Source of the DNA: Rhizaria sp. SCN 62-66
Taxonomy: Eukaryota
Assembly: GCA_001724265.1 (NCBI GenBank)
Contig: MEDY01000150.1
Span: 1-64,000, forward strand
Direction of reading: 5' to 3'
DNA: 64,000 bases
Shown here: positions 1 to 64,000 of the stretch, piece by piece
How positions within the stretch are numbered: the stretch's first letter is position 1
Layout of the letters: each line of letters opens with the position of its first letter
Program-made: the position numbers and the translations under genes
The notes under the pieces: generated by a model
What the model saw: only the letters and a program-made list of their open reading frames with translations
Databases searched by the model: none
Told to the model about the DNA's origin: nothing

Positions 1-243
1 CTTTGACGATTATTTCACAGAGATTTCTATTGTGGAAGTTACCTGCCGAAAACTGCGTTTTTGGCGTTTTTTAGTTGACGCTACATAGGGGTTACATAGA
101 AAATGAGATTTATTAATAAAGTACTGTTGCGACTGCGTGCTTCTCACGCATGCCATGGACAAAGTGTAACTAATGTAACCAGAATCAGTGCCACAGATTG
201 AAATTAGCAACAACGTACTTACTCGTCACGTAGCCTGGTGTAC

Positions 244-3200
244 TCACTGCTGCTGTTGGTGATACGCACCATACGGATGCTGTTGTTGCTGGAATTGTTG
301 TTGCTGCTGTGTTGCAGCGTGTTGTGCGATGAAGTACGGCGGGCTAGAGACGCCGGCGGGCACGGCCACATACGCGATCGGCAGCATCAGTCCGTGTTCC
401 GCGCCGCCAGACACGGGGCCAGGGCCAGCAGCGAAGCCAGCGGGGCCACCGGGCGCGTAGCCATAACCGTGGCCGTAAGCAGCGGGGTGACCGTGAGCCA
501 CAGAGTGACCGTGAGCAGCAGCAACAGCGTGACCGAAGCCGGGCCCGTAGGCGTACTGTGGCGGCTGCACATTGCCGTGTGCCTGACCGTGACCGTGACC
601 GTGACTGTGAGCGTGTGGGTGCAGCTGCGCAGAATGCGGGTGTGAATAGACGTGACTCTGGGAAGGCACGCTTAAAACTGGACCGTGGGCATAGCCGTAA
701 GCAGACATCTGCTGCTGTTGTTGAGGAGGATACTGCTGGCAGCCGTTGTTGTTTGCGTAATATCCCCCGTGCAGACCCGGGTGACCGTGAGCAGGCGCAC
801 CGGAGTGACCGTGGGCACCGGTATGAGGCCCATTGCCGTGATACACAGCGCCATGATGAGGCTCGACATGCTGAGAAGGCTGCTGCTGTTGAGGCAGAGG
901 CAACGGGTGCGGGGCTGCGAGCGTCGAGGTCATCTGCTGTTGCTGCTGTTGCTGCTGCTGTTTGTTGCCCTTGCCAGCGGCGGTACGGCCACCACGAACG
1001 GTCGGCGCGTTGGATACAGTCGCCGTCCCTGCAGCGACGGTTTCAGTAGCGCTCGGAGTCGTCGCGCCAGCAGCGCCCGCAGCCGCAGAGGCTGCAGCCT
1101 CAGCTGCCTTGCGTTTGCGCTCTGCCTTGGTCGTAGCCTTGCTTTGCTGTTGCTGCTGTTGCTGCTGCTGAGATTGCTGCGACTGAGCCTTGGTCGCAGC
1201 GTCGGCATCAGCGCTGTTCGCTGCGTTGCTACCACTCGCCACGTTGTCAGCGGAAGTCTGAGCCGCATTTGCGCTCGCCGCAGCAGACTCCACAGCAGCA
1301 GCAGGAGCAGCAGCAGTGCCGGCCCCAACAGCAGTCGCGCTCACGCTGCTGCTGCTTCTGCTCGGGTGATTGCTGCCGTTCGCAGCGTTGCTGGTGTAGT
1401 TGCCGTCAATGAGCAGCACGAGCGGGTTGAACAGGTGATCGTCACCGATGGTGAACACGGTCGGGTGGCGCAGCAGCAGCCGCTTCAGGCCGCCGTACTC
1501 CTCTTTGATCATCGCCGGCAGCAGGTGGTTGTTCGCCAAATCGTGCAGCATCGAACCCATTTTGCCCACGGGCAGCGGTCCGTTTGTGCGCAGCAGCGTG
1601 ACCATCATGGCGACGAGGTCGCTTTCGCGCACCGCGGGGGCCGCGAAGCCGCGCGCGTGCTGGAGCTGCCGCTGCACGGTCGCCAGCGAGAGCGAGAGGC
1701 AGTCCGCGGGGTCGACGTCGCTTACGACCTCACCGACGCCGGCGTCCTCGGCCGCGGTGGCGGCAGTCGCGCTGGGACTAACGAGACCGGCGACGGAACC
1801 GGCGGCGGCGACGGCGGGGCTGGCAGTGGCGGCGCTCTCGGCGGCGTGGTTCGCGGCGCTAGAGCTCGCACTCGGGTCGGAGTTCGGGTTCGCGGTGCTT
1901 GCGTCGGCGTGCGTGCCGGCGTTGGTTGCATCGGCGCGAGTGGTCGACTTAGCGCTATGCGTGTTTCCGCTGGCAGAGCGGCTCAACGAAGCGCCACCAG
2001 GGACCTCGGACCTGTCAGCGTCACCGTCGCATTCATCGTTGTCATTCTGATCAGCATCAGCCTCTGCCTCAGCATCTGCCTCAGCCTCGACTCCATCGAC
2101 GTCAGCTTCAGGATCAGCCTCGGCAGCCGCATCGCCCTCGCCAGCGCCGTCGGCCTCAGCTTCAGGCGCAGCCTCCGCCGCACGAGCAGCGGCGGCTTCA
2201 GCCTCAACAGCGGCGGCCGCAGCAGCTTCCGCGGCGGCGGCAACCGCAGCGGCTTCCTCACTGTCCGCGCGCACGGCCAGGGTCTGACACACTACCGACG
2301 GAGCGCGCAGCATCGCGGCCACAGCGCGGCCGACGGGTCCTTGCATGCCGAAGCCTGCGCCGCTGGTATTCGCGCTCGAACCCGCGCTGCCAGCAGCGGC
2401 GCCAGCAGAGCCCGACTTCGCCACAGCAGCTGCGGCTGCAGACGCTGATGAGCTCGCAATGGCCACCGCAGGAAGCGCGGGCGCGACGGCGGCGACGCGC
2501 GCGGCGGCGGCGGCGCCCGCGGCCGAGGGCGCGGTCGCAGACGCTCCGTCACTGGCAGCCTTTGCGGCCTGCTGCTGCTTGCGCTGCTGCATGGTGCGCT
2601 TCTGCTGCCCGGACTTGCCAGTCGTCGCGGCGGTTGCGGCGGTGGACGCAGCCAGAGCCGCGGCGGCGCTCGCGGTCGCGGCTGCGGCGGACGCGGACGC
2701 GGGCGGCGGCGGGACAGCCTGAAAGCGGTAGTGGAAGCCTGACGAGTACTTGTCGAGCGTGACCGGGAACAGCGAGCGCACTGCGGCGACGGCGGCGCGA
2801 TCCACCGCGGTGCGCTGGGCGAGAGGCAGCGCGCCCACGAGCTCGGCGCCGTACGACATGTGGAACACATAGCGGCGCCGCGCCGTTGCGCCCCCGTTAC
2901 TGGCCGTCGCAGGCGCAGCGGCGGCGGCGGCAGCGAGCGAGGCAAGCGCGGCGGCCGCAGGGGTCGGAGCACCGGCGCCAGAGGCGGCCGCGGGAGGAGC
3001 AGCGGGCGCGGCCACAGCAGCCGCGGTCACAAGAGCAGGATTCGCAGTATTACCCTCCGCCGCGCTGTCGCTGCCACGGCTCTCACCGTGGGCGCGGCCG
3101 CTGGCGCTAGCGCTGGCGCTGGCGCTGGCTGCGGAGCGCGCGCGGCGCGGCGGCGGGACGACGTTGGCGCGCAAGATGCGCCCCAACGCGAGCAGCGCGC

Positions 3201-6200
3201 GGTCCTGAGGCGCGAGCTCCTGCGCCGCCAACTCGTCACTGAGGGACTCAGACTGCTGCTTCCCTCCGTCGGCCACAGTCAACGCACCGGCGCAGTCTGC
3301 AGCAGTGAGCGGGTGTCCGGCGGCGGGGTCGGGCAGCCCGGCCTCGGCGGCGGCGGCGCGCGCGGCGGCGGCGAGGCGCGCGTACAGGCACCTGCGCGCG
3401 GCGGCCGCGGCGCCGTCGATCGCGGACACGACCTCCTTATGAGCAGCGAGCGCGAAGTTGAGCAGAGCGGCGTCGAAGCGAGCCAGCTCAGAGGTGAAGA
3501 CGGCGCGGGCGCGGGTGGCCTGGCGCAAGGCGACGGAGCGGCCGAGGTTGTTGCTCGTGTTAAGAGGGTCGACGATGTTCATCGCCGCCTGTACAAAGTG
3601 GCTCTGGCTGCCGCTGTTGCCGCTGCCGCCTGCAGATGCTGCAGCTGAGTTGTTGCCCTGAGACGCGCCGGCGGCACCGAGCGCGGGGGACCCGCCCCGG
3701 TCGCCGCCGGCGCCAACAGTCGCGGTGGCGGCGGCGGCCGAGGTGGCCGAGGGGAATGTATACGCGGCGATGAGCGCCTCGTCGATGATCGGCGGGTTCG
3801 GGTGCGGCCACTGCGCGGGCAGCGCGGCGTAGCCCGCGGGCAGCGAGCCCAGCGGCGCGGGTCCGTAGATCGTGAGCGCGGCCGTCGCCCAGGGGAACTC
3901 GGCGCCCATAGCCAGCACGCGGCGCAGCGCCTGCAGAGGGGTGGCGATCTCGGCGTAGCCGGCGTTGAAAACGTACAGCAGCATCACGCGCGTGGCGTAG
4001 GCCGAGAGCAGCGAGTGCGCGGAGCCGATGATGCCGGCCTCGTTCTGGCCCCAGGTCTTGAGCAGCAGCACCGAGCGCTTGAACAAGTGGTTGCGGCCCA
4101 CGACGCGGTCGATGTCTTCAAACAGTCCCAACGCCGCGATGGCACCGATCTGGTTGCCGGAGATGTCGACGGAGACGGAGCCGACCTGGGTCTTAATAAC
4201 CTTGACGTTGCCGTTGATGAAGCCGACGGAGCGCACGGTCAGCTTCGGATCCGACGGCGTCGCCGCCTCCGCGCAGAGAGCGGCCAGCAGCTTTGAAGCC
4301 CACTGGACGTCGGCGCCGGTGCGCGGGAAAAAGCACGATAGATCGATGTCGCCGTCGGGTAGGAACGTGCGCAGCGCGTACGAGCCGTGCGGGTAGCAGT
4401 AGGCGCCGACAAGCTTGCGCGCGAGGCTGCGGATAAAGGCGAACACTTCGTCGTAGCGCTTGACAGAGGCCGGCGTCGGTGCGATGAAGGCGACGAGGTC
4501 GTCGCACTGGCGCGCGAGAGGCGAGGACGACATGAGCGCGTCCAAGTCGACGTCGGCGAGCAGCGGCGGGGGCGGTGGCAGCCGCTGCGCCGCAAGCGCT
4601 GCCGCGGCTGCAGCCGAGCTTATACGACTCTGAGAGACGCCGCCAACGCGAGGCGCAGCTTCAGCAATGTCGCGAGTGGCAGTGCTATGGCTGTTGTTCT
4701 GCGCCGTGGCAATGACTTCGGCAAGCGCACGCGCGATCTCAAGCTCACCTTCGTCGTCCTCGCCAGCTGCGGCGTCGGCAGCGGCGGCGGCGTCGTCCTC
4801 GGCCTCAGCTTCTGCATCGTCGACAGCGAGCTCCGCATCCGCAGCGGCAGCCTCGGCGTCAATAGCCTCCGCGTCGGCCTCCGCGTCTGCCTCGGCGGCG
4901 GCGGTGGCGATTGCGCACTCGACCGCCGCCGTATCGCGGACAGCAGCAGTTGTCGCCACGGTCGCCGTCGCCGCTGCATCGGCGGCCTTGTTGGCAGCGG
5001 AAGCAGTGCGGTCCGCGCGCGAGCCGCCGCCGGGCCGCAGCGAAGCCATCAGGCTCACCGGCGAGCCCGCGCGCGCGCCCGGGCCCGCACCCGCGCAGCC
5101 GGTGCCTGAGCCCGCGCTGGAGCTGGCCGCCGCGGCAGCGCTGGTGGCGGCTGCTGCGAGCGCGGCCGCGGCGGCCGTCGCGGCAGCGAGCGCTGCTGCT
5201 GCTGCGGCGGCGGTGCGGCGCTTAGAGTCGACCGTGTCTGGCCCCGCGGCCTCCGCGTCGGCGGCGGCGTCGGCGGCGCTGCGGCGGAGGGCTGCGATGC
5301 GCGGCAGCAGGCGCGCGCGCAGGGCGTCAGTCCGGGCGGCGACGCGCGCGGCGGCGCGGTCGGCGCGGCGCAGCTGGCGGGCGAGCGCGCGCAGCTCGGC
5401 AACGCACGCGGCGCGCGAGCGGCCCGTGGCGGCGGCGTACTCGGGCCAGCCCAGCCCCTCGGGGACGACGTCGCTGCGGCGGCGTTGGCGCAGGCGCGCC
5501 GCGGCGAGCCCGGGCAGCAGCGCGCCGAGCGGAACGGGGCAGCCGGCGGACACGGCGCCCGCGCGGGAGCCCGCGGCGAGGGGCACGCGCGCGCCCGCCA
5601 GCTGGAACCCGCCGGTGAGCGCGATCGCGGTCGCGGTCGCGGACGCCGCGGCGGCGGCGGCCGCTGCGGAGCCGGGCGTGGCCGTTGCAGCCGCCGCGGC
5701 GTCGTCGGCGGCCAGGCCGGCGGCAGTCGCAGCAGCAGCAGCAGCAGCCGTCCCACCAGCGCCCGCGCCCGCGCCGCCGCCGCTGCGGCCAGTGCGCGCG
5801 TGCCGTGCCGTCATGCCGGCGGTGACCGTGATGAGCGCCTCGCCCGACGCCGCTGCGGCCGCGGCGCTGGCGGACGACGACGCCGCGCGCGCTGAAAAGG
5901 CGAGCGCGGCCGCGGCCGCCGCAGCGGTGGCGAGGCGGTCTTGCGCGACCGAGAGCTTGGCGGCGACGAGGCGCGCGCGCAGAGAGCGGTGATGCTCCAC
6001 GCGGACCAGCGTGGTGAGCGGCACGCGCGTCTCGAGCACCGAGGGGATCCGGTGCAGCGCGGCAACCTCGTCCCACGACGCGATGCGCTGCGGCGCTGCG
6101 GCGGCGGCGGCGGCGGCGACAGATGCGGCGGACTGCGCTGCCGCAGCTGTGGCGGCGGCGGCGACGGACGCGGCGGCGGGGACGGCGGCGTTGCCGAGGG

Positions 6201-7895
6201 ACAGCTGCGGCGGGGCGAGTGCAAGGTTGTGCGCCTGCTGCTGCCGGCTGCCGCGGCGACTACCGGGCCGCATGTTGCCGGCGCCGGCCGCAGCCGAGGC
6301 TGCCTGCGCGGCGGTGGCAGCAGAGGCAGCGGCAGCGGCGGCGGCGGCGTCGGATGCAGAGGCAGACGCGGTCGGTCCTTCGGCGTCCATCGCGGGCGCG
6401 GGCGCGGGCGACGCGGCGAAGATCGACGGCAGCGCGCCGCCGAGCCCGCGCATCGCAGACTGGGAGGGCGTATCGGGCGCAGAGAGTCGCGGAGACTGCG
6501 AGGGGGTCAGAGCGCGGCGCTGGCCGCTGCTGCCAGTGGCGCCGAGGACTGTTGTCGACGTGGCCGAGTTGTTGCTGTTGTTATTGTTTAGCGGCATCAT
6601 ACTGTTCAGGTCGCCAGCGTCGCTTCCGAGAGAGCTCGTCGTGGACATGTTCGACGACATCGTGTGTGCCAGCGCCAACCCGGCCGTCGCGGCGTGACCG
6701 TGTCCATGACCGTGCCCGTGGCCGTGGCCGTGGCCGGAGGGGTAGAAAGCGGGCGAGTCAGTGCGCGGCGTGCCAGCGCGCGAGCCCAAGTTATTATTAG
6801 CGTTACCGCTGCCGCTGTTACAGCCGCTGCCGCGGGAGCCGCGCGGCGCAGTGCGCCCCTGGTGTCCATAGCCACCGCCGCTGCCGCTGCCGCTGTGGCC
6901 GTAGCCGTAGCCTTGGCCGTGGCTTTGGCCTTGGCCTTGCGCCTGTCCGTGGCAGCTCCCAGCTCCTGGCGTCGCCACGCCGGCCATGTACGCGGGCGCC
7001 GGCGCGGGCGCGAAGACCCTGGCTGCGGCCGCCGCGATGACCGGTCCGGCCTCCGCGGCCACGGCAGCCGGGTCCGGCGCGTCGAGCGGGATCGCACCCG
7101 TTTCGTGGTACACCTGACCGGAGGGGAACGTGTAGCTGACGGTCACAACAAGCGACTGTGCGCCGAGCGGCACGGCGGCGGGCGGGCCTGCTTGCAGACC
7201 GCGCTGTTGATGCAGCAACTGCTGCTGCTGCTGCGGCTCAGTCCCGCCGGTGATGGCCGGGCTGCCGCGCTTGTTGGCGGTGGCGCCGTGAGCAGCGGCC
7301 GCGGCGGCCAGAGCGGGCGACGCAATGAGGTGCGCGGGCGAGTGCGAGCGGCCCAGCGTGTCAACAAAGAACGGCAACAGCGGAGTGATTGGCCGGCCGT
7401 CAACCGCGGCGACGGCGGCGACGCCAGAGGCCGCGGATGCGGCGCGCGAGCCGTGTCCGCTGGCCGTTGGCGCAGGAGCGGTGGCCGACAGCGGCAGCGC
7501 GAGCGGGGAGTCTGCTGCGCCGACGCCCGTGATCCCGGTGTTGCCGTTGCCGGTCGCCGGGGACTGCAGCAGCAGCAGGCGGCGGCGGGCGACTTTGCCC
7601 GCGTTGCTGCCGGCGGCGACAGTGCGCACAGGTTTGCCGGGAGACGCCGGGAGCGAGCCAGTGCCAGAAACAGATCTAGGGTAACCTGCGCCTGCGCCGC
7701 CAAGAGCGCCAGTAGCGTCCGCGGGCGCGAGCGCGGGGGACGCGTGCCCGCTGTGGTACCCCGCGGCGTTGTAGACGCCCGAGAGCGCGTGTGCGGGCCC
7801 CGCGGCCGCGGGAACGGCGAGCGGGTGCGGTGCGGGCAGCGCGCCGCCGCTGACGCTGGTGACCAGGGCCGCGTTGCGCATGGCGGCATTGGTCA

Positions 7896-7928
<33 letters not shown>

Positions 7929-10900
7929 GGGTGTTGCCGCTGCTTTGATGATGCGCGCTTGCGAGCAGCGCAGCGTCGTGGTCGCGGTCGGCGCCGGTCA
8001 CCGACAGACTGCGCGGCAGCCGAGTCGCGGCGGCGGCGGCAGCCGTCATCACAGAACCATCCGCAGCTGTCACCGCGGCGGAGTGACCAACGCTGAGCCC
8101 GGACCGCGACGACTGCAGCGGCTCGGCGGAGAGCTGCTCGTACGACGTGGTACGGACACGGGCATCATTCCCAGTCCCAGTCCCCGTTGCAGTCGTTGCC
8201 GTGCCGACCGAGGAGCCGGCCTGGGTCGCACTGCGGCGGACGCCGCCGGCGCTGCCCACTTGCGACTGCGCATGCAGAGACTGCGCATGTGACAGCGACT
8301 CTGAGTGCGATTTGGGCATATTCGTGTCCATGTCGGCAAGTTCGGCCGTCGTGTGTGTCGCTGCAGCACTGCTGCTCGCATCTCCAGTCGACGTCGCAGC
8401 AGCAGTGCTCGTGTAGGTCGGGCCGCGCGGCAGCAGCAAGAGCACCGGCACGCCGTCCGCAGTGCCCGCGACCTGCGCCGCCACAGCGTCCACGCCCCCG
8501 AGACTCACACCGCCAACGCCGAAGCCGCTGTTTGCAGTGCCAGCAGCGCTCGCGTCGCCGGTCAGCGCGGAGTACGGCGCCAGCGGCGCGTGCTCCGCGT
8601 ACAAAGGCAATGAGTGCGCACCGCCGCCACTGCTATTGGCACCGACGTACACAGTGGGGTACACAGAGACGGCCTGCGTCGCACGCGCACCGGCACCGCC
8701 GTTAGCGGCAGCAGCGGCGGCGGCAGCAGCGGCGGCGATGTCGGCGGCTGCGGCGGGCGCGAGACCGGTGACTGTGAATGCAGAGTCGGCGACAGAGCCC
8801 GCAGCGGACATGGCGCCGAAGCCTCCGCCCAGACCGAGCCCGAGGCCACCGAGGTCGAGGCTGAGGCCGAACGGGAGCCGGATGATGCCGTCCGCGCCTA
8901 CAGTCACTTCGTTGCCCTGACCGATGTTGTATCCGAGACCGTGAGCGTGAAAGTGACTCGCGGTGGATTGGGCGAGCACGTCGCCCGCGGCGGTCTCACT
9001 GGCGGCCACGGCGCCCGACTGGCCGGCTCGCATCTGCAGCGGGTGCGGCAGCGGCAGCGACTGCGGCTCGCTGTTGTTGTGCACGTTGACACTGCTGCTG
9101 TTAAGACTGCTGCTGTGGCTGCTGAGGGAGAAGCCAGCGGGCGCGTACACGGGCACGAGGAGGCGTCCCGCCGCGTCACGTGCGACCGCACCGCGCAGCG
9201 CGGCCGGGGCCGAACCGCCGCCGCCGCCGCCTCCAGCGACAGCTGCGGCCGCGGCTGAGAGGGACAGAGAGCCGGGGCCGTAGCTCGACCACGGACCGCC
9301 GCCAGCGGAGAGCGACGCAGACGTTCCCAACACCGGGTCGGCTGCGTAGTGCGCAGGAAACGCGGTTGCTGCCGCTGGGACGGCGGTGTTCTTCGCCGCA
9401 ACAGCGGGGCCTGTCGCGGACAGAGCGAGGGGCAGGGACAGAGGCGGCAGGGCAACGGCGTCGAGCGGCGCGGTGACCGCGGCGAGGAACGGCACCGCGC
9501 TTCGGGCGCACCACGCGCAGTCGCCGAACGCGGGACAGCGCAGAATGAACGCCGCGGAGCGCAGCGCACGGCCGCCGGCTGCGGCGGGCAACGCTACCGC
9601 AGCGGCGGACTGACTGTGTGCGGCGGCGGTGTCGGCACCGAGGTCTTTGCATGTGAGCCCGTTCGCGCTCGCGGCGCTGGCGCTGCTGGTCAGGGGTACC
9701 GGCGAGTCGACGGGGTCGGCGGGCAGGTACGGCGACAGGCGCGGCTTCGGCGCCAACGTATCGGCGGAGCCCGCGACAGCGATCGTGCGGCGCGCGCGGG
9801 CCAACTGCTCCGCGGCGGCCTCGGCGGCGGCAACAGCGGCGGCAGCGAGCGCGTCCGCGGGGATCGCGGAGCCCAAGCCGGCGACAGCAGCGTTGTCGTC
9901 GCAGTCGTCGCCGCCGCACTGGTTATCCGCTGCAGTCGTCTCGACAACAACAGCGTTAGGGCTCGGTTTAGCGCTGTTTGTGCTGTTGGTGGACCGCGGC
10001 ATAAAGTGCATCGCGGGCGGCGTGAAGCCCCCGCACGTGCACAGGTTCGCGCCCGCGTTCGCACCGTGCAACGCCGCAGTTGGCAGGAGAGCGAGCGTGG
10101 CCACCAACCGCAGCGCGCGCGCGCGGCTGGGGGCAGAGCCCGCGGCGCCGGGCGCCGAGAGCTCCTGTTGTGCGAGGCCGAGCAGCGCCGGCGCCGCGGC
10201 GCCCGCGGCCGAGATGACTGCGGCCGAGGCTGCGCGCGCGCGCCCGCTCGCCGCGTCGGCTGCCACAACATTCGCAGCCGCGGAAGCGGCGACGGCGGTG
10301 TAGGCGGCAGTGGCGCACTCAAGCGCGGGCGGAACGGGCAGAAAAAACCCGCGAGTCACGCTTTGCGCGGGCCGGCGCAGGGGCTGCGACAGAGTCTGGG
10401 CCTGGGCCTGGGCCTGGGCCTCTGACTGCGGCTGTGACTTGGACAGCGACGGGGACTTGGGAAGCGACGTCGGCTTCGGTGGCTGCGTCTGCTTCAGCTG
10501 CTGTGCTTGAAGGGGCTGCGTTTGTGTGGGCACAGAGCCGAGCGAATGCAACAGCGCGAGGGCGCCCTTGTCGCTTACGATGCTACTGTTCGCATTGTTA
10601 TTGTTTGTGCCTGTCGCTGGAGGCTGTGAAACCATCAGCGTATCCTCGATGTGTGTCGCCAATGCACCCAGCACTTCAGCCGCACTCGCAGTCGATAAGC
10701 CCGATTTGCCGGAGCCGGCCGCGGCGAGCGCTGCCGAGGCGTGCCGCGTAGCCCGCAGAGCGAGGACGAGGGCCGCCTGCAGCCGAGCGGCGTATGCGGC
10801 GACGGCGCCGGCGAGCGCGACATTGGCACTTGCAGCGGCGGCGGCGGCGGCGGCAGCGTAGCCGGCGTCGATGGCGGCCTGGGATTGCAGCGGGTTCGGC

Positions 10901-12294
10901 ATCGGCGCCGCGTGTGTCGCTGCAGCCCCCTGTGAGTAACCGCCGGAGCCGGAAGATGGCAAACCTGTGCTTGGATTGGAGCCAAAGCCAGAGCCAGAGC
11001 CGGCGGATGGTGCAACAGCTGAACCGGATGTCACCGTGAGGTTACCTCCAGCAGCAGCGCCAGACACAGAGGCCGAGCCAGAGCCTGCGCCAGAGCCAGA
11101 GGCTGAAGCCGAGGCGGAGGCTGAGGCTGAGGAGGCGGTGGACGCGGATGAGCTGACAGATGGCGCATGCGGAATGATTGACGACACCCACCGCGGCGGC
11201 ACCGCGATGGGCCCGTGCGCGGACGCGGAGCGGCCTCCCTGGGGCGCGGCGCCGGCGCTTGCGACACTGTGGGCGGCAGACGCCGGCTGCTGCTGAGGCT
11301 GCGGCGGAGGCTGCGACTGGGACTGCGTGAGCGGTCGCGCGTGAGAGTGCTGGGAGGGAGCGAGGCTGTCGGCGCTGCTGCTGTGGGGAAGGTCGCTGCT
11401 GCTGTTGTAGCCGAGCGGTGTCGCGCTTGTCACATGAGGATGTTGCTGCTGCTGATGCTGTTGCTGCTGCATTTGCTGCTGCGAAATGGAATTTGGCACT
11501 TGTTTGTTATTGCTGGATCTCATGGCACCCACAACGCCCGACGCCATGCCAGCACCAGCCGCAAAAGCAGACGCAGACGCGGGCGCATTATTACCGCCAA
11601 AGGTCGACGCCACGTGAGCGGCGTTGGCGGCAGCGTCGGTGACCGCTGCCGCAGCTGCAGCAGCCGCAACAGCGGGCGGAGCGGGCCGCACGAACCTCCT
11701 GAAGAACACTGATTTCGTGACAGCGGGGTCAGTAGCAAGTGCGCATAGGTACTTATCAAGCTCGGCCATGCGGCGGCGCACGAACTCGGGTTCTAGCGAG
11801 GATCCGAAGAGTTTTTTGCCCGGGAACGACGGGAGCTTGTGACCGGGTAGGTGCTCACCGAGGCGGCGGTGCAGCAGTACGAAATCGTTGTAGCGGCGGC
11901 CGACGCTCCAAAGCAGCATCGCGCCGCCGCCGGGGGCCGCTGCGGCGCCGCCGGAACCCGGGCCGGAAGCGATGGGCTGAGCTGTGAGCGCGAGCGAGAG
12001 GTTGAAGAGAGAGTACAGTGTATCGGTCTCATCATCGTCGACGGTGTCGTAGGACGTGATGCGCACGCGCAGCGGGAGCGGGGCCGTCAGCGGCATGCGG
12101 TCCAGCGCGGCGATGGCCTGGCGCGCGGACTCGGCGGCCGCGGCGGCAGCGGCGGCGGCAGCGGCGGCGACGGAGACTGAGGAAGAAGAGGTGGGTTGTT
12201 GCGAGGTGTTAATCGTGTTGGGCGGAGGCGCGGGGCCGGTGGTCGCAGGCCGCGTCACACTCGAGGAGGAGTGCGAAGTGGGGAAGTGCGACAT
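244..12294 (-). CDS. Giant (~4000 aa) low-complexity protein: N-terminal PX domain, central non-canonical poly(A) polymerase/nucleotidyltransferase domain, C-terminal LOTUS/OST-HTH-like domain
   Basis: One uninterrupted ORF, probable ATG at 12294 (MSHFP), TGA at 244-246. PX motifs WSVGRRYNDFVLLH..LPSFPGKK..RRMAELDKYL (~12075-11685). NTase motifs HGSYALRTFLPDGDIDL, DISGNQ, GRNHLFKRSVLLLKTW, NIVDPLNTSNNLGRSV (~4520-3520). PLPVGKMG..IKEEYGGLKRLL..HPTVF (~1620-1410) resembles LOTUS. Small in-frame introns cannot be excluded. Confidence 0.8.
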
Positions 12295-13043
12295 CGCACC
12301 GGGTGGGATGTGGACGGTGGGGCCAGCGAGGGTGAAGTGAGCGCTACGGCAAGGACAAGTCAACAAAGTTGCGAGACGGTTTTGTCAAGCTCGAGCGCTT
12401 TTTGATGAAAGGAAGGCTCTGTAGAGGTGAAAGAGAAATTACAGGAGAAATACACGCGCATTGTAAGTATATATATCACGTTTCAATCAAATTCCACAAC
12501 GATTAATCGGAACAATTTTAGTCAGGACCTCTACCAGCTGACAAACGAACTAGGTGTGCGCGAGCCGAAAAGCACTTGCGAGAGCGAAAGATATGATAGT
12601 TGGTTCTCATGTCTGAAACGCCACATAGAAGATATCATAAAGAAATAAAAGGTGTTTGCACTCCCTATAGTCGTGCAAATGACATATATAACTACTGTCG
12701 ATAAGGGTCGTTCAGAAACTCATTGTGGAGATTGGGCTACGTCGCATCTGGCATCGTGCTGCGCCAATTCAGGTGGCCGCCCAAGCAGTCTTCCAACCTG
12801 AACATCTTCATGTGTGTATCGTCGATAGTTACTATTCACCGAAATCCTACAATCAAACACTTTTGACGATATTATATTTCAATTTTACACTCACATCCAC
12901 ACATTTTCCCCTCTATCGCAGCTCTTTTATCTCCGTAGTGCTTCTGGCCACAACGGCTTTCTCCCCTCCACGTTAGTCGCAACACACCACACTGAGCACA
13001 TAAGCGTGGCTCCCGAGCCTACGACTTCCACTCTACCTTCAGC

Positions 13044-15629
13044 ATGTCTACCCAAAAGTAGATGGCGAACCGCATGAAGGCGAAGGGCCTTCAGAAGCTG
13101 CGTTGGTTCTGCCAGATGTGTCAGAAGCAGTGCCGCGACAAGAACGGCTTCGACTCGCACAACAGCAGTGAAAGTCACGTGCGTCAAATGGCGCTCTTCC
13201 GCGAGGATGCCGCCGGCATGGCTGAGACGTTCTCGCGCCAGTTCGAGGCCGCCTTCATGGACGTCTTGCGGCGCCGCGGCCGCGTGAGCGTCGAGGCCAA
13301 CTTGCTCTACCAGGACATGATCAGCGACCGCGAGCACGTGCACATGACCGCCACCAAGTGGGACTCGCTGACCACGTTCGTGCAATACCTCGGCCAGACG
13401 GGCCGCGCGGAGACGACCTATGTGCCTGAAAAGGGCTGGTTCGTGCGCTACGTCGAGACGGACGCGGCCGCGGTGCAGCGCCGCAAAGCTGGCGAGCTTG
13501 CGCAGTCGTCGGTGCGCAGCGCGGAGGAGCTCGCGCAGATGCAGCTCGAGGCGCAGCTCGCGCGCGCTCGCGCCGCCGCGGCCCTTGACGGCGGCTCTGC
13601 TGCTACTGCTGCTGCGGCGGCGGTGGACGCGGAGAGCGGGCCCGTGTCGACGCAGCTGGGCTCGCGTGAAGGCGCTGCCAAGATCTCACTGTCGCTTAAC
13701 CGCACTTCCAATAGCGCTCTTAATGCCAACTCTGCAAGCACTGCGAACGCGGTGGTGTCTGCGCCCCCAGGGGTCAATCTGCCTCCTGGCATTAGTGCTC
13801 CGCGGGGAGTTAGCGCGCCGCCCGGAGTGTCTGCGCCGCCCGGCATTATTGCGCCGCCCGGTGTATCTGCGCCTCCTGGTGTAACTGCACCTCCTGGAGT
13901 GGCCACTCCTCCTGGCGCCGCTGTGACCGCGCCGCCCGGTGTCACCGCGCCGCCCGGTGTCACCGCGCCGCCCGGAGTCACTGTCCCGCCAGGTATCAGT
14001 GCATCGTCCGGTGTGGCTGCGCCGCCTGGAGTCGCTGCGCCGCCTGGGGTGGCTGTGGCCGTGCGTCCGATGCCTCCCGGCGTGTCTGCACCTGCCGGCG
14101 CCAGCGCGACTGCGGTTGTGCCTGCCGGTCCTGTGCGGCCGCCCTCCGCCGCTGCCGCTGCCACTGCTGGTGGTGGTGTTGCTGCTGCGCAGCGCCCCGC
14201 GTTTGCGTCACCAGCCGTCGTGACTGCAGCATCGGCGGCGCGCAACCGCTCGGTTGCCTCCGTCTTTGGCGGCGACGGCGACGACGACGATGACGACAGT
14301 CTGGCTGCTGCCGCGGCAGCTGCGGCGGCGAAGCGCAAGATGAGTGCCGTTGAACTCGTGATGCAGCGCGACCGTGAGCGCGAGGAGAAGGAAAAGGCCG
14401 AAAAAGCCGCCGCTGCCGCTGCTGCTGCTGCCGCTGCTGCTGTCGTGGAAAAGGCGCAGCATCAGCAACAACAAGAACAGCTTAAGAAAGAGCAGATGGA
14501 GAAGCAGCGTGTTGAGAATGAGCGGCTTGAGAAACAGCGTCTTGACAAGGAACGTAATGACCGTGAGCGGGCTGACCGTGAGCGCAGTGAAAAGGAACGC
14601 AATGACCGTGAGCGGCTTGAGAAGGAACGTGCTCACCGTGACCGTGAGCGCAGTGACCGTGAGCAGCAATGCCTCAGCACGAGTGATGATGTGACACAGG
14701 TTCGCTCTCGTCCCAAGCTTGCAAGTGCGAGCGCTGACAGCGCAGTGACATCGACAACGACTGCAGAATCCTCCGTACAGCTGCCTTTGCCCCCAGCATC
14801 CGTGCCTGCGACGGCCACTGGCGCTGCGCCCGCGACAGACGCTGCGCCCGCGACTGTGGCCGACACTGTGACTGCGAGCGGCATTGCGACTGCGAGCGAC
14901 GCTGCGACCGCGACTGTGCGCGCCGCCGACAAGGACGCCGCGCTGGCCGCCCTGCTCGCGGCCGGCTCGGACGCGTGGCCAGTGCCGGGGATTGTCGTCA
15001 AGATCCTATCGCGCTCGCTGGCGGGCGGTGCGCTGTACAAGACTAAGGCCGTCGTGCTTTCACTCGCTCTCATCAACAACACCAACAATGAACACACTCA
15101 GGATGGCAAGGCCGACGCAGTTGTTGCTTTGGTGGCCCCGCTGGCCCCGCGCCCACGCATCGATGACCCTTCCGCGCGCGCCGCTGCCGTTTCCGCCGCC
15201 GCGGCCGCCGCCGCCGCTTTGTGGCTGTCTCCGTCCGGCGAGGTTCTGGTCGCCGCCGTGGCGCTGGACCGGCTGGAAACCGTGATCCCCGCTCTTGGCG
15301 GCGCCGTGGCCGTGGTGGCGGGCAGGCACAGCGCGGGCCGCCGCGAGACAGCCTCTGCGCTCACTCCCACCGTGCTCCGTCTGCCCCCGCAAAGCGACCG
15401 TGAGCGCGGGCAAAGCAACTGTGCGCCGCCGCGAGGCGGTGCGGAGATGCCGCCGTGCGTTGTGCGCGCAGTGCTGACGTCAGCAGATCTTGACCGGGGT
15501 GTGGCGACCGTGCGCATCGACAACAACACCGGTAGCAACAGCGGTGGCAACGCGGCTGAATCTGTGACGGTGACGGTGGGGTTCGATGACGTGTGCAAGA
15601 TCGCCACTGCGAGTGACCGGGAGCAGTAA
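13044..15629 (+). CDS. KIN17: KIN17 DNA/RNA-binding zinc-finger protein, with an in-frame TAG at codon 6
   Basis: ANRMKAKGLQKLRWFCQMCQKQCRDKNGF..H..SESH zinc finger, HVHMTATKWDSLTTFVQYLG winged helix, C-terminal W..PGIVVKI..YKTKAVV..LETVIP KOW-like region. Upstream ATG 13044 gives MSTQK*MANRMK, matching the family TPKxIANRxK. Ends TAA. Confidence 0.93.
13761..14097 (+). repeat. Degenerate 18-bp coding tandem repeat, (S/T/A)APPG(V/I), more than a dozen copies inside KIN17
   Basis: Repeated gcgccgcccggtgtcacc-like units that translate as APPGVS/APPGVT/APPGVA. Confidence 0.85.
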
Positions 15630-15873
15630 GCTCACCGCTACGCAAATCATGAATCATAATGCTATAATTTAAGCATTTAACGTTACTTATCTGAACAAAA
15701 CAACTCTTATTTAAAATCGCATTCAGTCGAACTGCGAATCTTGTCATACAAAAAAAGACACTTTATTGAAAGGAACATCGCTGGCCCTGAGACAATCAGG
15801 GCTTTGTAGAAGTTTAGTCGTAAGTAACAATGATGGAATTGGAAGCATGCAGTCAACGTGAGGTGAGAGTTAT

Positions 15874-16603
15874 TCAGCGTGCAGCAGCCACCGGCGGCAA
15901 CGTCACAGCCCCAGACCCCGCGCTCCCGGCGCTCGAGCCCATAGCAGAACTGCCACCGTTGGCACTGGCGCCGACATTGGAGCCGCGGCGGCCAACAGCG
16001 CCTTGCTGCTGTTGCTGCTGCTGCTGCTGTGCGTTGTTGCCGTTGCTACCTCTCGCGCTGGCGTGGGTATTGGCATGCGCGTTGTCGTAGCGCGTGGCAA
16101 GGAACGTCGACATGAAGCCTCCGCCGCGGCCGGGGCCCGGTGCCGCGTCTGCTGCAGCCACCGCCGCACCACCGTCGACCGCGGCCGTGTCGTCGCTCGC
16201 GCTGACAATCACCTCACCAGCGCTGTTGTGGATGTTCTGCGTGGTGTTGACGTACGCGCGGTCCGCCTCCCAGAGCGAGCCGGAGAACTCGCCCGCGCGC
16301 CCCGGACGCCCGCGCACTGACACGGGTGCGCCGGCCGCACCCTCCGCCGGGTGATTGAGCTCGGAGTAAGCGCCTGAAGCAAACTTATCGCTGAAACCGC
16401 GCTCCCAAGCGCCGGCGCGCGGGCCCTGGGACTGCGACTGCAATTGTGAGGGGCCGGACTTTGCGCTGGAGCCGGAAACGGAGCTAGAAGAGGTGCTACC
16501 GCGGCGAGCAGTGCCAACAGTCGGCGTGCTGTTGCTGTTGCTGTTGCTGCCAGCAGGCAGAGGCTGCGTCTGTCCCTTCTCGTCAGCGTCATACTGCTGC
16601 TGC

Positions 16604-16639
<36 letters not shown>

Positions 16640-18588
16640 CCGCTGGAGCCGCCGGCCGCGGCGGGCGCAGTGGCCCGCAGCCGCGCCTGTAGCTGCGCGT
16701 TGGCCTTGGTTTTGAGGTCGCGCTCGATCTGCGCCAGCGCCTCGGCAGACAGCGACTCGATGCGGTCGATAGACTCGGTCGGCAGCGCGCCGATCGCTTC
16801 GCACGCGGCGACACGGCCCGCAGCGCCCTGCAACCGGCGCGCGCGCGTCTCGTGCACCTGCCGCAGCCTCGCGATGGTGCGCCCCGCCGCCGCCAGCGCA
16901 GCCGCTTCCTCCCGCGCGCGCGCCTCGTCCGCGGCGACCTTGGCCTTGATCTGCGCCTCCCGGTGCTCGGCAGCCCGGCGCGCGCGCTCCACGGCCTCGG
17001 CCCTCAGCGCGCGCACGAACGCCTCCTCGCCGGCGCGGACAGCGGCCTCCTCAGCGCGCTCGGCGGCGGCGGCGGCGCGCCGGTCCTCGGCCTCTTGGCG
17101 GCGCCGCTCGCCCTCTTGCAGGCGCTCGGCCTCGATCCGCGCCGCCTCGCTCTGCACGGCGGCGCGGTGCTCGGCCTTGGCGCGCTCGCGCTCGCGCAGC
17201 TCCTCCGCGGCGGCGGCGCGGGCGGCGGCCGCGGCGGCAACACGCGCGGCGGCCTCGGCCTCACGCTCCTCGAGCTGCTTGGTGCGGGCGGCAAGGTTCT
17301 GCGCTTCCTCGCGGGCGATTGCCTTGAGCGCCTCGGTCTGCGCCGTGCCGCGCTCGCGCCGCGCGGTGACGCCGCCGGAGCGCGCGCCCTCGGCCTCGCG
17401 CCGCTTGGCCGCCGCCAGCGCCTCGCGCTCCTCGACGACAATGTGCCGCACAGCGACGGCCTGCTCGCGTGCCTTGGTTAGCGCCTCGTGGCGCTCCCGC
17501 GCAAGCCGCTCGCGCGCGGCGAGCATCGACCCAAAGCGCTCGACGTCCTGGCGCTGCTTCTCCTCGCGCCGCGCAAGCGCGTCGGCCTCGGCAGCATTAC
17601 GCGCGCGCCACGTCGCCTCTCGGTCCCATTGCGCGCGCGCCGCGTGGAGCCGAATCTCGTCGACCTTGCGCGCCATCGCAGCGCGGGAGAAGGCAGTCTG
17701 CTCCTCGCGCGCGATCGCGCCGCGGCGCAGCCGGTGCTCAGCCAGCACGGCTTCTTCAGCAGCAGAACCACGCACGCGGCGCGGGGAGCCGGACTCGCCT
17801 TGCTGCGACTGCTGCTGGGGGTTTGCTGCGTTGGCGGCGTTGGCGGGGTGCGCGGCGTCGCGGATGACGACCTGCCGCAGCATGGGGTCGCGCGTCTTTG
17901 CCACGAGCGCGCGGCGGTGCTCGACGCGGAGCGCGGCCTCATCCTCGCGCAGCTTCGCGGCGAGCTGCTCGGCGGCGGCGCGCTCGCGAGCGGCGTCAGC
18001 CGCAATGCGCAGGCGTGTGGCGACCTCGGCCTTGAGGGCCAGCTCCTCCTCGCGCAGTGCGGCGCGCTCGGCGGCAACGAGCGCAGCCGCGGACACGCGC
18101 GGGGGCGAGCCGCCGCCGCCGCCGCCGCCGCCGGAGATCTTGGAGGGGAGGCGGGCGGAGCGGCCGCCGCGGGCGCTGACCGGTCCAGAGTCGCCGCTGT
18201 TGTTACTGCTTGCGGGCGGGCGGGAGAGCTCTTCAGCGAGCTTGCGCTGCAAGCGGCTGTGCGTGGCCTGGACGTTGGCGAGGGTGGAACGGCGGAAGAG
18301 CTCGTACTGGCGCTGCGCGGCCTCGGCGGCGGCGGGCGGGCGGCCTGCGAGCGTTGGTAAGGCTGTGAAGTATGAGAGAGGACGGCGCAGGAGATCGTTG
18401 GGGTTCACGCCTAGCTCTGCGCATGCCTCGGCGGAGAGCGGAGTAAGCGCGCGCGGAGGGATGTCGGGCAGCAGGTCGTTGAAGACGGACGGGTTGATCG
18501 AGATGCCGTCCGTGCGCAGGGGATCTGAGCCGCCGCGAGAACCAGAGCCCGCACCGGAGCCAGCACCGGAAGACATGGATGAGCTCAT
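15874..18588 (-). CDS. Ala/Glu/Arg-rich coiled-coil protein of unknown function
   Basis: Long ORF with GC-rich codon bias from ATG 18588 (MSSSMSS) to TGA 15874. Short N-terminal motif PLSAEACAELGVNPNDL followed by long charged helical segments. Confidence 0.7.
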
Positions 18589-19853
18589 GCGACAAGCACG
18601 GTCACCAGGTGTAAGGAACAGCCACGCAGACAGATGTGAGCAACGCCTTAATACGTCTCGGTGATGTGTGAGGCTCAGAATGCGCTCGATTAAAGTGGAA
18701 GTGGGCTGTTTCTCAACTGTGAGGCGACAAGGTAGGAAAATGATATGTAAGCGGCATACAAACAAGATTATAAGTGTAAAATAAAGCATTCTAATAAATT
18801 CAGCAACCGCTCCTCTTATAATACACCACATTCCTCTGTTTATGATCATGTGCGGTTGATAAGGCTATTGAAAACTGAGCTTCCTGGAGAGAAACTGCTG
18901 CTCCGCGGTCTGCTCGTGTCAATGTGTCAATCTTGGTACAAAATCAACATGATTGAACTATTAACTGATAGAAGTCAAGATATTATCTGAATATGCCATA
19001 TGCGATGACATAAGATGTTTTAAAATGCGCATTTATTGATCCCACAAATCATATTGTTGCGCCTGTGAGACTTCATAGTCAATATCTCTCCATGCATTCT
19101 TCCTATCTTCGATACATTGGGCGATATCGTGAGTAAAATGGATCGTTTAATAGTGCAACCAGCACAGCAGTAAGCTTGGACGACAAGCCATTCACGACAC
19201 AGCAAGTAATACTCGTAGTGAGCCAACTCAAGGATGCTCCCACGTCTTTTGTGTTCTGAGGAGTGATCGATTAACATGGCCGATGAGTATCTTCTCCACG
19301 CAGATCAGCTGATACAATGCACAGCACCATGGTGTCATGTCAGCATCAAATTCCAGTATCAATGGTACCATGCAGCAACGGGAATAGTCGCCCTGACATC
19401 ATTTAGCACATCGCACAGTTGCAAAAAAGTTGGATGTTCGAGTCTGCAGTGCAACTCGTTGGGCCTCAACAAGAAATCGTCTAGCTCACAAGCAAGATAA
19501 GCCGCCATCAGTAAACGACAAATATGTAATCGACAAGTATCACAAGTGGTGACAGATAACCCACCCGCGCTTCACAGAACCGAGCTTTACCCCGCGTTTG
19601 ATCTCTGTTTGGAGTGTGTCAGCCGAGACCGTTTGGCCGCACCACACAACCGCCTTCGAAAGTCTGCCGAACTTGAGTGATCAGTATGTATCACGATGTT
19701 CGTCGACAAGGTTGCAATTGATTTCATAGGGTTCTATAGCGCTTCTGCACACACCCTTCTTTTACTGTTCCAGTTTGAGGCAAAACTTACCTCACGATCT
19801 CTCATTTCTTCCTCCCCACGCATTCATGCCTTGCCCTGCGCCTCCAGGGTCAC

Positions 19854-20238
19854 ATGTCGGCTCCCAGCACCACTGGCTCCCCCGCTGCGTTCCTGCGCAT
19901 GATCATCGGGCGTCCCGTCATTATCAAGCTTAACTCTGGTGTTATCTACAAGGGCGTCCTTGCGTGCCTCGATGGTCCGTGTCTCTTCTTTCCCCTCCTT
20001 GCCTCCATCAACACCGTCGTCGCAACAATCACCTCCAACTCACATCATCCTCTTTGTTTCCCTTTTCTCCGCAACCCCCTGATCACCCCCCACAGGCAAC
20101 ATGAATGTTGCGCTTGAGCAGACTGAGGAGTACGTTGACGGTCAGCTGACTGCGCAGTACAACGACGCATTCATTCGTGGCAACAACGTCCTCTACATTA
20201 CGCTTCAGAAGAAGAAGAAGGCTGCCGCCGCCGCGTAA
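19854..20238 (+). CDS. LSM6: U6 snRNA-associated Sm-like protein LSm6 (exons 19854-19974, 20096-20238)
   Basis: PAAFLRMIIGRPVIIKLNSGVIYKGVLACLDG|NMNVALEQTEEYVDGQLTAQYNDAFIRGNNVLYI; intron GTCCGT..CACAG; ends TAA. Confidence 0.93.
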
Positions 20239-20781
20239 AGAAACACGTACTCTCAACGGACGTGTTCACAATGGCTGTGCAAAGAGAAGACTGACGCTGA
20301 TGAGTCGCCGCGCTCAGACACATCGACGAGAGCATTCCAAGTGCGACGTAGGTGACATTGAAGATGTTGTGTTCCTGGCAAACGTTGATGCGACCAGGCT
20401 TCGTTATATGAAGCTGGCGAGTCACTGTTGCTATGTTAGGCATAACGATCTGACTCCCACAGCCTCTGTCTTTGGCAGTGTCTGAAATCCTCACCAGTCT
20501 AGAGATGGCGTGTTGCCAATGAGTCTTTGCGAAACGCACACACATGTACAAAGCTGTATTATTAAGAATACTTACACTAAATACGTTAGATATTACTACT
20601 CATATGATAATATTAGTCCGTAAACTACTTTACAAACAAAACAAATCTCAAAAACACAGAATCAAAAAAATCTTCACACAAATACACAAAACAACATTAA
20701 ACATCATCGCTCGAGGCGGGCATGTGAGGCTGAACAGCTTTTTGAACTTGGAACTCAAGATGCTCTAAACTGGCACTGAGT

Positions 20782-23216
20782 TCACTCATGTTGTTGCAGC
20801 TGTTGTTGTTGCTGCATCTGTTGCTGCTGTTGCATTTGTTGCTGTTGCTGTTGTTGCTGTTGAGCAAGCTGCTGGGCGCGCTGCTGCTGCGCCCTGAACG
20901 CCTCGAGCTGTTCCTCGGCGGTGTCCCTATTGGGCGGCAGCCCGCATTGCAGCACATAGCACAGCACGTCGGTCAATGACACGACGCCCTCGATCCCGTT
21001 GCGCGGTCCCACCACGATCACCTGGTGTTTCTCCCACACCAGCAGCTTCTTACACACTCCCAGCAGAGACTCGTCGCGCGACACGACGGGCAGCGCGCGG
21101 GACGCGGGGGCGCGCGCCGCGGCCTCCACGGCGGCCGCGTCGGTCCCCATGGCGGCCGCGGTCAGCACCGCCGCTGAGAGCGCGGCCTCGGCCTCGCCAG
21201 GGTCCGCACTGGAGGTCGCGGTCGCGGTCGGGGGATGAATGGGACCAAAGACGAGGTCACCGACGGTCATGTTGTCCATAGACTCACCGCCAACAAGGGC
21301 GCCGTCCGCGATACGGCGGATGTCGGCGCGCGCAAGGGCTCCGAGCACCATGCGGCCCAATACACCGGTTTTATTCTTGCCCGCAGCATCGTCAGCGTTA
21401 TTCGTGTCGTTGTTGATATTACTGTTCAGCCTGCAAGTCATTGTCGACGACGATGACGACGCAGCGCACGCGTCATTCTCCTTTTGCTCCTTGCTGCCCG
21501 CGCCCGCGCCCGCGACCGCGCCCGCGACTCTGTCGGCCCACTTGCCCGCGATGATCGGCAGCGCCGACACACGGCGCAGATGCAGCAGCGCCAGCGCCTC
21601 GCGCAGGGGCGTGTCGACACACACGTAGTACACGCCGGGGCCGAAGACGCCGACGCCCGCGAGACGCACGGTTAGCCTGGCAGCGGCGTGCAAAGACGGC
21701 AGCTGCAGCGGCGCAGGCAGCTGCGCCTAAAGAGTGCGACATCAATTCGCAAAATTAGATAAAAAGGATATCACATTTTGAGTTAAAAATAAAAACACAA
21801 CTATAAAACACAAACCTTAGCGTGATAACATGGAATTGTGATGATAAAATAAGACCCTGCTCATTTTAAAAAGCATTTAGGTGATATTGCATTGTTCAAG
21901 CCGTACCTGGTCAGCGACCGCAAGACCCCCCAGCAGTTTCTCCCCGGCCGGCACAGTGCCGCCGGCGGCCTCCCTCTGCCCCGCGGCCGCAGCCTCCGCC
22001 GTGCGCCGCAGCAGCGCCGCGAGGATGCGGTGCTGCGTCAGAACCGAAAGCACTGTATTGGGCAGCGCGGGCGTGACGACGGCGAGGCGGTGCACACGGT
22101 AGGCGAGCAGTGAGCGGACGGCCTCGATCACGGTCGCCTCGGGGGGCGCGCAGAGCAGGCGCGCGATGCTCGATCCGCGGTCGCGCAGCAGCGCCTGCCA
22201 GCGCGCGATCGGCAGCCGCCCGATGTCTACAGCGCCCGCCAGCGGGGACGCCGCGGCGTCGGCGCTCGCGGCGGCGGCGGCCGCAGCGGCCTCGACGGCG
22301 GCCGTTGCGGCGGCGCGGGCGGTGACTGCGGCCTCGGCCTCGGAGCCGGACTCGGCGTGCTTGGCGGCGGCCTCGGCGGCCTCGGCGGTGCGCGCGGCCT
22401 CGGCCGCGGCGGCCGCGGTGGCGATGACGTCCTGGCGAGCTGTGTGCGCGAGCATTGTCATGCGGAGAACGTCGGTGATGGAGAGCATGCCCACAAAGGC
22501 GCCCAGGGAACGATCCCAGACGGGGCCGCAGTTGACGGCGTTGGCCACCAGTGCCTGGAACGCGTGCCGTACCTGTGAAAAAGGCAAGAAGCAGAAAAGT
22601 GGACAAGACAACGCCGAGTCGTCGGATATGAGTGCATGTTAGTGAAGACAATTTTGTAGACAAACCATATATCTGGAGTATTTCAGTGTATCATCGAAGA
22701 AATACGATGTTTAAGCGACGTACTTGAAGGTCCGTGTCAAAGACAATGACCTTGCCTGACTGAGGGATGAAGTCAAACACGCGCAGCGTCTGCATCAGAT
22801 GCAGCAGCAGCGCGCGGAACGCCTGGGCCGGCTCTAACACGGGTGCAGCAGGCGCCGCGGCGACAGCGTTCCCTGCAAGGCTGCTGCTGCTGCTGCTGTT
22901 TGTGGTGGCGGTGGCGGTGGAGGAGTGGGAGTGGGGATGGGAGGCGTCGACTGAGGGCGGCTCCGAGACGCTACTAGCGTGCGCAGCCAAGGCGGGCGAC
23001 GCGGCGGCTGATAGTGACGAGGCGGGGGCGGGGGCGTGGTGCGGCGACGCTGCGGTGCTCGCCGTGTTGCTGTGCTGCTGCTGTTGCTGCTGATACTGGT
23101 ACTGCGCCTGCGCCTGCGCCTGAGCGTAAGCTTGCGCCTGTGCCTGTTGCTGTTGGGCGTGGGCGTCGCCGTGCTGACTGTTGGGATCATAGCCATAGCC
23201 ATGCTGCTGCTGGTAC

Positions 23217-23248
<32 letters not shown>

Positions 23249-23551
23249 TTGTTGATACGCCTGCTGCTGTTGCTGCTGCAGCGGCTGGTGGTGCTGCTGG
23301 TGCGGCGAGCTCGCGGGGTAGTACGACGAATCAGTCGCGTCGTCATCGTACCCGTACCGCGCCGCCGCGGCAGCGGAAGAGCCGGACACTGCACCGCTGC
23401 CACCGTCATGTGCGTGGTGCTCTGCGTGCGCGGAGCGCGAGTCGTGCGCGTCGTGGGCGACGGGAGAATGGGCAGGGTGGGGGCCGAGGGAGGCGGCGGG
23501 GACGTAGCCGCCGGCCTGTGCAGCGGCCGCCAAATAAGCCTCGTGGTCCAT
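20782..23551 (-). CDS. CBS-domain protein, AMPK/SNF1 gamma subunit-like (exons 23551-22724, 22572-21907, 21726-20782)
   Basis: FDFIPQSGKVIVFDTDLQ|VRHAFQALVANAVNCGPVWD..FVGMLSITD, YRVHRLAVV, RRVSALPII, HQVIVV..GVVSLTDVL match four CBS repeats. Phase-0 GTACG..AG introns; ends TGA. Confidence 0.85.
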
Positions 23552-23953
23552 TAACTCCGCGCTAAGGCAAGGTCGTGCCGTGGCAAATCTGTGGCTGTCG
23601 ACTTAGTTTTACGCGCAGAGGTTAGTCGGTCCTTGTTGAGTGATTCGTAAAGGTAAAGTCCGATCTTGCCAGAGAGAGGATGGGCGAAAGAGGTGGGTCT
23701 GATAGACCGTAAAGGAAAGAATCGTAAGATATGGAGTTAAAGTATAATACAGAAGCGACTTGTTCAGGATCAAAACAAAGCATTGTGTGAGCCAATGACG
23801 ATCAGCACAACTATATAACTCATCTTCGTACTCACCTTGGCTGGAGCCCAGATTGGGGTGGCGACCGACAGCTCGACAGGTCTCGCAAAGTGGGCAATCA
23901 AGAACAAGGCCAAGCGAGCGACATCGATCGTCGAAGGCCACTCAGAACTCGTA

Positions 23954-25457
23954 ATGTCAGACGACATTGCACAGGTACGTTCTCTTTTAAATTGTATCTT
24001 TCAACGTCGTCGTTATGTCTTCCAAAGCCTGCCCTCTTTTGCCACGACTCCCGAAGCTGTCTCTCCGCTCACCCACTTCCCTCCCTCCATACCATGCTCC
24101 CGCAGATCACCGACTTTCTCTGGGTTGGCGCGCGCTCCGCCGCGCAAGACCGCGGCCGGTTGCAGGCTCTGGGCATCACGCATATCGTCAACGTCACCGA
24201 TGAAGTACGCAACTACCATGCCGCGCCCCCCGCATCGACTCTCACTGCGAACTCCGCATCAATCGCAGCAGAGCCGCCCTCGCCGTTCACGTACCTCCGC
24301 GTGCCCGTGACGGACACGGCGACGGCCTCGCTTACCGGGCTGCTCCCCGCCGCAGTCGCGTTTATCCACTGCGCGGTCGCGCGCCACGAAGGCGTTCTGG
24401 TGCACTGCCAGCTCGGCGTCTCGCGTTCGGCCGCCGTCGTCCTCGCGTACCTCATCCAGGCTGCCGGGCTTTCTCTGAAGGACGCATACACGCACCTCAA
24501 GCTGCGCAGGGCGGTCGCGAAGCCGCGGCCTAACTTCCTGAAGGAGCTCATGGCGCTGGACGCCGCCGCCGCCGCTGCGTCCGCCGCGGCCTACAAAGCT
24601 CGGGTCGCGAAATCAACCTTAACACCTGGCAATGCTACCGCGCCTGCCGCTGCGACTGCCGCTGCGCCTGGGGCGACTTCTGGTGCTGGCAAGACGGAGA
24701 CTGCTGCGGCAGCCGCAGCCGGAGCCGGATCGGCAGCAGCATCAACAGCCTCAGCAGCGTCAGTGCCAGCGACGACGACAGCCACGGCGGGAGGCTATGC
24801 GCCGGTGCATGTGCCTGCTGAGGCGTTGCGCTCCGCCGCGTCGCTCTCAGTGCCTCAGGGCAGCGGCAGCAGCAGCACCTACAGCGCGCACTACGGCTTT
24901 GGTGGCGGCGGCGAGAGCGGGGACTGCGAGGACCGGGATTCGGGACCGCCGCCGTATGCGCCGCGCCGGTCACTAGAGGCGTTCCAGGCTGATCTCTGCC
25001 GCAGTCTACACAAGAACAGTCTTAGCAGCAGCAGCAGCAGTTTCAGTCATAGTTCCCGGGCTGGCAGCGGCAGTAGTCTCCCGGGAGTCGCGCCCAACGC
25101 AGAGTCTCACCTCGCTGTGGGCAGCTGCCGCGGTGCGGTTGAGACCGAGAATGCGGCTGTGCCGACTAAGAGCAGCGCAGTCGTGCGCCCTTTGCGGGGC
25201 GTCACGTGCGAGGACGTCACGGACTGTGTCGCCGACGCGACAAACGCAGACTCTCACACCGAGGGTACCCGTCGCTCGGCTGTGGCTGCGGCCGACAGCA
25301 CCACGACAGTGAGCCCAGTGCGCTCGTCTGAGCCCGTGAACAACAACAACAACAATAGCAGGGGCAGTAACGGCAAAGTGACTGTGGGCCGGGTCACGCT
25401 CTGCGGCCGGCCGAAGCGGCGCCTCCCAAGCGCAGCTGACAGCGACTGCGACGGCAT

Positions 25458-25488
<31 letters not shown>

Positions 25489-25725
25489 AGTCAGTGTGGC
25501 GATGGCAATGGCAACCGCAGTGCCAGGGGAACAGTCACTGTGGAGCTTCTGCCCGCCGGCTCTGACGACAGCTCGACCAGCAGCAGCAACAAGAGTGATG
25601 GCAACGTCTCGCATCCGCATGTCACTGAAGCGCATGCACGGCTCACTGCGGCGTTATCAGAGGCGAGTTTAGACGAAGTTATCACGTCGCCCAAGAGTGT
25701 TGTTGCATCCAAAAGCACTAACTAA
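23954..25725 (+). CDS. Dual-specificity protein phosphatase with low-complexity C-terminal tail (exons 23954-23974, 24106-25725)
   Basis: ITDFLWVG..GITHIVNV..YLRVPVTD..VLVHCQLGVSRSAAVVLAYL..KPRPNFLKEL contains the HCxxGxSRS motif; intron GTACGT..CGCAG; ends TAA. Confidence 0.9.
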
Positions 25726-26140
25726 GATCCCTGTCTAACGCAAAGTGCGTTTAAAGTGACACTTACCCCCAAAAGTGCGATTGTACTACGCAGGCACACT
25801 GGCGAACATGACCGCATCAGGCCGCGTATTACGACTTGATATATAGTAAATCAAGTTCAATAATTTACAATAGCGAACGTATATCTAGTTTAAGCAACAT
25901 TAGTCATGTCAAAAATACAATTGTTTCCTTCAGATCGCTCCTTTTGCCCCGCTCCAGCCACAATCCAGATTTGCCGAGCACATGTAACCAAGCAGCCGGT
26001 CAAGAGACATGCTTGCTGCAGTGTTATTGAATTAGAAGCCTCGTCGTGCACATAGTTTTATCAACAACACGCTAGAAATGCAACTTTTCTAACGTATTAT
26101 TAAAATAATCTTTCTCGAAACCCCATTTTGCCCTGCAGAT

Positions 26141-28387
26141 ATGCTTCGTTTCGGACGCGTCATTCGTGGAACGAGTCGGAGTATCCCGCTCGCCCCCGTT
26201 ACGGCGTCCTTGCGCCGTTCTTCCTCGTTCGCCGCGAGTTTGCACCAGTTGCGCATTGAGCGCGCTGTTGACGACATGCTTGTTGACTGCGGCGTCCCCC
26301 GCGAGATGATTGGTGCCGCCGCGACTTCGCGCGTCGCTTCTCACCGTCTGCCGATCGACGTCTACTCTGCGCCACCTGTCTCGGCCTCGGCCGCGCTCTC
26401 ATCCTTCACCGCGGGGCTCCCGGGCCTTGCGCGCGGCTCTCCGCTTGCTTCCGCCGCGTCTTCGGTGCTCGGCGCCGCCCCCGCGCGCTTCGCCGTGCCG
26501 TCCGCCCCGTTCTCGTCGGAGCCCGGCTCGATGGAGGCCGCCGCCGAGGCCGCCGCCGCCGCCGCCGCCGCCGCGATCGCGACCCCGGTGATCGGCCCGT
26601 CCGACGAGCTTGCGTTCGCGTGGATTACCCCGCGCTCGCTTATCAAGGGCCAGGAGGGCGGCATCATCGCGCGCCTCTTGGTGCAGCCTGACCTGCGCCT
26701 CGTTGGCACTCGCATGTTCTCGCCCTCCGAGGCCTTCGTCGATGAGTACATCAAGATCCACGAGAAGACCTTCCGCCCCGTCGCGTTCAAGCCTTTCGTG
26801 CAGTTCATCGAGGACAACCTGCGTCCTTCCGTCGCGGGCCCTAAGGGCCTCCCGAACCACGTGCTTTTCATGCTCTTCTCCGGCCGCAACGCGCGCTCGA
26901 CGCTCAACCGCACGATCGGCAACTACCTGCCGGACCCGCGCGTCGGCATGGTCGGCCGCACGATCCGCGGCGCGTACGGCGACTTTATCCGCGACGACTC
27001 CGGTCAGATTCGCCACTTCCAGCCCGCGATCGTGTCTGCGTCCAACGACGAGGCGAACGAGCTGTATTTGGAGCTGTTCAGCAAGTATCTTCAGGACTAT
27101 GGCGGCATCTTTGATACCTTCTATGACCGCCTCGATATCCACCAGAACTACCGCACTGGTACGTATTTACTGTGTAATAGCACTAGAACAGCTTTGTTTC
27201 ATCTTTATTATGTCGTTTTGTTATTCATTTTTCATGTCTTTATGTATTTTTAACGTTATCTGTGTGTCTCTATCAATTGGTATGCATTTCACTATTTATG
27301 AGCGCACAAACCCTAACATATGTACATATATACGAATTTGTTTTATTTCGATTGTTTACGTGCTCTATCGCGCAGGCATGGTGATCATCAAGCCCGACGC
27401 CCTGGAGCGGCCCTCGTCCCTCCCTGGCCACATCATGGATCTCTTCGGGTCCACCGGCCTCCACCTCGTCGGCTGCCGCGTCTTCTCGTTCTCTGTGCGC
27501 CAGGCGCGCGAGTTCTACGGCTTCCTTGAGGACGTGTTCGTGGACAAGCTGCGCCCTAAGCTCGAGGCACGCATCAAGCGCGCGCTCGACAAGGTACGGA
27601 TCTCAAAACAAACAAAACACAATACTACGCATAGTTGATTATTGAATAACCTGACTCTGTGTTGCACTGTATAGCTACGCAATAGCTATTTTTCAATGTT
27701 CTATTATACTTATATGTGCTCATATTGTTGATAAATTTTCATAATTTTGTTTTGTAACGACTCAAACAGGAGTTCGGTGACCAGTTCACCATCACCGAGA
27801 CCGAGTACGACATCTTCACCACTGTGCTGCGCCGCAAGATGGCCCGCACCGAGGTCGACAAAATCATCGAGTACATGGCCGGTGTGGCGCCCGCCAGTGT
27901 GCCTGAGAAGGACTGGGACAAGCCCGGACCGGCGCGCTGCCTCACTCTGCTCTACCGCGGCGAGGTACGTGTGTCGCTAATCAGTAGATTCAACAACATC
28001 GATGATATTCTTTGATACGAACTATTGGTTAACTAATGAGCTATATGCAATTGCAGTTGTACACCTAGAGTCAAACTAATATCTCTTGATTTGCATGTTG
28101 TGTACTTTTGTCTTTGTTTCACCCAGAACGCGATCGAGACGATCCGCACCAAGCTCGGTTCCACAGACCCCTCCAAAGCTGCCGTGGGCACGATCCGCTC
28201 CGACTACGGGCGCGACATCATGAAGAACGGCGCGCACGCCTCCGACTCCGACTCATCGATGAAGCGCGAGTGCCAGATCATCGGGCTCGTGCCCGGCGCC
28301 CCCTCGCGCACCAAGGCCATCATCGACACGTGGCTGCGCTACCGCAAGGAGGATAAGGTCGCCGAGAAGACTGTTGGACAGTGGTAA
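26141..28387 (+). CDS. Tandem (two-domain) nucleoside diphosphate kinase-like protein with a probable mitochondrial presequence (exons 26141-27158, 27376-27593, 27770-27964, 28127-28387)
   Basis: Domain 1: ELAFAWITPRSLIKGQEGGIIARL..RTIRGAYG..HFQPA. Domain 2: MVIIKPD..KLGSTDPSKAAVGTIRSDYGRDIMKNGAHASDS, with the catalytic His. Arg/Ser-rich, acid-free N-terminus; three GTACG..AG introns; ends TAA. Confidence 0.88.
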
Positions 28388-29197
28388 GCGTGAGCAAGTA
28401 ACGAAGCGAAACGATTCGCTGTGCTGTGCAATGTAGAGGGTTTGAGGCGGCAACACTACTGTGCTGTGCTGTGATGTTGCCACATACTAACTGTCTTCTG
28501 AAGACTGTTGTGAAGTAGTGTGGCCTAAAGGACGCGATGTACAGTGATAGTGTTGCTGTGGTGGATGTATAAGTAGATGACTGATGTATGCAACTAATAA
28601 TAATTATACTGGGCGATAACTGGCCATCCCTCCGTTTGGTTTTTACGCGAGGATGCCGAGTGAGGCCGCATGAGATGGTCTGGTGACAAGGGAATTCCGG
28701 GTCAGTCTCTGCATTTTTACTTTTGAAAATAGCACGGTCAATATTTAAGATTGATGCTTCTTTGATATGATACACAGATTCTTTCACACATGCCCGTCTT
28801 TGTTGGACATCAACGTGTTATCTTGCCTCTAGACATCTGCGGTACCGAAAAAGTCTAAATGGTTTTGGGTTTTCGACTGTGAGTAAAAGGGGAGTCGGCC
28901 GTTTCGAGTGGCTGCCTAAAACCGGCCACCTACCGCCCCAAGTTCGTGAATATAGAGTTAACGAATCAAATTTGTAAAAGCCATCACGCCGTTTATATTG
29001 CCGAATCTTCAAATGCCTTTAGACGATCTCTGGTCGGACAAACAAAAGGTGTAAAGGAAGAGCTCTTTGAACTTCGCGACGTTGCTACCCGCGAGTAGTG
29101 CCACGCGCCCCATATCTCCGTCTATTCTATTTCAACCATGGTCTCACCAATTGCTTCTCTCAATAACACATTTGTTAATTCTATTCGCATCCTCTAG

Positions 29198-30681
29198 ATG
29201 TCTGAGGACGCCGCCGTGCAGGTACGTTAGTCCTCCTTTTACTCGTGCCCGTTTCTCCCTCAGTTCTGCGCCATCAGCACTTGTAAAGCCCTCTTCTGCC
29301 CGGTTTGGACCCCACCTCAACACTTTCTGAGCTCATACTTGTTGTTTTGTATACGTTTCACTCTTTTGCGTCCGATGCTCCACTCTCTTTTAGGTCGCTG
29401 TCCGCGTACGTCCGTTCAACGGACGTGAGAAGACGCATGGCGCCAAGCGTTGCATCGACATGGCCAACAAGACGACGACCATTTACGAGACGGACGTCGA
29501 CGAGGAGGGTGGGTACAAGGATTTCGCCTTCGACTATTCCCTCTGGTCGCACTACGACATGGCGAACGAGCCCGCCGGCCACAACCCCGACTACCCGGAC
29601 CGCCCCAACGTCGACCAGCAGTACCTCTACGACATGATCGGCGTTGCGCTCCTGCGCGACTTCTGGGATGGCTACGACGTGTGCATGTTCGCTTACGGCC
29701 AGTCCGGCTCCGGCAAGTCGTTCTCCATGACCGGCACGGGCCCCCGTTGCCCCGCCAAGTGGCAGGGCATGATTCCCCGCGTGTGCCGCGGTGTGTTCGA
29801 GCTGGCCGAGGAGACCACCGCCAAGGACCCCAACACGTCGTTCAATATCATGGCGTCGATGCTTGAGATCTACCTTGGTAAGATCTACGACCTTCTTATC
29901 CCCGGTGAGAACTACAACGTCAAGACGCGTGAAGAGCTGCAGATGCAGATGGACGACGTCGCCGGCCTCAACTGGCTCCCCGTGTCTGACACGGACGGCG
30001 TCGGTGACCTCCTCGTGCTCGGCTTCTCCAACCAGTACAAGGCCCCCACGGGTCTTAACGTCGACTCGTCGCGTGGCCACACCATTTACACGCTCCGTGT
30101 CATGCGCACCGTCAAGAACCCCAAGGCGAAGAAGAAGAAGGACCGTGAGCAGACGATCACGACGGCCATGCGTCTCGTTGACCTCGCCGGCTCCGAGCGT
30201 ACCGAAAAGGTGCTCGAAATCACCAAGGCCCAACTCGCCGGTCTGCTGCAGGAGAAGTACAAGAAGGCCTGCACCGTCACGGACGAAGCCATGGCGATCT
30301 ACAAGGAAGAGCGCACCGCCGAGGGTCGTTCCATTAACCAGGCGCTGACCAACCTCGGCCAGTGCGTGAAGCAGGTCGCCAAGTACTCCGAAATCAACGA
30401 TGAGGCCGAGCGTAACCGCAAGATGAACCAGATTGGTTGGCGTACCTCTGCCCTCACGCGTCTCCTCAAGACTGCGCTCAACGGCCGTTGCAAGACCATC
30501 ATGATTGCCGCCATCTCGCCCTCGCTGACCGAGCGCGACGAGACCATGTCGACGATGCGTTACGCCAACAACATCAAGATGATCAAGTCGTGCGCGCAGA
30601 AGAAGGTCGCCGTGGAGACCGAGGAGCAGAAGATGATGAAGATCATCAAGGACCTCGAGGACAAGCTCGCGGCGGCCATGG

Positions 30682-30712
<31 letters not shown>

Positions 30713-33383
30713 TGGTGGCGGCGAGGCTTCCGAAGAGGTCCTCCGCCAGCTCAAGGAGCTCAAGGACGCCGAGGAGGAGGCCAAGCGCCGCGAGGCCAAG
30801 ATGGCGGCCGAGATGGAGCGTCTGCGCCAGGAGCACCAGAAGCGCCAGCAGATCCGCGAGGGGCCTCACTTGCTCGCGATCATCTCGTCCGAGCTCTCCG
30901 ACGGCCTCTACGTCACGCCCATCCTGGCCACGGCGCCCCTGGTGGCCGCGCACCAGTCGCTGGAGCCCGGCCTTGCGCTGCTCGGCATGGGCATCTCCCG
31001 CAACAAGACCCACTGCACCTTCACCAACGACAACGGCACCATCACGCTCATCCCTGACGGCACTGCGGCCTGCATGGTCAACGGTAAGAACGTCAAGCAG
31101 GCGACCAAGCTGGCCCACAACGACCGTATCCGTCTCGGTGGCAACAACTTCTTCCGCCTCATCCTGCCCGACGTCGTCGCCACGCTGACGCCCGAGCAAG
31201 CGGAGCACGACGACGCGACCTACACGTACGACTTCCTCAAGGAGGAGTCGATGAAGGAGGTCATGGAGGCCTTCGGTGCCGACACGGACAAGGAGGAGGA
31301 GGAGAAGCGCCGCAAGGCCATCGACGAAGAGCTCACCAAGCGCAACGCCGAGTTCCAGAAGCAGCAGGAGGAGGCCCGCAAGAAGACCGAGGCAGAGCGT
31401 CTGGCGTTCGAGAAGCAGATGAAGGCGATGCAGGACCAGTACGCGTCGTCTGCGTCGCAGGACAAGGAGGCTATGGCGCGCATCGCCAAGGAGAAGGAGG
31501 AGTTCGAGCGCAAGATGCGCGAGAACGAGCTCATGCTCAAGGCCAAGATCGATGAAGAGGAGAAGTACAAGAAGGAGAAGCTTAAGGAGGAGGAGCGCCT
31601 CGCCAAGAAGCGCGCCACCGCCAAGGCCAAGCTGCAGTACGACCTAATGGACGCCATCCCGTTCGTGCGTACGTCGAACGAGTATGCCGCCGAGCTTAAC
31701 GTGCCTGCGCAGTACGAGGTCAAGATCGTGCAGGAGGAGACTGCCGACTCCGGCCAGGTCATGTCGGTCAATGTCCAGCTCAAGGACACCAACACGGGCA
31801 AGATCGAGATCTGGGACATGGACACGTTCCGCACCAAGTACGGCCAGATCATGCAGGACTACCACGACAACACCAAGAACATCAAGGAGGGCAAGCCTGT
31901 CCGTCTCTCGCGTGACTCCGCCTTCGTGGTCTCAGACAACGCCATTACCACGATCGGCTCCGCCAAGTGCATGCTCAACTACCTCTTCTACAACATGGAG
32001 ATCAACGACAAGTACCACATCGTGTCCCATTCCGGCCAGGTCATGGGCTCCGTGCACCTTAAGATCACCCCCGTGTGGGGCTCTGAGGCTCAGGAGGACG
32101 AAGTGCTCGAGTCCGAGACGATGCTCGACGTCGCCTCGCTTAAGTACCTCGATCTCGACATCTCTCTGTCCAAGTGCGAGGCTCTGCCCCCGACGCTGGC
32201 GTGCAACGTCCAGTGCGCATTCCAATTCCCCGATTTCATCGCGACCTCCGTGGTGGACCCCGAGGAGGCGAAGCTGCGCGCGCGCGCCAAGGAGATTAAG
32301 GAGCTCAAGCGCCAGCGCCAGAAGGCCAAGAACGAGGACTTCATGGACGACGACGAAGAAGAGGAGGAGGACGCCGCCGTTACCGTGCGCGGCGGTGCCT
32401 TCATCACCGAGCCCGACTACAAGGGCCATGACGACGTGCAGGTCAACCCGCCTCTGGGCTGGGAGAAGCGCATCCGCATCCACAACATCAACAAGCGCAT
32501 CATCGAGTGGTTCAAGGACAACGCCCTCATCGTCAAGGTTTCCGGCCGCGGCCCCGCCAAGGACCGCGAGGCCGTGCTGATCGCCCCCTCTGCCGTCGCC
32601 GCCGCCGCTGCCGCCACCGCGGCCTCGGCGCTCGCGGACTCGATGGTCGACGGCAAGACTGCGCAGCAGCTGGCGCACGAGCTCGAGGTGGCCCGCCGCG
32701 AGCGCGAGGAGCTCGCCAAGGCGCTGGAGGACGCGCGTCGCACGGTGCAGGAGGCTGTGACGGACTCGAAGAATGCCGCGCTGGCGCAGCAGCAGGCCGC
32801 CGTGGAGGCCATCAAGGCCGGCAAGGTCTCCGCCGACGCCGAGCTCAAGAAGGAGCTCGCGCGCCTCCAGGAGGCCGCGCGCAAGTCCGACGAGGACCTC
32901 AAGAACAAGACGCTTGCGCTGGAGCGCCTCGCGGCCGGCAACGACCTGGGCTCTGTGCGCAACCGCATTAAGGACGTCGCGCTGCCCGTGGGCCCGCTCA
33001 AGGTCTCTGTGACCCCCGGCGAGAACGGTGCCAACGCCACGACCAAAATCGAGTACCGCGCCGACCCTGAGGCCGTGAACAAGGCCGTCTCGGGCGTCAC
33101 GGCTGAGATGCAGGCCAAGCTCGACGACATGCAGCGCAAGTACGAGAACGAGCGCAAGAAGGCTGAGAAGGCATCGTCCGACCTCCGCGCCTTTAAGGCC
33201 GAGTGGGACAATGGCGGCGCCATCACGATCGGCAACGACGGCGCCATTGGGCTCGTGAGCAACAACAGCGCCGCCGCCGCCAACGGCAGCAGCGGCGCCA
33301 ACCGCGGCGCCAACCGCTCCTCGGCGGCCGTCGCGCCCGAGGGTGCCGACGGCGCGCCCACCAAGGCCTGCACCATCATCTAA
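29198..33383 (+). CDS. Kinesin-3-like motor (motor, FHA, coiled coil, C2-like region, C-terminal CaaX) (exons 29198-29221, 29394-33383)
   Basis: VQ|VAVRVRPFNGRE, FAFDYSLWSH, GQSGSGKSFSM (P-loop), NVDSSRGH, LVDLAGSER, KTIMIAAISP; FHA-like GISRNKTHCTF..VNGK..LAHNDRIRLGGNNFFR; ends KACTII-TAA. Confidence 0.93.
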
Positions 33384-34521
33384 GTGCGCTACACTGCAAT
33401 AGCAACGCGAAATCAAACCAAATCAAATCAAACCGAACCAAACTAGGAGGCAGTCGAACACTCGTGATCTAACTTGTGTGTAAGGTGATCAATCAGGACG
33501 ACGTTTATTTGTGCGAGAGTATGCGCTGCTGATTCGTTTTTGTGTCTTGCTCATCGTTTCTTCTTTTGGTTTTTTCTCTTGTGGTTGTTCGTTGTTGTTG
33601 TGTTCGTTTCTTTCTTGGTTTTCATCGTCGTCGATACGTCTTCTTCAAACCGTAAGCTTTGAGCTCAACGACGGTTGTTGCTTTGCATTCACATCGCACT
33701 CACATTGCACGACTCTCATGGTTTGCGTCTGGTCATCGTTGATCAACTGTACTCTGTTTGTTGCGTGCGATTGCGTCGTGTTGTGTGATCTGCTAACTCG
33801 TCATCGTGTGGCGGTTGGGACCTGCAGCTTCTTCTTCTCCTGACTCATTATTTCTTTTCGTGTCTTCTTCTTATACTTGCCGCGCATTTGTTGCTTTTGA
33901 TCGATGTCAAACGCGGCCTAGTCGTCTCTCGTTTTATTTTTTCCTCGGAATAACGTACCCTTCCCTACTTCTCAATTCGTTTTTAAACTACTAGTAACCT
34001 CTGTAATGGTGAGTGTCATACGTGTGTGTCTTTGTGTTCGTGCTGGTGGCTGGAGGTTTGTTCGTCTCATAGCTTTGCGTAGGTGTGTATCTGTTACGCG
34101 CATACGCTGTGTGTTGCCTGCGATTACAAGCAGGCACGCAAAGCATGATGCGCCTAAGACACACTCCCACGCAAAGGTTTTGATGCATTACAGCATCGTG
34201 ATTGTCCCTTGTAATACAAATCGTTAAAAAAATCAACAAATTTTATCGCCTCGAATCTCTTGATGTGATTGTAACGTCTGTACTTCGTTCGTCTATCTTC
34301 CACGAAACGCTTGTTTGTTGAGATTTCTCATGAGCACGTCCTGCTCTGCACTGCACTTGTGGCGGGCGAGAGGGGTCAACCGGCATTTAAGGGTTGATCA
34401 TACCAACCTTATATCTTCCGTCTTTTGAGCCATACTTTAAATATTTTAATATCGCTGTACTAATTTGTCGAATCTGAATTTTGTGTACTTTCTATCGTGC
34501 GTCTTTGCTCTCCTAGGCGGT

Positions 34522-37500
34522 ATGGATCCAATCCTCCCCGCCAGCTCCCCAACGACGGACCCGGTGCTCGCCGCCGCGGCCGCGTCTTCGGGCGCGCTCA
34601 AGCGTCGCGACCCTCCCGCCGCGCTGCCGGGCGACATGGACCTTCCCGTCCCGTCTGTGCACGCCAGCGGCGCTGGGGGTGATGATGACGATGACGAGGA
34701 AGAAGAAGAAGAAGAAGAGGAGATGGTGATTGAAGGCCTCGGTGGTACGATCTCATCAGTCTCTGCCACGCCCAGCGCCGTCTCCGCTGCCGGCTCCACC
34801 GTGGCGACGTCCGCAGCCGCCGCTCTGGCCTCGACCACGTCCCCCGTTGCAGACCCACTGGGGGGCTTTCTGTCGTCCGCTATCGCTGCCTCTTTCCCCA
34901 ATCTCGTCGACAACAGCAAGGACGACGCCGACCACCAAAGCAGCAACAGCAGCAGCAGCGAGAGTAACAGCAACGAGACCAAGACTGCCACTGCCGACAT
35001 GGACTCATCGGAGGCATTTGCAAGCGCTAGCAGTGCTCTTGCAGGCACAACAGGCGCCGGTACTAGTAGTAATGCCAACTTGGCGAGTGCGTACTACAAT
35101 GATGATGAGGAGGACGAGGACGCCGGGCGCGGCGGCGGCGCCGCTGCCGTGACCAGCGGCTCCGGCGTTGGTGTCTCGGCCTACGCGCAGCGCCTGATGC
35201 AGCAGATGGGCTACTCCGGCGCGGGCGGGCTCGGCGCGCGCGGCACGGGTATCGTGGCCCCCGTCGAGGCCCACACGGACCGCATGGTGTCGCAGATGGG
35301 GCTCGGGTACGACGCCGCGGTAACCCAGGCATCCCACGAGTCCGAGGAACTGAAGCCCTCGCCGACGATCGAGGTGGCCTGGGTGCCGCCGCTGCCCAGC
35401 GGGGCCGCGCTCCCCGCGCCGCCGCCGGCCGACGAAGAGGACTTCACCGCCGGCGCCGCTGTGCCCACGCCGACCTCATGGGCCTCGGTCGGGCCGGCGA
35501 CGATGAGCATGACGGACCCGGGCTTCTGCCCGCTCGACGTGCAGACGACGCTGTTCGCGGCTAAGTCCGTCTTCGACACTGTCGGCGACCGGCAGTTCCT
35601 CTCTGCGCGCGACCGGTCCAACCCGTTCGAGCTGCTCAAGAAAGAAATCTTCCAAAACCGCGCTGCGCTCAAGATGGCCGAGATCGACGCGGCATGCAAG
35701 AAGCTTTTCACGGAGCCGCCGGTGTTTCATGAGACGTTCCGCCGCAGCCGCCGCAGGGAGCTGCTGTATTTTGGCGACGTCTGCGCTGGCCCCGGTGGCT
35801 TCACAGAGTTTATGATGACGGCGAAGAAGTGGCGCGCTAAGGGGTTCGGCTTCACGCTTAAGGGCAGCAACGACTTCAAGACACAGAACTTCAACTGCTG
35901 CGCGCCGCCGCACTCGTTCAAGGCCTACTACGGCGTTGATGGCACGGGCGACGTGACCAACTCGGAAAACTTACGCGATTACGCGCGGCACGTGTGGACC
36001 GAGACGCACGGACAGGGGCTGCACGTGATGCTCGCCGACGGTGGGTTCTCGGTCGCGGGCAAGGAAAACTACCAAGAACTTCTGTCGCGCCAGCTCGTGC
36101 TGTGCCAGTTTGCGGCGGCTATCGCGACTCTGCGCGAGGGCGGCGTGTTCGTGTGCAAACTGTTCGACACGTTCCTCCGCTTCACCGTTGACTGCATGTA
36201 CCTCATGCGGCTGGCGTTCAAGGACGTCGCGATCATCAAGCCCAACCAGTCGCGGCCGGCCAACTCTGAGCGCTACGTCGTGTGCCGCGGCCTGCGCCGT
36301 CGCGGCGGGCTTGACCACCCCATTCTGCAGTACATGCTGCGGGTCAACGACAAGATGAACGCGATCGACCCGCTGGGGGCCCAGATGGCTGCGCTCGAGG
36401 CCAAGATCGCCGCCGAACAGGTAGGTTTCTTTAAAAACAAGATATGATGTGTCTTCCATCATATTTATCTGAATTTATTCCGTGGATTTTGATGTTCTTT
36501 TACAACAATATGTCTTGCTAATGTTTTTTTATTTTCGTTTCTTTTTCTGCTTTGCTCCAGGCCCGCGCTGCCGCCGACGCGCGCGGCGAGACGCCAGTTG
36601 CGAACGATGAGGGCGAACCCAAGCTCATGGCGTTCGTCCGCGGGCCAGTTGTCGGCGGAAACGACGGCTCCTCGTCTGTTGCGGATGCCGACAGCGCTGC
36701 CGCTGCTGCTGCCGGCGAGCTGCCGCTGCCGCCCAAGGGCACTCTGGAGCCGTACGTGCCGCCGCACGCGGATAGCTACCTGGCCCACCTGAAGCAGCGC
36801 GAAGAGCGCCGCGGCGGCGGCGGCGGTCGCGGCGCGCGCGCGGCCGCCGCGGCCCGCGAGACGGTGACGTCGCTGGTCCCGGCGTATTTATTGGACAGCG
36901 CGTTCGTGCACTACGTGAGCGACTTCAACGAGCGGTACGCGCGCGTGCAGACCGGCTGGCTGGCGCGCGTCAAGAAGTACCTCGAAGACCAGAACCTGCT
37001 GCCCGACGATCAGGAGCGGATCCGCCTTGAGTGCCTCGACATCTGGCGCGTGCCGCCCTGCGCCGACAAGTCCAAGCCCGACGGCAAGGTCTACCTTCCG
37101 CCGTCGTTCGTCCACTGGGACGCGCAGTGGGGGTCCAAGCTCTTCGCTGCCCGCGGCGGCGCCACCTCTGCGCGCGACGCGCTGCGGTTTTTCGGTCCTG
37201 AGCCGCGGCACCTCGAGGCGGCGGCACTGGTGGACCGGACGGTGAAGCCTGCGCTTGCGCCGCCGCTGTTTGTCGAGGCGTCGTTGGCCACCTTGTGCGC
37301 CGACTCGTCGTCCGCAGTCAACCGCATCGTCGGCGAGCTCAAGTCCCGCGTCGCCGCCGCCGCTAACGCCGTCGCCGCGATCGCCGCTGCCAACGCTGCC
37401 GCCGCGGGCGCGCCTCCCGCGGCGCCCGCGGCGCCCGTGCTGCCGTCACAGACGCCTCTGGACGGCGCGCCCTGGTTCGTGCTCTCGCTGCCCCGCGGCG

Positions 37501-38011
37501 CGGCGCGCAAGGTGGTGATGTTCCCGCCGCGGGAGCGCGGGCACGAGGTGATGCTGCTGCCGCCGACGCAGCAGCTTACGGTGCGGCTGGACACGCAGCG
37601 CACGCGGCTCGAGTTTCCACCCGACACCGTCGTCGACGCCTTCTGCGCGGGTGACTCATTTCTCTTCTTCGACGCGTGGATGCTGCCGTACCCGGGGCCC
37701 GACGAGCGGATCTTCTCCGCGCGCCCGCGCTACGGCGACCGGCTCGAGGTGCTGTCGCTGCTCGTCGACGCGGTGCGCGAGCCGCGCGTGCGCGTGCCGG
37801 CGCAGGTACCGCTGGGATTCTTCTCCACGCAATTCCGCCAGGAGCTGTGGCCGCTGGGACACGACCTGTTCCTCTTCCGCGGCGACGGCGCGCGGCCGCA
37901 GCCGTCGTTTGTGTTCCGCTCGGGCGCGCGGGACGCCGCTGAGGCGCAGCGCGAGCAGGCGATTCTGCTGCAGGCGCTGGGGATGAGCTTCTTCCACAAG
38001 CCGCAGCAGCA

Positions 38012-38052
<41 letters not shown>

Positions 38053-38063
38053 GGCCCAGGTGA
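34522..38063 (+). CDS. CMTR1: Cap-specific mRNA 2'-O-methyltransferase 1 (G-patch + FtsJ/RrmJ domain) (exons 34522-36420, 36561-38063)
   Basis: G-patch AQRLMQQMGYSGAGGLGARGTGIVAPV..GLGY; ARDRSNPFE..FQNRAALKMAEID, FGDVCAGPGGF, ADGGFSV, CKLFD, KPNQSRPANSERYVVC; intron GTAGGT..CTCCAG; ends TGA. Confidence 0.92.
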
Positions 38064-38394
38064 GAAACTAGTGATGTCTTGAAGTCGATGATATAATCAT
38101 CGAACGAAAAGATATTTTTTGCTTAAGATGACATATAATATATTATCTTCCGTATTTTCTCCATTATTTGCTCTCTGTGAGGTCAGTTTACTTCCCAACA
38201 ATTGTGATAGTTGGCCCAATACACATTTGTTATACGTAGTCATTGTTGGCCAATATTTCATCAAAAAAACAAGTTGGAACAAAACTAAGCACTTTATAAC
38301 AAAGAAATCAAATTTTAATACTATATAGTGAAAACGTTTGCACAGTAAACAATTCATTTGATAATCACAGGAAATATACGCTGAAATGTGTCAT

Positions 38395-40953
38395 TTAGGG
38401 TTCCTCCGGCGCGACCGCGAAGTGTGACCGAAGCAGCTCGAGCGCCGCCCGCGTCTGCGGCCGCGGGACGAGCATGAAATCGGTGTGGAACGTCGAGATA
38501 TACAGCGGGCAAATCCCCGCCTGCGTCACGGGCTGCGACAGCGAGTACACGACGCCGGTCTCTTCGAAACCCCAGACGCCCTCGAGACGGATGATGCGCC
38601 ACGAGCGACCCGACCAGGCCCCCATGGCCTCTTCCGCCCGCTCAGCCGCGGCCATAGCGCCTGCAGCGCTGGCGACCTCGTCACCGCCGTCGAGGTGCGC
38701 GTCCCCGCTGCTGCCGCCCGCGCTGGCGCTGTTCTTGCTGTTGCTACTGCTGCCGTTGATGCTGTTGCTGCTGCTGGCGTTGCTGTTGGCGCGGAGCCAG
38801 TCGTCGACGTTGTGTTCCGCGTCGCCCGCGGCCGCCGCGACGGCAGCCAGCGCACGCTCCTCCTCGGCCGCGGCCGCGAGGACATCGCGACAGCGCTGGA
38901 TGAAGGCGCCGGGCGACATGATCTCCGTCTCGGCACAGCCGCCGCGCCCCATCATGCCCGAGTTGCCCCCGCTATTGGTGAGACCGTTGACGCCGCTGTT
39001 GGCGTTGCCGTGACCGCGGGCGGGCGTGGCGGCGCGCACGGTAATGGTGGCGCCCACTGCAGAGCCGCCGGCGGCCGCGAGCGAGGCCGCCAGCACCACG
39101 TCGGTGCCCGTCGCCGCGGTGGAGTCCCGCAGCAGCAGCGACTCGGCCGCGGACGCCGCGGGGGCGCCGCTGCCGCTCTCGCGGGCCACGGCCGCGGCGA
39201 CCGACGCGGCGGCCGCGGCGGCCGCGGCGGCGGGCGACTCAGCCCGGAGCCCTCCGCAGGAGCAGCAGCGTGCGGCGCTCGCGAAGGCGTGTCTCGAGTG
39301 GTGCATGCCGCCCGCGTTTGCGCTCGCAGCCGTATTACATGTCGTATTGCCATTACCATTGTCGTTCGCGGCAGCGTTGGCATGATTGTGTGTGCAAGCG
39401 CGGGCGCGTTCAGCCGCGTTGCACCCGCCACGCTTGGACCCACGGCCGTTCGCCGCAGCATGGCTGCTGGTATTGCTGCTGTTCTGCGTAGTGTTGCAGT
39501 TGCACAGGCCGCCGCGAGATGGCAGCGCAGCGGCGACGTCGCCCTTGGTGCGCACCGCGCGCGCGGCCACGTGGTGCAGCGAGCCGTACGCCAGCAGCGC
39601 CAGCCCCTCGGCGTCGGCCAGGAGGGAGACCTCGCCGGCGACGTCGGTGAAGGACAGGAAGCGCGCGCGGCGCGCCGGGAGCGCGGAGGCCACTGCGGGC
39701 GCGTCGAGGAGAAACAGCAGCGCAAACAGGCGGTGCGCGAGAGCGGGCAGCAGCGCGCTCGGCAGCGAGACGAGGTACGCGGTGTGCGCGTTGAGGCGCA
39801 GGGAGAAGGCAGGCGCGCTGTTGCCGCTGCCGCTCATCGCGCTGCTGCCGCTGCCGCTGTCGGTGTGGCGTGCGCTGTGATGGTCGTCGCTATCAGTTGC
39901 CGCGCTGGCGCTGGCGCTCGTCGTGGTGACTCGGCCGTCCGTGGCCGCGGCGGAGACCGTGTTGTGCGGCGCGGCGTGCGGGTGAACCGCCGCTGCCTCG
40001 GTGACAGAAGCGGGGGAAGCGGGGGCAAGGGCCGCGGCGCTCGAGTGGCCGAGCGCCTGCTGCTGACTCTGGGTAAGACTGTGGCTGTGGCCGTGTGCAA
40101 TGTCGGCAGCGGACGCGTCGTCAAGCAGCGGCGGGCCGAGAGCCTCAGGGCCAGCCTCGTCGTCGCTCACACCGTCGACGTCGTCGCCCAAGTCGTCCTC
40201 GCCGAGGTCGTCCCCGTCGTCGCCGTTGCTACCGGCGTTGATGCCGTTGCGCAGCCGCGACACGCGGTGTGCGTGGTGCATCGAGTACGCGCCGGTCGCG
40301 AGCTCGGTGATCGCGGACGCGGAGCCGCCTACGCACGCACCGCCGCTGCCAGCGCCACCAGCGGCGCCCAGAACGCTGCTGCTACCGCCGCCACCGCCAC
40401 CACTAGCGCTGCCGCCGCCGCCGGGCTTGCTGGGAGTGGTGGGGTTGCGCGCCGAAGACGAGGGGATGCAGTTGTACGCACCGGAGGCGACGCCGCCGCC
40501 CTGGGAGCAGACTGACGCACTCTCTGGGGCGGGAGCGGGCTTGGCGGGGGCAGCGCCGGCGGCCGTCGCAGTGGCTAAGGAGGACGACGAGGACGACTGT
40601 GAGAGAGTCGATGCACCGGCGGCCGAGTGCGGGACTCCGTAGGGGCCGTAGCTGCCGGCGGCGCCGCCGATGTAGCATCCACCGGTCAGTCCGCCGTAGC
40701 CGCCTCCGAGACCAGAGGGCAAAGCGCGCTTGTCCGCGTGCGCTGCGCCATCGGCGTTGTCGTCGTCGTAATCGTCGTCGTCGTCGTCGTCGTCGTCATC
40801 GTCATCGCCGTCGTCCTCGAAGCCTGAGCGCAACGAGTGGAAGCGGCCGTGCACTGCGGCTTCGTCGAACGACGCGGCGGCGCCGTCGGGGGATACCGCG
40901 GCGTCGCCCAGCGGCCGCAGCGTCGCGTTCGCGAACACAGATGACGGTTGCGA

Positions 40954-40987
<34 letters not shown>

Positions 40988-41675
40988 TTGTTGCTGTTGT
41001 TGGTAAACGCTGAGTTGTTGTGGTGATGCGCGGGCGCGTCAGGGGAGTCGCCCCAGTCCCAGCGCTCGGTGACAAACGTGAAGCGCGCGTGGAGCACCTC
41101 AAGCACGGGCTCAAGCTGATCGCAGCGCACGAGGACGTAGTCCGACGAGTCCGTGGAGAGGTAGAAGATGGAGTAGCCGCGACGCGAGAGCTCGCCTGAG
41201 ACTGCGGACACGAGTCCCGTTTCGACCTTGAACGAGGTCATATCGCCCTCACTGATCTGCAGCGCGCGCCAGTAGACGGTCTTGCGCGGGAAAAGCGAGC
41301 GGGGGAGCAGCGCGCGCAGTTGGCGCGAGTGCCACTGGTCGCAGGTTAAAGATACGGTGTCATGCGAAGTCTGGCAGTATGACAGGAAGCGCGTCGTCTT
41401 GGGAGAGTACAGCAGCAGCGCCGCAAACGCCTGCAGGTTCGCGACCACAAGCGCCTTAGGCACCTCGATAAACATGAGCTTGTAAGGCAAAATCGTCAGG
41501 AACTGAAGTCGGGGTAAAGTGGAGAATGGGGGGTAAGGTACGCGGCATCGGGAGGTGCGGGAAGGAGTCAAGGCCGTGAAACGGGGATGCGATTATAGAT
41601 AGCAAGACGGACCATGTCAATCGCATCGGGATTATCACCGTGCGTGTAATCCGCGTGCAAATGCGAACCGTCCAT
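38395..41675 (-). CDS. CASTOR/GATS-like tandem ACT-domain protein with large low-complexity inserts (exons 41675-41613, 41502-38395)
   Basis: Two repeated units: M|FLTILPYKL..RFLSYCQT..WRALQI..ETGLVSAVSGELSRRGYSIFYLSTDSSDYVLV and FSLRL..RFLSFTDVAGEVSLLAD..WRIIRL..GFEETGVVYSLSQPVTQAGICPLYISTFHTDFMLV. Intron GTCCGT..TTCAG; ends TAA. Confidence 0.82.
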
Positions 41676-42061
41676 TCAAACTTTGCGCTGACGGACGTAG
41701 ACAGACAAATTCGTCGTGCCTGAACAGCACCATGAAGCGCTTCGAGCCGCAGCAGGCTCGCCCGACCGTGAGATCACCAGTCAGAGGAGGGGGAGCCGAC
41801 CGAATCGCTTTTAGCGAGTCAAACTCAACATAAATTCGCGAAATAGTTTTAAATTGTTCGTTTTCCTAAATTAAGGGTATTTATCTAAAAGGAAACGAAA
41901 CTAATCAACTTAAAGTCCAGCGAAGTTCTGTCTACTCCGCCTCTTGTGTTAAGCGCAACTTGAAACAGATTCGCGACTGCTCTGTGCATCGACAGCGCAT
42001 CCAAACAACTACCTAAAGCCACAGCAGCAACCCGTATGAAAGAACAGGCATTGCTTGATCT

Positions 42062-45000
42062 ATGAGCCATGCATTCCACGCCATCTCTTCCTTCTCAGAC
42101 GACGAGGACGATGATGTTGTCATGGTCCACTCTCCGTCCCAGACTTCTGCCTCGGCCAACAGCACTGGTACCGGGCCCGCTGCGCCGCACGGCCCGCGCC
42201 CAAAGCAATATGTTGATCTCACCGCGCTGCACTCGCCCACACAGCAGCGCGCCCGGCTGACTGGTCCGTTTCTCTCGCCGACAGCTTCCTCGCGGGAACC
42301 GGCGCCACCTCTTCAACAAGAGCTACAGCAATCAGCCTTCGCTTCAGCGCCCGCGCGCGCGCTGCAGCAGGCGTATGCAAACGATAACAGCGAGAACACT
42401 TACCAACAGCCGTTGCGGGCGCCAATTCACGGCCAAACCGGGCTGTTACGTCCTGCAGTAGCTGCGCCAACGCCAGGGCCAAACTTCAAACGCTTCCGTC
42501 CCCAAGCCCACGTCCAGGGAGGACCTGGGGGACGGCCGCTGCTGACGCCGCAGCAGCCGCAACCGCAACAGCAGCAGCCACAGCAACAGTTACAGCAACA
42601 GCCAATGCAACGGTTACAACAACAGCAGCAATAGCAGCCACAGCCACGGCCACAGCAGGTTAGGCAACCGGCGACAAAGACGGAGCCGGGACAGCGCACT
42701 ATTGCCGCATCAACTGCAACCGGGGCTGAGCTTGTGCTCCCTGTGACACCTGCGCTATCATCATCGTCTTCGTCGTCGCTGTCTTCGTTGCTGCAGCCAC
42801 AGTTGCAGTCGCCGCCAGTCGCGTCGCTGGTAGTGCCACCGCCGTCTCAATCAGAGCCTGCAGCAGCAGCCCTCAGCGGGGACGTGTTGCCGCTCAGCCT
42901 AAGCAGGGCGGGAAGCACCAAGCGCGAGCTTGGTCTTCACACGATACAAACATAGCAGACATACGGTCAACTAACGCAGCAGCAGCAGGAAAGCGGCCAG
43001 CAAAGGTTGCCCCAGAAACCGCCTGGATCGCTGGTGAAACGAGAGCCTGGCATTCAGCTACAGGCGCAGCCACCGGCGCAGCGCAGCGCAGCTGCACAAG
43101 TTCTGGGGCCGGGGCCCGGCCTCCGTGGGCGCGGTCGTGGCGTGCTGCTGGTCCGCGGCCGCGGCGGGGCGGGACTTGTGCGCGGCGGCATTGCTCTTAG
43201 GGGCGGGCGCGGCGGCGGGGCCGTGGTCAAGCGGGAGATAATACGCCACCAACAGCAGCAACAACAACAACCAAAGGCCGAATTGCTTCAGGTAGCACAC
43301 GCACAAGATCAGCAACAAGTGCAACAGGAGCTGGCTAGCAGCAACGTGGCTTTCAGTCAAGAACAAGCTCAATATCTGTCAAGCGTGAAACACAGCGCGA
43401 GTCAAACGCAAGCGCAAGACTCACAACAGCAACAGTCGCAAACAGGTGCGCTCGAACAAGATGTGGAACACAGATCGCCCCATACGCAACAGTCAAATGA
43501 ACAGGGTGATGTGCTCTTCCCGCGCATTGAGCCAGTTGCGGACCCGTTGCTTCTGGCGCCTGTTGTCGAAACTGGCAGCGAGGCGCGCGCAGTGGCGATG
43601 GCGGCAGCGGCGGCGGCAGCAGCCGCCACAGCAACGGCTGAGCAGCATGCGCTGCCTGCTCAGCAACACGCCGCATTATCCTCCGCAGATGATCGTGTGA
43701 TTAACACTGCAACTGCGTCGCAGGAGCAGCAACAACAAGAGAACGAGCAAATGCAAGATCAAGAGAGCGTGGAACTTGAAGAAGATGTTTATGATGATGA
43801 CGCGGATGTTGTGATTGAGGTACGTCGTGCAATTGAGAATACTTAATACTCAAAGTCTACATCCCAAAGCTCACCACATAATATAGTACTATATGGTCTT
43901 TTTTTCTGGTCACTCGTAGTTGTATCAACGCTTTTACTCTGCAGTCCGGCGCTTGCAGCCGCGGCCGCTCAAGGGCGCGCGCAGCGCCGCAGCCGCGCCG
44001 GTGCGGTGGCACCAGCCTCTGTGGGATAATTCACCGGTGCCGGTTGTTGCCGCAGAGCTGGCGCGCACGTTTGCGCCCCACGAGGCACATGCGGTACGTT
44101 GAACACTCTATGAGATGTGTTTGATGACAAAAACAGCGTTATCTACTCGATTTCAGTTTACCCCATGATAATCTCAACGGATATTTTTTTGATTTCACAT
44201 TTTCAAACGCCGCGTTTGAAACAGCTGCTGCTGCTACACGCTGACGCGGTTGCAGCATTGCGCACACGTGTCGTCATCGCGGCACAACAGCTAGGCGAGG
44301 GCCGCGCAGACACAGCCTCAGCAGTCACAGCCAGTGACCCTGCCGCGGTTGCTTTGTGGCAGCGCGTGTCGCACGCTCTCGCGACCCCAACGGTTACTGC
44401 GTCGGAGGGGCTAGCGCCCGCAGCACTCGCCACGACGTTAGCCAGCACGTGGCCATCGCCAACGCTGACAGTCGGCGCCGCGGCGGACGGCAGTAGCCAT
44501 GGGGCGGTGATGCATGCGCTTTCGCTAATCGTCAGCGCAGGCGCCGCGCTCGAGCTCCGCGGGCGCCCGCTCTCTTGCGCCACTGGGAGCGCTATTGGCT
44601 CCACAGCAGCAGCAGGTGCATCGCTTGTGCCGATGCCGTTGGTGTTGCGGTCGCGCGCAAGCGGCGCGTTCTTCACACTGTCACTTACTGGCAGCGCAAG
44701 CGGCGGTCTGCAGCAGCAGCAGGGAGGAATTTGGGGTGGCGCAGCGGGTTGGCAAGCGTGCGTGCGAGCCTTAGCTGTTGCTGCAGCGTTGGCAGCAGCG
44801 CCGGCAGTAACTGTGCGTGCCCTGTCTGCGCTCACAACGCAGACACCACCAACAATGTCGATGGCACCAGCGTCAAGGTATAATGACGCTGCAAAGACCG
44901 CCAAGTAGCCAGTGATACGCGCAGAGCAACTACTCGCATTGCCTGCGCCTCGTTCGCAACCAGAAAAGGCCTCTGCAACAACAAGCAGCACAAAAGCAGC

Positions 45001-48000
45001 CCAAGGAATAGCGCTAACATCCGTGTCAACACCCACGCAGGCACCTGCACAGGCACATACGCAGCAGCAAGTTTCCCCCGACAAGGCAGCCGCATTGGGA
45101 CAGCTGATGGCACTGTTGCAGGCCGCGACAGCGCAGGCCGCGGCCTTGGGCATCGAACTGCCTGGTGGCGTCGTGCCCGTTATATCAGCTGGTGAAAGCG
45201 CGGTGACTGCACTCCAGGGAGGCGAGTCGTCATCAACAACACTCGGCGTGCCTGTAACGCCGTCTGCGTCAGCGCCGCAACGCGCGCCGCTGCCGCAAGG
45301 GCAGATCCAGCTTCGACAATCGCATCCACAAAAACGGGGGCACGCTACTGTACCTGAGCTGATGCCGCCGACGCCGCAATCACGGGTCGCCACAACCTTG
45401 CTGACCGCTGCATCGATACGGAGCGTTGTGACTGCAACAGACGCCGCACAGGCGGGCGCGACATGTGTGCTGTCCCCTGGCATGGAGGTGATTGTTGCGC
45501 CAACGCTGCTGCTGGCATCGCTTGCGCGCGCGCTCACTGCTGAGGACACCACAACCGCGCGCATTTCTGCGATAAAGCGCGAAATCAACGCATTCGCAGA
45601 AAAGGCAGCTCCCGACACCAGCGACAATGCAGTGGCTGCGCTCGTTGCACAAGCCGGCGCCGTCGAGCGCGAGGGCGCGCGCGCGGTTGCACTGGCGGGC
45701 GCACTGCGGCGGGTCGCGGCTGCGCAGACGCTGGCGCACCACGCAGGCCAGCGCGCGCGCGACGCCGGTGCGGCCGCGGTCGCCGGCGCGGCTGCGGCGG
45801 TGGCGGCGCTTGGAGCGGGCGAGCTGGATGCGTACGCGGTGTGGGCGCATGCAAGCGCAAGCGCGAGTATGCGCAATGTAAGCAATAATATAAGCGCTGC
45901 TAAGCGCGACGTATATGGTATGGCTGTTCATGATGCAAACAACAGTGAGCAGCAACAACAGCAAGAGCATGGCCCGGGCCCGTTGGCGCGCGCGCTAGGC
46001 GCGGCGACGTCGTTGGCGCCTGACGGCATCGCTGCGTTGCAGTCACTCGCACAGGCGGCGCACACCACGGGAGCGTCGGCTGTTGGTGGGGCTGTGTCTG
46101 CAGCCACTGTGGCCGCGACAGTCGTCGCAGTGCACTGCGGCGGCGGGCTCAGCGGGGGCCACACACACTGGGATGTGTTGGTGCTGCGCGTACGAACGCC
46201 TGCGTCCGAGTCTGCTGCTCTGACCTCGGCAGCAGCGAGTGCGGGCACAAAGCGCGGACACAGTGCTGCGCGCGGAGGTCGCGGTCACAGTAGCGGGGGA
46301 GGCGCTGCGCAACCAAAGTGGACGCTCATCGCAGTCCCACTGCCGCACCCGCTGCTGCACGAACAGTCAAAGCTGCAATCATCAGATGTCACAATGGCAA
46401 CGCGCGCAGTGCGCGCGGCAAGCATTGGTGTTTGTTGTTTTCGACAGACCGCAAAGATACCGACAGCATCATTCCAGGCAGGAGTTGCAACAGAGAGTGA
46501 CATGTTGCATGCGCTAAGTCAGCTCAAGCCCGGGGCGGTTGTGACGGTCACATCAGCGTTGCCGCATCGAATCGGCGAGTTGCCGCCACAAAGGCGCGCA
46601 ATCGTGACCACGCCCCCACAGCCTCCAGCACCAGTTGCCGACGGCTTAGATGCTGCAGCGGCGCTGGCGCGCTGGGCGGTAGACGCTACGGCTCAAGTCG
46701 TGCTGTTGGGGGACGGTAGTGGCGCTGCCATTGACTGGGTACGTTACTAAACACACATATCTCGACGATCGCAATGATATGAATATCTGCACAATGCATC
46801 TGGTCTAAATTCAAATGCATTCTTGTTTGCTCAACTCCTTGTGTTCTTAGTCAGAGCCACCAGTAACAGTGCAGCTTATGCAGGTTACAGTAGGCGCACT
46901 AGAACAACTCAAGCCCACTGATGTAACGCAGTTGAAAACGGTGCAGCCACACGCCGGCTTATATAAAACTAATCGATTTGGTTTAGATGCAGGCAACAAC
47001 GCGCTGTCAGGCTCTGCAAGTGCATTGCGGCGGCAGCTCTTGCTGCAGTCTGGGACAGCGTTCGCAGCTCTTTCGACTCCGCGCGCGGCGTCGTTGCTAT
47101 CTTTGCTACTGCTCCGTCACATACAACCTGCACATGCATCGGGTGCAAGCGCTTTGCATGCTTCAGATGCTACTGCCACACAGTCTTGCTCGACAGCAGA
47201 ACCAGCATGTATCGCCAAACAATGCTGCGACAAGTTCGCGGCACTTGCAACCTTCCTGGGTTCAGTGCCCGCGGCTGCGTCGGTCAGCAACGCGGCACGT
47301 GAGGCTGCAGCTGCGTGCAATGCATACGCCCGCTGGGCTAGCACTGCGCCTGCGGGTGTCGCAGCCGCAGTGCCGCAAAGCGCGATACCGAGTGCAGCAG
47401 CGGCGGCAACTGCGGCGCTCGCGCGCCTGCGAGCAGCGCTCTCTGCCGTCTCGCACCCCACTGACACTCTGACCAATATTCATGATAGCAGCGCTGCCGG
47501 CGCGCTGTTGGAGCTTGAGCCTGCGTTGTGGGCCGCCGTCTGCGCGCGCGCCAACGCCGCCGAGGCGCTCGCCGACTGCGCGCGCGAGGCGGACGCCGCG
47601 GTCGCCGGCGCCGTGGCGGAGGCCGCCGGCGCGCAGACCGGGACCGGGACCGCGGGCGCCGTGTGGGGCCGTGTCGCGGCGGCGCTGCCGCGGCCGGTGC
47701 TCGACACTGCGGAGGCGCTGGCGGCCGCCGCGCTGGGCGAGGTGGACGAGGAAGCTGTGGCTGTGGCGACGGAGGCAGTGGAAGCAGCGCAGCAACGGCG
47801 CTAGCGACTGCGGAGGCAAAGCAGCTCTGTGTCGACAGACGGTGATGGTGCACAAGTGCCACATAGGGAGCACAGCAACCTGTTTGAGCTCAGTAAAAGA
47901 TTCGCTAGTTCATCATGTGTGTTGGTTGATGCGGGAAGTGATCGTGAGCAAGAGTACTCCGCGCAGACAAACGCATCAAACTCTGTCCGACACTCTGTCA

Positions 48001-48311
48001 CGTGCCTTGCGTTACGAGAAGCTGTAGACGCCGCGGCAGCACTTACTGCGCTTAGTAGCGGCTTTGAAAATGCTACCAAGCTTGCCAGCACAGCATCATG
48101 TGCGGGCGTTTGTTGCTGGTACACGTGCGGCCGCGACAGTGGCAGGTGTGATGGTGTGTGGCGCAGTGACATACACTGCGCGAGCGCTGAGAGGGGTTAT
48201 ATGACTAGAAATAACAAAATCCCTGTCTGTATTGTGTATGCACTATGTGGCGCAATCGAATCAGCGATGGCCGCGGTCAGTGCAATGTTGTGCGGTGGTG
48301 GGCATGATTGA
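42062..48311 (+). CDS. Large unknown protein (~1950 aa; Gln-rich and RGG-containing N-terminus) with four in-frame TAG codons (exons 42062-43819, 43920-44093, 44225-46738, 46851-48311)
   Basis: ORF-track pieces 42062/42734/43007, 44117/44912 and 46869/47829 share a frame within each exon and are separated only by TAG (42632, 42953, 44906, 47802). Three phase-0 GTACGT..AG introns join the exons; ends TGA. No family recognised. Confidence 0.72.
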
Positions 48312-48783
48312 TATTGTACAGATATTGACTACTCTCAGTACGGAGTTGGAAGCGCGAAGAAGAAAGATACTTGATATATCAACACATGTGTTGCAACAGA
48401 GAGTGAAGATAATTAGAACACATTTGAATCTAATTATATAGCGAAATCATCACATATATCTAACTCATTCAAGATATGTCGTTCATACAGTACGTATTTA
48501 GATGTTCCCTCTGAGCACCCTCCATGTCGTTGGGCGCGAAGGTGTTGCGGATGGCGTCAATGCGGACTAACTTTAACCAAACTGTTCTCGTTCAATTCAT
48601 TGTCTAGTCGTTGATAATGTTCGCAGTACATTTTTTCAGTGGGGTTCTTTTTAATTTTACTATAATTTGTTATACACTCAAAACCTGATTGCTCACCACT
48701 TCTTTCCGTGAACCGGATGTGACATGATTTCTGTCGGTCTACGTCGCTCCCGCAATTTCGCTCTCTCCTTCAGCCCGAGGTCA

Positions 48784-50553
48784 ATGGCAATTGATTGGGA
48801 CGATACATTTGCTTATAGCACGTTCAAGGTACGCCGTTTTCGCGACTTTTGTCAAATACATTGCCGCAACGCTTGGTAGCTGACTCCAAAGTGTGCAGTC
48901 TCGCTTCTGGCTCTCATCGTCTTTCTTTTTTTTTTTCTTCTTTTTTTGTACTTGAATCTCACCTCACATTCGTGTTCATACATCTTAATGGTGATGTCTG
49001 TGTATACCACCCGCTCTAGGTTGTACGCGTGCGCGACCGCTATCTCGGTATCCTGCGACTGGTGCTTGTCCTGCTCATCGCCGCCTATGTCCTGGTCAAG
49101 GTCCTCCTCATCGACAAGGCCTACAACGCCACCGAGATCCCCATCGGCACTGTCCGCTCCTCGCTCATGATGCCCGAGGCCACGATCGACCGCGCCGCGC
49201 TGTCCTATTGTCACGGCAACACCGCGGGCGGCGAGCCCTGGCCGTTCCCGGCGGAGGACTACAATTGCGCGATCTGGGACGACCAGTACGTCCGTTTCCC
49301 CGCCGAGGAGGTCAACGGCCTCTTCATCACCTCGCGCGTTCAGGAGGTCTCGCAGACGTACAATTGCGGCGACGGTGACATCACCGCGGCGTGCCCCAAG
49401 CCTTTCTCGAACGCCGGCGACCCGACGACAAGCTTCATCGCCGGCGTCGAGCAGTACACTCTGGGCCTGCAGCACTCGTTCCGCTCCCCTCTCTTCTCGC
49501 TCGACTCCGAGTCAACGGTCTACAAGGGCTCCTCCAACGCCTACAGCGGCGTCATGCTCGACTTCAATGGCAAGGAGGTGATGAAGTTCCCTGTGGACGT
49601 CACCTCCGACAAGCCTGACGTGTTCACGCTTGGTGACCTGCTCAATGCCGCCGGCGCTTCGCTGTCTGATCCTTCGAACGGTACGCTGCATTTGCGATAT
49701 TTATTTGAGATATACGACGATGAGTCAGTCCGAATAGTGAGGTGCCTGTAGTTTTCAGTGTACATGCGAGAATATTTTCTTTAATTGCATCGTATTTGTC
49801 TCGATTGACTCTTTATCTTGGCTCATTGGTACATTTGTGTGACGTTCACTGCAGACCCTAAAAACTCGCTGCGCTACTCCGGCATGGTGCTCCTGGTGAC
49901 GGTGGACTACACCAACGACGGCCACCCGTCGTCGACGCGCTACACCTACCGCGTTGCCGCCATCCCCAACGCCGACTACAAGATGTTCGAGGTCCAGTCC
50001 GGCGTCAACAACGGCCTGCCCCGCCGCAACGCTGAGTACGTCTCCAGAGCAATTGGAGTATGACGACAACAATGACGGATGTTGTTGAATAGTTAAAGTG
50101 TGCAATCACATGATTTTACAACTGCAATCTAGTACAACTGGACTATACTTATCATCCTTGCTTTATCTTACTTCGATGTCTTATGTTTTGATTCGACTTG
50201 TTTTTAGCCGTCGCTCTACCAAGCGCGCCGGCCCCAAGATTATCTTCGTCGTCTCCGGCAAGATGGTCCGCTTCGACTTCCAGACCTTGCTGATCCAGCT
50301 CGTCTCGGCTTTGGGCCTGCTGTCAATGGCCACCATCGTGGTCGAGATGCTCATGCTCTACGTCATGCCGCTGCGCAAGCGCTACAGTGACGCCAAGTTT
50401 GAGTCCACCGTCGACTTCTCAGACGTCCGCGACGGAAACGAGCAGCTGCTCGCCGTCAACTAGATGGACCAGGCGGTCAGTCTCGACAACGCCGCTGTCA
50501 ACAACAACGGCAATGCTTCCAGCGGGCTCTACCAGCCGCCGAGTGACGTCTAA
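48784..50553 (+). CDS. P2X receptor-like ATP-gated ion channel, Dictyostelium/algal type (exons 48784-48828, 49020-49680, 49855-50035, 50208-50553)
   Basis: IDWDDTFAYSTFK|VVRVRDRYLG + TM1 + KAY; LRYSG; GPKIIFVVSGKMVRFDFQTLLIQLVSALGLLSMATIVVE (TM2); YSDAKFE (YxxxK). In-frame TAG at 50461 is followed by 29 coding-like codons to TAA 50553; under the standard code the gene would end at 50463. Confidence 0.88.
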
Positions 50554-50870
50554 GTAGCCCGTTCGCCACGTGTAAGTGTCTGTGTACGCAAGGACTTGAC
50601 GTTGGATTCTTGTTGTTGTGTATATTATATCTCTAACTGTTACCTCGGATTTTATTCCTATTTTGCTTTTGAATTGACAACTATCACAACTGTCCGTCCA
50701 CCTTACCTATAAATATAATAAAACCTCCGCTTTACTCGCATGCAAGAATCACACGAATACGTTGTTTGTATTAATCGTAGCTAGTGGAAATCATGTTCAT
50801 AAATAACATTAAAGTAAGCAGTGCAATGCGATTGATCAGTGAAATACCGAGCATTGCAGTTTGTTCGCAT

Positions 50871-53800
50871 TTAAATAACAGTTGTTTCGTCGACGCCGTT
50901 CGCAGCCTTGACAGTCTCGCGCCAAGCCCACTTCGCGAGCTCCGTGGCGACAAGTGGCGAGACCACCGGGGCGGCAGCCGCTCGCAACATATCGCCCCAC
51001 GCCTCGCCCGTCGCGCCGCTGCACGCGGAACTCAAGCCTGCTGCCGTGATGAACGCGGTGGTCGCAGGCGGCAGCGCAGTCAACAGTGAGCCCGCAGTGT
51101 CTGCACCGACACTGCTGTTTTCACTGCTTGAGTTGTCCGTTTCAGCAGCCGCGAGAGCTTCGGCGGCGTCAGCGACTGTGCGTAGGACGTCAGTGATCAC
51201 GTGTGCGCGGTGCTGTTGTAGCAGCAGGCGCGCGCGCAGCGGGCCCGCGGGCAGTTGCCGCAGCACCTCATCCAGTGGCGTGCCCGCGCGCACGCGCAGC
51301 GGCGCTGCGCGAGACTTCGTCGAAGCAGACGCGGCACCCGGGGCGGTGTTTGTTGCGACAGCCGCGGAGTCTGCGGCGGCCCAGCGCGCCTCGAGGAGCG
51401 GCAGCACGGCCAGTGCAGGCAGCCCGCGCGGGTGCGCCAGTCCAAGAGACTGTAACGCTGACGCTGCAGCGGAGGCGCTGCTCTCGCCCTTCGACGCGCC
51501 GGCGGCCTTGGGTGTGCTCTTGCCAGCGCTGGCGCCCAACTTGTCATCGCTAGTGGCGCTATCAGCGGGGGCAAGCTGCGCCAGTGCGCGCCTGTCGCCG
51601 TTGCTGAGGAACACGGCGTCGACCGCGTCCTCCTTGGCCGACGTGACGCGCGTCGCCAGCAGCGCGACCGCCGCCCAGCCCGCGCGCGCCGCCCTCCCGC
51701 CGCGGCCGTCCGCGCGCGGCACCGCGGACGCGAACAGCGGCTGCAGGGCGCGCGCCGCGCCGATCAGCGGGCCCAGCGCAGAGCCCAGGCGGAGGTCCAG
51801 CGCGGGCAGATCCTCGCACAGCCGCTGCAGCCGCCGCTCGAGGTTCAGCACGCGGGACCGCGCATCTTGCGCGGCAGACTGCGCCGGCGCCGGCTGCGAG
51901 CGCTGGAGCTGGCGCCGCTGCAGCTTCGTCAGAGGCACGGCGGGGGCTGAAGCCTTTTTGGTGCCCGCTTTCGTTTGGTGATGTGACGGCGCCTGTGCAG
52001 CGGGGTTACCTTTGTTCAGTTTGCTGTGAATTGAGCGTTCCTTAGCGGCGCGCGCGGCTTCCTGAATGGCATCGTGCTCAGCCTTAGCCAGAGCCTTCCG
52101 CGCCGCTACTAGCGCGCGCTCAACGGTCGCAACATCATCGTGCTCGACGTCGCCGTCATCGTCCGCATCGCAGTCGGCGGTATCAAAGCCGACATCGCTG
52201 CCATGTTTGTGAGCTCCATCATTCGCGCAGTCATTTGCGGTGTGTGTGGCGGCAGTTTGAGTGAACTCAGCCAGTACGCTGTCAAAGCTCAGCGACATCG
52301 CGGCCACGGCCCGGGCGCTGGCGTGCGCCCAAGCCGCCTCGTCTTGGTCACTGAACGCCAACACGCCGGGCAGCCGGCCCTGCGTCGCGTCGGTCTGAGC
52401 CGCCGCTGTAGCAGAGGAGGCGAGGAGTGGGGGCAAAAGATAAAGCCGCTCCAGGAAATAAGCGTAGCTGCGCAGCACAGACGCACGTGTCAAAGGGGAA
52501 ATACCTGCAACGGAGTTGGTTACAACTTGAACATCACGAGCACTCACAACTGATGCTGTAATAGATGGCACAGGCACTGCAAAACTCGCTAGAGCGTGCG
52601 CCGCGTCGGCCTCAGCCACCGCGCCAACCTTCAGTGCAGGAACCCCGCCGTTGGTGCTGACAGCGTTGCATTCGGCCCCGGCGCGGGCAGCGTCGGCGGC
52701 GGCGGCAAGCGCAGCCACCGCGGCGTCGAAGTACGCCGGAAACATCGGATCCCCCTGCGCGGCGCGGCCGACCATGACGGCGCCGAGGTGCTCCGCGCCC
52801 AGCAGCGAGGCCGAGGGCGCCGCGCCGCCCGAGCACGCCGCCGCGGGCTGCGGCGGGGGGGAGAAGCCGGCCGCGGCGTCGACGGCGGCAGACAGCGCGG
52901 CCGGGTCGAGCGCGCTCAGCGTTGTCGTCACCGTCGCTGCCTCTGCAGTGCTGCATGCGCTTGACGCCGCGTGCGTGACTGTGCGGTGGATGTTGTGGTA
53001 CTGGAGCGGCGGCCGCGACATGAGATGCCGCAGCGGTGCCGGGATCTGTCGCTCTGACAATCCACCTGTAGTCGACTCGGATGCGTCTGTCTGCTCAATG
53101 TCACCGGGTGAACTATCGTCGTCGGGTACAGTCTCTGCTGCTGGCGCTGCCTTGACGTGAGGTGTTGGCCCCACAGAGGGAACGGCCCACAGCCTGTGCA
53201 GTGCTGACTCGACGGCAGACACACCACCGTTATAGTCCAACCGCACATCGTGGGGCCGAAGCGCAACGTTCACGTCCATACTCACCGTCGCATCGGCATT
53301 GGCGGTCAATGTTTCCGCTGCGGTGACGGCAGCGCGGAGCCACGACGGCGCGCCGGGCGCGCGCAGCTCCGGCGCCAGCACGCGCGACGCCCTGTACAGC
53401 TCAACAGCGAGCGCGGCGTCGGCCAGCGTCTCTGGCGCCGCACGCGAGCGCACAAGCGCCGCCGGCGTCGGAACCGCCGCGCACTGCTCGTCCTCGTCCT
53501 CATCCGCCGCGGGCCGCGTGGTCGCCGCGCGCGCGCCGGCGGCGTCGGCGGCGCGCGCGGCGGCGTGGGCGGCGCGGCCGTCAGCGCTGCGCTGCGCGTG
53601 CGTGCGCGTGTCGGCCGCAGCGGCCGCGGCAGCAGCGGCAGCGGCGGTGGCGGCGGCGGCGTCGGCAGCGGCGATGACGGCCTCGAACGGGCCCGGTGGA
53701 GGCGGAACCGTCCCCGCTGCAAGCGCAGACAGTGCAATCGACGCAATTCGCGCGTCCGCAGCTGCGTCATCAGCGTTCGTGATTACATAAGTGTTATTGT

Positions 53801-55019
53801 TATCCAGCTGAGGTTGAGGCAACCAACCCCGCGCGACGGCTTCCTTGGCTAACAAAGGCAAGCGCTGCGTCGTCAAAACGTGCAGAAACCCCCTCAAATC
53901 GGCCCTCGCGCGCGCGACGAACAGCGGGCGCAGCGGCGGCACCGAGAGGTTGTCCTTGGGCGAGTGCCGCAGCAAGGCCGTGCGTGCGTGGGCGACGACG
54001 TGCGCGATCCCCGCCCGCTCGCAGAGCCCGCAGAGAAAGGCCAGGAAGGACGGGTAGTGGCTCGGCGCGTCGACGCCGAGGCGGAATTTGGCTGATAGTG
54101 GGACGACAAAGTGATCGTGATCAGTGTTCGTAGCGTTTGTCTGTCCCTGCGCGTGCGACTGTAACTGTGACCGCGACGGCGGCACCAAGTGACTGTGCGC
54201 CGGAGCCGTAAGCGCGCGCTCCAGCGCGGCCCGCAGCAGCGCAACCTGGTCGGGGAAGCCGGGCGCGCGCATTAGCGCGGCGCCGTGCTCGCCGGCCTGC
54301 GCGGACGAGGCCGGACAGCCCATGTTGAGGTTGACCTGGTGTGCGCCCGCCGCGAGCAGCGCCAGCGCCGAGGGGAAGAGGAGGCGCGCGGAGGAGCCGG
54401 AGAGCTGGGCCACAGTAGCGCCGCGGGAGCGCAGGGACCCGGACACGCTGCCTAAGACGGGGCGCGTCTCAGAAGAGCAAGAGTTGGGCGATGAGAGCTC
54501 AGTGGAGGCAGAGCTGGAAGAGCTGTAGCCAGAGTCGTTGGCAGCGCGTGCACTGGGAGGCGCGGACAAGGGCCGGGAGAAGGCGCCAGTTGGTGAGGGC
54601 AATGCGGAGGCTCCAGGGTATGTAACAAAGCGCTGAGAGTGCTATTGTGCGTCAACACTGCGACCGCTGCTGCTGGTTGAGCCGTTGCTGCCAGCGTTGC
54701 AGAGAGTGTCACCATCGAGTGCTTCAGGGAAGATAGCGCAGAACGCGCTGCGGGCGACGTTCGGAGACCGGAGGACCTGCATGTCAATAAGCATGGGCGT
54801 GTAAAGGTCCGTACGCAGCGAGGCAAGTCGCAGAAGCTGGCGGAAGTGCAAGTCGGTGACGTCGACCATCGGCGCCACGGCCAGTCGCGGCGGGGCGCGC
54901 ACTGGGAGGGGCCGCACGGACCGCGTGGCGCGCTGTGGAAGGGCCGCAGAGGCCAGGCGCGCGGGGCACCGGCCCAAAAGTGGTGCGGTGACGCGGAAGC
55001 GCGCGCGCAAGCTCAGCAT
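50871..55019 (-). CDS. tRNA-dihydrouridine synthase, DusA-type, probably organelle-targeted, with an in-frame TAG at 54644-54642
   Basis: VAPMVDVTDLHFRQL..LYTPM lies before the TAG. QLSGS, NLNMGCP, GAALM, KFRLG, HARTA..SPKDNLSVPPL, YNGG and VMVGRAA lie after it in the same frame. Arg-rich N-terminus MLSLRARFRV; ends TAA. Confidence 0.88.
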
Positions 55020-55167
55020 GAAGCGCTGCGAATGAGCAGAGATAACAGTAGACTCTCGGGGCTCAACGGGCCTGTGCGGTGTCGAGGAGAGCAAGCGATA
55101 AGGAAAGTGATAAGAATAGCGTCAAACGTCCGTTAATAGAGATATAATAAGTGTGGCGAATATAAGA
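55020..55167. promoter_or_regulatory. Very short divergent intergenic region, putative bidirectional promoter
   Basis: Only 148 bp separate the divergent start codons of the DusA-like and MED21-like genes. No specific promoter element recognised. Confidence 0.4.
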
Positions 55168-55985
55168 ATGGAGGATGCATATTCTACACAAATGCAGGCT
55201 CTTGTGCAGACCGCCAACGACCAACTCCACGCTGTCATTTTCCACGCCAGCGCCTTCCTCAACTGCACAGCGGCGCTGACCACGATGCCCGAAGTGGACC
55301 CTGTCAACGCACTCGAGACCTCGCTCTCGCTGCCCGCAGCCGACGCGCCCGAGATTATCCGGTTCTCCCGCGCCTTCGCGCCCCCCGGCGCCGCGGCCGA
55401 CGCGGAGGAGGAGGCCTCGCAGGCCGCGCTGCAGGGGGTCGGAGCCGAAGCCGTCGCCCACAGGGACGCCCTGCGCGCCGCCAACGCCGCACTGGACACC
55501 TCGCTGCACGCCATCGACCGCCTCGCCGCTGCAGGCACGGCTGCCGATGCCGCTGCGGCGCAGGGCGGTGCGGAGACAGCTGCTGTGGCCCGACCGGCAG
55601 GGCTCAGCGATGCCGAGTATATCGCCCACCTCGCCAAGCTCAAAAATGAAAAGCTGCAGGTACGTTTTCTGTCATACGAAAGCGAAAAATCGGACGAGTA
55701 TTATAATCATGCTGCTATTTATTTGATGTATCTCACAAAATTTATTTGTTTTCTCTTGTGTCTTTGTGTCGTTCTTTCGCGCCGCAGAGGATTCGCGCTG
55801 GCAATGCGGCACTGACGCGCGGGCTAGCGCGCTGCACCGCGCTGCGGGCGCAGGTCGCCGCCGCGCTCGCTGTGCCGCAGCCGCCGCCGGCCCCCACGCC
55901 CGCCGTTGCGCCCGCGCCCGCGCCTGCGCCTGTGCTTGCGCCAGGGACGGGGACGGGAGCGGTCTCTGCTGCTGTCCCGCAGTGA
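55168..55985 (+). CDS. Small helical protein, possibly Mediator subunit MED21-like (exons 55168-55659, 55788-55985)
   Basis: MEDAYSTQMQALVQTANDQL..IDRL..GLSDAEYIAHLAKLKNE loosely resembles the Med21 layout; intron GTACGT..CGCAG; ends TGA. The gene itself is likely; the family call is weak. Confidence 0.5.
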
Positions 55986-57034
55986 GGTAAAACGACGCGA
56001 GATTAAAGGCCAGCTTAGTATGAGCTGTGATGCGAACCAAGATAGGTCGTTGAGATTATGTGTAGGTCTATTAGCAAGGTGCGTGACTCAGTTGGCAAGT
56101 TGCTTTAGTGTCACTTCATAACAGCGTTTGTTGATCTGCAAGCTTAGGGAGAGCGCATTTATATCGGCTGCAGTGCTCACTGCATTGTTGTTGGCAACTC
56201 AAGCGAAACAAAGCTAGGCAACAGCGCGACAGCAAAGCATGACCCCAGCGCGTTGCATCAGCAAAGCGCTCCGGCGACTTTGCAACCGGATCGAAACTCA
56301 TGAATAACCAGCAGGCCCGCAGTGAAACACAAGATTAGCAGTTTCAGTTTCCACGATGGAGGAGCCATGACAACAGCTCGACTGGGCGAAATCAAGCATC
56401 CGTTTGTTGACACTAGGTTTGCGGGCGCCTTGCAACTGTTAAAGGCAACAACATCACTGACTAGTGATGTTCGAGTCAAGCCTGTTCTAGAATGTCAGAG
56501 CTACATACGGTCGCACGAGCGCTGCTCGCCAAGCTGCCCCCTCAGACTCGAGCGGCATTAACTAAAATAATACGTCCGTACATAACTTGTCGCAAACCGC
56601 GTCCTGTTGACTTGGTTCTTCTTGCATTGTTTAATCCTGCATTGTTTTGTTGAATATGAAGACTTTATTTTCCTGAAATAATAAAAATTATCCCTAGAAG
56701 CTGAGTTGACCCCCTTTTTTTGGTTGCGGCAAAATGCCAATGCAAACACCTGATGTCGCAAAGTGTGAAGTTACAGCGGATGAAAGTCCAATCCTACTTC
56801 AAAACAGACAGCGCGAAGACCGTGACCCAAGGTGCGGCTCTTCTCCCGGCGTGCACTTTCGAACTCACACGCTCTTCGACGGTTTACGACATATTGATCT
56901 TGTGAACTGTGAATATAGTCTACGCAAATAGGATCTGCAGCCATGCCACACATAAACACGCACAGAAACTCAACGTATCTCAATCACTTCTTTTCATAAC
57001 ATTATCACCGTCAGATCCGCCCACCGACACCAGA

Positions 57035-58744
57035 TCATTCTTCATCGGACGCGAGCGCGCGGTTGCGCGACCGCAGCTGCGGCGCGTCATCGGCCTCGAC
57101 GCTGCCAAAGATGTCGTCATCGGCGTCGGAGGAGAGCCGCGACAGCGCGTTGGCGCGCGCCTCAAGCTCCGTGTTGCGCTCCTTGGACGCCATGTTGAGC
57201 AGCCCATTCTGGTGCTTGCGGTCATAGGCGAACGTGTAGATTGACAGCGCCACGCCCGCGGCGCCGAGGCACGCGAAGAAGGCCTCGACGCCCCAATAGT
57301 CGCCGGCCTCGTTGCGCACAGCGGCGATGACGAGCGGGAACGTGGTCAGGCCGAGGTTCTGCAGCGACGTCATGAGTCCGTACGCGGTGCCGACCTGATG
57401 GCGCTCAACAGTCGCGGGCACCGAGGGCCAGAGCGAGGCGGCGTAGATCGAGTAGGCGAGGCCGAGAAACACGAGCATGACCACGAGCACCGCGAAGGCG
57501 TCAGACAGCGCGAGCGTCAGGTGCAGAAGACAGAGCGTCGACGCGGAGACAATGAGCAGCGCGGCGTTGCCGCCGAAGCGGTCGACGAGGGCGCCCATGA
57601 AGGGGGCCAGACACGCTGTCATAATAAACGGGATGCCCATGACAAACGACGCCTTGGTCTCGGCCGAGGACTGCCGCTCGGGCGTGGGGCACTTGCCGTG
57701 GCAGATGTAACGCTCGATGATGAGAGTCGACGCGACGTTGTTGAAGGGGATGATGCAGCCATAGACAACGACGCAGGATAACGATAGCAGCCAGAAGAGG
57801 CGCCCGAACTGGAGGATCTCCTTGAAGCGCATCTCCTTCTCGGCCGGCGTCGTCGCGGCCGCCGCGGTGACGGCGATCGCGGTGTTGGGGCTGGTCGGGA
57901 CGACCTCATCGTCATCAGCAGCCGCAGAAGAAGAAGACGAGAGTTGCACGTTATCGATGAGATTGTTGGACGACGCAAGGTGGGTGCGCAGACGCTGCTC
58001 CGACGCGGCAATCTTGCGCTCCGCCCAACGGTCGATGACGAAGACGATGATTGAGCACCCAAAGGCGATACAGAGCATGATGACGCCGAACCAGAGCGCG
58101 AAGGTGATCGACTCTGACTGGTACAGTGCGCGGGAACCGATGTTGTTGAGCACGGAGCCGAGGCGGCCAAGCGCAAGCTTGATGCCCATGACCATGGCGA
58201 ACTCGTTTGCGCCGCGGAACCACGAGGCGAGGAGTGAGGAGAGTCCGACGACGATGCACTCGCCGCCGAATCCGTAGACGACGCGGCCGGCGAGCGCGGT
58301 CGCCATCGACGTGTTCGAGACGCCGATGGCGAACAAAGAGTGGCCGGCAATGAGGAAAGTGCCGAAGATGATGTTCATGAGGCGGTAGCCGAAGGTGTCG
58401 GTGAGGAAGCCGCCGAATAGCGGCAGGACGATGTTGGGCAACGAGTAGACGGAGTAGAAAAGCGCGAAATAACGCTCGAATGCGGCGTCGTCGTAGCCGA
58501 AGTGGCGGCGCAGGGGATCGTGCAGCGCGGAGGGCGCGTCAAGGCAATAGTAGCTCGCCATCATGAAGATGGACGCGAGGGGCAGCACGAGCCAACGCAG
58601 GAGCGAGTCCGAGCGGCGCATCGCACGCGGGGCGCCGTTTTCGTCGGTGAACTCGGGCATGGTGATCTCGTCAGAGCTGACGTTGCCGGCGTTACTGTCG
58701 CTGTCACCGACGAGAGACTCGTTAAACATGTTGTTGGATGACAT
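57035..58744 (-). CDS. Major facilitator superfamily transporter, MFSD1-like
   Basis: Intronless ORF with about 12 hydrophobic segments; SYYCLDAPSAL, YSVYSLPNIVLPLFGGFLTD, GRVVYGFGGE, SLWPSVP..GTAYGLMTSLQNLG; ends TGA. Confidence 0.9.
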   Translation of the reverse strand: MSSNNMFNESLVGDSDSNAGNVSSDEITMPEFTDENGAPRAMRRSDSLLRWLVLPLASIFMMASYYCLDAPSALHDPLRRHFGYDDAAFERYFALFYSVYSLPNIVLPLFGGFLTDTFGYRLMNIIFGTFLIAGHSLFAIGVSNTSMATALAGRVVYGFGGECIVVGLSSLLASWFRGANEFAMVMGIKLALGRLGSVLNNIGSRALYQSESITFALWFGVIMLCIAFGCSIIVFVIDRWAERKIAASEQRLRTHLASSNNLIDNVQLSSSSSAAADDDEVVPTSPNTAIAVTAAAATTPAEKEMRFKEILQFGRLFWLLSLSCVVVYGCIIPFNNVASTLIIERYICHGKCPTPERQSSAETKASFVMGIPFIMTACLAPFMGALVDRFGGNAALLIVSASTLCLLHLTLALSDAFAVLVVMLVFLGLAYSIYAASLWPSVPATVERHQVGTAYGLMTSLQNLGLTTFPLVIAAVRNEAGDYWGVEAFFACLGAAGVALSIYTFAYDRKHQNGLLNMASKERNTELEARANALSRLSSDADDDIFGSVEADDAPQLRSRNRALASDEE

Positions 58745-59657
58745 CGCGAAAAAGAAGAGTCAACGGGGAGGAAGACAAGGCTGGCTACTCGACGAGGACA
58801 GTTCTGAAGGGGATTAGCAGGCTGGAGCGTCAACTGCGAGAGATGACGGTTGTTGTTGCTAAAAGGGTGACACTGGCGGCTTCTGGGCTTCTGTGACAAC
58901 CGCCTGAGACAGGGTGCGGCGCGGAAGCGGAAGCTGTAGGGGCGAATCAGATAGTTATTGTGTAAACAGACAAGGCAAAATGAGCGGTTGAAAGGGTGCG
59001 AGGAGGTGGAGTCGGCTAATTGAGGAAACGCAATGAACGGTGGGGAATTATAAGGCCTACGTCGGCCTGGTTGAAATGGGTTAATATTACAACCGTTAAA
59101 AATCCATCATTTGCGTGGTAGTAGATATAAACCTCGCAAGGGCACTGTAGAGCGACGAAACTTGGTTGGTGCGCAACGATTTCGAAGGAGGCATCCCGCC
59201 AACATTCGGAGTGCGCGTCGAGAGTCACAGTCCAAGTGTCTTCAAAATACAATTATAAATAGAGTACAAATGCAAGCGCATTTAACGGGCAGTAACTATA
59301 CGTTATCATGAGAACGCGTGTGTTATGCCAGCAGCATGGTCTAAAATGAGCCCTCCTCTCACCAACTCGTCATCGAACCGATATCACTCAGAAAAACGCA
59401 GAAACATATGTTTTAGTTGGAATACACGCCGTCAACAAAATCATAGACCGCCAGAGCCATGTATAGTGATAGAATAAACTGATTGATTTTATTATTTTGC
59501 GTTTTTTCTTGCTTAATTGTTTCTTATGGCATACATTCTTACTAAGATATCATTCATCAAGGATCTTCAGCAAGAAGCGCCAACTGTACAGCCAGCCGAC
59601 GCTCTGCCGAAGCCCGTTCACTCAGCTCCCTCCAACAGCGCTCTGTACAGCGCAGAC

Positions 59658-60616
59658 TTACGCGTCCTCGACCATGGCAGCGGGCTGCGCAGCGGCCTCA
59701 GCATCGAGGTCCTCCTGTGCGATGGCGTCAACGTACTCGCGCACGTCGTCATCCTCGAGAACAGTGAACACGGTGTCCTTGCCCACATAGGCGATCTGCA
59801 GCCCCTCGGCGGTGAGCTTGTCCTGCGCGGCGCCCTTGAGCGAGCGCACGGCGTGCAGCACGGCCTCGCGCAGCCCCGTGCCAGCGGCGGGCGCGGAGAA
59901 GGCGTCGATGTGCTTCTCGAGGTACGTCTTGGCGGCCTGCGAGCGAGCGCCGATGGCCTGGGCGCGGAACTCCCACACGTCGCCGGACGGCGAGGTCTCA
60001 AACAGGTGCGGGCCCGTGAAGTCGTAGCCGGCAACGAGGAGCCCCACGCCCGCGGGGCGCTTCTCGGAGCGCTGGGTGTAGACCTGGTTCTTGTCGCCGA
60101 GGGAGCGGACGAGGCGGCCGATGGGGACCGGGGCCTCGTAGCGCCACTTCTCGTCGATGCACTCGTGGCGGAGGAAGTCGCACTGCGCAGCGCCGTCGGG
60201 GATAAGGCCCGAGACGGCGGCGCCGACGTGATCGTCGAGGCGGGTGATCTTGCGCGTGTACGAGGCCAGCTCGGACTCAGCGCGGCGCAGAGCCGCGAGG
60301 ACAACGAAGTCGCCAGAGACCAGGCCCACGCACGCGCTGCCGTGAGTCACAGCGGCGCAGGCGTACTCAACCTAAGATAGACAAAGATAGTGGCAACAAT
60401 TTGCAAAAGAATTCATGACAAAACGATAACAAGGTGGGCGTATCAAGACGTTAAAGAGGATTGTGGACGGTGGGTGGTCAGGACAGAACGAGTCGTGAGA
60501 TCAGATGAAAATACGTGGGAATAGAGTCCTCGACAATAAGATCAAAATCGTACCTGATAAAGGCGCCCCGCAGGGTTGAACGTAGTCACGTCCGTGTCGT
60601 ATTGATCGCGAGACAT
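59658..60616 (-). CDS. PSMA1: 20S proteasome subunit alpha type-1 (alpha6) (exons 60616-60554, 60371-59658)
   Basis: MSRDQYDTDVTTFNPAGRLYQ|VEYA..GSACVGL..SELASY..TQRSEKRPAGVGLLVAGYD..AIGARSQAAKTYLEK; ends TAA. Confidence 0.93.
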
Positions 60617-61116
60617 TTAGCACAGGCACAACTTTCAGATGAGCCTTCGAGTCTACATCAGACTCATCTCGCTGCAACGGTGTGAAATAATCGTTTGTGG
60701 TGGATCGGCAAAAGTTAGGCCGCGACGCACAAAACATCAAGGATTTCGTCGGGATAACTGTCGTAAAATAAAACAAAAACATTTTGCTAGAGTAGCTTCA
60801 GTCGCGATTTTGGATCAAGTGATAAAGTTATTCGTGTATTGAGTTAAACATAATGATTGTGAGCGCGCGGAAGACTGGAGGGTGAGCACTGATGGGCAGC
60901 AAACGGCTGTCCCTTCGGCACAACCTGGCTCACGCGCAGCAGACGCAGGGCAGACGCGACCGCAGCGCTGCAGCAGAGACCCGTAGCAGCGCCGTCGCCG
61001 CGAGTACCGAAGTGCCGGAAGCGAGAGCAACGGCGTCGTTCATGCATTGACAAACGGAGCGATTGCTGCCAGCCCCGACACAGCCTCAGATCTGCGCCCG
61101 TTGGCGGCCGGGGCAC

Positions 61117-61552
61117 TTAGTGCGACTCCTTCCAGACCTTGAGGTCCTTGATGAGCTCGGGGGCGGCGGTGACCTTGTGGCGCTGGAGCAGGCCGACGAG
61201 GGCGTCGTCGGAGGTCTGCTGTTGCTCGGGGTGGCCCATGCGCTTAAGCAGCGCCTTGAGCATCTCACGCTCCTGCTTGTTGATGAAGTCGCGCTCAGCC
61301 GCGGACTCCTCCTTCTTGAAGCGGTCGGACATGACGCGCTGGGAGACCTGTGGTGGGTGGATGGGGACAAAGCAAAAGCAGCAAAGGGAAGAGCAAAAGG
61401 GTGAGGTGATGAATCACGACGGGAGGCTTGGGTCAGGCAAAGGCAGGTTTCGGGAAAGGGAAAGGGTAAAGAGAGATGGGACGTACCATGACGGGGGCGG
61501 CGGCAATGCGGGGAGCGACCTTAACAATGGCGGACTGGAAGCGGGAAAGCAT
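61117..61552 (-). CDS. Mitochondrial F1Fo-ATPase inhibitor IF1-like protein (exons 61552-61487, 61347-61117)
   Basis: Presequence MLSRFQSAIVKVAPRIAAAPVM|VSQRV, then FKKEESAAERDFINKQEREMLKAL (IF1-like helix); intron GTACGT..CACAG; ends TAA. Confidence 0.75.
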
Positions 61553-62099
61553 CTATACGTGGCGAAGCAGGCAGCACCCAGATAGGGCGAGAGTGGGAGG
61601 TGAGTGAGGTGACGAGTTGGAGACGATACAAATCACGCGAGATCTCGCCAAAAACGGACGCAAGAAGCGCTGCAAGAAATAACACACAGCTGCTCACACC
61701 ATGAATCATTCCGAAAATAAAAAACTACTGCTAACGAATGGCCGCAAGAGGTGCATCGAGCTCTGCAAAGTGGACATCTCAAGATCAGCCCACAGCCCCA
61801 TGCCCGTCTGTGTCCCAGTCAAAATCAAGCCGCAGAAGGATCGACCGAGCAGACCAAACTCACAGCAAGCTCAGGGCTTTGTGCAAATAAAGTGAGATAT
61901 AGCGGTAATACATAGTAGTTGAGGAAGTAATAGTGATAGAGCATAAAGTGAATAGATGGATGTGTTTGAAATTTGGTTTTTTTATTCTCTTCCTGATCAT
62001 CCTGCTCCGAGTGAGACGTATTCGGGGCAGAACTGCGCGTCAAATTAGGCGGCGACGTGCGACATTTGTGTTGGGGGGTGGGGGACGCCCGCGTTCAAC

Positions 62100-62750
62100 T
62101 TACTCCTGGACGGGGAAGGAGAACTCAACCGCGGAGCGGGTGAGGCGGTTGTAGACGGCGGCGAAGGACTTGAGCTTGTCCTCGGTCTCCTTAGCATCCT
62201 TCTTGTCGACGAAGACCTTAAGGAGCTTGGACTGGTCAGCACGCACGCGGGTGCGCTTGCCGACGATGGAGGAGGGGAAGACAATGTCGTCGAGGATGGC
62301 GGCGTGCACGGCAGTGAGGGTGCGCGACTGGGGGCGAGCGATGCCCTTGTACTGAGCCATCTGTGATGATGTAGAGAGGAGCAAGCAAGAGCAAAGCAAG
62401 TGCGAGTGCGCACAGATGAGAAGGGTGAGCGCGGGATGAGAATAGCAAAGCAAGACAGGTGCGGATGGGGATGTAGCTGAGATAAGGGTGAAGAGAAAGA
62501 TGTGGAGAAACGTACCTCGTTGGTGAGGATGGTGCGCTGGGCAATGAAGACGAAGTGGGTGTTGGCGAACTTCTTCTCGAGCTCGCGGGAGAGGCGGGGC
62601 TGGATCGACCTCCTTGGCCGCGCAGAAGTGAAGGGCCTTGAGGCCCGCGAGCTCAGGGGTCTCCTGGAGCTCGACCATAGCCTTAGCAACGCTCTCCTCG
62701 AAAGAGGAGACGGCCTTGCCGTTGGCCTTAACAACCTTGTTAGTCGCCAT
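62100..62750 (-). CDS. RPS7: 40S ribosomal protein S7 (eS7), with an apparent internal deletion and frameshift near 62604 (exons 62750-62516, 62360-62100)
   Basis: FEESVAKAMVELQ..AAKEVD in one frame; IQPRLSRELEKKF..FIAQRTIL in another; exon 2 RPQSRTLTAVHAAILDDIVFPSSIVGKRTRV..FAAVYNRLT; ends TAA. Confidence 0.9.
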   Translation of the reverse strand: MATNKVVKANGKAVSSFEESVAKAMVELQETPELAGLKALHFCAAKEVDPAPPLPRAREEVRQHPLRLHCPAHHPHQRGTFLHIFLFTLISATSPSAPVLLCYSHPALTLLICAHSHLLCSCLLLSTSSQMAQYKGIARPQSRTLTAVHAAILDDIVFPSSIVGKRTRVRADQSKLLKVFVDKKDAKETEDKLKSFAAVYNRLTRSAVEFSFPVQE

Positions 62751-64000
62751 TAGGAAGAGAGGCTACAAAGCAATAGGAACGTCGGAAGCAAAAGAGAGTA
62801 TGGAAAGCAGTGAGCATGGGCATGGACGCAACAGACACGAAAGCGGGGGTCCTCAGACCGATTGCGAGGGTGGCCAGAGTGAGCTCTGTTGTCCCGGTCA
62901 ACAAGTGAGCACAACTTCGCATCACAAAACTAGGGTAACGAAGGCGTCTGGCAATAACGCAAACCCACTGTAGGATAGAATAATTCCTGTTTTATCATAG
63001 CAAATCATCCCTAGACGCATAGTCCGCACGCCGGATCCATAAAGACTGTCCTCAATCCGCGCCTCGACCTCACACACTGGGCCCGACTGATGCCCGCGGT
63101 GCGGCGACTCGGCTAAGGGCCATCTAAGTACCCCAGAATGTATTTCCCCCTTTTCGCGAACCGGGTCCAGGACGAGCTGCCTCAAGCTATTATCACGGAA
63201 GGTTTTTAAAACAACTATATCGTCGGATGACACCATTTTTTAACTATGGGGATGACACGAAGTGTACTATCATGGCAATTTATCACAACGTCTGGGTCGC
63301 GATATGAAAGCGGCCAAAGGGGGGGAAAACTCGACTGTTGGTCGACACAACTATTGCATAACACATCTCTAATAGCTCCCTCAAAACGATTGGTGGACAT
63401 ACCTCTGAGAAGTCCGATCTGCGGAGCAAGTCTATTCCTGTTATATTTTTTCTCTTCAGTCCTGCATATTGCTGTCTTAGATCGATAATGTGGGTAATCA
63501 CTGCTTGTGTCGTGTGAACAGGATTTGATGCTGTGTTAATCGTTCATCGTCACCAACATCAGCTTCCGCCTCGCCTCGTTCGTTCCCATGATGTCGATTA
63601 ACTGTGACGTCCACCCACCTTGCTCGTATCCGTCTCTCTTCCATGTTTGGCTGTGTCAACTGCAACTCGTGCTGCCTAGCAATCTTGCTCTCAATAAACT
63701 GAGCAACGTAGCAGATCATGTCGCACTTCATCAGTGATCTACTCATGCCAGTGCGCATCTATAGTTGGCAGATCGATTGAGCTGCTGATGTGTGTGTTAA
63801 GGTGTTGCTTGCGTTCCAAAACATCCAATAAACACACAATCGACAACAAAACAGAAATGAGTGGCAATGTGCTTTGTAAGACAACATCTGTTGTACAACA
63901 GATCAAAGCAAAACAAAAATGTATTAATTCAATTAAACGTTGCTAGTAAGGATACTATGTAACATAAGGTATATTGATCTTGACAATTTCTCCGGCACAA

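What the first reader, a model, noticed from the sequence alone, without database searches (positions are those of the whole stretch)
13044..55019. Non-standard nuclear genetic code: UAG read as sense (probably Gln) while UAA and UGA remain stops
Seen in sequence: seven in-frame TAGs lie inside four unrelated genes (13059, 42632, 42953, 44906, 47802, 50461 on +; 54644-54642 on -). In each case the same frame continues with coding-like codons, with no nearby GTACG..AG intron and no internal TAA, TGA or frameshift. With TAG read through, all 18 gene models end in TAA (11) or TGA (7) and none in TAG. Contexts such as CAA CAG CAG CAA TAG CAG, ACA TAG CAG and CAA TAG CAC TCT CAG point to Gln. Established knowledge: UAA and UAG nearly always change meaning together in nuclear codes. 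UAG-only reassignment is known from few lineages: Gln in the fornicate Iotanema spirale, Leu in an uncultured rhizarian, and some ciliates. It corresponds to translation table 15 when Gln. Inference: this GC-rich organism with an IF1-like gene looks neither fornicate nor ciliate, so this may be an independent event. TAG is rare (absent from the 4000-aa Gln-rich ORF and from highly biased genes), which suggests a young or poorly decoded sense codon.
Basis: partly seen in the sequence, partly recalled or inferred. Interest (0 to 1): 0.95.

Follow-up and report, generated by a model that had tools for sequence, protein, structure and literature searches.

The report
TAG read as sense codon
A GC-rich wastewater protist, probably a cercozoan, seems to translate the stop codon TAG (most likely as glutamine) while still stopping at TAA and TGA, which would add a new lineage to a rare kind of genetic-code change.

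Summary

Three independent lines indicate translation through TAG:
- **KIN17:** the codons upstream of the TAG encode the conserved K and T of the KIN17 N-terminus in the correct register (K in 146 of 149 homologues, T/S in 136).
- **Dus:** the TAG lies between two catalytic-domain motifs, and a relative's protein is continuous across this region.
- **P2X:** the 29 codons after the TAG keep strong codon bias (matched by 0.04% of non-coding windows). A TAA and an AT-rich drop then follow.

None of the 16 gene ends that do not depend on the hypothesis is TAG. In two more distant relatives, 3 of 6 gene ends look like TAG. Independent metagenome contigs confirm six of the TAGs, with no variants.

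Gln is only weakly supported. TAG is very rare, at 1.4% of CAG, which suggests a young or poorly decoded codon. No tRNA, eRF1 or peptide evidence was obtainable. Verdict: probably real (about 0.75), and a new lineage for a known code type.

The parts
13059..13061 (+). In-frame TAG, codon 6 of the KIN17 gene (CDS 13044-15629, ends in TAA)
   Evidence: Pfam WH_KIN17 5e-29, KIN17 zinc finger 4e-16; upstream codons give K at -10 (146 of 149 homologues have K) and T at -12 (136 of 149 have T/S). 148 of 149 homologues extend upstream of the Met that follows the TAG.
42062..48311 (+). One multi-exon gene of unknown function (1,955 codons plus TGA). Exons are 42062-43819, 43959-44093, 44225-46738 and 46851-48311. 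Introns are 43820-43958, 44094-44224 and 46739-46850, all with GTACGT donors and all in phase 0.
   Evidence: The in-silico model has length 0 mod 3 and its only internal stops are four TAGs. Contigs of run X5 end at 43817 and 46737, next to the predicted donors. No Pfam hit.
42632..42634 (+). In-frame TAG inside a poly-Gln run (residue 191 of the multi-exon gene)
   Evidence: Present with no other letters in X3 and X4 contigs from other studies.
42953..42955 (+). In-frame TAG (residue 298 of the multi-exon gene)
   Evidence: Covered by the same X3 and X4 contigs.
44906..44908 (+). In-frame TAG (residue 859 of the multi-exon gene)
   Evidence: An X5 contig (library labelled RNA-Seq cDNA) covers 44835-45129 with no other letters.
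47802..47804 (+). In-frame TAG (residue 1787 of the multi-exon gene). This is the weakest case and could be the true stop.
   Evidence: The downstream 168 codons are stop-free in frame 0 (2 and 17 stops in the other frames) and show codon-position periodicity (p = 0.005). However, the codon model prefers 'non-coding' there. TGA at 48309 is followed by an AT-rich drop. All 4 database versions of this ORF end at this TAG.
50461..50463 (+). In-frame TAG, residue 381 of a 410-residue P2X receptor model. Exons are 48784-48828, 49020-49680, 49855-50035 and 50208-50553; the gene ends in TAA.
   Evidence: The 29 codons after the TAG have GC3 0.80 and a codon-model LLR of +10.2. That score is reached by 0.04% of 15,644 non-coding windows and by 0 of 1,850 wrong-frame windows. 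An X4 contig covers 50408-51274 with no other letters.
54642..54644 (-). In-frame TAG in the dihydrouridine synthase gene (CDS 55019-50871 on the minus strand, ends in TAA). It lies between the APMVDVTD motif and the NLNMGCP motif.
   Evidence: (Pfam Dus 1.7e-20). Relative P0126 is continuous across this region. Codon-model LLR is +15.7 upstream and +9.6 downstream in the same frame. An X3 contig covers 54154-55200 with no other letters.

Best explanation
[quoted passage not shown] The organism is a GC-rich, intron-bearing eukaryote from wastewater and bioreactor communities, and its closest named relative is the cercozoan Mataza.

Shown here: TAG sits inside coding sequence that continues in frame in KIN17, Dus, P2X and a 1,955-codon gene, and TAG does not end any gene in the window.

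Inferred from known cases (Iotanema spirale, ciliates; PMC5304391 sections 7-9 read, PMC11687900 passages read):
- UAG is decoded by a tRNA with anticodon CUA, most simply a mutated copy of tRNA-Gln(CUG).
- eRF1 has a weakened grip on UAG.

The amino acid is most likely Gln, at about 0.6 given that TAG is a sense codon. TAG amounts to only about 1% of putative Gln codons and is concentrated in weakly biased genes and variable linkers. The change is therefore probably recent, or the codon is decoded poorly.
For: 1. **KIN17.** The HMMER alignment of the N-terminus read with TAG as a residue starts at query residues 3-5, upstream of the TAG, in most of the 150 best hits. Of 149 anchored homologues, 146 have K at -10 and 136 have T/S at -12. 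The window has K and T there, encoded upstream of the TAG, with an in-frame ATG at -14. Only 1 of 149 homologues starts as late as the Met after the TAG.
2. **Dus.** The TAG separates the N-terminal motif from the rest of the Pfam Dus domain in one frame. Relative P0126 (44% identity over the 360 aligned columns) is one continuous protein across it. The standard-code database prediction P0125 lacks the N-terminal motif. The codon model favours the same frame on both sides.
3. **P2X.** The post-TAG tail is coding-like up to a TAA, then AT-rich.
4. **Multi-exon gene.** Three GTACGT introns join exons in phase 0 downstream of TAGs 42632 and 42953, giving 1,955 codons with no TAA or TGA.
5. **Composition after stops.** GC after 17 terminal TAA/TGA is 0.27-0.51; after the 7 TAGs it is 0.54-0.64.
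6. **Gene ends.** 0 of 16 hypothesis-independent gene ends are TAG. In relatives L003 and L002, 3 of 6 gene ends look like TAG followed by a GC drop. L003's kinesin is in the sister group of the window's in the kinesin tree.
7. **Independent DNA.** The TAGs are real DNA in other studies' contigs: X3 covers 42632, 42953, 47802 and 54642; X4 covers 42632, 42953, 47802 and 50461; X5 covers 44906. No variant is listed at any TAG.
8. **Gln.** Neighbour-residue likelihood favours Q (crude posterior 0.91; 6 nats over L). CAG is the largest single-step source of TAG at 37%. Q occurs at the KIN17 column in 6 of 149 homologues and L in none.
Against: - There is no tRNA gene or Rfam hit in the window, no genome is held, and no eRF1 or peptide evidence exists.
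- None of the 7 sites falls in a conserved column. The KIN17 column is mostly A (82) or D (31), and the Dus site aligns to E in a variable linker.
- In the multi-exon gene the codon model is uninformative or negative around 42632, 42953 and 44906. After 47802 it prefers 'non-coding', so that TAG may be a real stop. Exon D has no homologues outside this organism.
- Under a random-nonsense model, 7 of 7 TAG has p of only 0.04-0.05.
- Four of the seven sites are in one gene of unknown function.
- No listed polyA-RNA contig bridges a TAG. The X6 contigs stop 16 nt short of the Dus TAG.
- The next base after TAG is C (5 sites) or A (2 sites) and never G. This fits a context-dependent rather than a complete reassignment.
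- The sample is one 64-kb window.
Confidence: 0.75

Rival explanations
1. Ambiguous or leaky code. UAG is still recognised by eRF1 and can terminate, but it is read through efficiently at sites with weak termination context, by a suppressor or near-cognate tRNA-Gln. TAG 47802 would then be a genuine stop and the other six would be read-through sites.
For: - The next base after TAG is C at 5 of 7 sites and never G, although 43% of codons start with G (P = 0.015 and 0.019, post hoc). Two sites are TAG-ATG (P = 0.004).
- TAG is 13-26 times rarer than the analogous TTG/CTG synonym.
- The region after 47802 looks more non-coding than any other part of its gene.
- Ambiguous stop/sense codes are known in ciliates (PMC4967479 and 10.1101/2022.04.12.488043, search listing and abstract start only).
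Against: - No gene end in the window is a TAG followed by an AT-rich drop.
- Dus and KIN17 would be mostly truncated unless read-through were near complete.
- Only 1 of 7 sites (42632, CAG CCA) fits the CARYYA read-through motif, which is recalled knowledge.
- The stretch after 47802 is stop-free for 168 codons in frame 0 and shows codon periodicity (p = 0.005).
Confidence: 0.13
2. Standard code. The TAGs are ordinary stops or recent nonsense mutations, and the continuing frames are chance ORFs in GC-rich DNA, pseudogenes, downstream re-initiation (KIN17 at the ATG right after the TAG), or mis-modelled genes.
For: - GC-rich DNA here carries many long spurious ORFs in all frames.
- TAG would be 63-65% of random nonsense mutations.
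- P2X would be domain-complete if it stopped at 50461, because the Pfam match ends before it.
- KIN17 has an ATG directly after the TAG.
- Four sites lie in a gene with weak codon bias and no homologues.
Against: - The Dus catalytic domain would be split, although a relative's is intact.
- The KIN17 upstream codons match conserved K and T/S in register.
- The P2X tail score is reached by 0.04% of non-coding windows.
- Exon phases are kept for about 1,650 codons downstream of the first two TAGs.
- There are no TAA, TGA or frameshift lesions in any of the four genes.
- The same TAGs occur in contigs from other studies with no variants.
- PolyA RNA contigs cover both sides of the Dus TAG and parts of the long gene.
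Confidence: 0.08
3. The TAGs are sequencing or assembly errors, or are corrected in the mRNA by U-to-C editing to CAG.
For: All seven could derive from CAG by a single C-to-T change, the most likely source codon. No raw RNA reads could be examined.
Against: Contigs of three other runs from other studies carry the same letters at six of the seven sites with no variant listed. Four database versions of one ORF (ENA, Logan, JGI) all end at TAG 47802. An X5 contig from a cDNA-labelled library carries TAG 44906 unchanged, though the tool marks that run as probably DNA.
Confidence: 0.03

Closest known systems
Iotanema spirale (Fornicata) nuclear code: UAG = Gln, UAA and UGA stop (Panek et al. 2017, PMC5304391; abstract and sections 5-9 read)
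   Same: Only UAG is reassigned. UAA and UGA end all genes. UAG is a minority Gln codon there (about 8% of Gln codons), and UAG is never seen as a terminator.
   Different: The lineage is unrelated: the closest named relative here is a cercozoan. TAG is much rarer here, at about 1% of putative Gln codons. The Gln identity here is inferred from context, whereas in I. spirale 22 of 28 hyperconserved UAG positions were Gln. No eRF1 sequence is available here to compare with the T32G change reported there.
Rhizarian exLh (Sainouroidea, Cercozoa): UAG = Leu (PMC5304391, sections 5, 6, 8, 9 read)
   Same: A UAG-only reassignment in a filosan cercozoan, with UAA and UGA as the only terminators. UAG is depleted in highly expressed genes.
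   Different: In exLh, UAG is abundant (384 in 71 genes) and sits on conserved Leu. Here there are 7 TAGs in 14,276 codons. No homologue has Leu at the one alignable column (0 of 149), and the neighbour context favours Gln over Leu by 6 nats. The window's kinesin groups with Mataza, and no sainouroid sequence was among the named hits, so the relationship to exLh is untested.
UAG-only to Gln in ciliates (Protocruzia tuzeti, two phyllopharyngean lineages; PMC11687900, passages read)
   Same: The same code table (NCBI table 15 type), arisen repeatedly and independently.
   Different: Those are ciliates. The genes here carry GTACG introns and their closest relatives are cercozoan.
Ambiguous stop/sense codes (Condylostoma, karyorelicts, Blastocrithidia; search listings and abstract starts only)
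   Same: The possible context dependence of TAG here (+4 C or A) and one possible TAG terminator (47802) would resemble a dual-meaning codon.
   Different: In those organisms the reassigned codons are frequent in coding sequence and termination is position-dependent near the 3' end. Here TAG is rare, and no clear TAG terminator was found.

Membership tests
UAG = Gln, UAA/UGA = stop nuclear code (NCBI table 15 type) | In-frame UAG inside conserved protein-coding sequence that continues in frame | tested here: met
   KIN17, Dus, P2X tail, and the multi-exon gene with in-phase introns.
UAG = Gln, UAA/UGA = stop nuclear code (NCBI table 15 type) | UAG not used as a terminator | tested here: met
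   0 of 16 hypothesis-independent gene ends are TAG (8 TAA, 8 TGA). The sample is small, and 47802 remains a possible exception.
UAG = Gln, UAA/UGA = stop nuclear code (NCBI table 15 type) | UAA and UGA keep terminating and are never in frame in coding sequence | tested here: met
   0 TAA and 0 TGA in 14,276 codons, partly by construction. Every terminal TAA/TGA is followed by a GC drop to 0.27-0.51.
UAG = Gln, UAA/UGA = stop nuclear code (NCBI table 15 type) | UAG positions align with conserved Gln in homologues | tested here: inconclusive
   Only two sites could be aligned and both are variable. The KIN17 column has A 82, D 31, W 11, Q 6. The Dus site aligns to E in a linker. Context likelihood favours Q.
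UAG = Gln, UAA/UGA = stop nuclear code (NCBI table 15 type) | A tRNA with anticodon CUA and Gln identity | not testable with these tools
   No tRNA in the window, no Rfam hit, and no genome held.
UAG = Gln, UAA/UGA = stop nuclear code (NCBI table 15 type) | eRF1 N-domain changes that weaken UAG recognition | not testable with these tools
   eRF1 is not in the window, and the rest of the genome is not available.
UAG = Leu code of the rhizarian exLh | UAG at conserved Leu positions and abundant in ordinary genes | tested here: not met
   0 of 149 homologues have Leu at the KIN17 column. Leu is 6 nats below Gln by context. There are 7 TAGs in 14,276 codons, against 384 in 71 genes in exLh.
Programmed stop-codon read-through in a standard-code organism | Isolated genes with a read-through-promoting context and a short regulated extension; TAG otherwise a common terminator | tested here: not met
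   Four of about 18 genes are affected. The sites lie 5 to about 1,800 codons into the genes. One of 7 sites fits CARYYA (motif recalled). No TAG terminators were found.

The most novel reading that the evidence does not exclude
This is an early-stage UAG reassignment caught in the act, in an uncultured wastewater cercozoan. It would be the second, independent code change in Rhizaria. TAG has vanished as a terminator but makes up only about 1% of Gln codons, and it persists mainly before C or A in weakly expressed genes and variable linkers. Relatives in the sister group of the kinesin tree still end genes with TAG. That picture would be a natural intermediate between 'codon capture' and 'ambiguous intermediate' routes. 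It could be followed in time series and across strains in bioreactor metagenomes.
Probability: 0.35. Interest if true: 0.85.

Novelty: new member of a known kind. Interest (0 to 1): 0.72.

Why it matters
Nuclear codes in which UAG and UAA have different meanings are few. They comprise Iotanema, the rhizarian exLh, Scotinosphaera and some ciliates (PMC5304391; PMC11687900 passages).

A further, apparently recent case in a cercozoan-like protist would add an independent event. It would also show a stage in which the new sense codon is still very rare, which bears on how stop codons get reassigned.

There is a practical consequence too. Standard-code gene callers already truncate this organism's proteins in public databases: P0125 lacks the Dus N-terminus, and P0277-P0280 all end at TAG 47802. 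Eukaryotic bins from wastewater metagenomes therefore need code-aware annotation.

I found no report of UAG = Gln in Rhizaria, Thecofilosea or activated-sludge protists in the searchable library. Subscription papers and supplements were not searchable.

Tried and rejected
- **Whole genome:** none is held for this window, so no tRNA(CUA), eRF1 or genome-wide codon census was possible.
- **tRNA scan and Rfam** on the window found nothing.
- **Codon-usage model on the multi-exon gene:** uninformative, because in-frame coding scores no better than other frames or the non-coding model around 42632, 42953 and 44906.
- **Homologues of exon D** (to decide whether 47802 is read through): only this organism's own truncated predictions were found.
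- **Fetching the contig of the Dus relative P0126** from metagenome contigs found nothing.
- **Close relative L001** (88% identical kinesin) holds only that gene, with no in-frame TAG, so it says nothing about the code.
- **Pseudogene argument from stop type:** rejected as strong evidence, because TAG is expected to be 63-65% of nonsense mutations.
- **Tiny GT..AG intron around 44906** (31 nt): rejected. It is not a multiple of 3, has no GTACG, and is GC-rich, unlike the six introns read here, which are 112-191 nt with GC about 0.35-0.43.
- **GTACG 170 nt upstream of the Dus TAG as a donor:** rejected, because it lies in codons conserved with P0126.
- **5'-UTR intron ending at TAG|ATG in KIN17:** considered unlikely because of the K and T/S register match, but not excluded.
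- **RNA contigs:** no listed X6 or X5 contig bridges the Dus, P2X or KIN17 TAGs. Uncovered stretches are not evidence either way.
- **treekit tree run** was killed and replaced by a FastTree run.
- **Small-share runs X5-X13** were not used to infer habitat beyond the four runs holding at least 0.78 of the words.


Full report
**What the window is**

The window is nuclear DNA of a GC-rich eukaryote. Exons have about 55-75% GC. Introns and intergenic DNA have about 30-45% GC. Introns are 112-191 nt with GTACG donors.

Pfam identifies the following genes:
- KIN17 (13044-15629)
- a dual-specificity phosphatase
- a kinesin-3 with FHA domain
- a G-patch/FtsJ methyltransferase
- an ACT-domain protein
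- a P2X receptor
- a dihydrouridine synthase (Dus, minus strand, 55019-50871)
- an MFS transporter
- ribosomal protein S7e

By eye only (no family search), I also read a proteasome alpha subunit and an IF1-like ORF from the translations.

The kinesin's closest named relative is Mataza sp. D1 (Cercozoa), at 64% identity. The next named hit is Bigelowiella natans at 39%. In a FastTree tree the window sits in a clade of 10 sequences (support 0.95) whose only named member is Mataza. This is a single-gene placement, so 'cercozoan' is tentative.

The stretch is held almost completely by contigs of bioreactor and wastewater metagenome runs and a fourth run with no organism on record, from three studies.

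**The observation**

All seven TAGs are at the stated coordinates and in frame in ORFs otherwise free of TAA and TGA. The gene models need one correction. The TAAs at 43846 and 46750 directly follow GTACGT donors. The exons 42062-43819, 43959-44093, 44225-46738 and 46851-48311 join in phase 0 into a single 1,955-codon gene whose only internal stops are four TAGs. Contigs of run X5 end at 43817 and 46737, next to two of the predicted donors. The seven TAGs therefore lie in four genes: KIN17, this long gene, P2X and Dus.

**Evidence that TAG is translated**

*KIN17.* I searched the N-terminal 219 residues, with TAG read as a residue, against 1.84 billion representative proteins. In most of the 150 best hits the alignment begins at query residues 3-5, upstream of the TAG at residue 6. 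I anchored 149 of the 150 on the GLQKLRW motif (the remaining hit is a fragment). Of these, 146 have K at position -10 and 136 have T or S at -12. The window encodes K and T at those positions, upstream of the TAG, and an ATG lies at -14. Only 1 of 149 homologues begins as late as the Met that follows the TAG. A 5' leader would match this register by chance well under 1% of the time (my estimate).

*Dus.* The TAG lies between the N-terminal APMVDVTD motif and the NLNMGCP motif of one Pfam Dus domain, in a single frame. Relative P0126 (1,074 aa, 44% identity over the 360 aligned columns) is continuous from the first motif to the second, with a shorter linker at the same place. The standard-code database prediction for the window's gene (P0125) starts after the TAG and lacks the first motif. 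A codon-usage model trained on other genes prefers the same frame on both sides, at +15.7 and +9.6.

*P2X.* The four-exon model is 411 codons, with TAG at residue 381 and TAA at 411. The 29 codons between them have GC3 0.80 and a model score of +10.2. That score is reached by 6 in 15,644 non-coding windows (0.04%) and by 0 of 1,850 wrong-frame windows. The sequence turns AT-rich right after the TAA.

*Census of gene ends.* After 17 terminal TAA/TGA the next 90 nt have GC 0.27-0.51. After the seven TAGs they have GC 0.54-0.64. I scanned every stop that follows an ORF with a clear in-frame coding signal. No TAG is followed by a drop to AT-rich sequence. The TAG rows are 47802, 50461 and 54642, plus one antisense ORF and one read into an intron. 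Of 18 gene ends, 9 are TAA, 9 are TGA and none is TAG. Sixteen of them (8 TAA, 8 TGA) do not depend on the hypothesis.

*Relatives.* In the more distant relatives L003 (53% identical kinesin, in the sister group of the window's in the tree) and L002 (61%), 3 of 6 gene ends look like TAG followed by a GC drop.

**Are the TAGs real?**

Contigs from other studies carry them with no differing letters:
- X3 covers 42632, 42953, 47802 and 54642.
- X4 covers 42632, 42953, 47802 and 50461.
- X5 covers 44906.

No variant is listed at any TAG. Site 13059 was outside the laid stretch. Four database versions of the exon D ORF, from ENA, Logan and JGI, all end at TAG 47802.

PolyA-RNA contigs (X6) cover parts of the long gene, P2X exon 2 and both sides of the Dus TAG (54660-55026 and 54092-54434). 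No listed RNA contig bridges a TAG, so mRNA-level proof is missing.

**Results that weaken the case**

- If these were random nonsense mutations, TAG would be 63-65% of them given the codon usage. Seven of seven being TAG is then only p = 0.04-0.05.
- Around 42632, 42953 and 44906 the codon model cannot tell coding from non-coding.
- After 47802 the model prefers 'non-coding' by 30 units per 100 codons. Other parts of the same gene score between -19 and +5, and true intergenic DNA scores +67.
- In favour of coding after 47802: frame 0 has 0 stops in 168 codons against 2 and 17 in the other frames. Base composition by codon position is periodic (p = 0.005; six non-coding controls: 0.04-0.86). 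The TGA at 48309 is where GC drops. I put read-through at 47802 at about 0.7. If it is a true stop, TAG has two meanings.
- Exon D has no homologues outside this organism.

**Which amino acid**

Only two sites can be aligned, and both are variable. The KIN17 column holds A 82, D 31, W 11, Q 6 and no L. The Dus site aligns to E in a linker.

A crude likelihood from neighbouring residues favours Gln, with posterior 0.91 under a flat prior and 6 nats over Leu. It is driven by Q-rich contexts. CAG is the most likely one-step source of TAG, at 37%. Most known UAG reassignments are to Gln. However, the one known rhizarian case is Leu (PMC5304391). I put Gln at about 0.6, given that TAG is a sense codon.

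**How it most likely works**

By analogy with the known cases (PMC5304391, section 9), two components are expected: a tRNA with anticodon CUA, most simply a mutated tRNA-Gln(CUG) copy, and an eRF1 with weakened recognition of UAG. Both steps are inferred, not shown.

TAG/CAG is 0.014 overall, 0.044 in the weakly biased long gene and 0.008 elsewhere. The analogous first-base synonym ratio TTG/CTG is 0.26 overall, 0.58 in the long gene and 0.21 elsewhere. TAG is therefore 13-26 times rarer than a freely used synonym would be. This fits a recent change or poor decoding.

The next base after TAG is C at five sites and A at two, never G. Two sites are TAG-ATG. These are post hoc figures on seven sites. 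They keep open a context-dependent, still ambiguous stage.

**Comparison and novelty**

The code type (UAG sense; UAA and UGA stop) is known from Iotanema spirale, Protocruzia and phyllopharyngean ciliates (Gln), from the sainouroid rhizarian exLh and some ciliates (Leu), and from Scotinosphaera (Ser) (PMC5304391; PMC11687900 passages).

This case differs from exLh in the rarity of TAG and in the lack of any Leu signal. Its kinesin groups with Mataza rather than with a ciliate or fornicate.

I found no report of UAG = Gln in Rhizaria or in wastewater protists in six literature searches. Subscription journals and supplements were not covered.

I rate it a new member of a known kind. The probability that TAG is a sense codon is about 0.75, plus about 0.13 for an ambiguous version. 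Interest is 0.72.

Noticed in passing
window 13059, 42632, 42953, 44906, 47802, 50461, 54642: The base after TAG is C at five sites and A at two, never G, although 43% of codons start with G. Two sites are TAG directly followed by ATG (P = 0.004). These are post hoc figures on seven sites.
   Followed up: partly
window 42062-48311: Three ORFs that look like separate genes are exons of one 1,955-codon gene, joined by GTACGT introns in phase 0. It has no Pfam domain, weak codon bias (GC3 about 0.6), Q-rich and A-rich low complexity, and a Cys-rich, hydrophobic C-terminal stretch after TAG 47802 that might be a tail anchor.
   Followed up: partly
window 50871-55019 (-): The Dus protein is about 1,380 residues. 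Large insertions split the TIM-barrel motifs, and there is a C-terminal extension of roughly 600 residues. The relative P0126 (1,074 aa) shares this layout.
   Followed up: no
window 244-12384 (-): A single 4,046-codon ORF with no stop of any kind and GC3 0.77. I used it as training data for the codon model, but its family and function were not examined.
   Followed up: no
L003:2652-8051, L003:17718-20963, L002:5057-6643: In two more distant relatives of the kinesin lineage, TAG appears to end 3 of 6 genes, with a GC drop after it. The standard meaning of TAG therefore seems to be kept close to this lineage.
   Followed up: partly
window 29391-29393; L001:376-378; L003:9998-10000: A TAG directly precedes the first motor-domain codons (VAVRVRPFN; VGVRVRPFN in L003) in the window and two relatives. 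This looks like a conserved 3' splice acceptor, so L001 appears to be genomic DNA rather than cDNA.
   Followed up: no
window 61117-61413 (-): A short ORF resembling the mitochondrial ATPase inhibitor IF1, noticed by eye in the translation. It ends in TAA. No family search was run on it.
   Followed up: no
database proteins P0125, P0277-P0280: Public standard-code gene calls for this organism are truncated at or restarted after the TAGs. The Dus prediction lacks its N-terminus, and the exon D ORF ends at 47802 in ENA, Logan and JGI versions.
   Followed up: yes

Follow-up and report, generated by a model that had tools for sequence, protein, structure and literature searches.

The closest described counterparts of the locus reported here are nuclear codes in which UAG alone has become a sense codon. 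The fornicate Iotanema spirale is described as reading UAG as Gln and keeping UAA and UGA as stops (PMC5304391; PMC11687900), and UAG-only codes are reported, in the account cited here, from the uncultured rhizarian exLh (Leu), from Scotinosphaera (Ser) and from Protocruzia tuzeti (Gln), as well as from phyllopharyngean ciliates, where UAG alone is reassigned to either Leu or Gln (PMC11687900). Context-dependent codes, with stop codons inside genes, are attributed to Blastocrithidia and Condylostoma (PMC12153298; PMC12152300; PMC5304391). Here we analyse a 64 kb stretch of eukaryotic DNA (referred to below as the window), in which the reading frame of a DusA-like protein (Dus) is split by an in-frame TAG. 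We consider it probable that the nuclear code of this organism uses TAG as a sense codon and TAA and TGA as stops, and that the Dus gene is intact.

As far as the cited accounts go, the code proposed for the window resembles that of Iotanema in that only UAG is reassigned and UAA is kept as a stop, and Gln is weakly hinted at in the window as well. The two differ in that the window has a GC content of about 62% and introns starting with GTACG, and in that the amino acid proposed here is a tentative one. The codes of exLh, Scotinosphaera, P. tuzeti and the phyllopharyngeans, as they are described, likewise have UAG alone as sense and UAA as stop; the sequence contexts in the window, however, indicate neither the Leu of exLh nor the Ser of Scotinosphaera, and TAG is much rarer than in those codes: three genes have about 1.6 per 1000 codons, and the rest have none. 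The window shares with Blastocrithidia and Condylostoma the occurrence of stop codons within genes, but in the descriptions of those organisms UAA and/or UGA are also sense codons, whereas in the window TAA and TGA are found in frame at none of 3747 codons and serve to end 19 genes. Our literature search, which was limited in scope, found no UAG reassignment in a wastewater eukaryote.

The window combines its high GC content with AT-poorer intergenic stretches, and sequencing runs X1-X4, which are bioreactor, wastewater and activated-sludge metagenomes, contain it at a word share of 0.67-1.00. Its source is an uncultured eukaryote whose DNA is GC-rich and whose genes have few introns each, and which occurs in bioreactor and wastewater metagenomes. 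The encoded proteins include a kinesin with an FHA domain, KIN17, a cap methyltransferase-like protein (G-patch and FtsJ), a dual-specificity phosphatase, CBS-domain and ACT-domain proteins, an MFS transporter, a proteasome alpha subunit, ribosomal protein S7e, an NDK-domain protein, an LSm protein and a P2X receptor. The NDK-domain protein bears a long N-terminal extension, and the proteasome alpha exon scores best in PDB against mammalian alpha-1 chains, which gives no lineage placement. Some ciliates have small gene-sized chromosomes; unlike these, the window carries about 19 genes, as well as introns, over a length of 64 kb or more. The coordinates of the features discussed below are collected in Table 1.

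Table 1. Positions in the window of the genes, Dus blocks, introns and start sites referred to in the text.
Feature	Position	Strand	Details
4046-codon open frame	244-12384	-	Strong codon bias, no TAG, no intron detected
NDK-domain gene	26141-28387	+	ORF 26093-27253 and NDK ORFs 27758-28387; three GTACG introns
Gene AB	42062..48311	+	Exons 42062-43819, 43959-44093, 44225-46738, 46851-48311; stop TGA
P2X receptor gene	48784..50553	+	Exons 48784-48828, 49020-49680, 49855-50035, 50208-50553
Dus (DusA-like) gene	50871..55019	-	ATG 55019, stop TAA 50873-50871; 1382 codons with read-through
Third Dus block, VPLSAKFRLG...AHAR...PPLRP	53889..54107	-	Residues 305-377; 3B0V 147-218; from 3B0V alignment
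Second Dus block, AQLSGS...NLNMGCP	54270..54413	-	Residues 203-250; 3B0V 82-129; catalytic Cys codon 54317-54315
Variable insert with TAG	54414..54758	-	Residues 88-202, 345 nt; from 3B0V alignment and composition
In-frame TAG	54642..54644	-	Dus codon/residue 126
N-terminal Dus block, PRLAVAPMVDVTDLHFR...LYTPM	54759..54893	-	Residues 43-87, 5' of TAG; 3B0V chain C 24-68; Pfam profile 2-43
Example introns	27159-27375, 29222-29393, 46739-46850, 55660-55787		
Starts preceded by a pyrimidine-rich tract	13059-13064, 26135-26143, 29195-29200, 55020-55027, 62750-62765		

The TAG at codon 126 is the sole stop in the Dus frame before the terminal TAA, and the frame stays open for 1256 codons after it. 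Its codon context on the minus strand is GAC GCA CAA TAG CAC TCT CAG. The motifs named in the initial annotation flank the TAG without a change of frame, with AVAPMVDVTDLHFR...LYTPM on the 5' side and AQLSGS, NLNMGCP, AHAR and VMVGR on the 3' side; the barrel motifs DYNGG and VMVGR are found far downstream in the same frame, with long Ala-rich inserts between. The conserved residues, the catalytic Cys among them, presumably have the roles familiar from Dus enzymes. The N-terminal block, the Cys motif, the Lys and the HAR block are thus all present in a single frame, although a polypeptide containing all of them requires that the TAG be decoded.

Profile and structure comparisons lead to the same picture. 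The 125-aa piece encoded 5' of the TAG matches positions 2-43 of PF01207, the Pfam profile for dihydrouridine synthases (E 3e-5, 23.7 bits), and the piece encoded 3' of it matches positions 54-124 (E 7.5e-15, 55.3 bits). The read-through protein, with the TAG entered as X, scores 74 bits (E 1.5e-20), and this protein and either piece alone exceed the Pfam gathering cut-off of 20.4 bits. When compared to Thermus thermophilus Dus, which is of the DusA type (PDB 3B0V / 3B0P), the protein aligns to 3B0V in the three blocks given in Table 1 (E 1.6e-19), which have in common APMVD.TD.HFR, then NLN.GCP with its Cys, and finally K..LG...HAR...PPLR. Residue 126, with 3B0V blocks aligned on either side of it, therefore falls within an insertion of some 100 residues that separates the first block from the second. 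The window protein differs from its Thermus counterpart in size, with 1382 residues against 350-363, and has in addition this TAG-containing insert, the long inserts rich in Ala and an N-terminal extension rich in Arg. Residues 1-50 include many Arg and no acidic residue, a composition which suggests that they are probably an organelle presequence. Among NCBIfam families the top match was DusA (NF008774 / TIGR00742), at scores that fell far short of the cut-offs (105.4 vs 269 bits and 83.4 vs 397.2 bits), and the DusB family scored 34.8 bits; the DusA scores being below the curated cut-offs, DusA-like is therefore a best-match label that implies no subfamily membership. The initial annotation had claimed that the TAG separates the N-terminal from the catalytic blocks of one frame, and that this frame remains open for more than 1200 codons; motifs, Pfam and 3B0V agree on the former, and the codon count bears out the latter. 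It had also proposed a Dus HMM alignment of the read-through product, in which, as described above, both sides of the TAG match.

Relatives of the protein are few. A word-based search of 5.8 billion proteins returned only two proteins: the window's own P0001 (1191 aa), which begins past the TAG, and a single relative, P0002 (1074 aa). The latter is 40% identical to Dus over 565 BLASTP columns (E 5e-83), begins opposite Dus M51 and continues unbroken, by way of an insert shorter than that of Dus, as far as the catalytic blocks. The Dus TAG falls opposite a poorly matched P0002 column, in keeping with the earlier view that it lies in a variable insert and does not identify the amino acid. HMMER searching of 1.84 billion representatives gave 929 matches at E<=0.001, with only P0001, P0004 and P0002 at E<=1e-30. 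P0004 corresponds exactly to Dus residues 1-125, so the gene caller has cut the Dus protein at the TAG. Nearly all of the 148 other HMMER matches listed have two to four matched stretches, which is consistent with the N-terminal block normally residing on the same chain as the catalytic blocks. At the DNA level, a scan of metagenome contigs found one distant locus, L001 (30% identity, 2131 bases). Genome contigs gave no match to an exact 36-mer, and tblastn confirmed none of the 28 stretches that matched the pattern of the alignment query; in viral contigs none of 20 stretches was confirmed. The comparison with relatives thus comprises one relative's protein, P0002, and no relative's DNA.

The Dus TAG is a genuine DNA sequence. 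Contigs from runs X2 and X3, which gave identical figures and are possibly one data set filed twice, span 54154-55436 with no differences. A contig from X4, which belongs to another study and carries SNPs of its own, departs from the window at 54620, where it extends for 57 letters or more to either side, and shows no difference at the TAG. A sequencing error, which had been named beforehand as something that would undo the case, and an assembly error are both ruled out by the presence of the same TAG in contigs of all three runs. The difference at 54620 is a G in X4 in place of the window's A; read on the coding strand, this turns TAC into CAC (Tyr to His) at the eighth codon past the TAG. 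This nonsynonymous strain difference fits a low constraint in the Dus insert. The strains compared are nearly identical, with 18 listed differences in 18.5 kb.

Even with the TAG present in the DNA, the mRNA might lack it, if an unusual, GC-rich intron were spliced out of the insert or if U-to-C editing turned the codon into CAG. The TAG does lie within a dispensable insert, and among the contigs listed from the polyA RNA library X5 none bridges 54435-54659 or crosses any of the six TAGs of the window. The two X5 contigs that flank the site (54660-55026 and 54092-54434) nevertheless align end to end with no differences and with neither overhang nor joint, which speaks against this explanation. 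In several bins that X4 covers, for the most part intergenic or intronic ones, X5 has little or no depth; these holes prove nothing by themselves.

The properties of the introns in the window also argue against removal by splicing. From ORF junctions and domain continuity we located 11 introns: three each in the P2X gene, gene AB and the NDK-domain gene, and one each in the kinesin gene and the gene starting at 55168. All 11 start with GTACG and end with YAG. The 10 that were measured are 112-217 nt long and far more AT-rich than exons, with a GC content of 0.31-0.43 (0.37 when pooled). By contrast, the Dus insert has a GC content of 0.63, with 0.55 in its lowest 100-nt window, and no usable donor. 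The sole GTACG nearby (54814-54809) is inside the conserved LRTDLYTPM block, and the residues downstream of it still align with Thermus Dus and P0002. In the part of the insert that follows the TAG, the in-frame codon score is 0.24 per codon, the best of the six frames, with the others at or below 0.05. These data uphold the statement of the initial annotation that the site has no intron-like AT-rich tract or typical donor, and an intron at this position, which it had listed as a refutation, is unlikely. The same mechanism, be it splicing or editing, would moreover be needed at five further sites. We therefore regard an RNA-level change as very improbable.

Nine of the donors read GTACGT, the others being GTACGC (in P2X) and GTACGG; so uniform a GTACG donor is unusual and could help to place the lineage. 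Several start codons have a pyrimidine-rich tract ending in AG 0-12 nt on their 5' side (Table 1), and the KIN17 and kinesin starts read TAG ATG. Judging from the sequence, such tracts might serve as acceptor sites for 5'-UTR introns or for trans-splicing. The TAGs at 13059, 18867, 21729, 29391, 60374 and 62765 are intron acceptors or lie 5' of starts, and are not in-frame sense codons.

The five further sites are in two genes next to Dus. Gene AB unites ORFs 42059-43846, 44114-46750 and 46851-47804 as exons of one gene, joined by three phase-0 GTACGT introns. Its 1955 codons contain four in-frame TAGs (42632, 42953, 44906, 47802), and neither TAA nor TGA. In exon 1 each of the five other frames has 14-19 stops, and after the last TAG 168 open codons precede the terminal TGA. 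The gene has a weak codon bias, is rich in runs of Gln and Ala, and matches no Pfam family. A protein search with exon 3 found only P0003 of the same organism (100% identity) and no homologue outside it; P0003, a 575-aa piece, is the only form in which gene AB appears in the public protein collection.

The P2X receptor gene is in frame over 410 codons, with TAG 50461-50463 as its only internal stop. This TAG is located in the cytoplasmic tail; at the other end of the protein, the N-terminal motif YSTFK|VVRV is interrupted by the first intron. Past the TAG there are 29 codons with a GC3 of 0.80, up to the TAA at 50551-50553, after which GC drops to 0.43 in an AT-rich tail. The 29 codons obtained a codon-model score of 21.6, compared to a 30-codon mean of 12.9 (sd 8.1) in coding frames and -14.3 (sd 13.5) off frame. 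For the last exon a single relative was found, P0153, which has 63% identity and is encoded on a contig of 577 bases, and whose own tail continues for about 30 residues past TM2 and is not alignable with that of the window P2X. In a screen for stop codons with coding-like surroundings, a length of 50 codons flagged nothing and was too strict, and a 30-codon version was then used. On both strands of the window it passed 1 of 648 TAGs (that of P2X), none of 730 TAAs and 1 of 1699 TGAs, the latter a marginal, off-frame case at 41568-41570. The Dus TAG failed this screen, with 8.5 upstream and -0.4 downstream.

Together the Dus, AB and P2X genes contain six TAGs, no TAA and no TGA in 3747 codons. 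If TAG is taken as sense, the terminator is TAA in 11 of the 19 genes and TGA in the other 8, and never TAG. The next in-frame stop past these 19 terminators is reached after 1-90 codons (median 11), and past the six TAGs after 29, 106, 168, 296, 613 and 1256 codons (median 232). The contrast is significant (one-sided Mann-Whitney p 4.6e-4); this test and the count of zero TAG terminators, itself from a small sample (n=19), are partly circular, because the TAGs were chosen for their continuing frames.

Under the standard code, Dus and gene AB would have to be young pseudogenes or strain-specific nulls, and P2X would end at its TAG. For Dus alone this reading draws on the near identity of the strains mentioned above and on the position of the TAG in an unconstrained insert. 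It meets several difficulties in the three genes as a group. TAG makes up 53-55% of one-step nonsense mutations arising at random, and for six nonsense codons in 3747 to be all TAG, with no in-frame TAA or TGA, the probability is about 0.025 (0.023-0.027). Exon phases are intact across six introns, and pseudogene decay is disfavoured because four nonsense codons should bring frameshifts, none of which are seen. All the Dus motifs that were checked (the APM block, Cys, Lys, HAR and MVGR) are intact, and the P2X tail is coding-like in composition from the TAG up to the TAA. A pseudogene, the remaining refutation offered by the initial annotation, is thus unlikely in view of the five additional TAGs in two neighbours, the lack of in-frame TAA or TGA and the lack of a frameshift, and we judge that the standard code is quite improbable here.

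It could also be that TAG has a dual or leaky role, being still a stop that is read through in these genes, by programmed readthrough or under a context-dependent code of the Condylostoma or Blastocrithidia type. That TAG is rare and occurs in only three genes would agree with such a role, as would the CAG that comes after two of the six TAGs. TAG followed by CAR resembles a known leaky readthrough context. The four TAGs of gene AB, on the other hand, would multiply a low readthrough to almost nothing, the six downstream contexts have no common motif, and none of the 19 genes needs TAG as a terminator. Leaky or context-dependent reading is in our estimation improbable.

We thus return to a sense reading of TAG, and to its pattern of use. 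The six TAGs are confined to three adjacent genes at 42-55 kb, and the other genes of the window, about 12,700 codons by a rough tally, have no in-frame TAG (Fisher p 1.4e-4). It follows from this clustering that TAG is rare and unevenly used, a pattern that may be that of an uncommon codon, possibly one of recent capture, and one that leaves few sites by which to judge the code. Each of the six TAGs is located in weakly conserved, variable or low-complexity sequence, and because the sites are weakly conserved, no TAG fixes the amino acid or selection on the codon. There is a weak hint of Gln in the surrounding sequence. Three of the six TAGs adjoin Gln codons, and the TAG at 42632 is within a CAGCAA repeat array, the unit of which has CAG at this place; the repeat position fits Gln, but equally any tolerated change one step from CAG. 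Neither Leu nor Ser is suggested by any of the six contexts. ARAGORN found no tRNA gene in the window, and no Rfam family was found in it.

The decoding that we infer would proceed as follows. At Dus codon 126 the ribosome would read TAG with a tRNA able to pair with UAG, and so join the first Dus block, with its APM motif, to the catalytic part. Dus would then be a single, intact gene, whose product is a greatly enlarged DusA-like tRNA dihydrouridine synthase that is probably targeted to an organelle. For such decoding there would have to be a matching tRNA(CUA), as well as a release factor no longer able to recognise UAG.

Whether the source is an undescribed lineage, common in wastewater bioreactors, that has undergone a young, UAG-only stop-to-sense change in a GC-rich nuclear genome and is caught at an early stage of codon capture, is a proposition for which we hold belief and doubt to be evenly balanced. 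On this view TAG would still be rare and limited to weakly constrained stretches, namely an enzyme insert, a receptor tail and an orphan gene. One practical consequence concerns annotation, since gene callers that apply the standard code cut the proteins of this organism: in the public collection Dus is present as pieces of 125 and 1191 aa, and the P2X tail and gene AB are truncated. Most stop-codon reassignments have been found in AT-rich genomes. If the proposed code is true, the lineage would be especially useful as a GC-rich genome in which TAG is still rare, and it would provide another independent case for how UAG escapes recognition by the release factor without UAA doing so.
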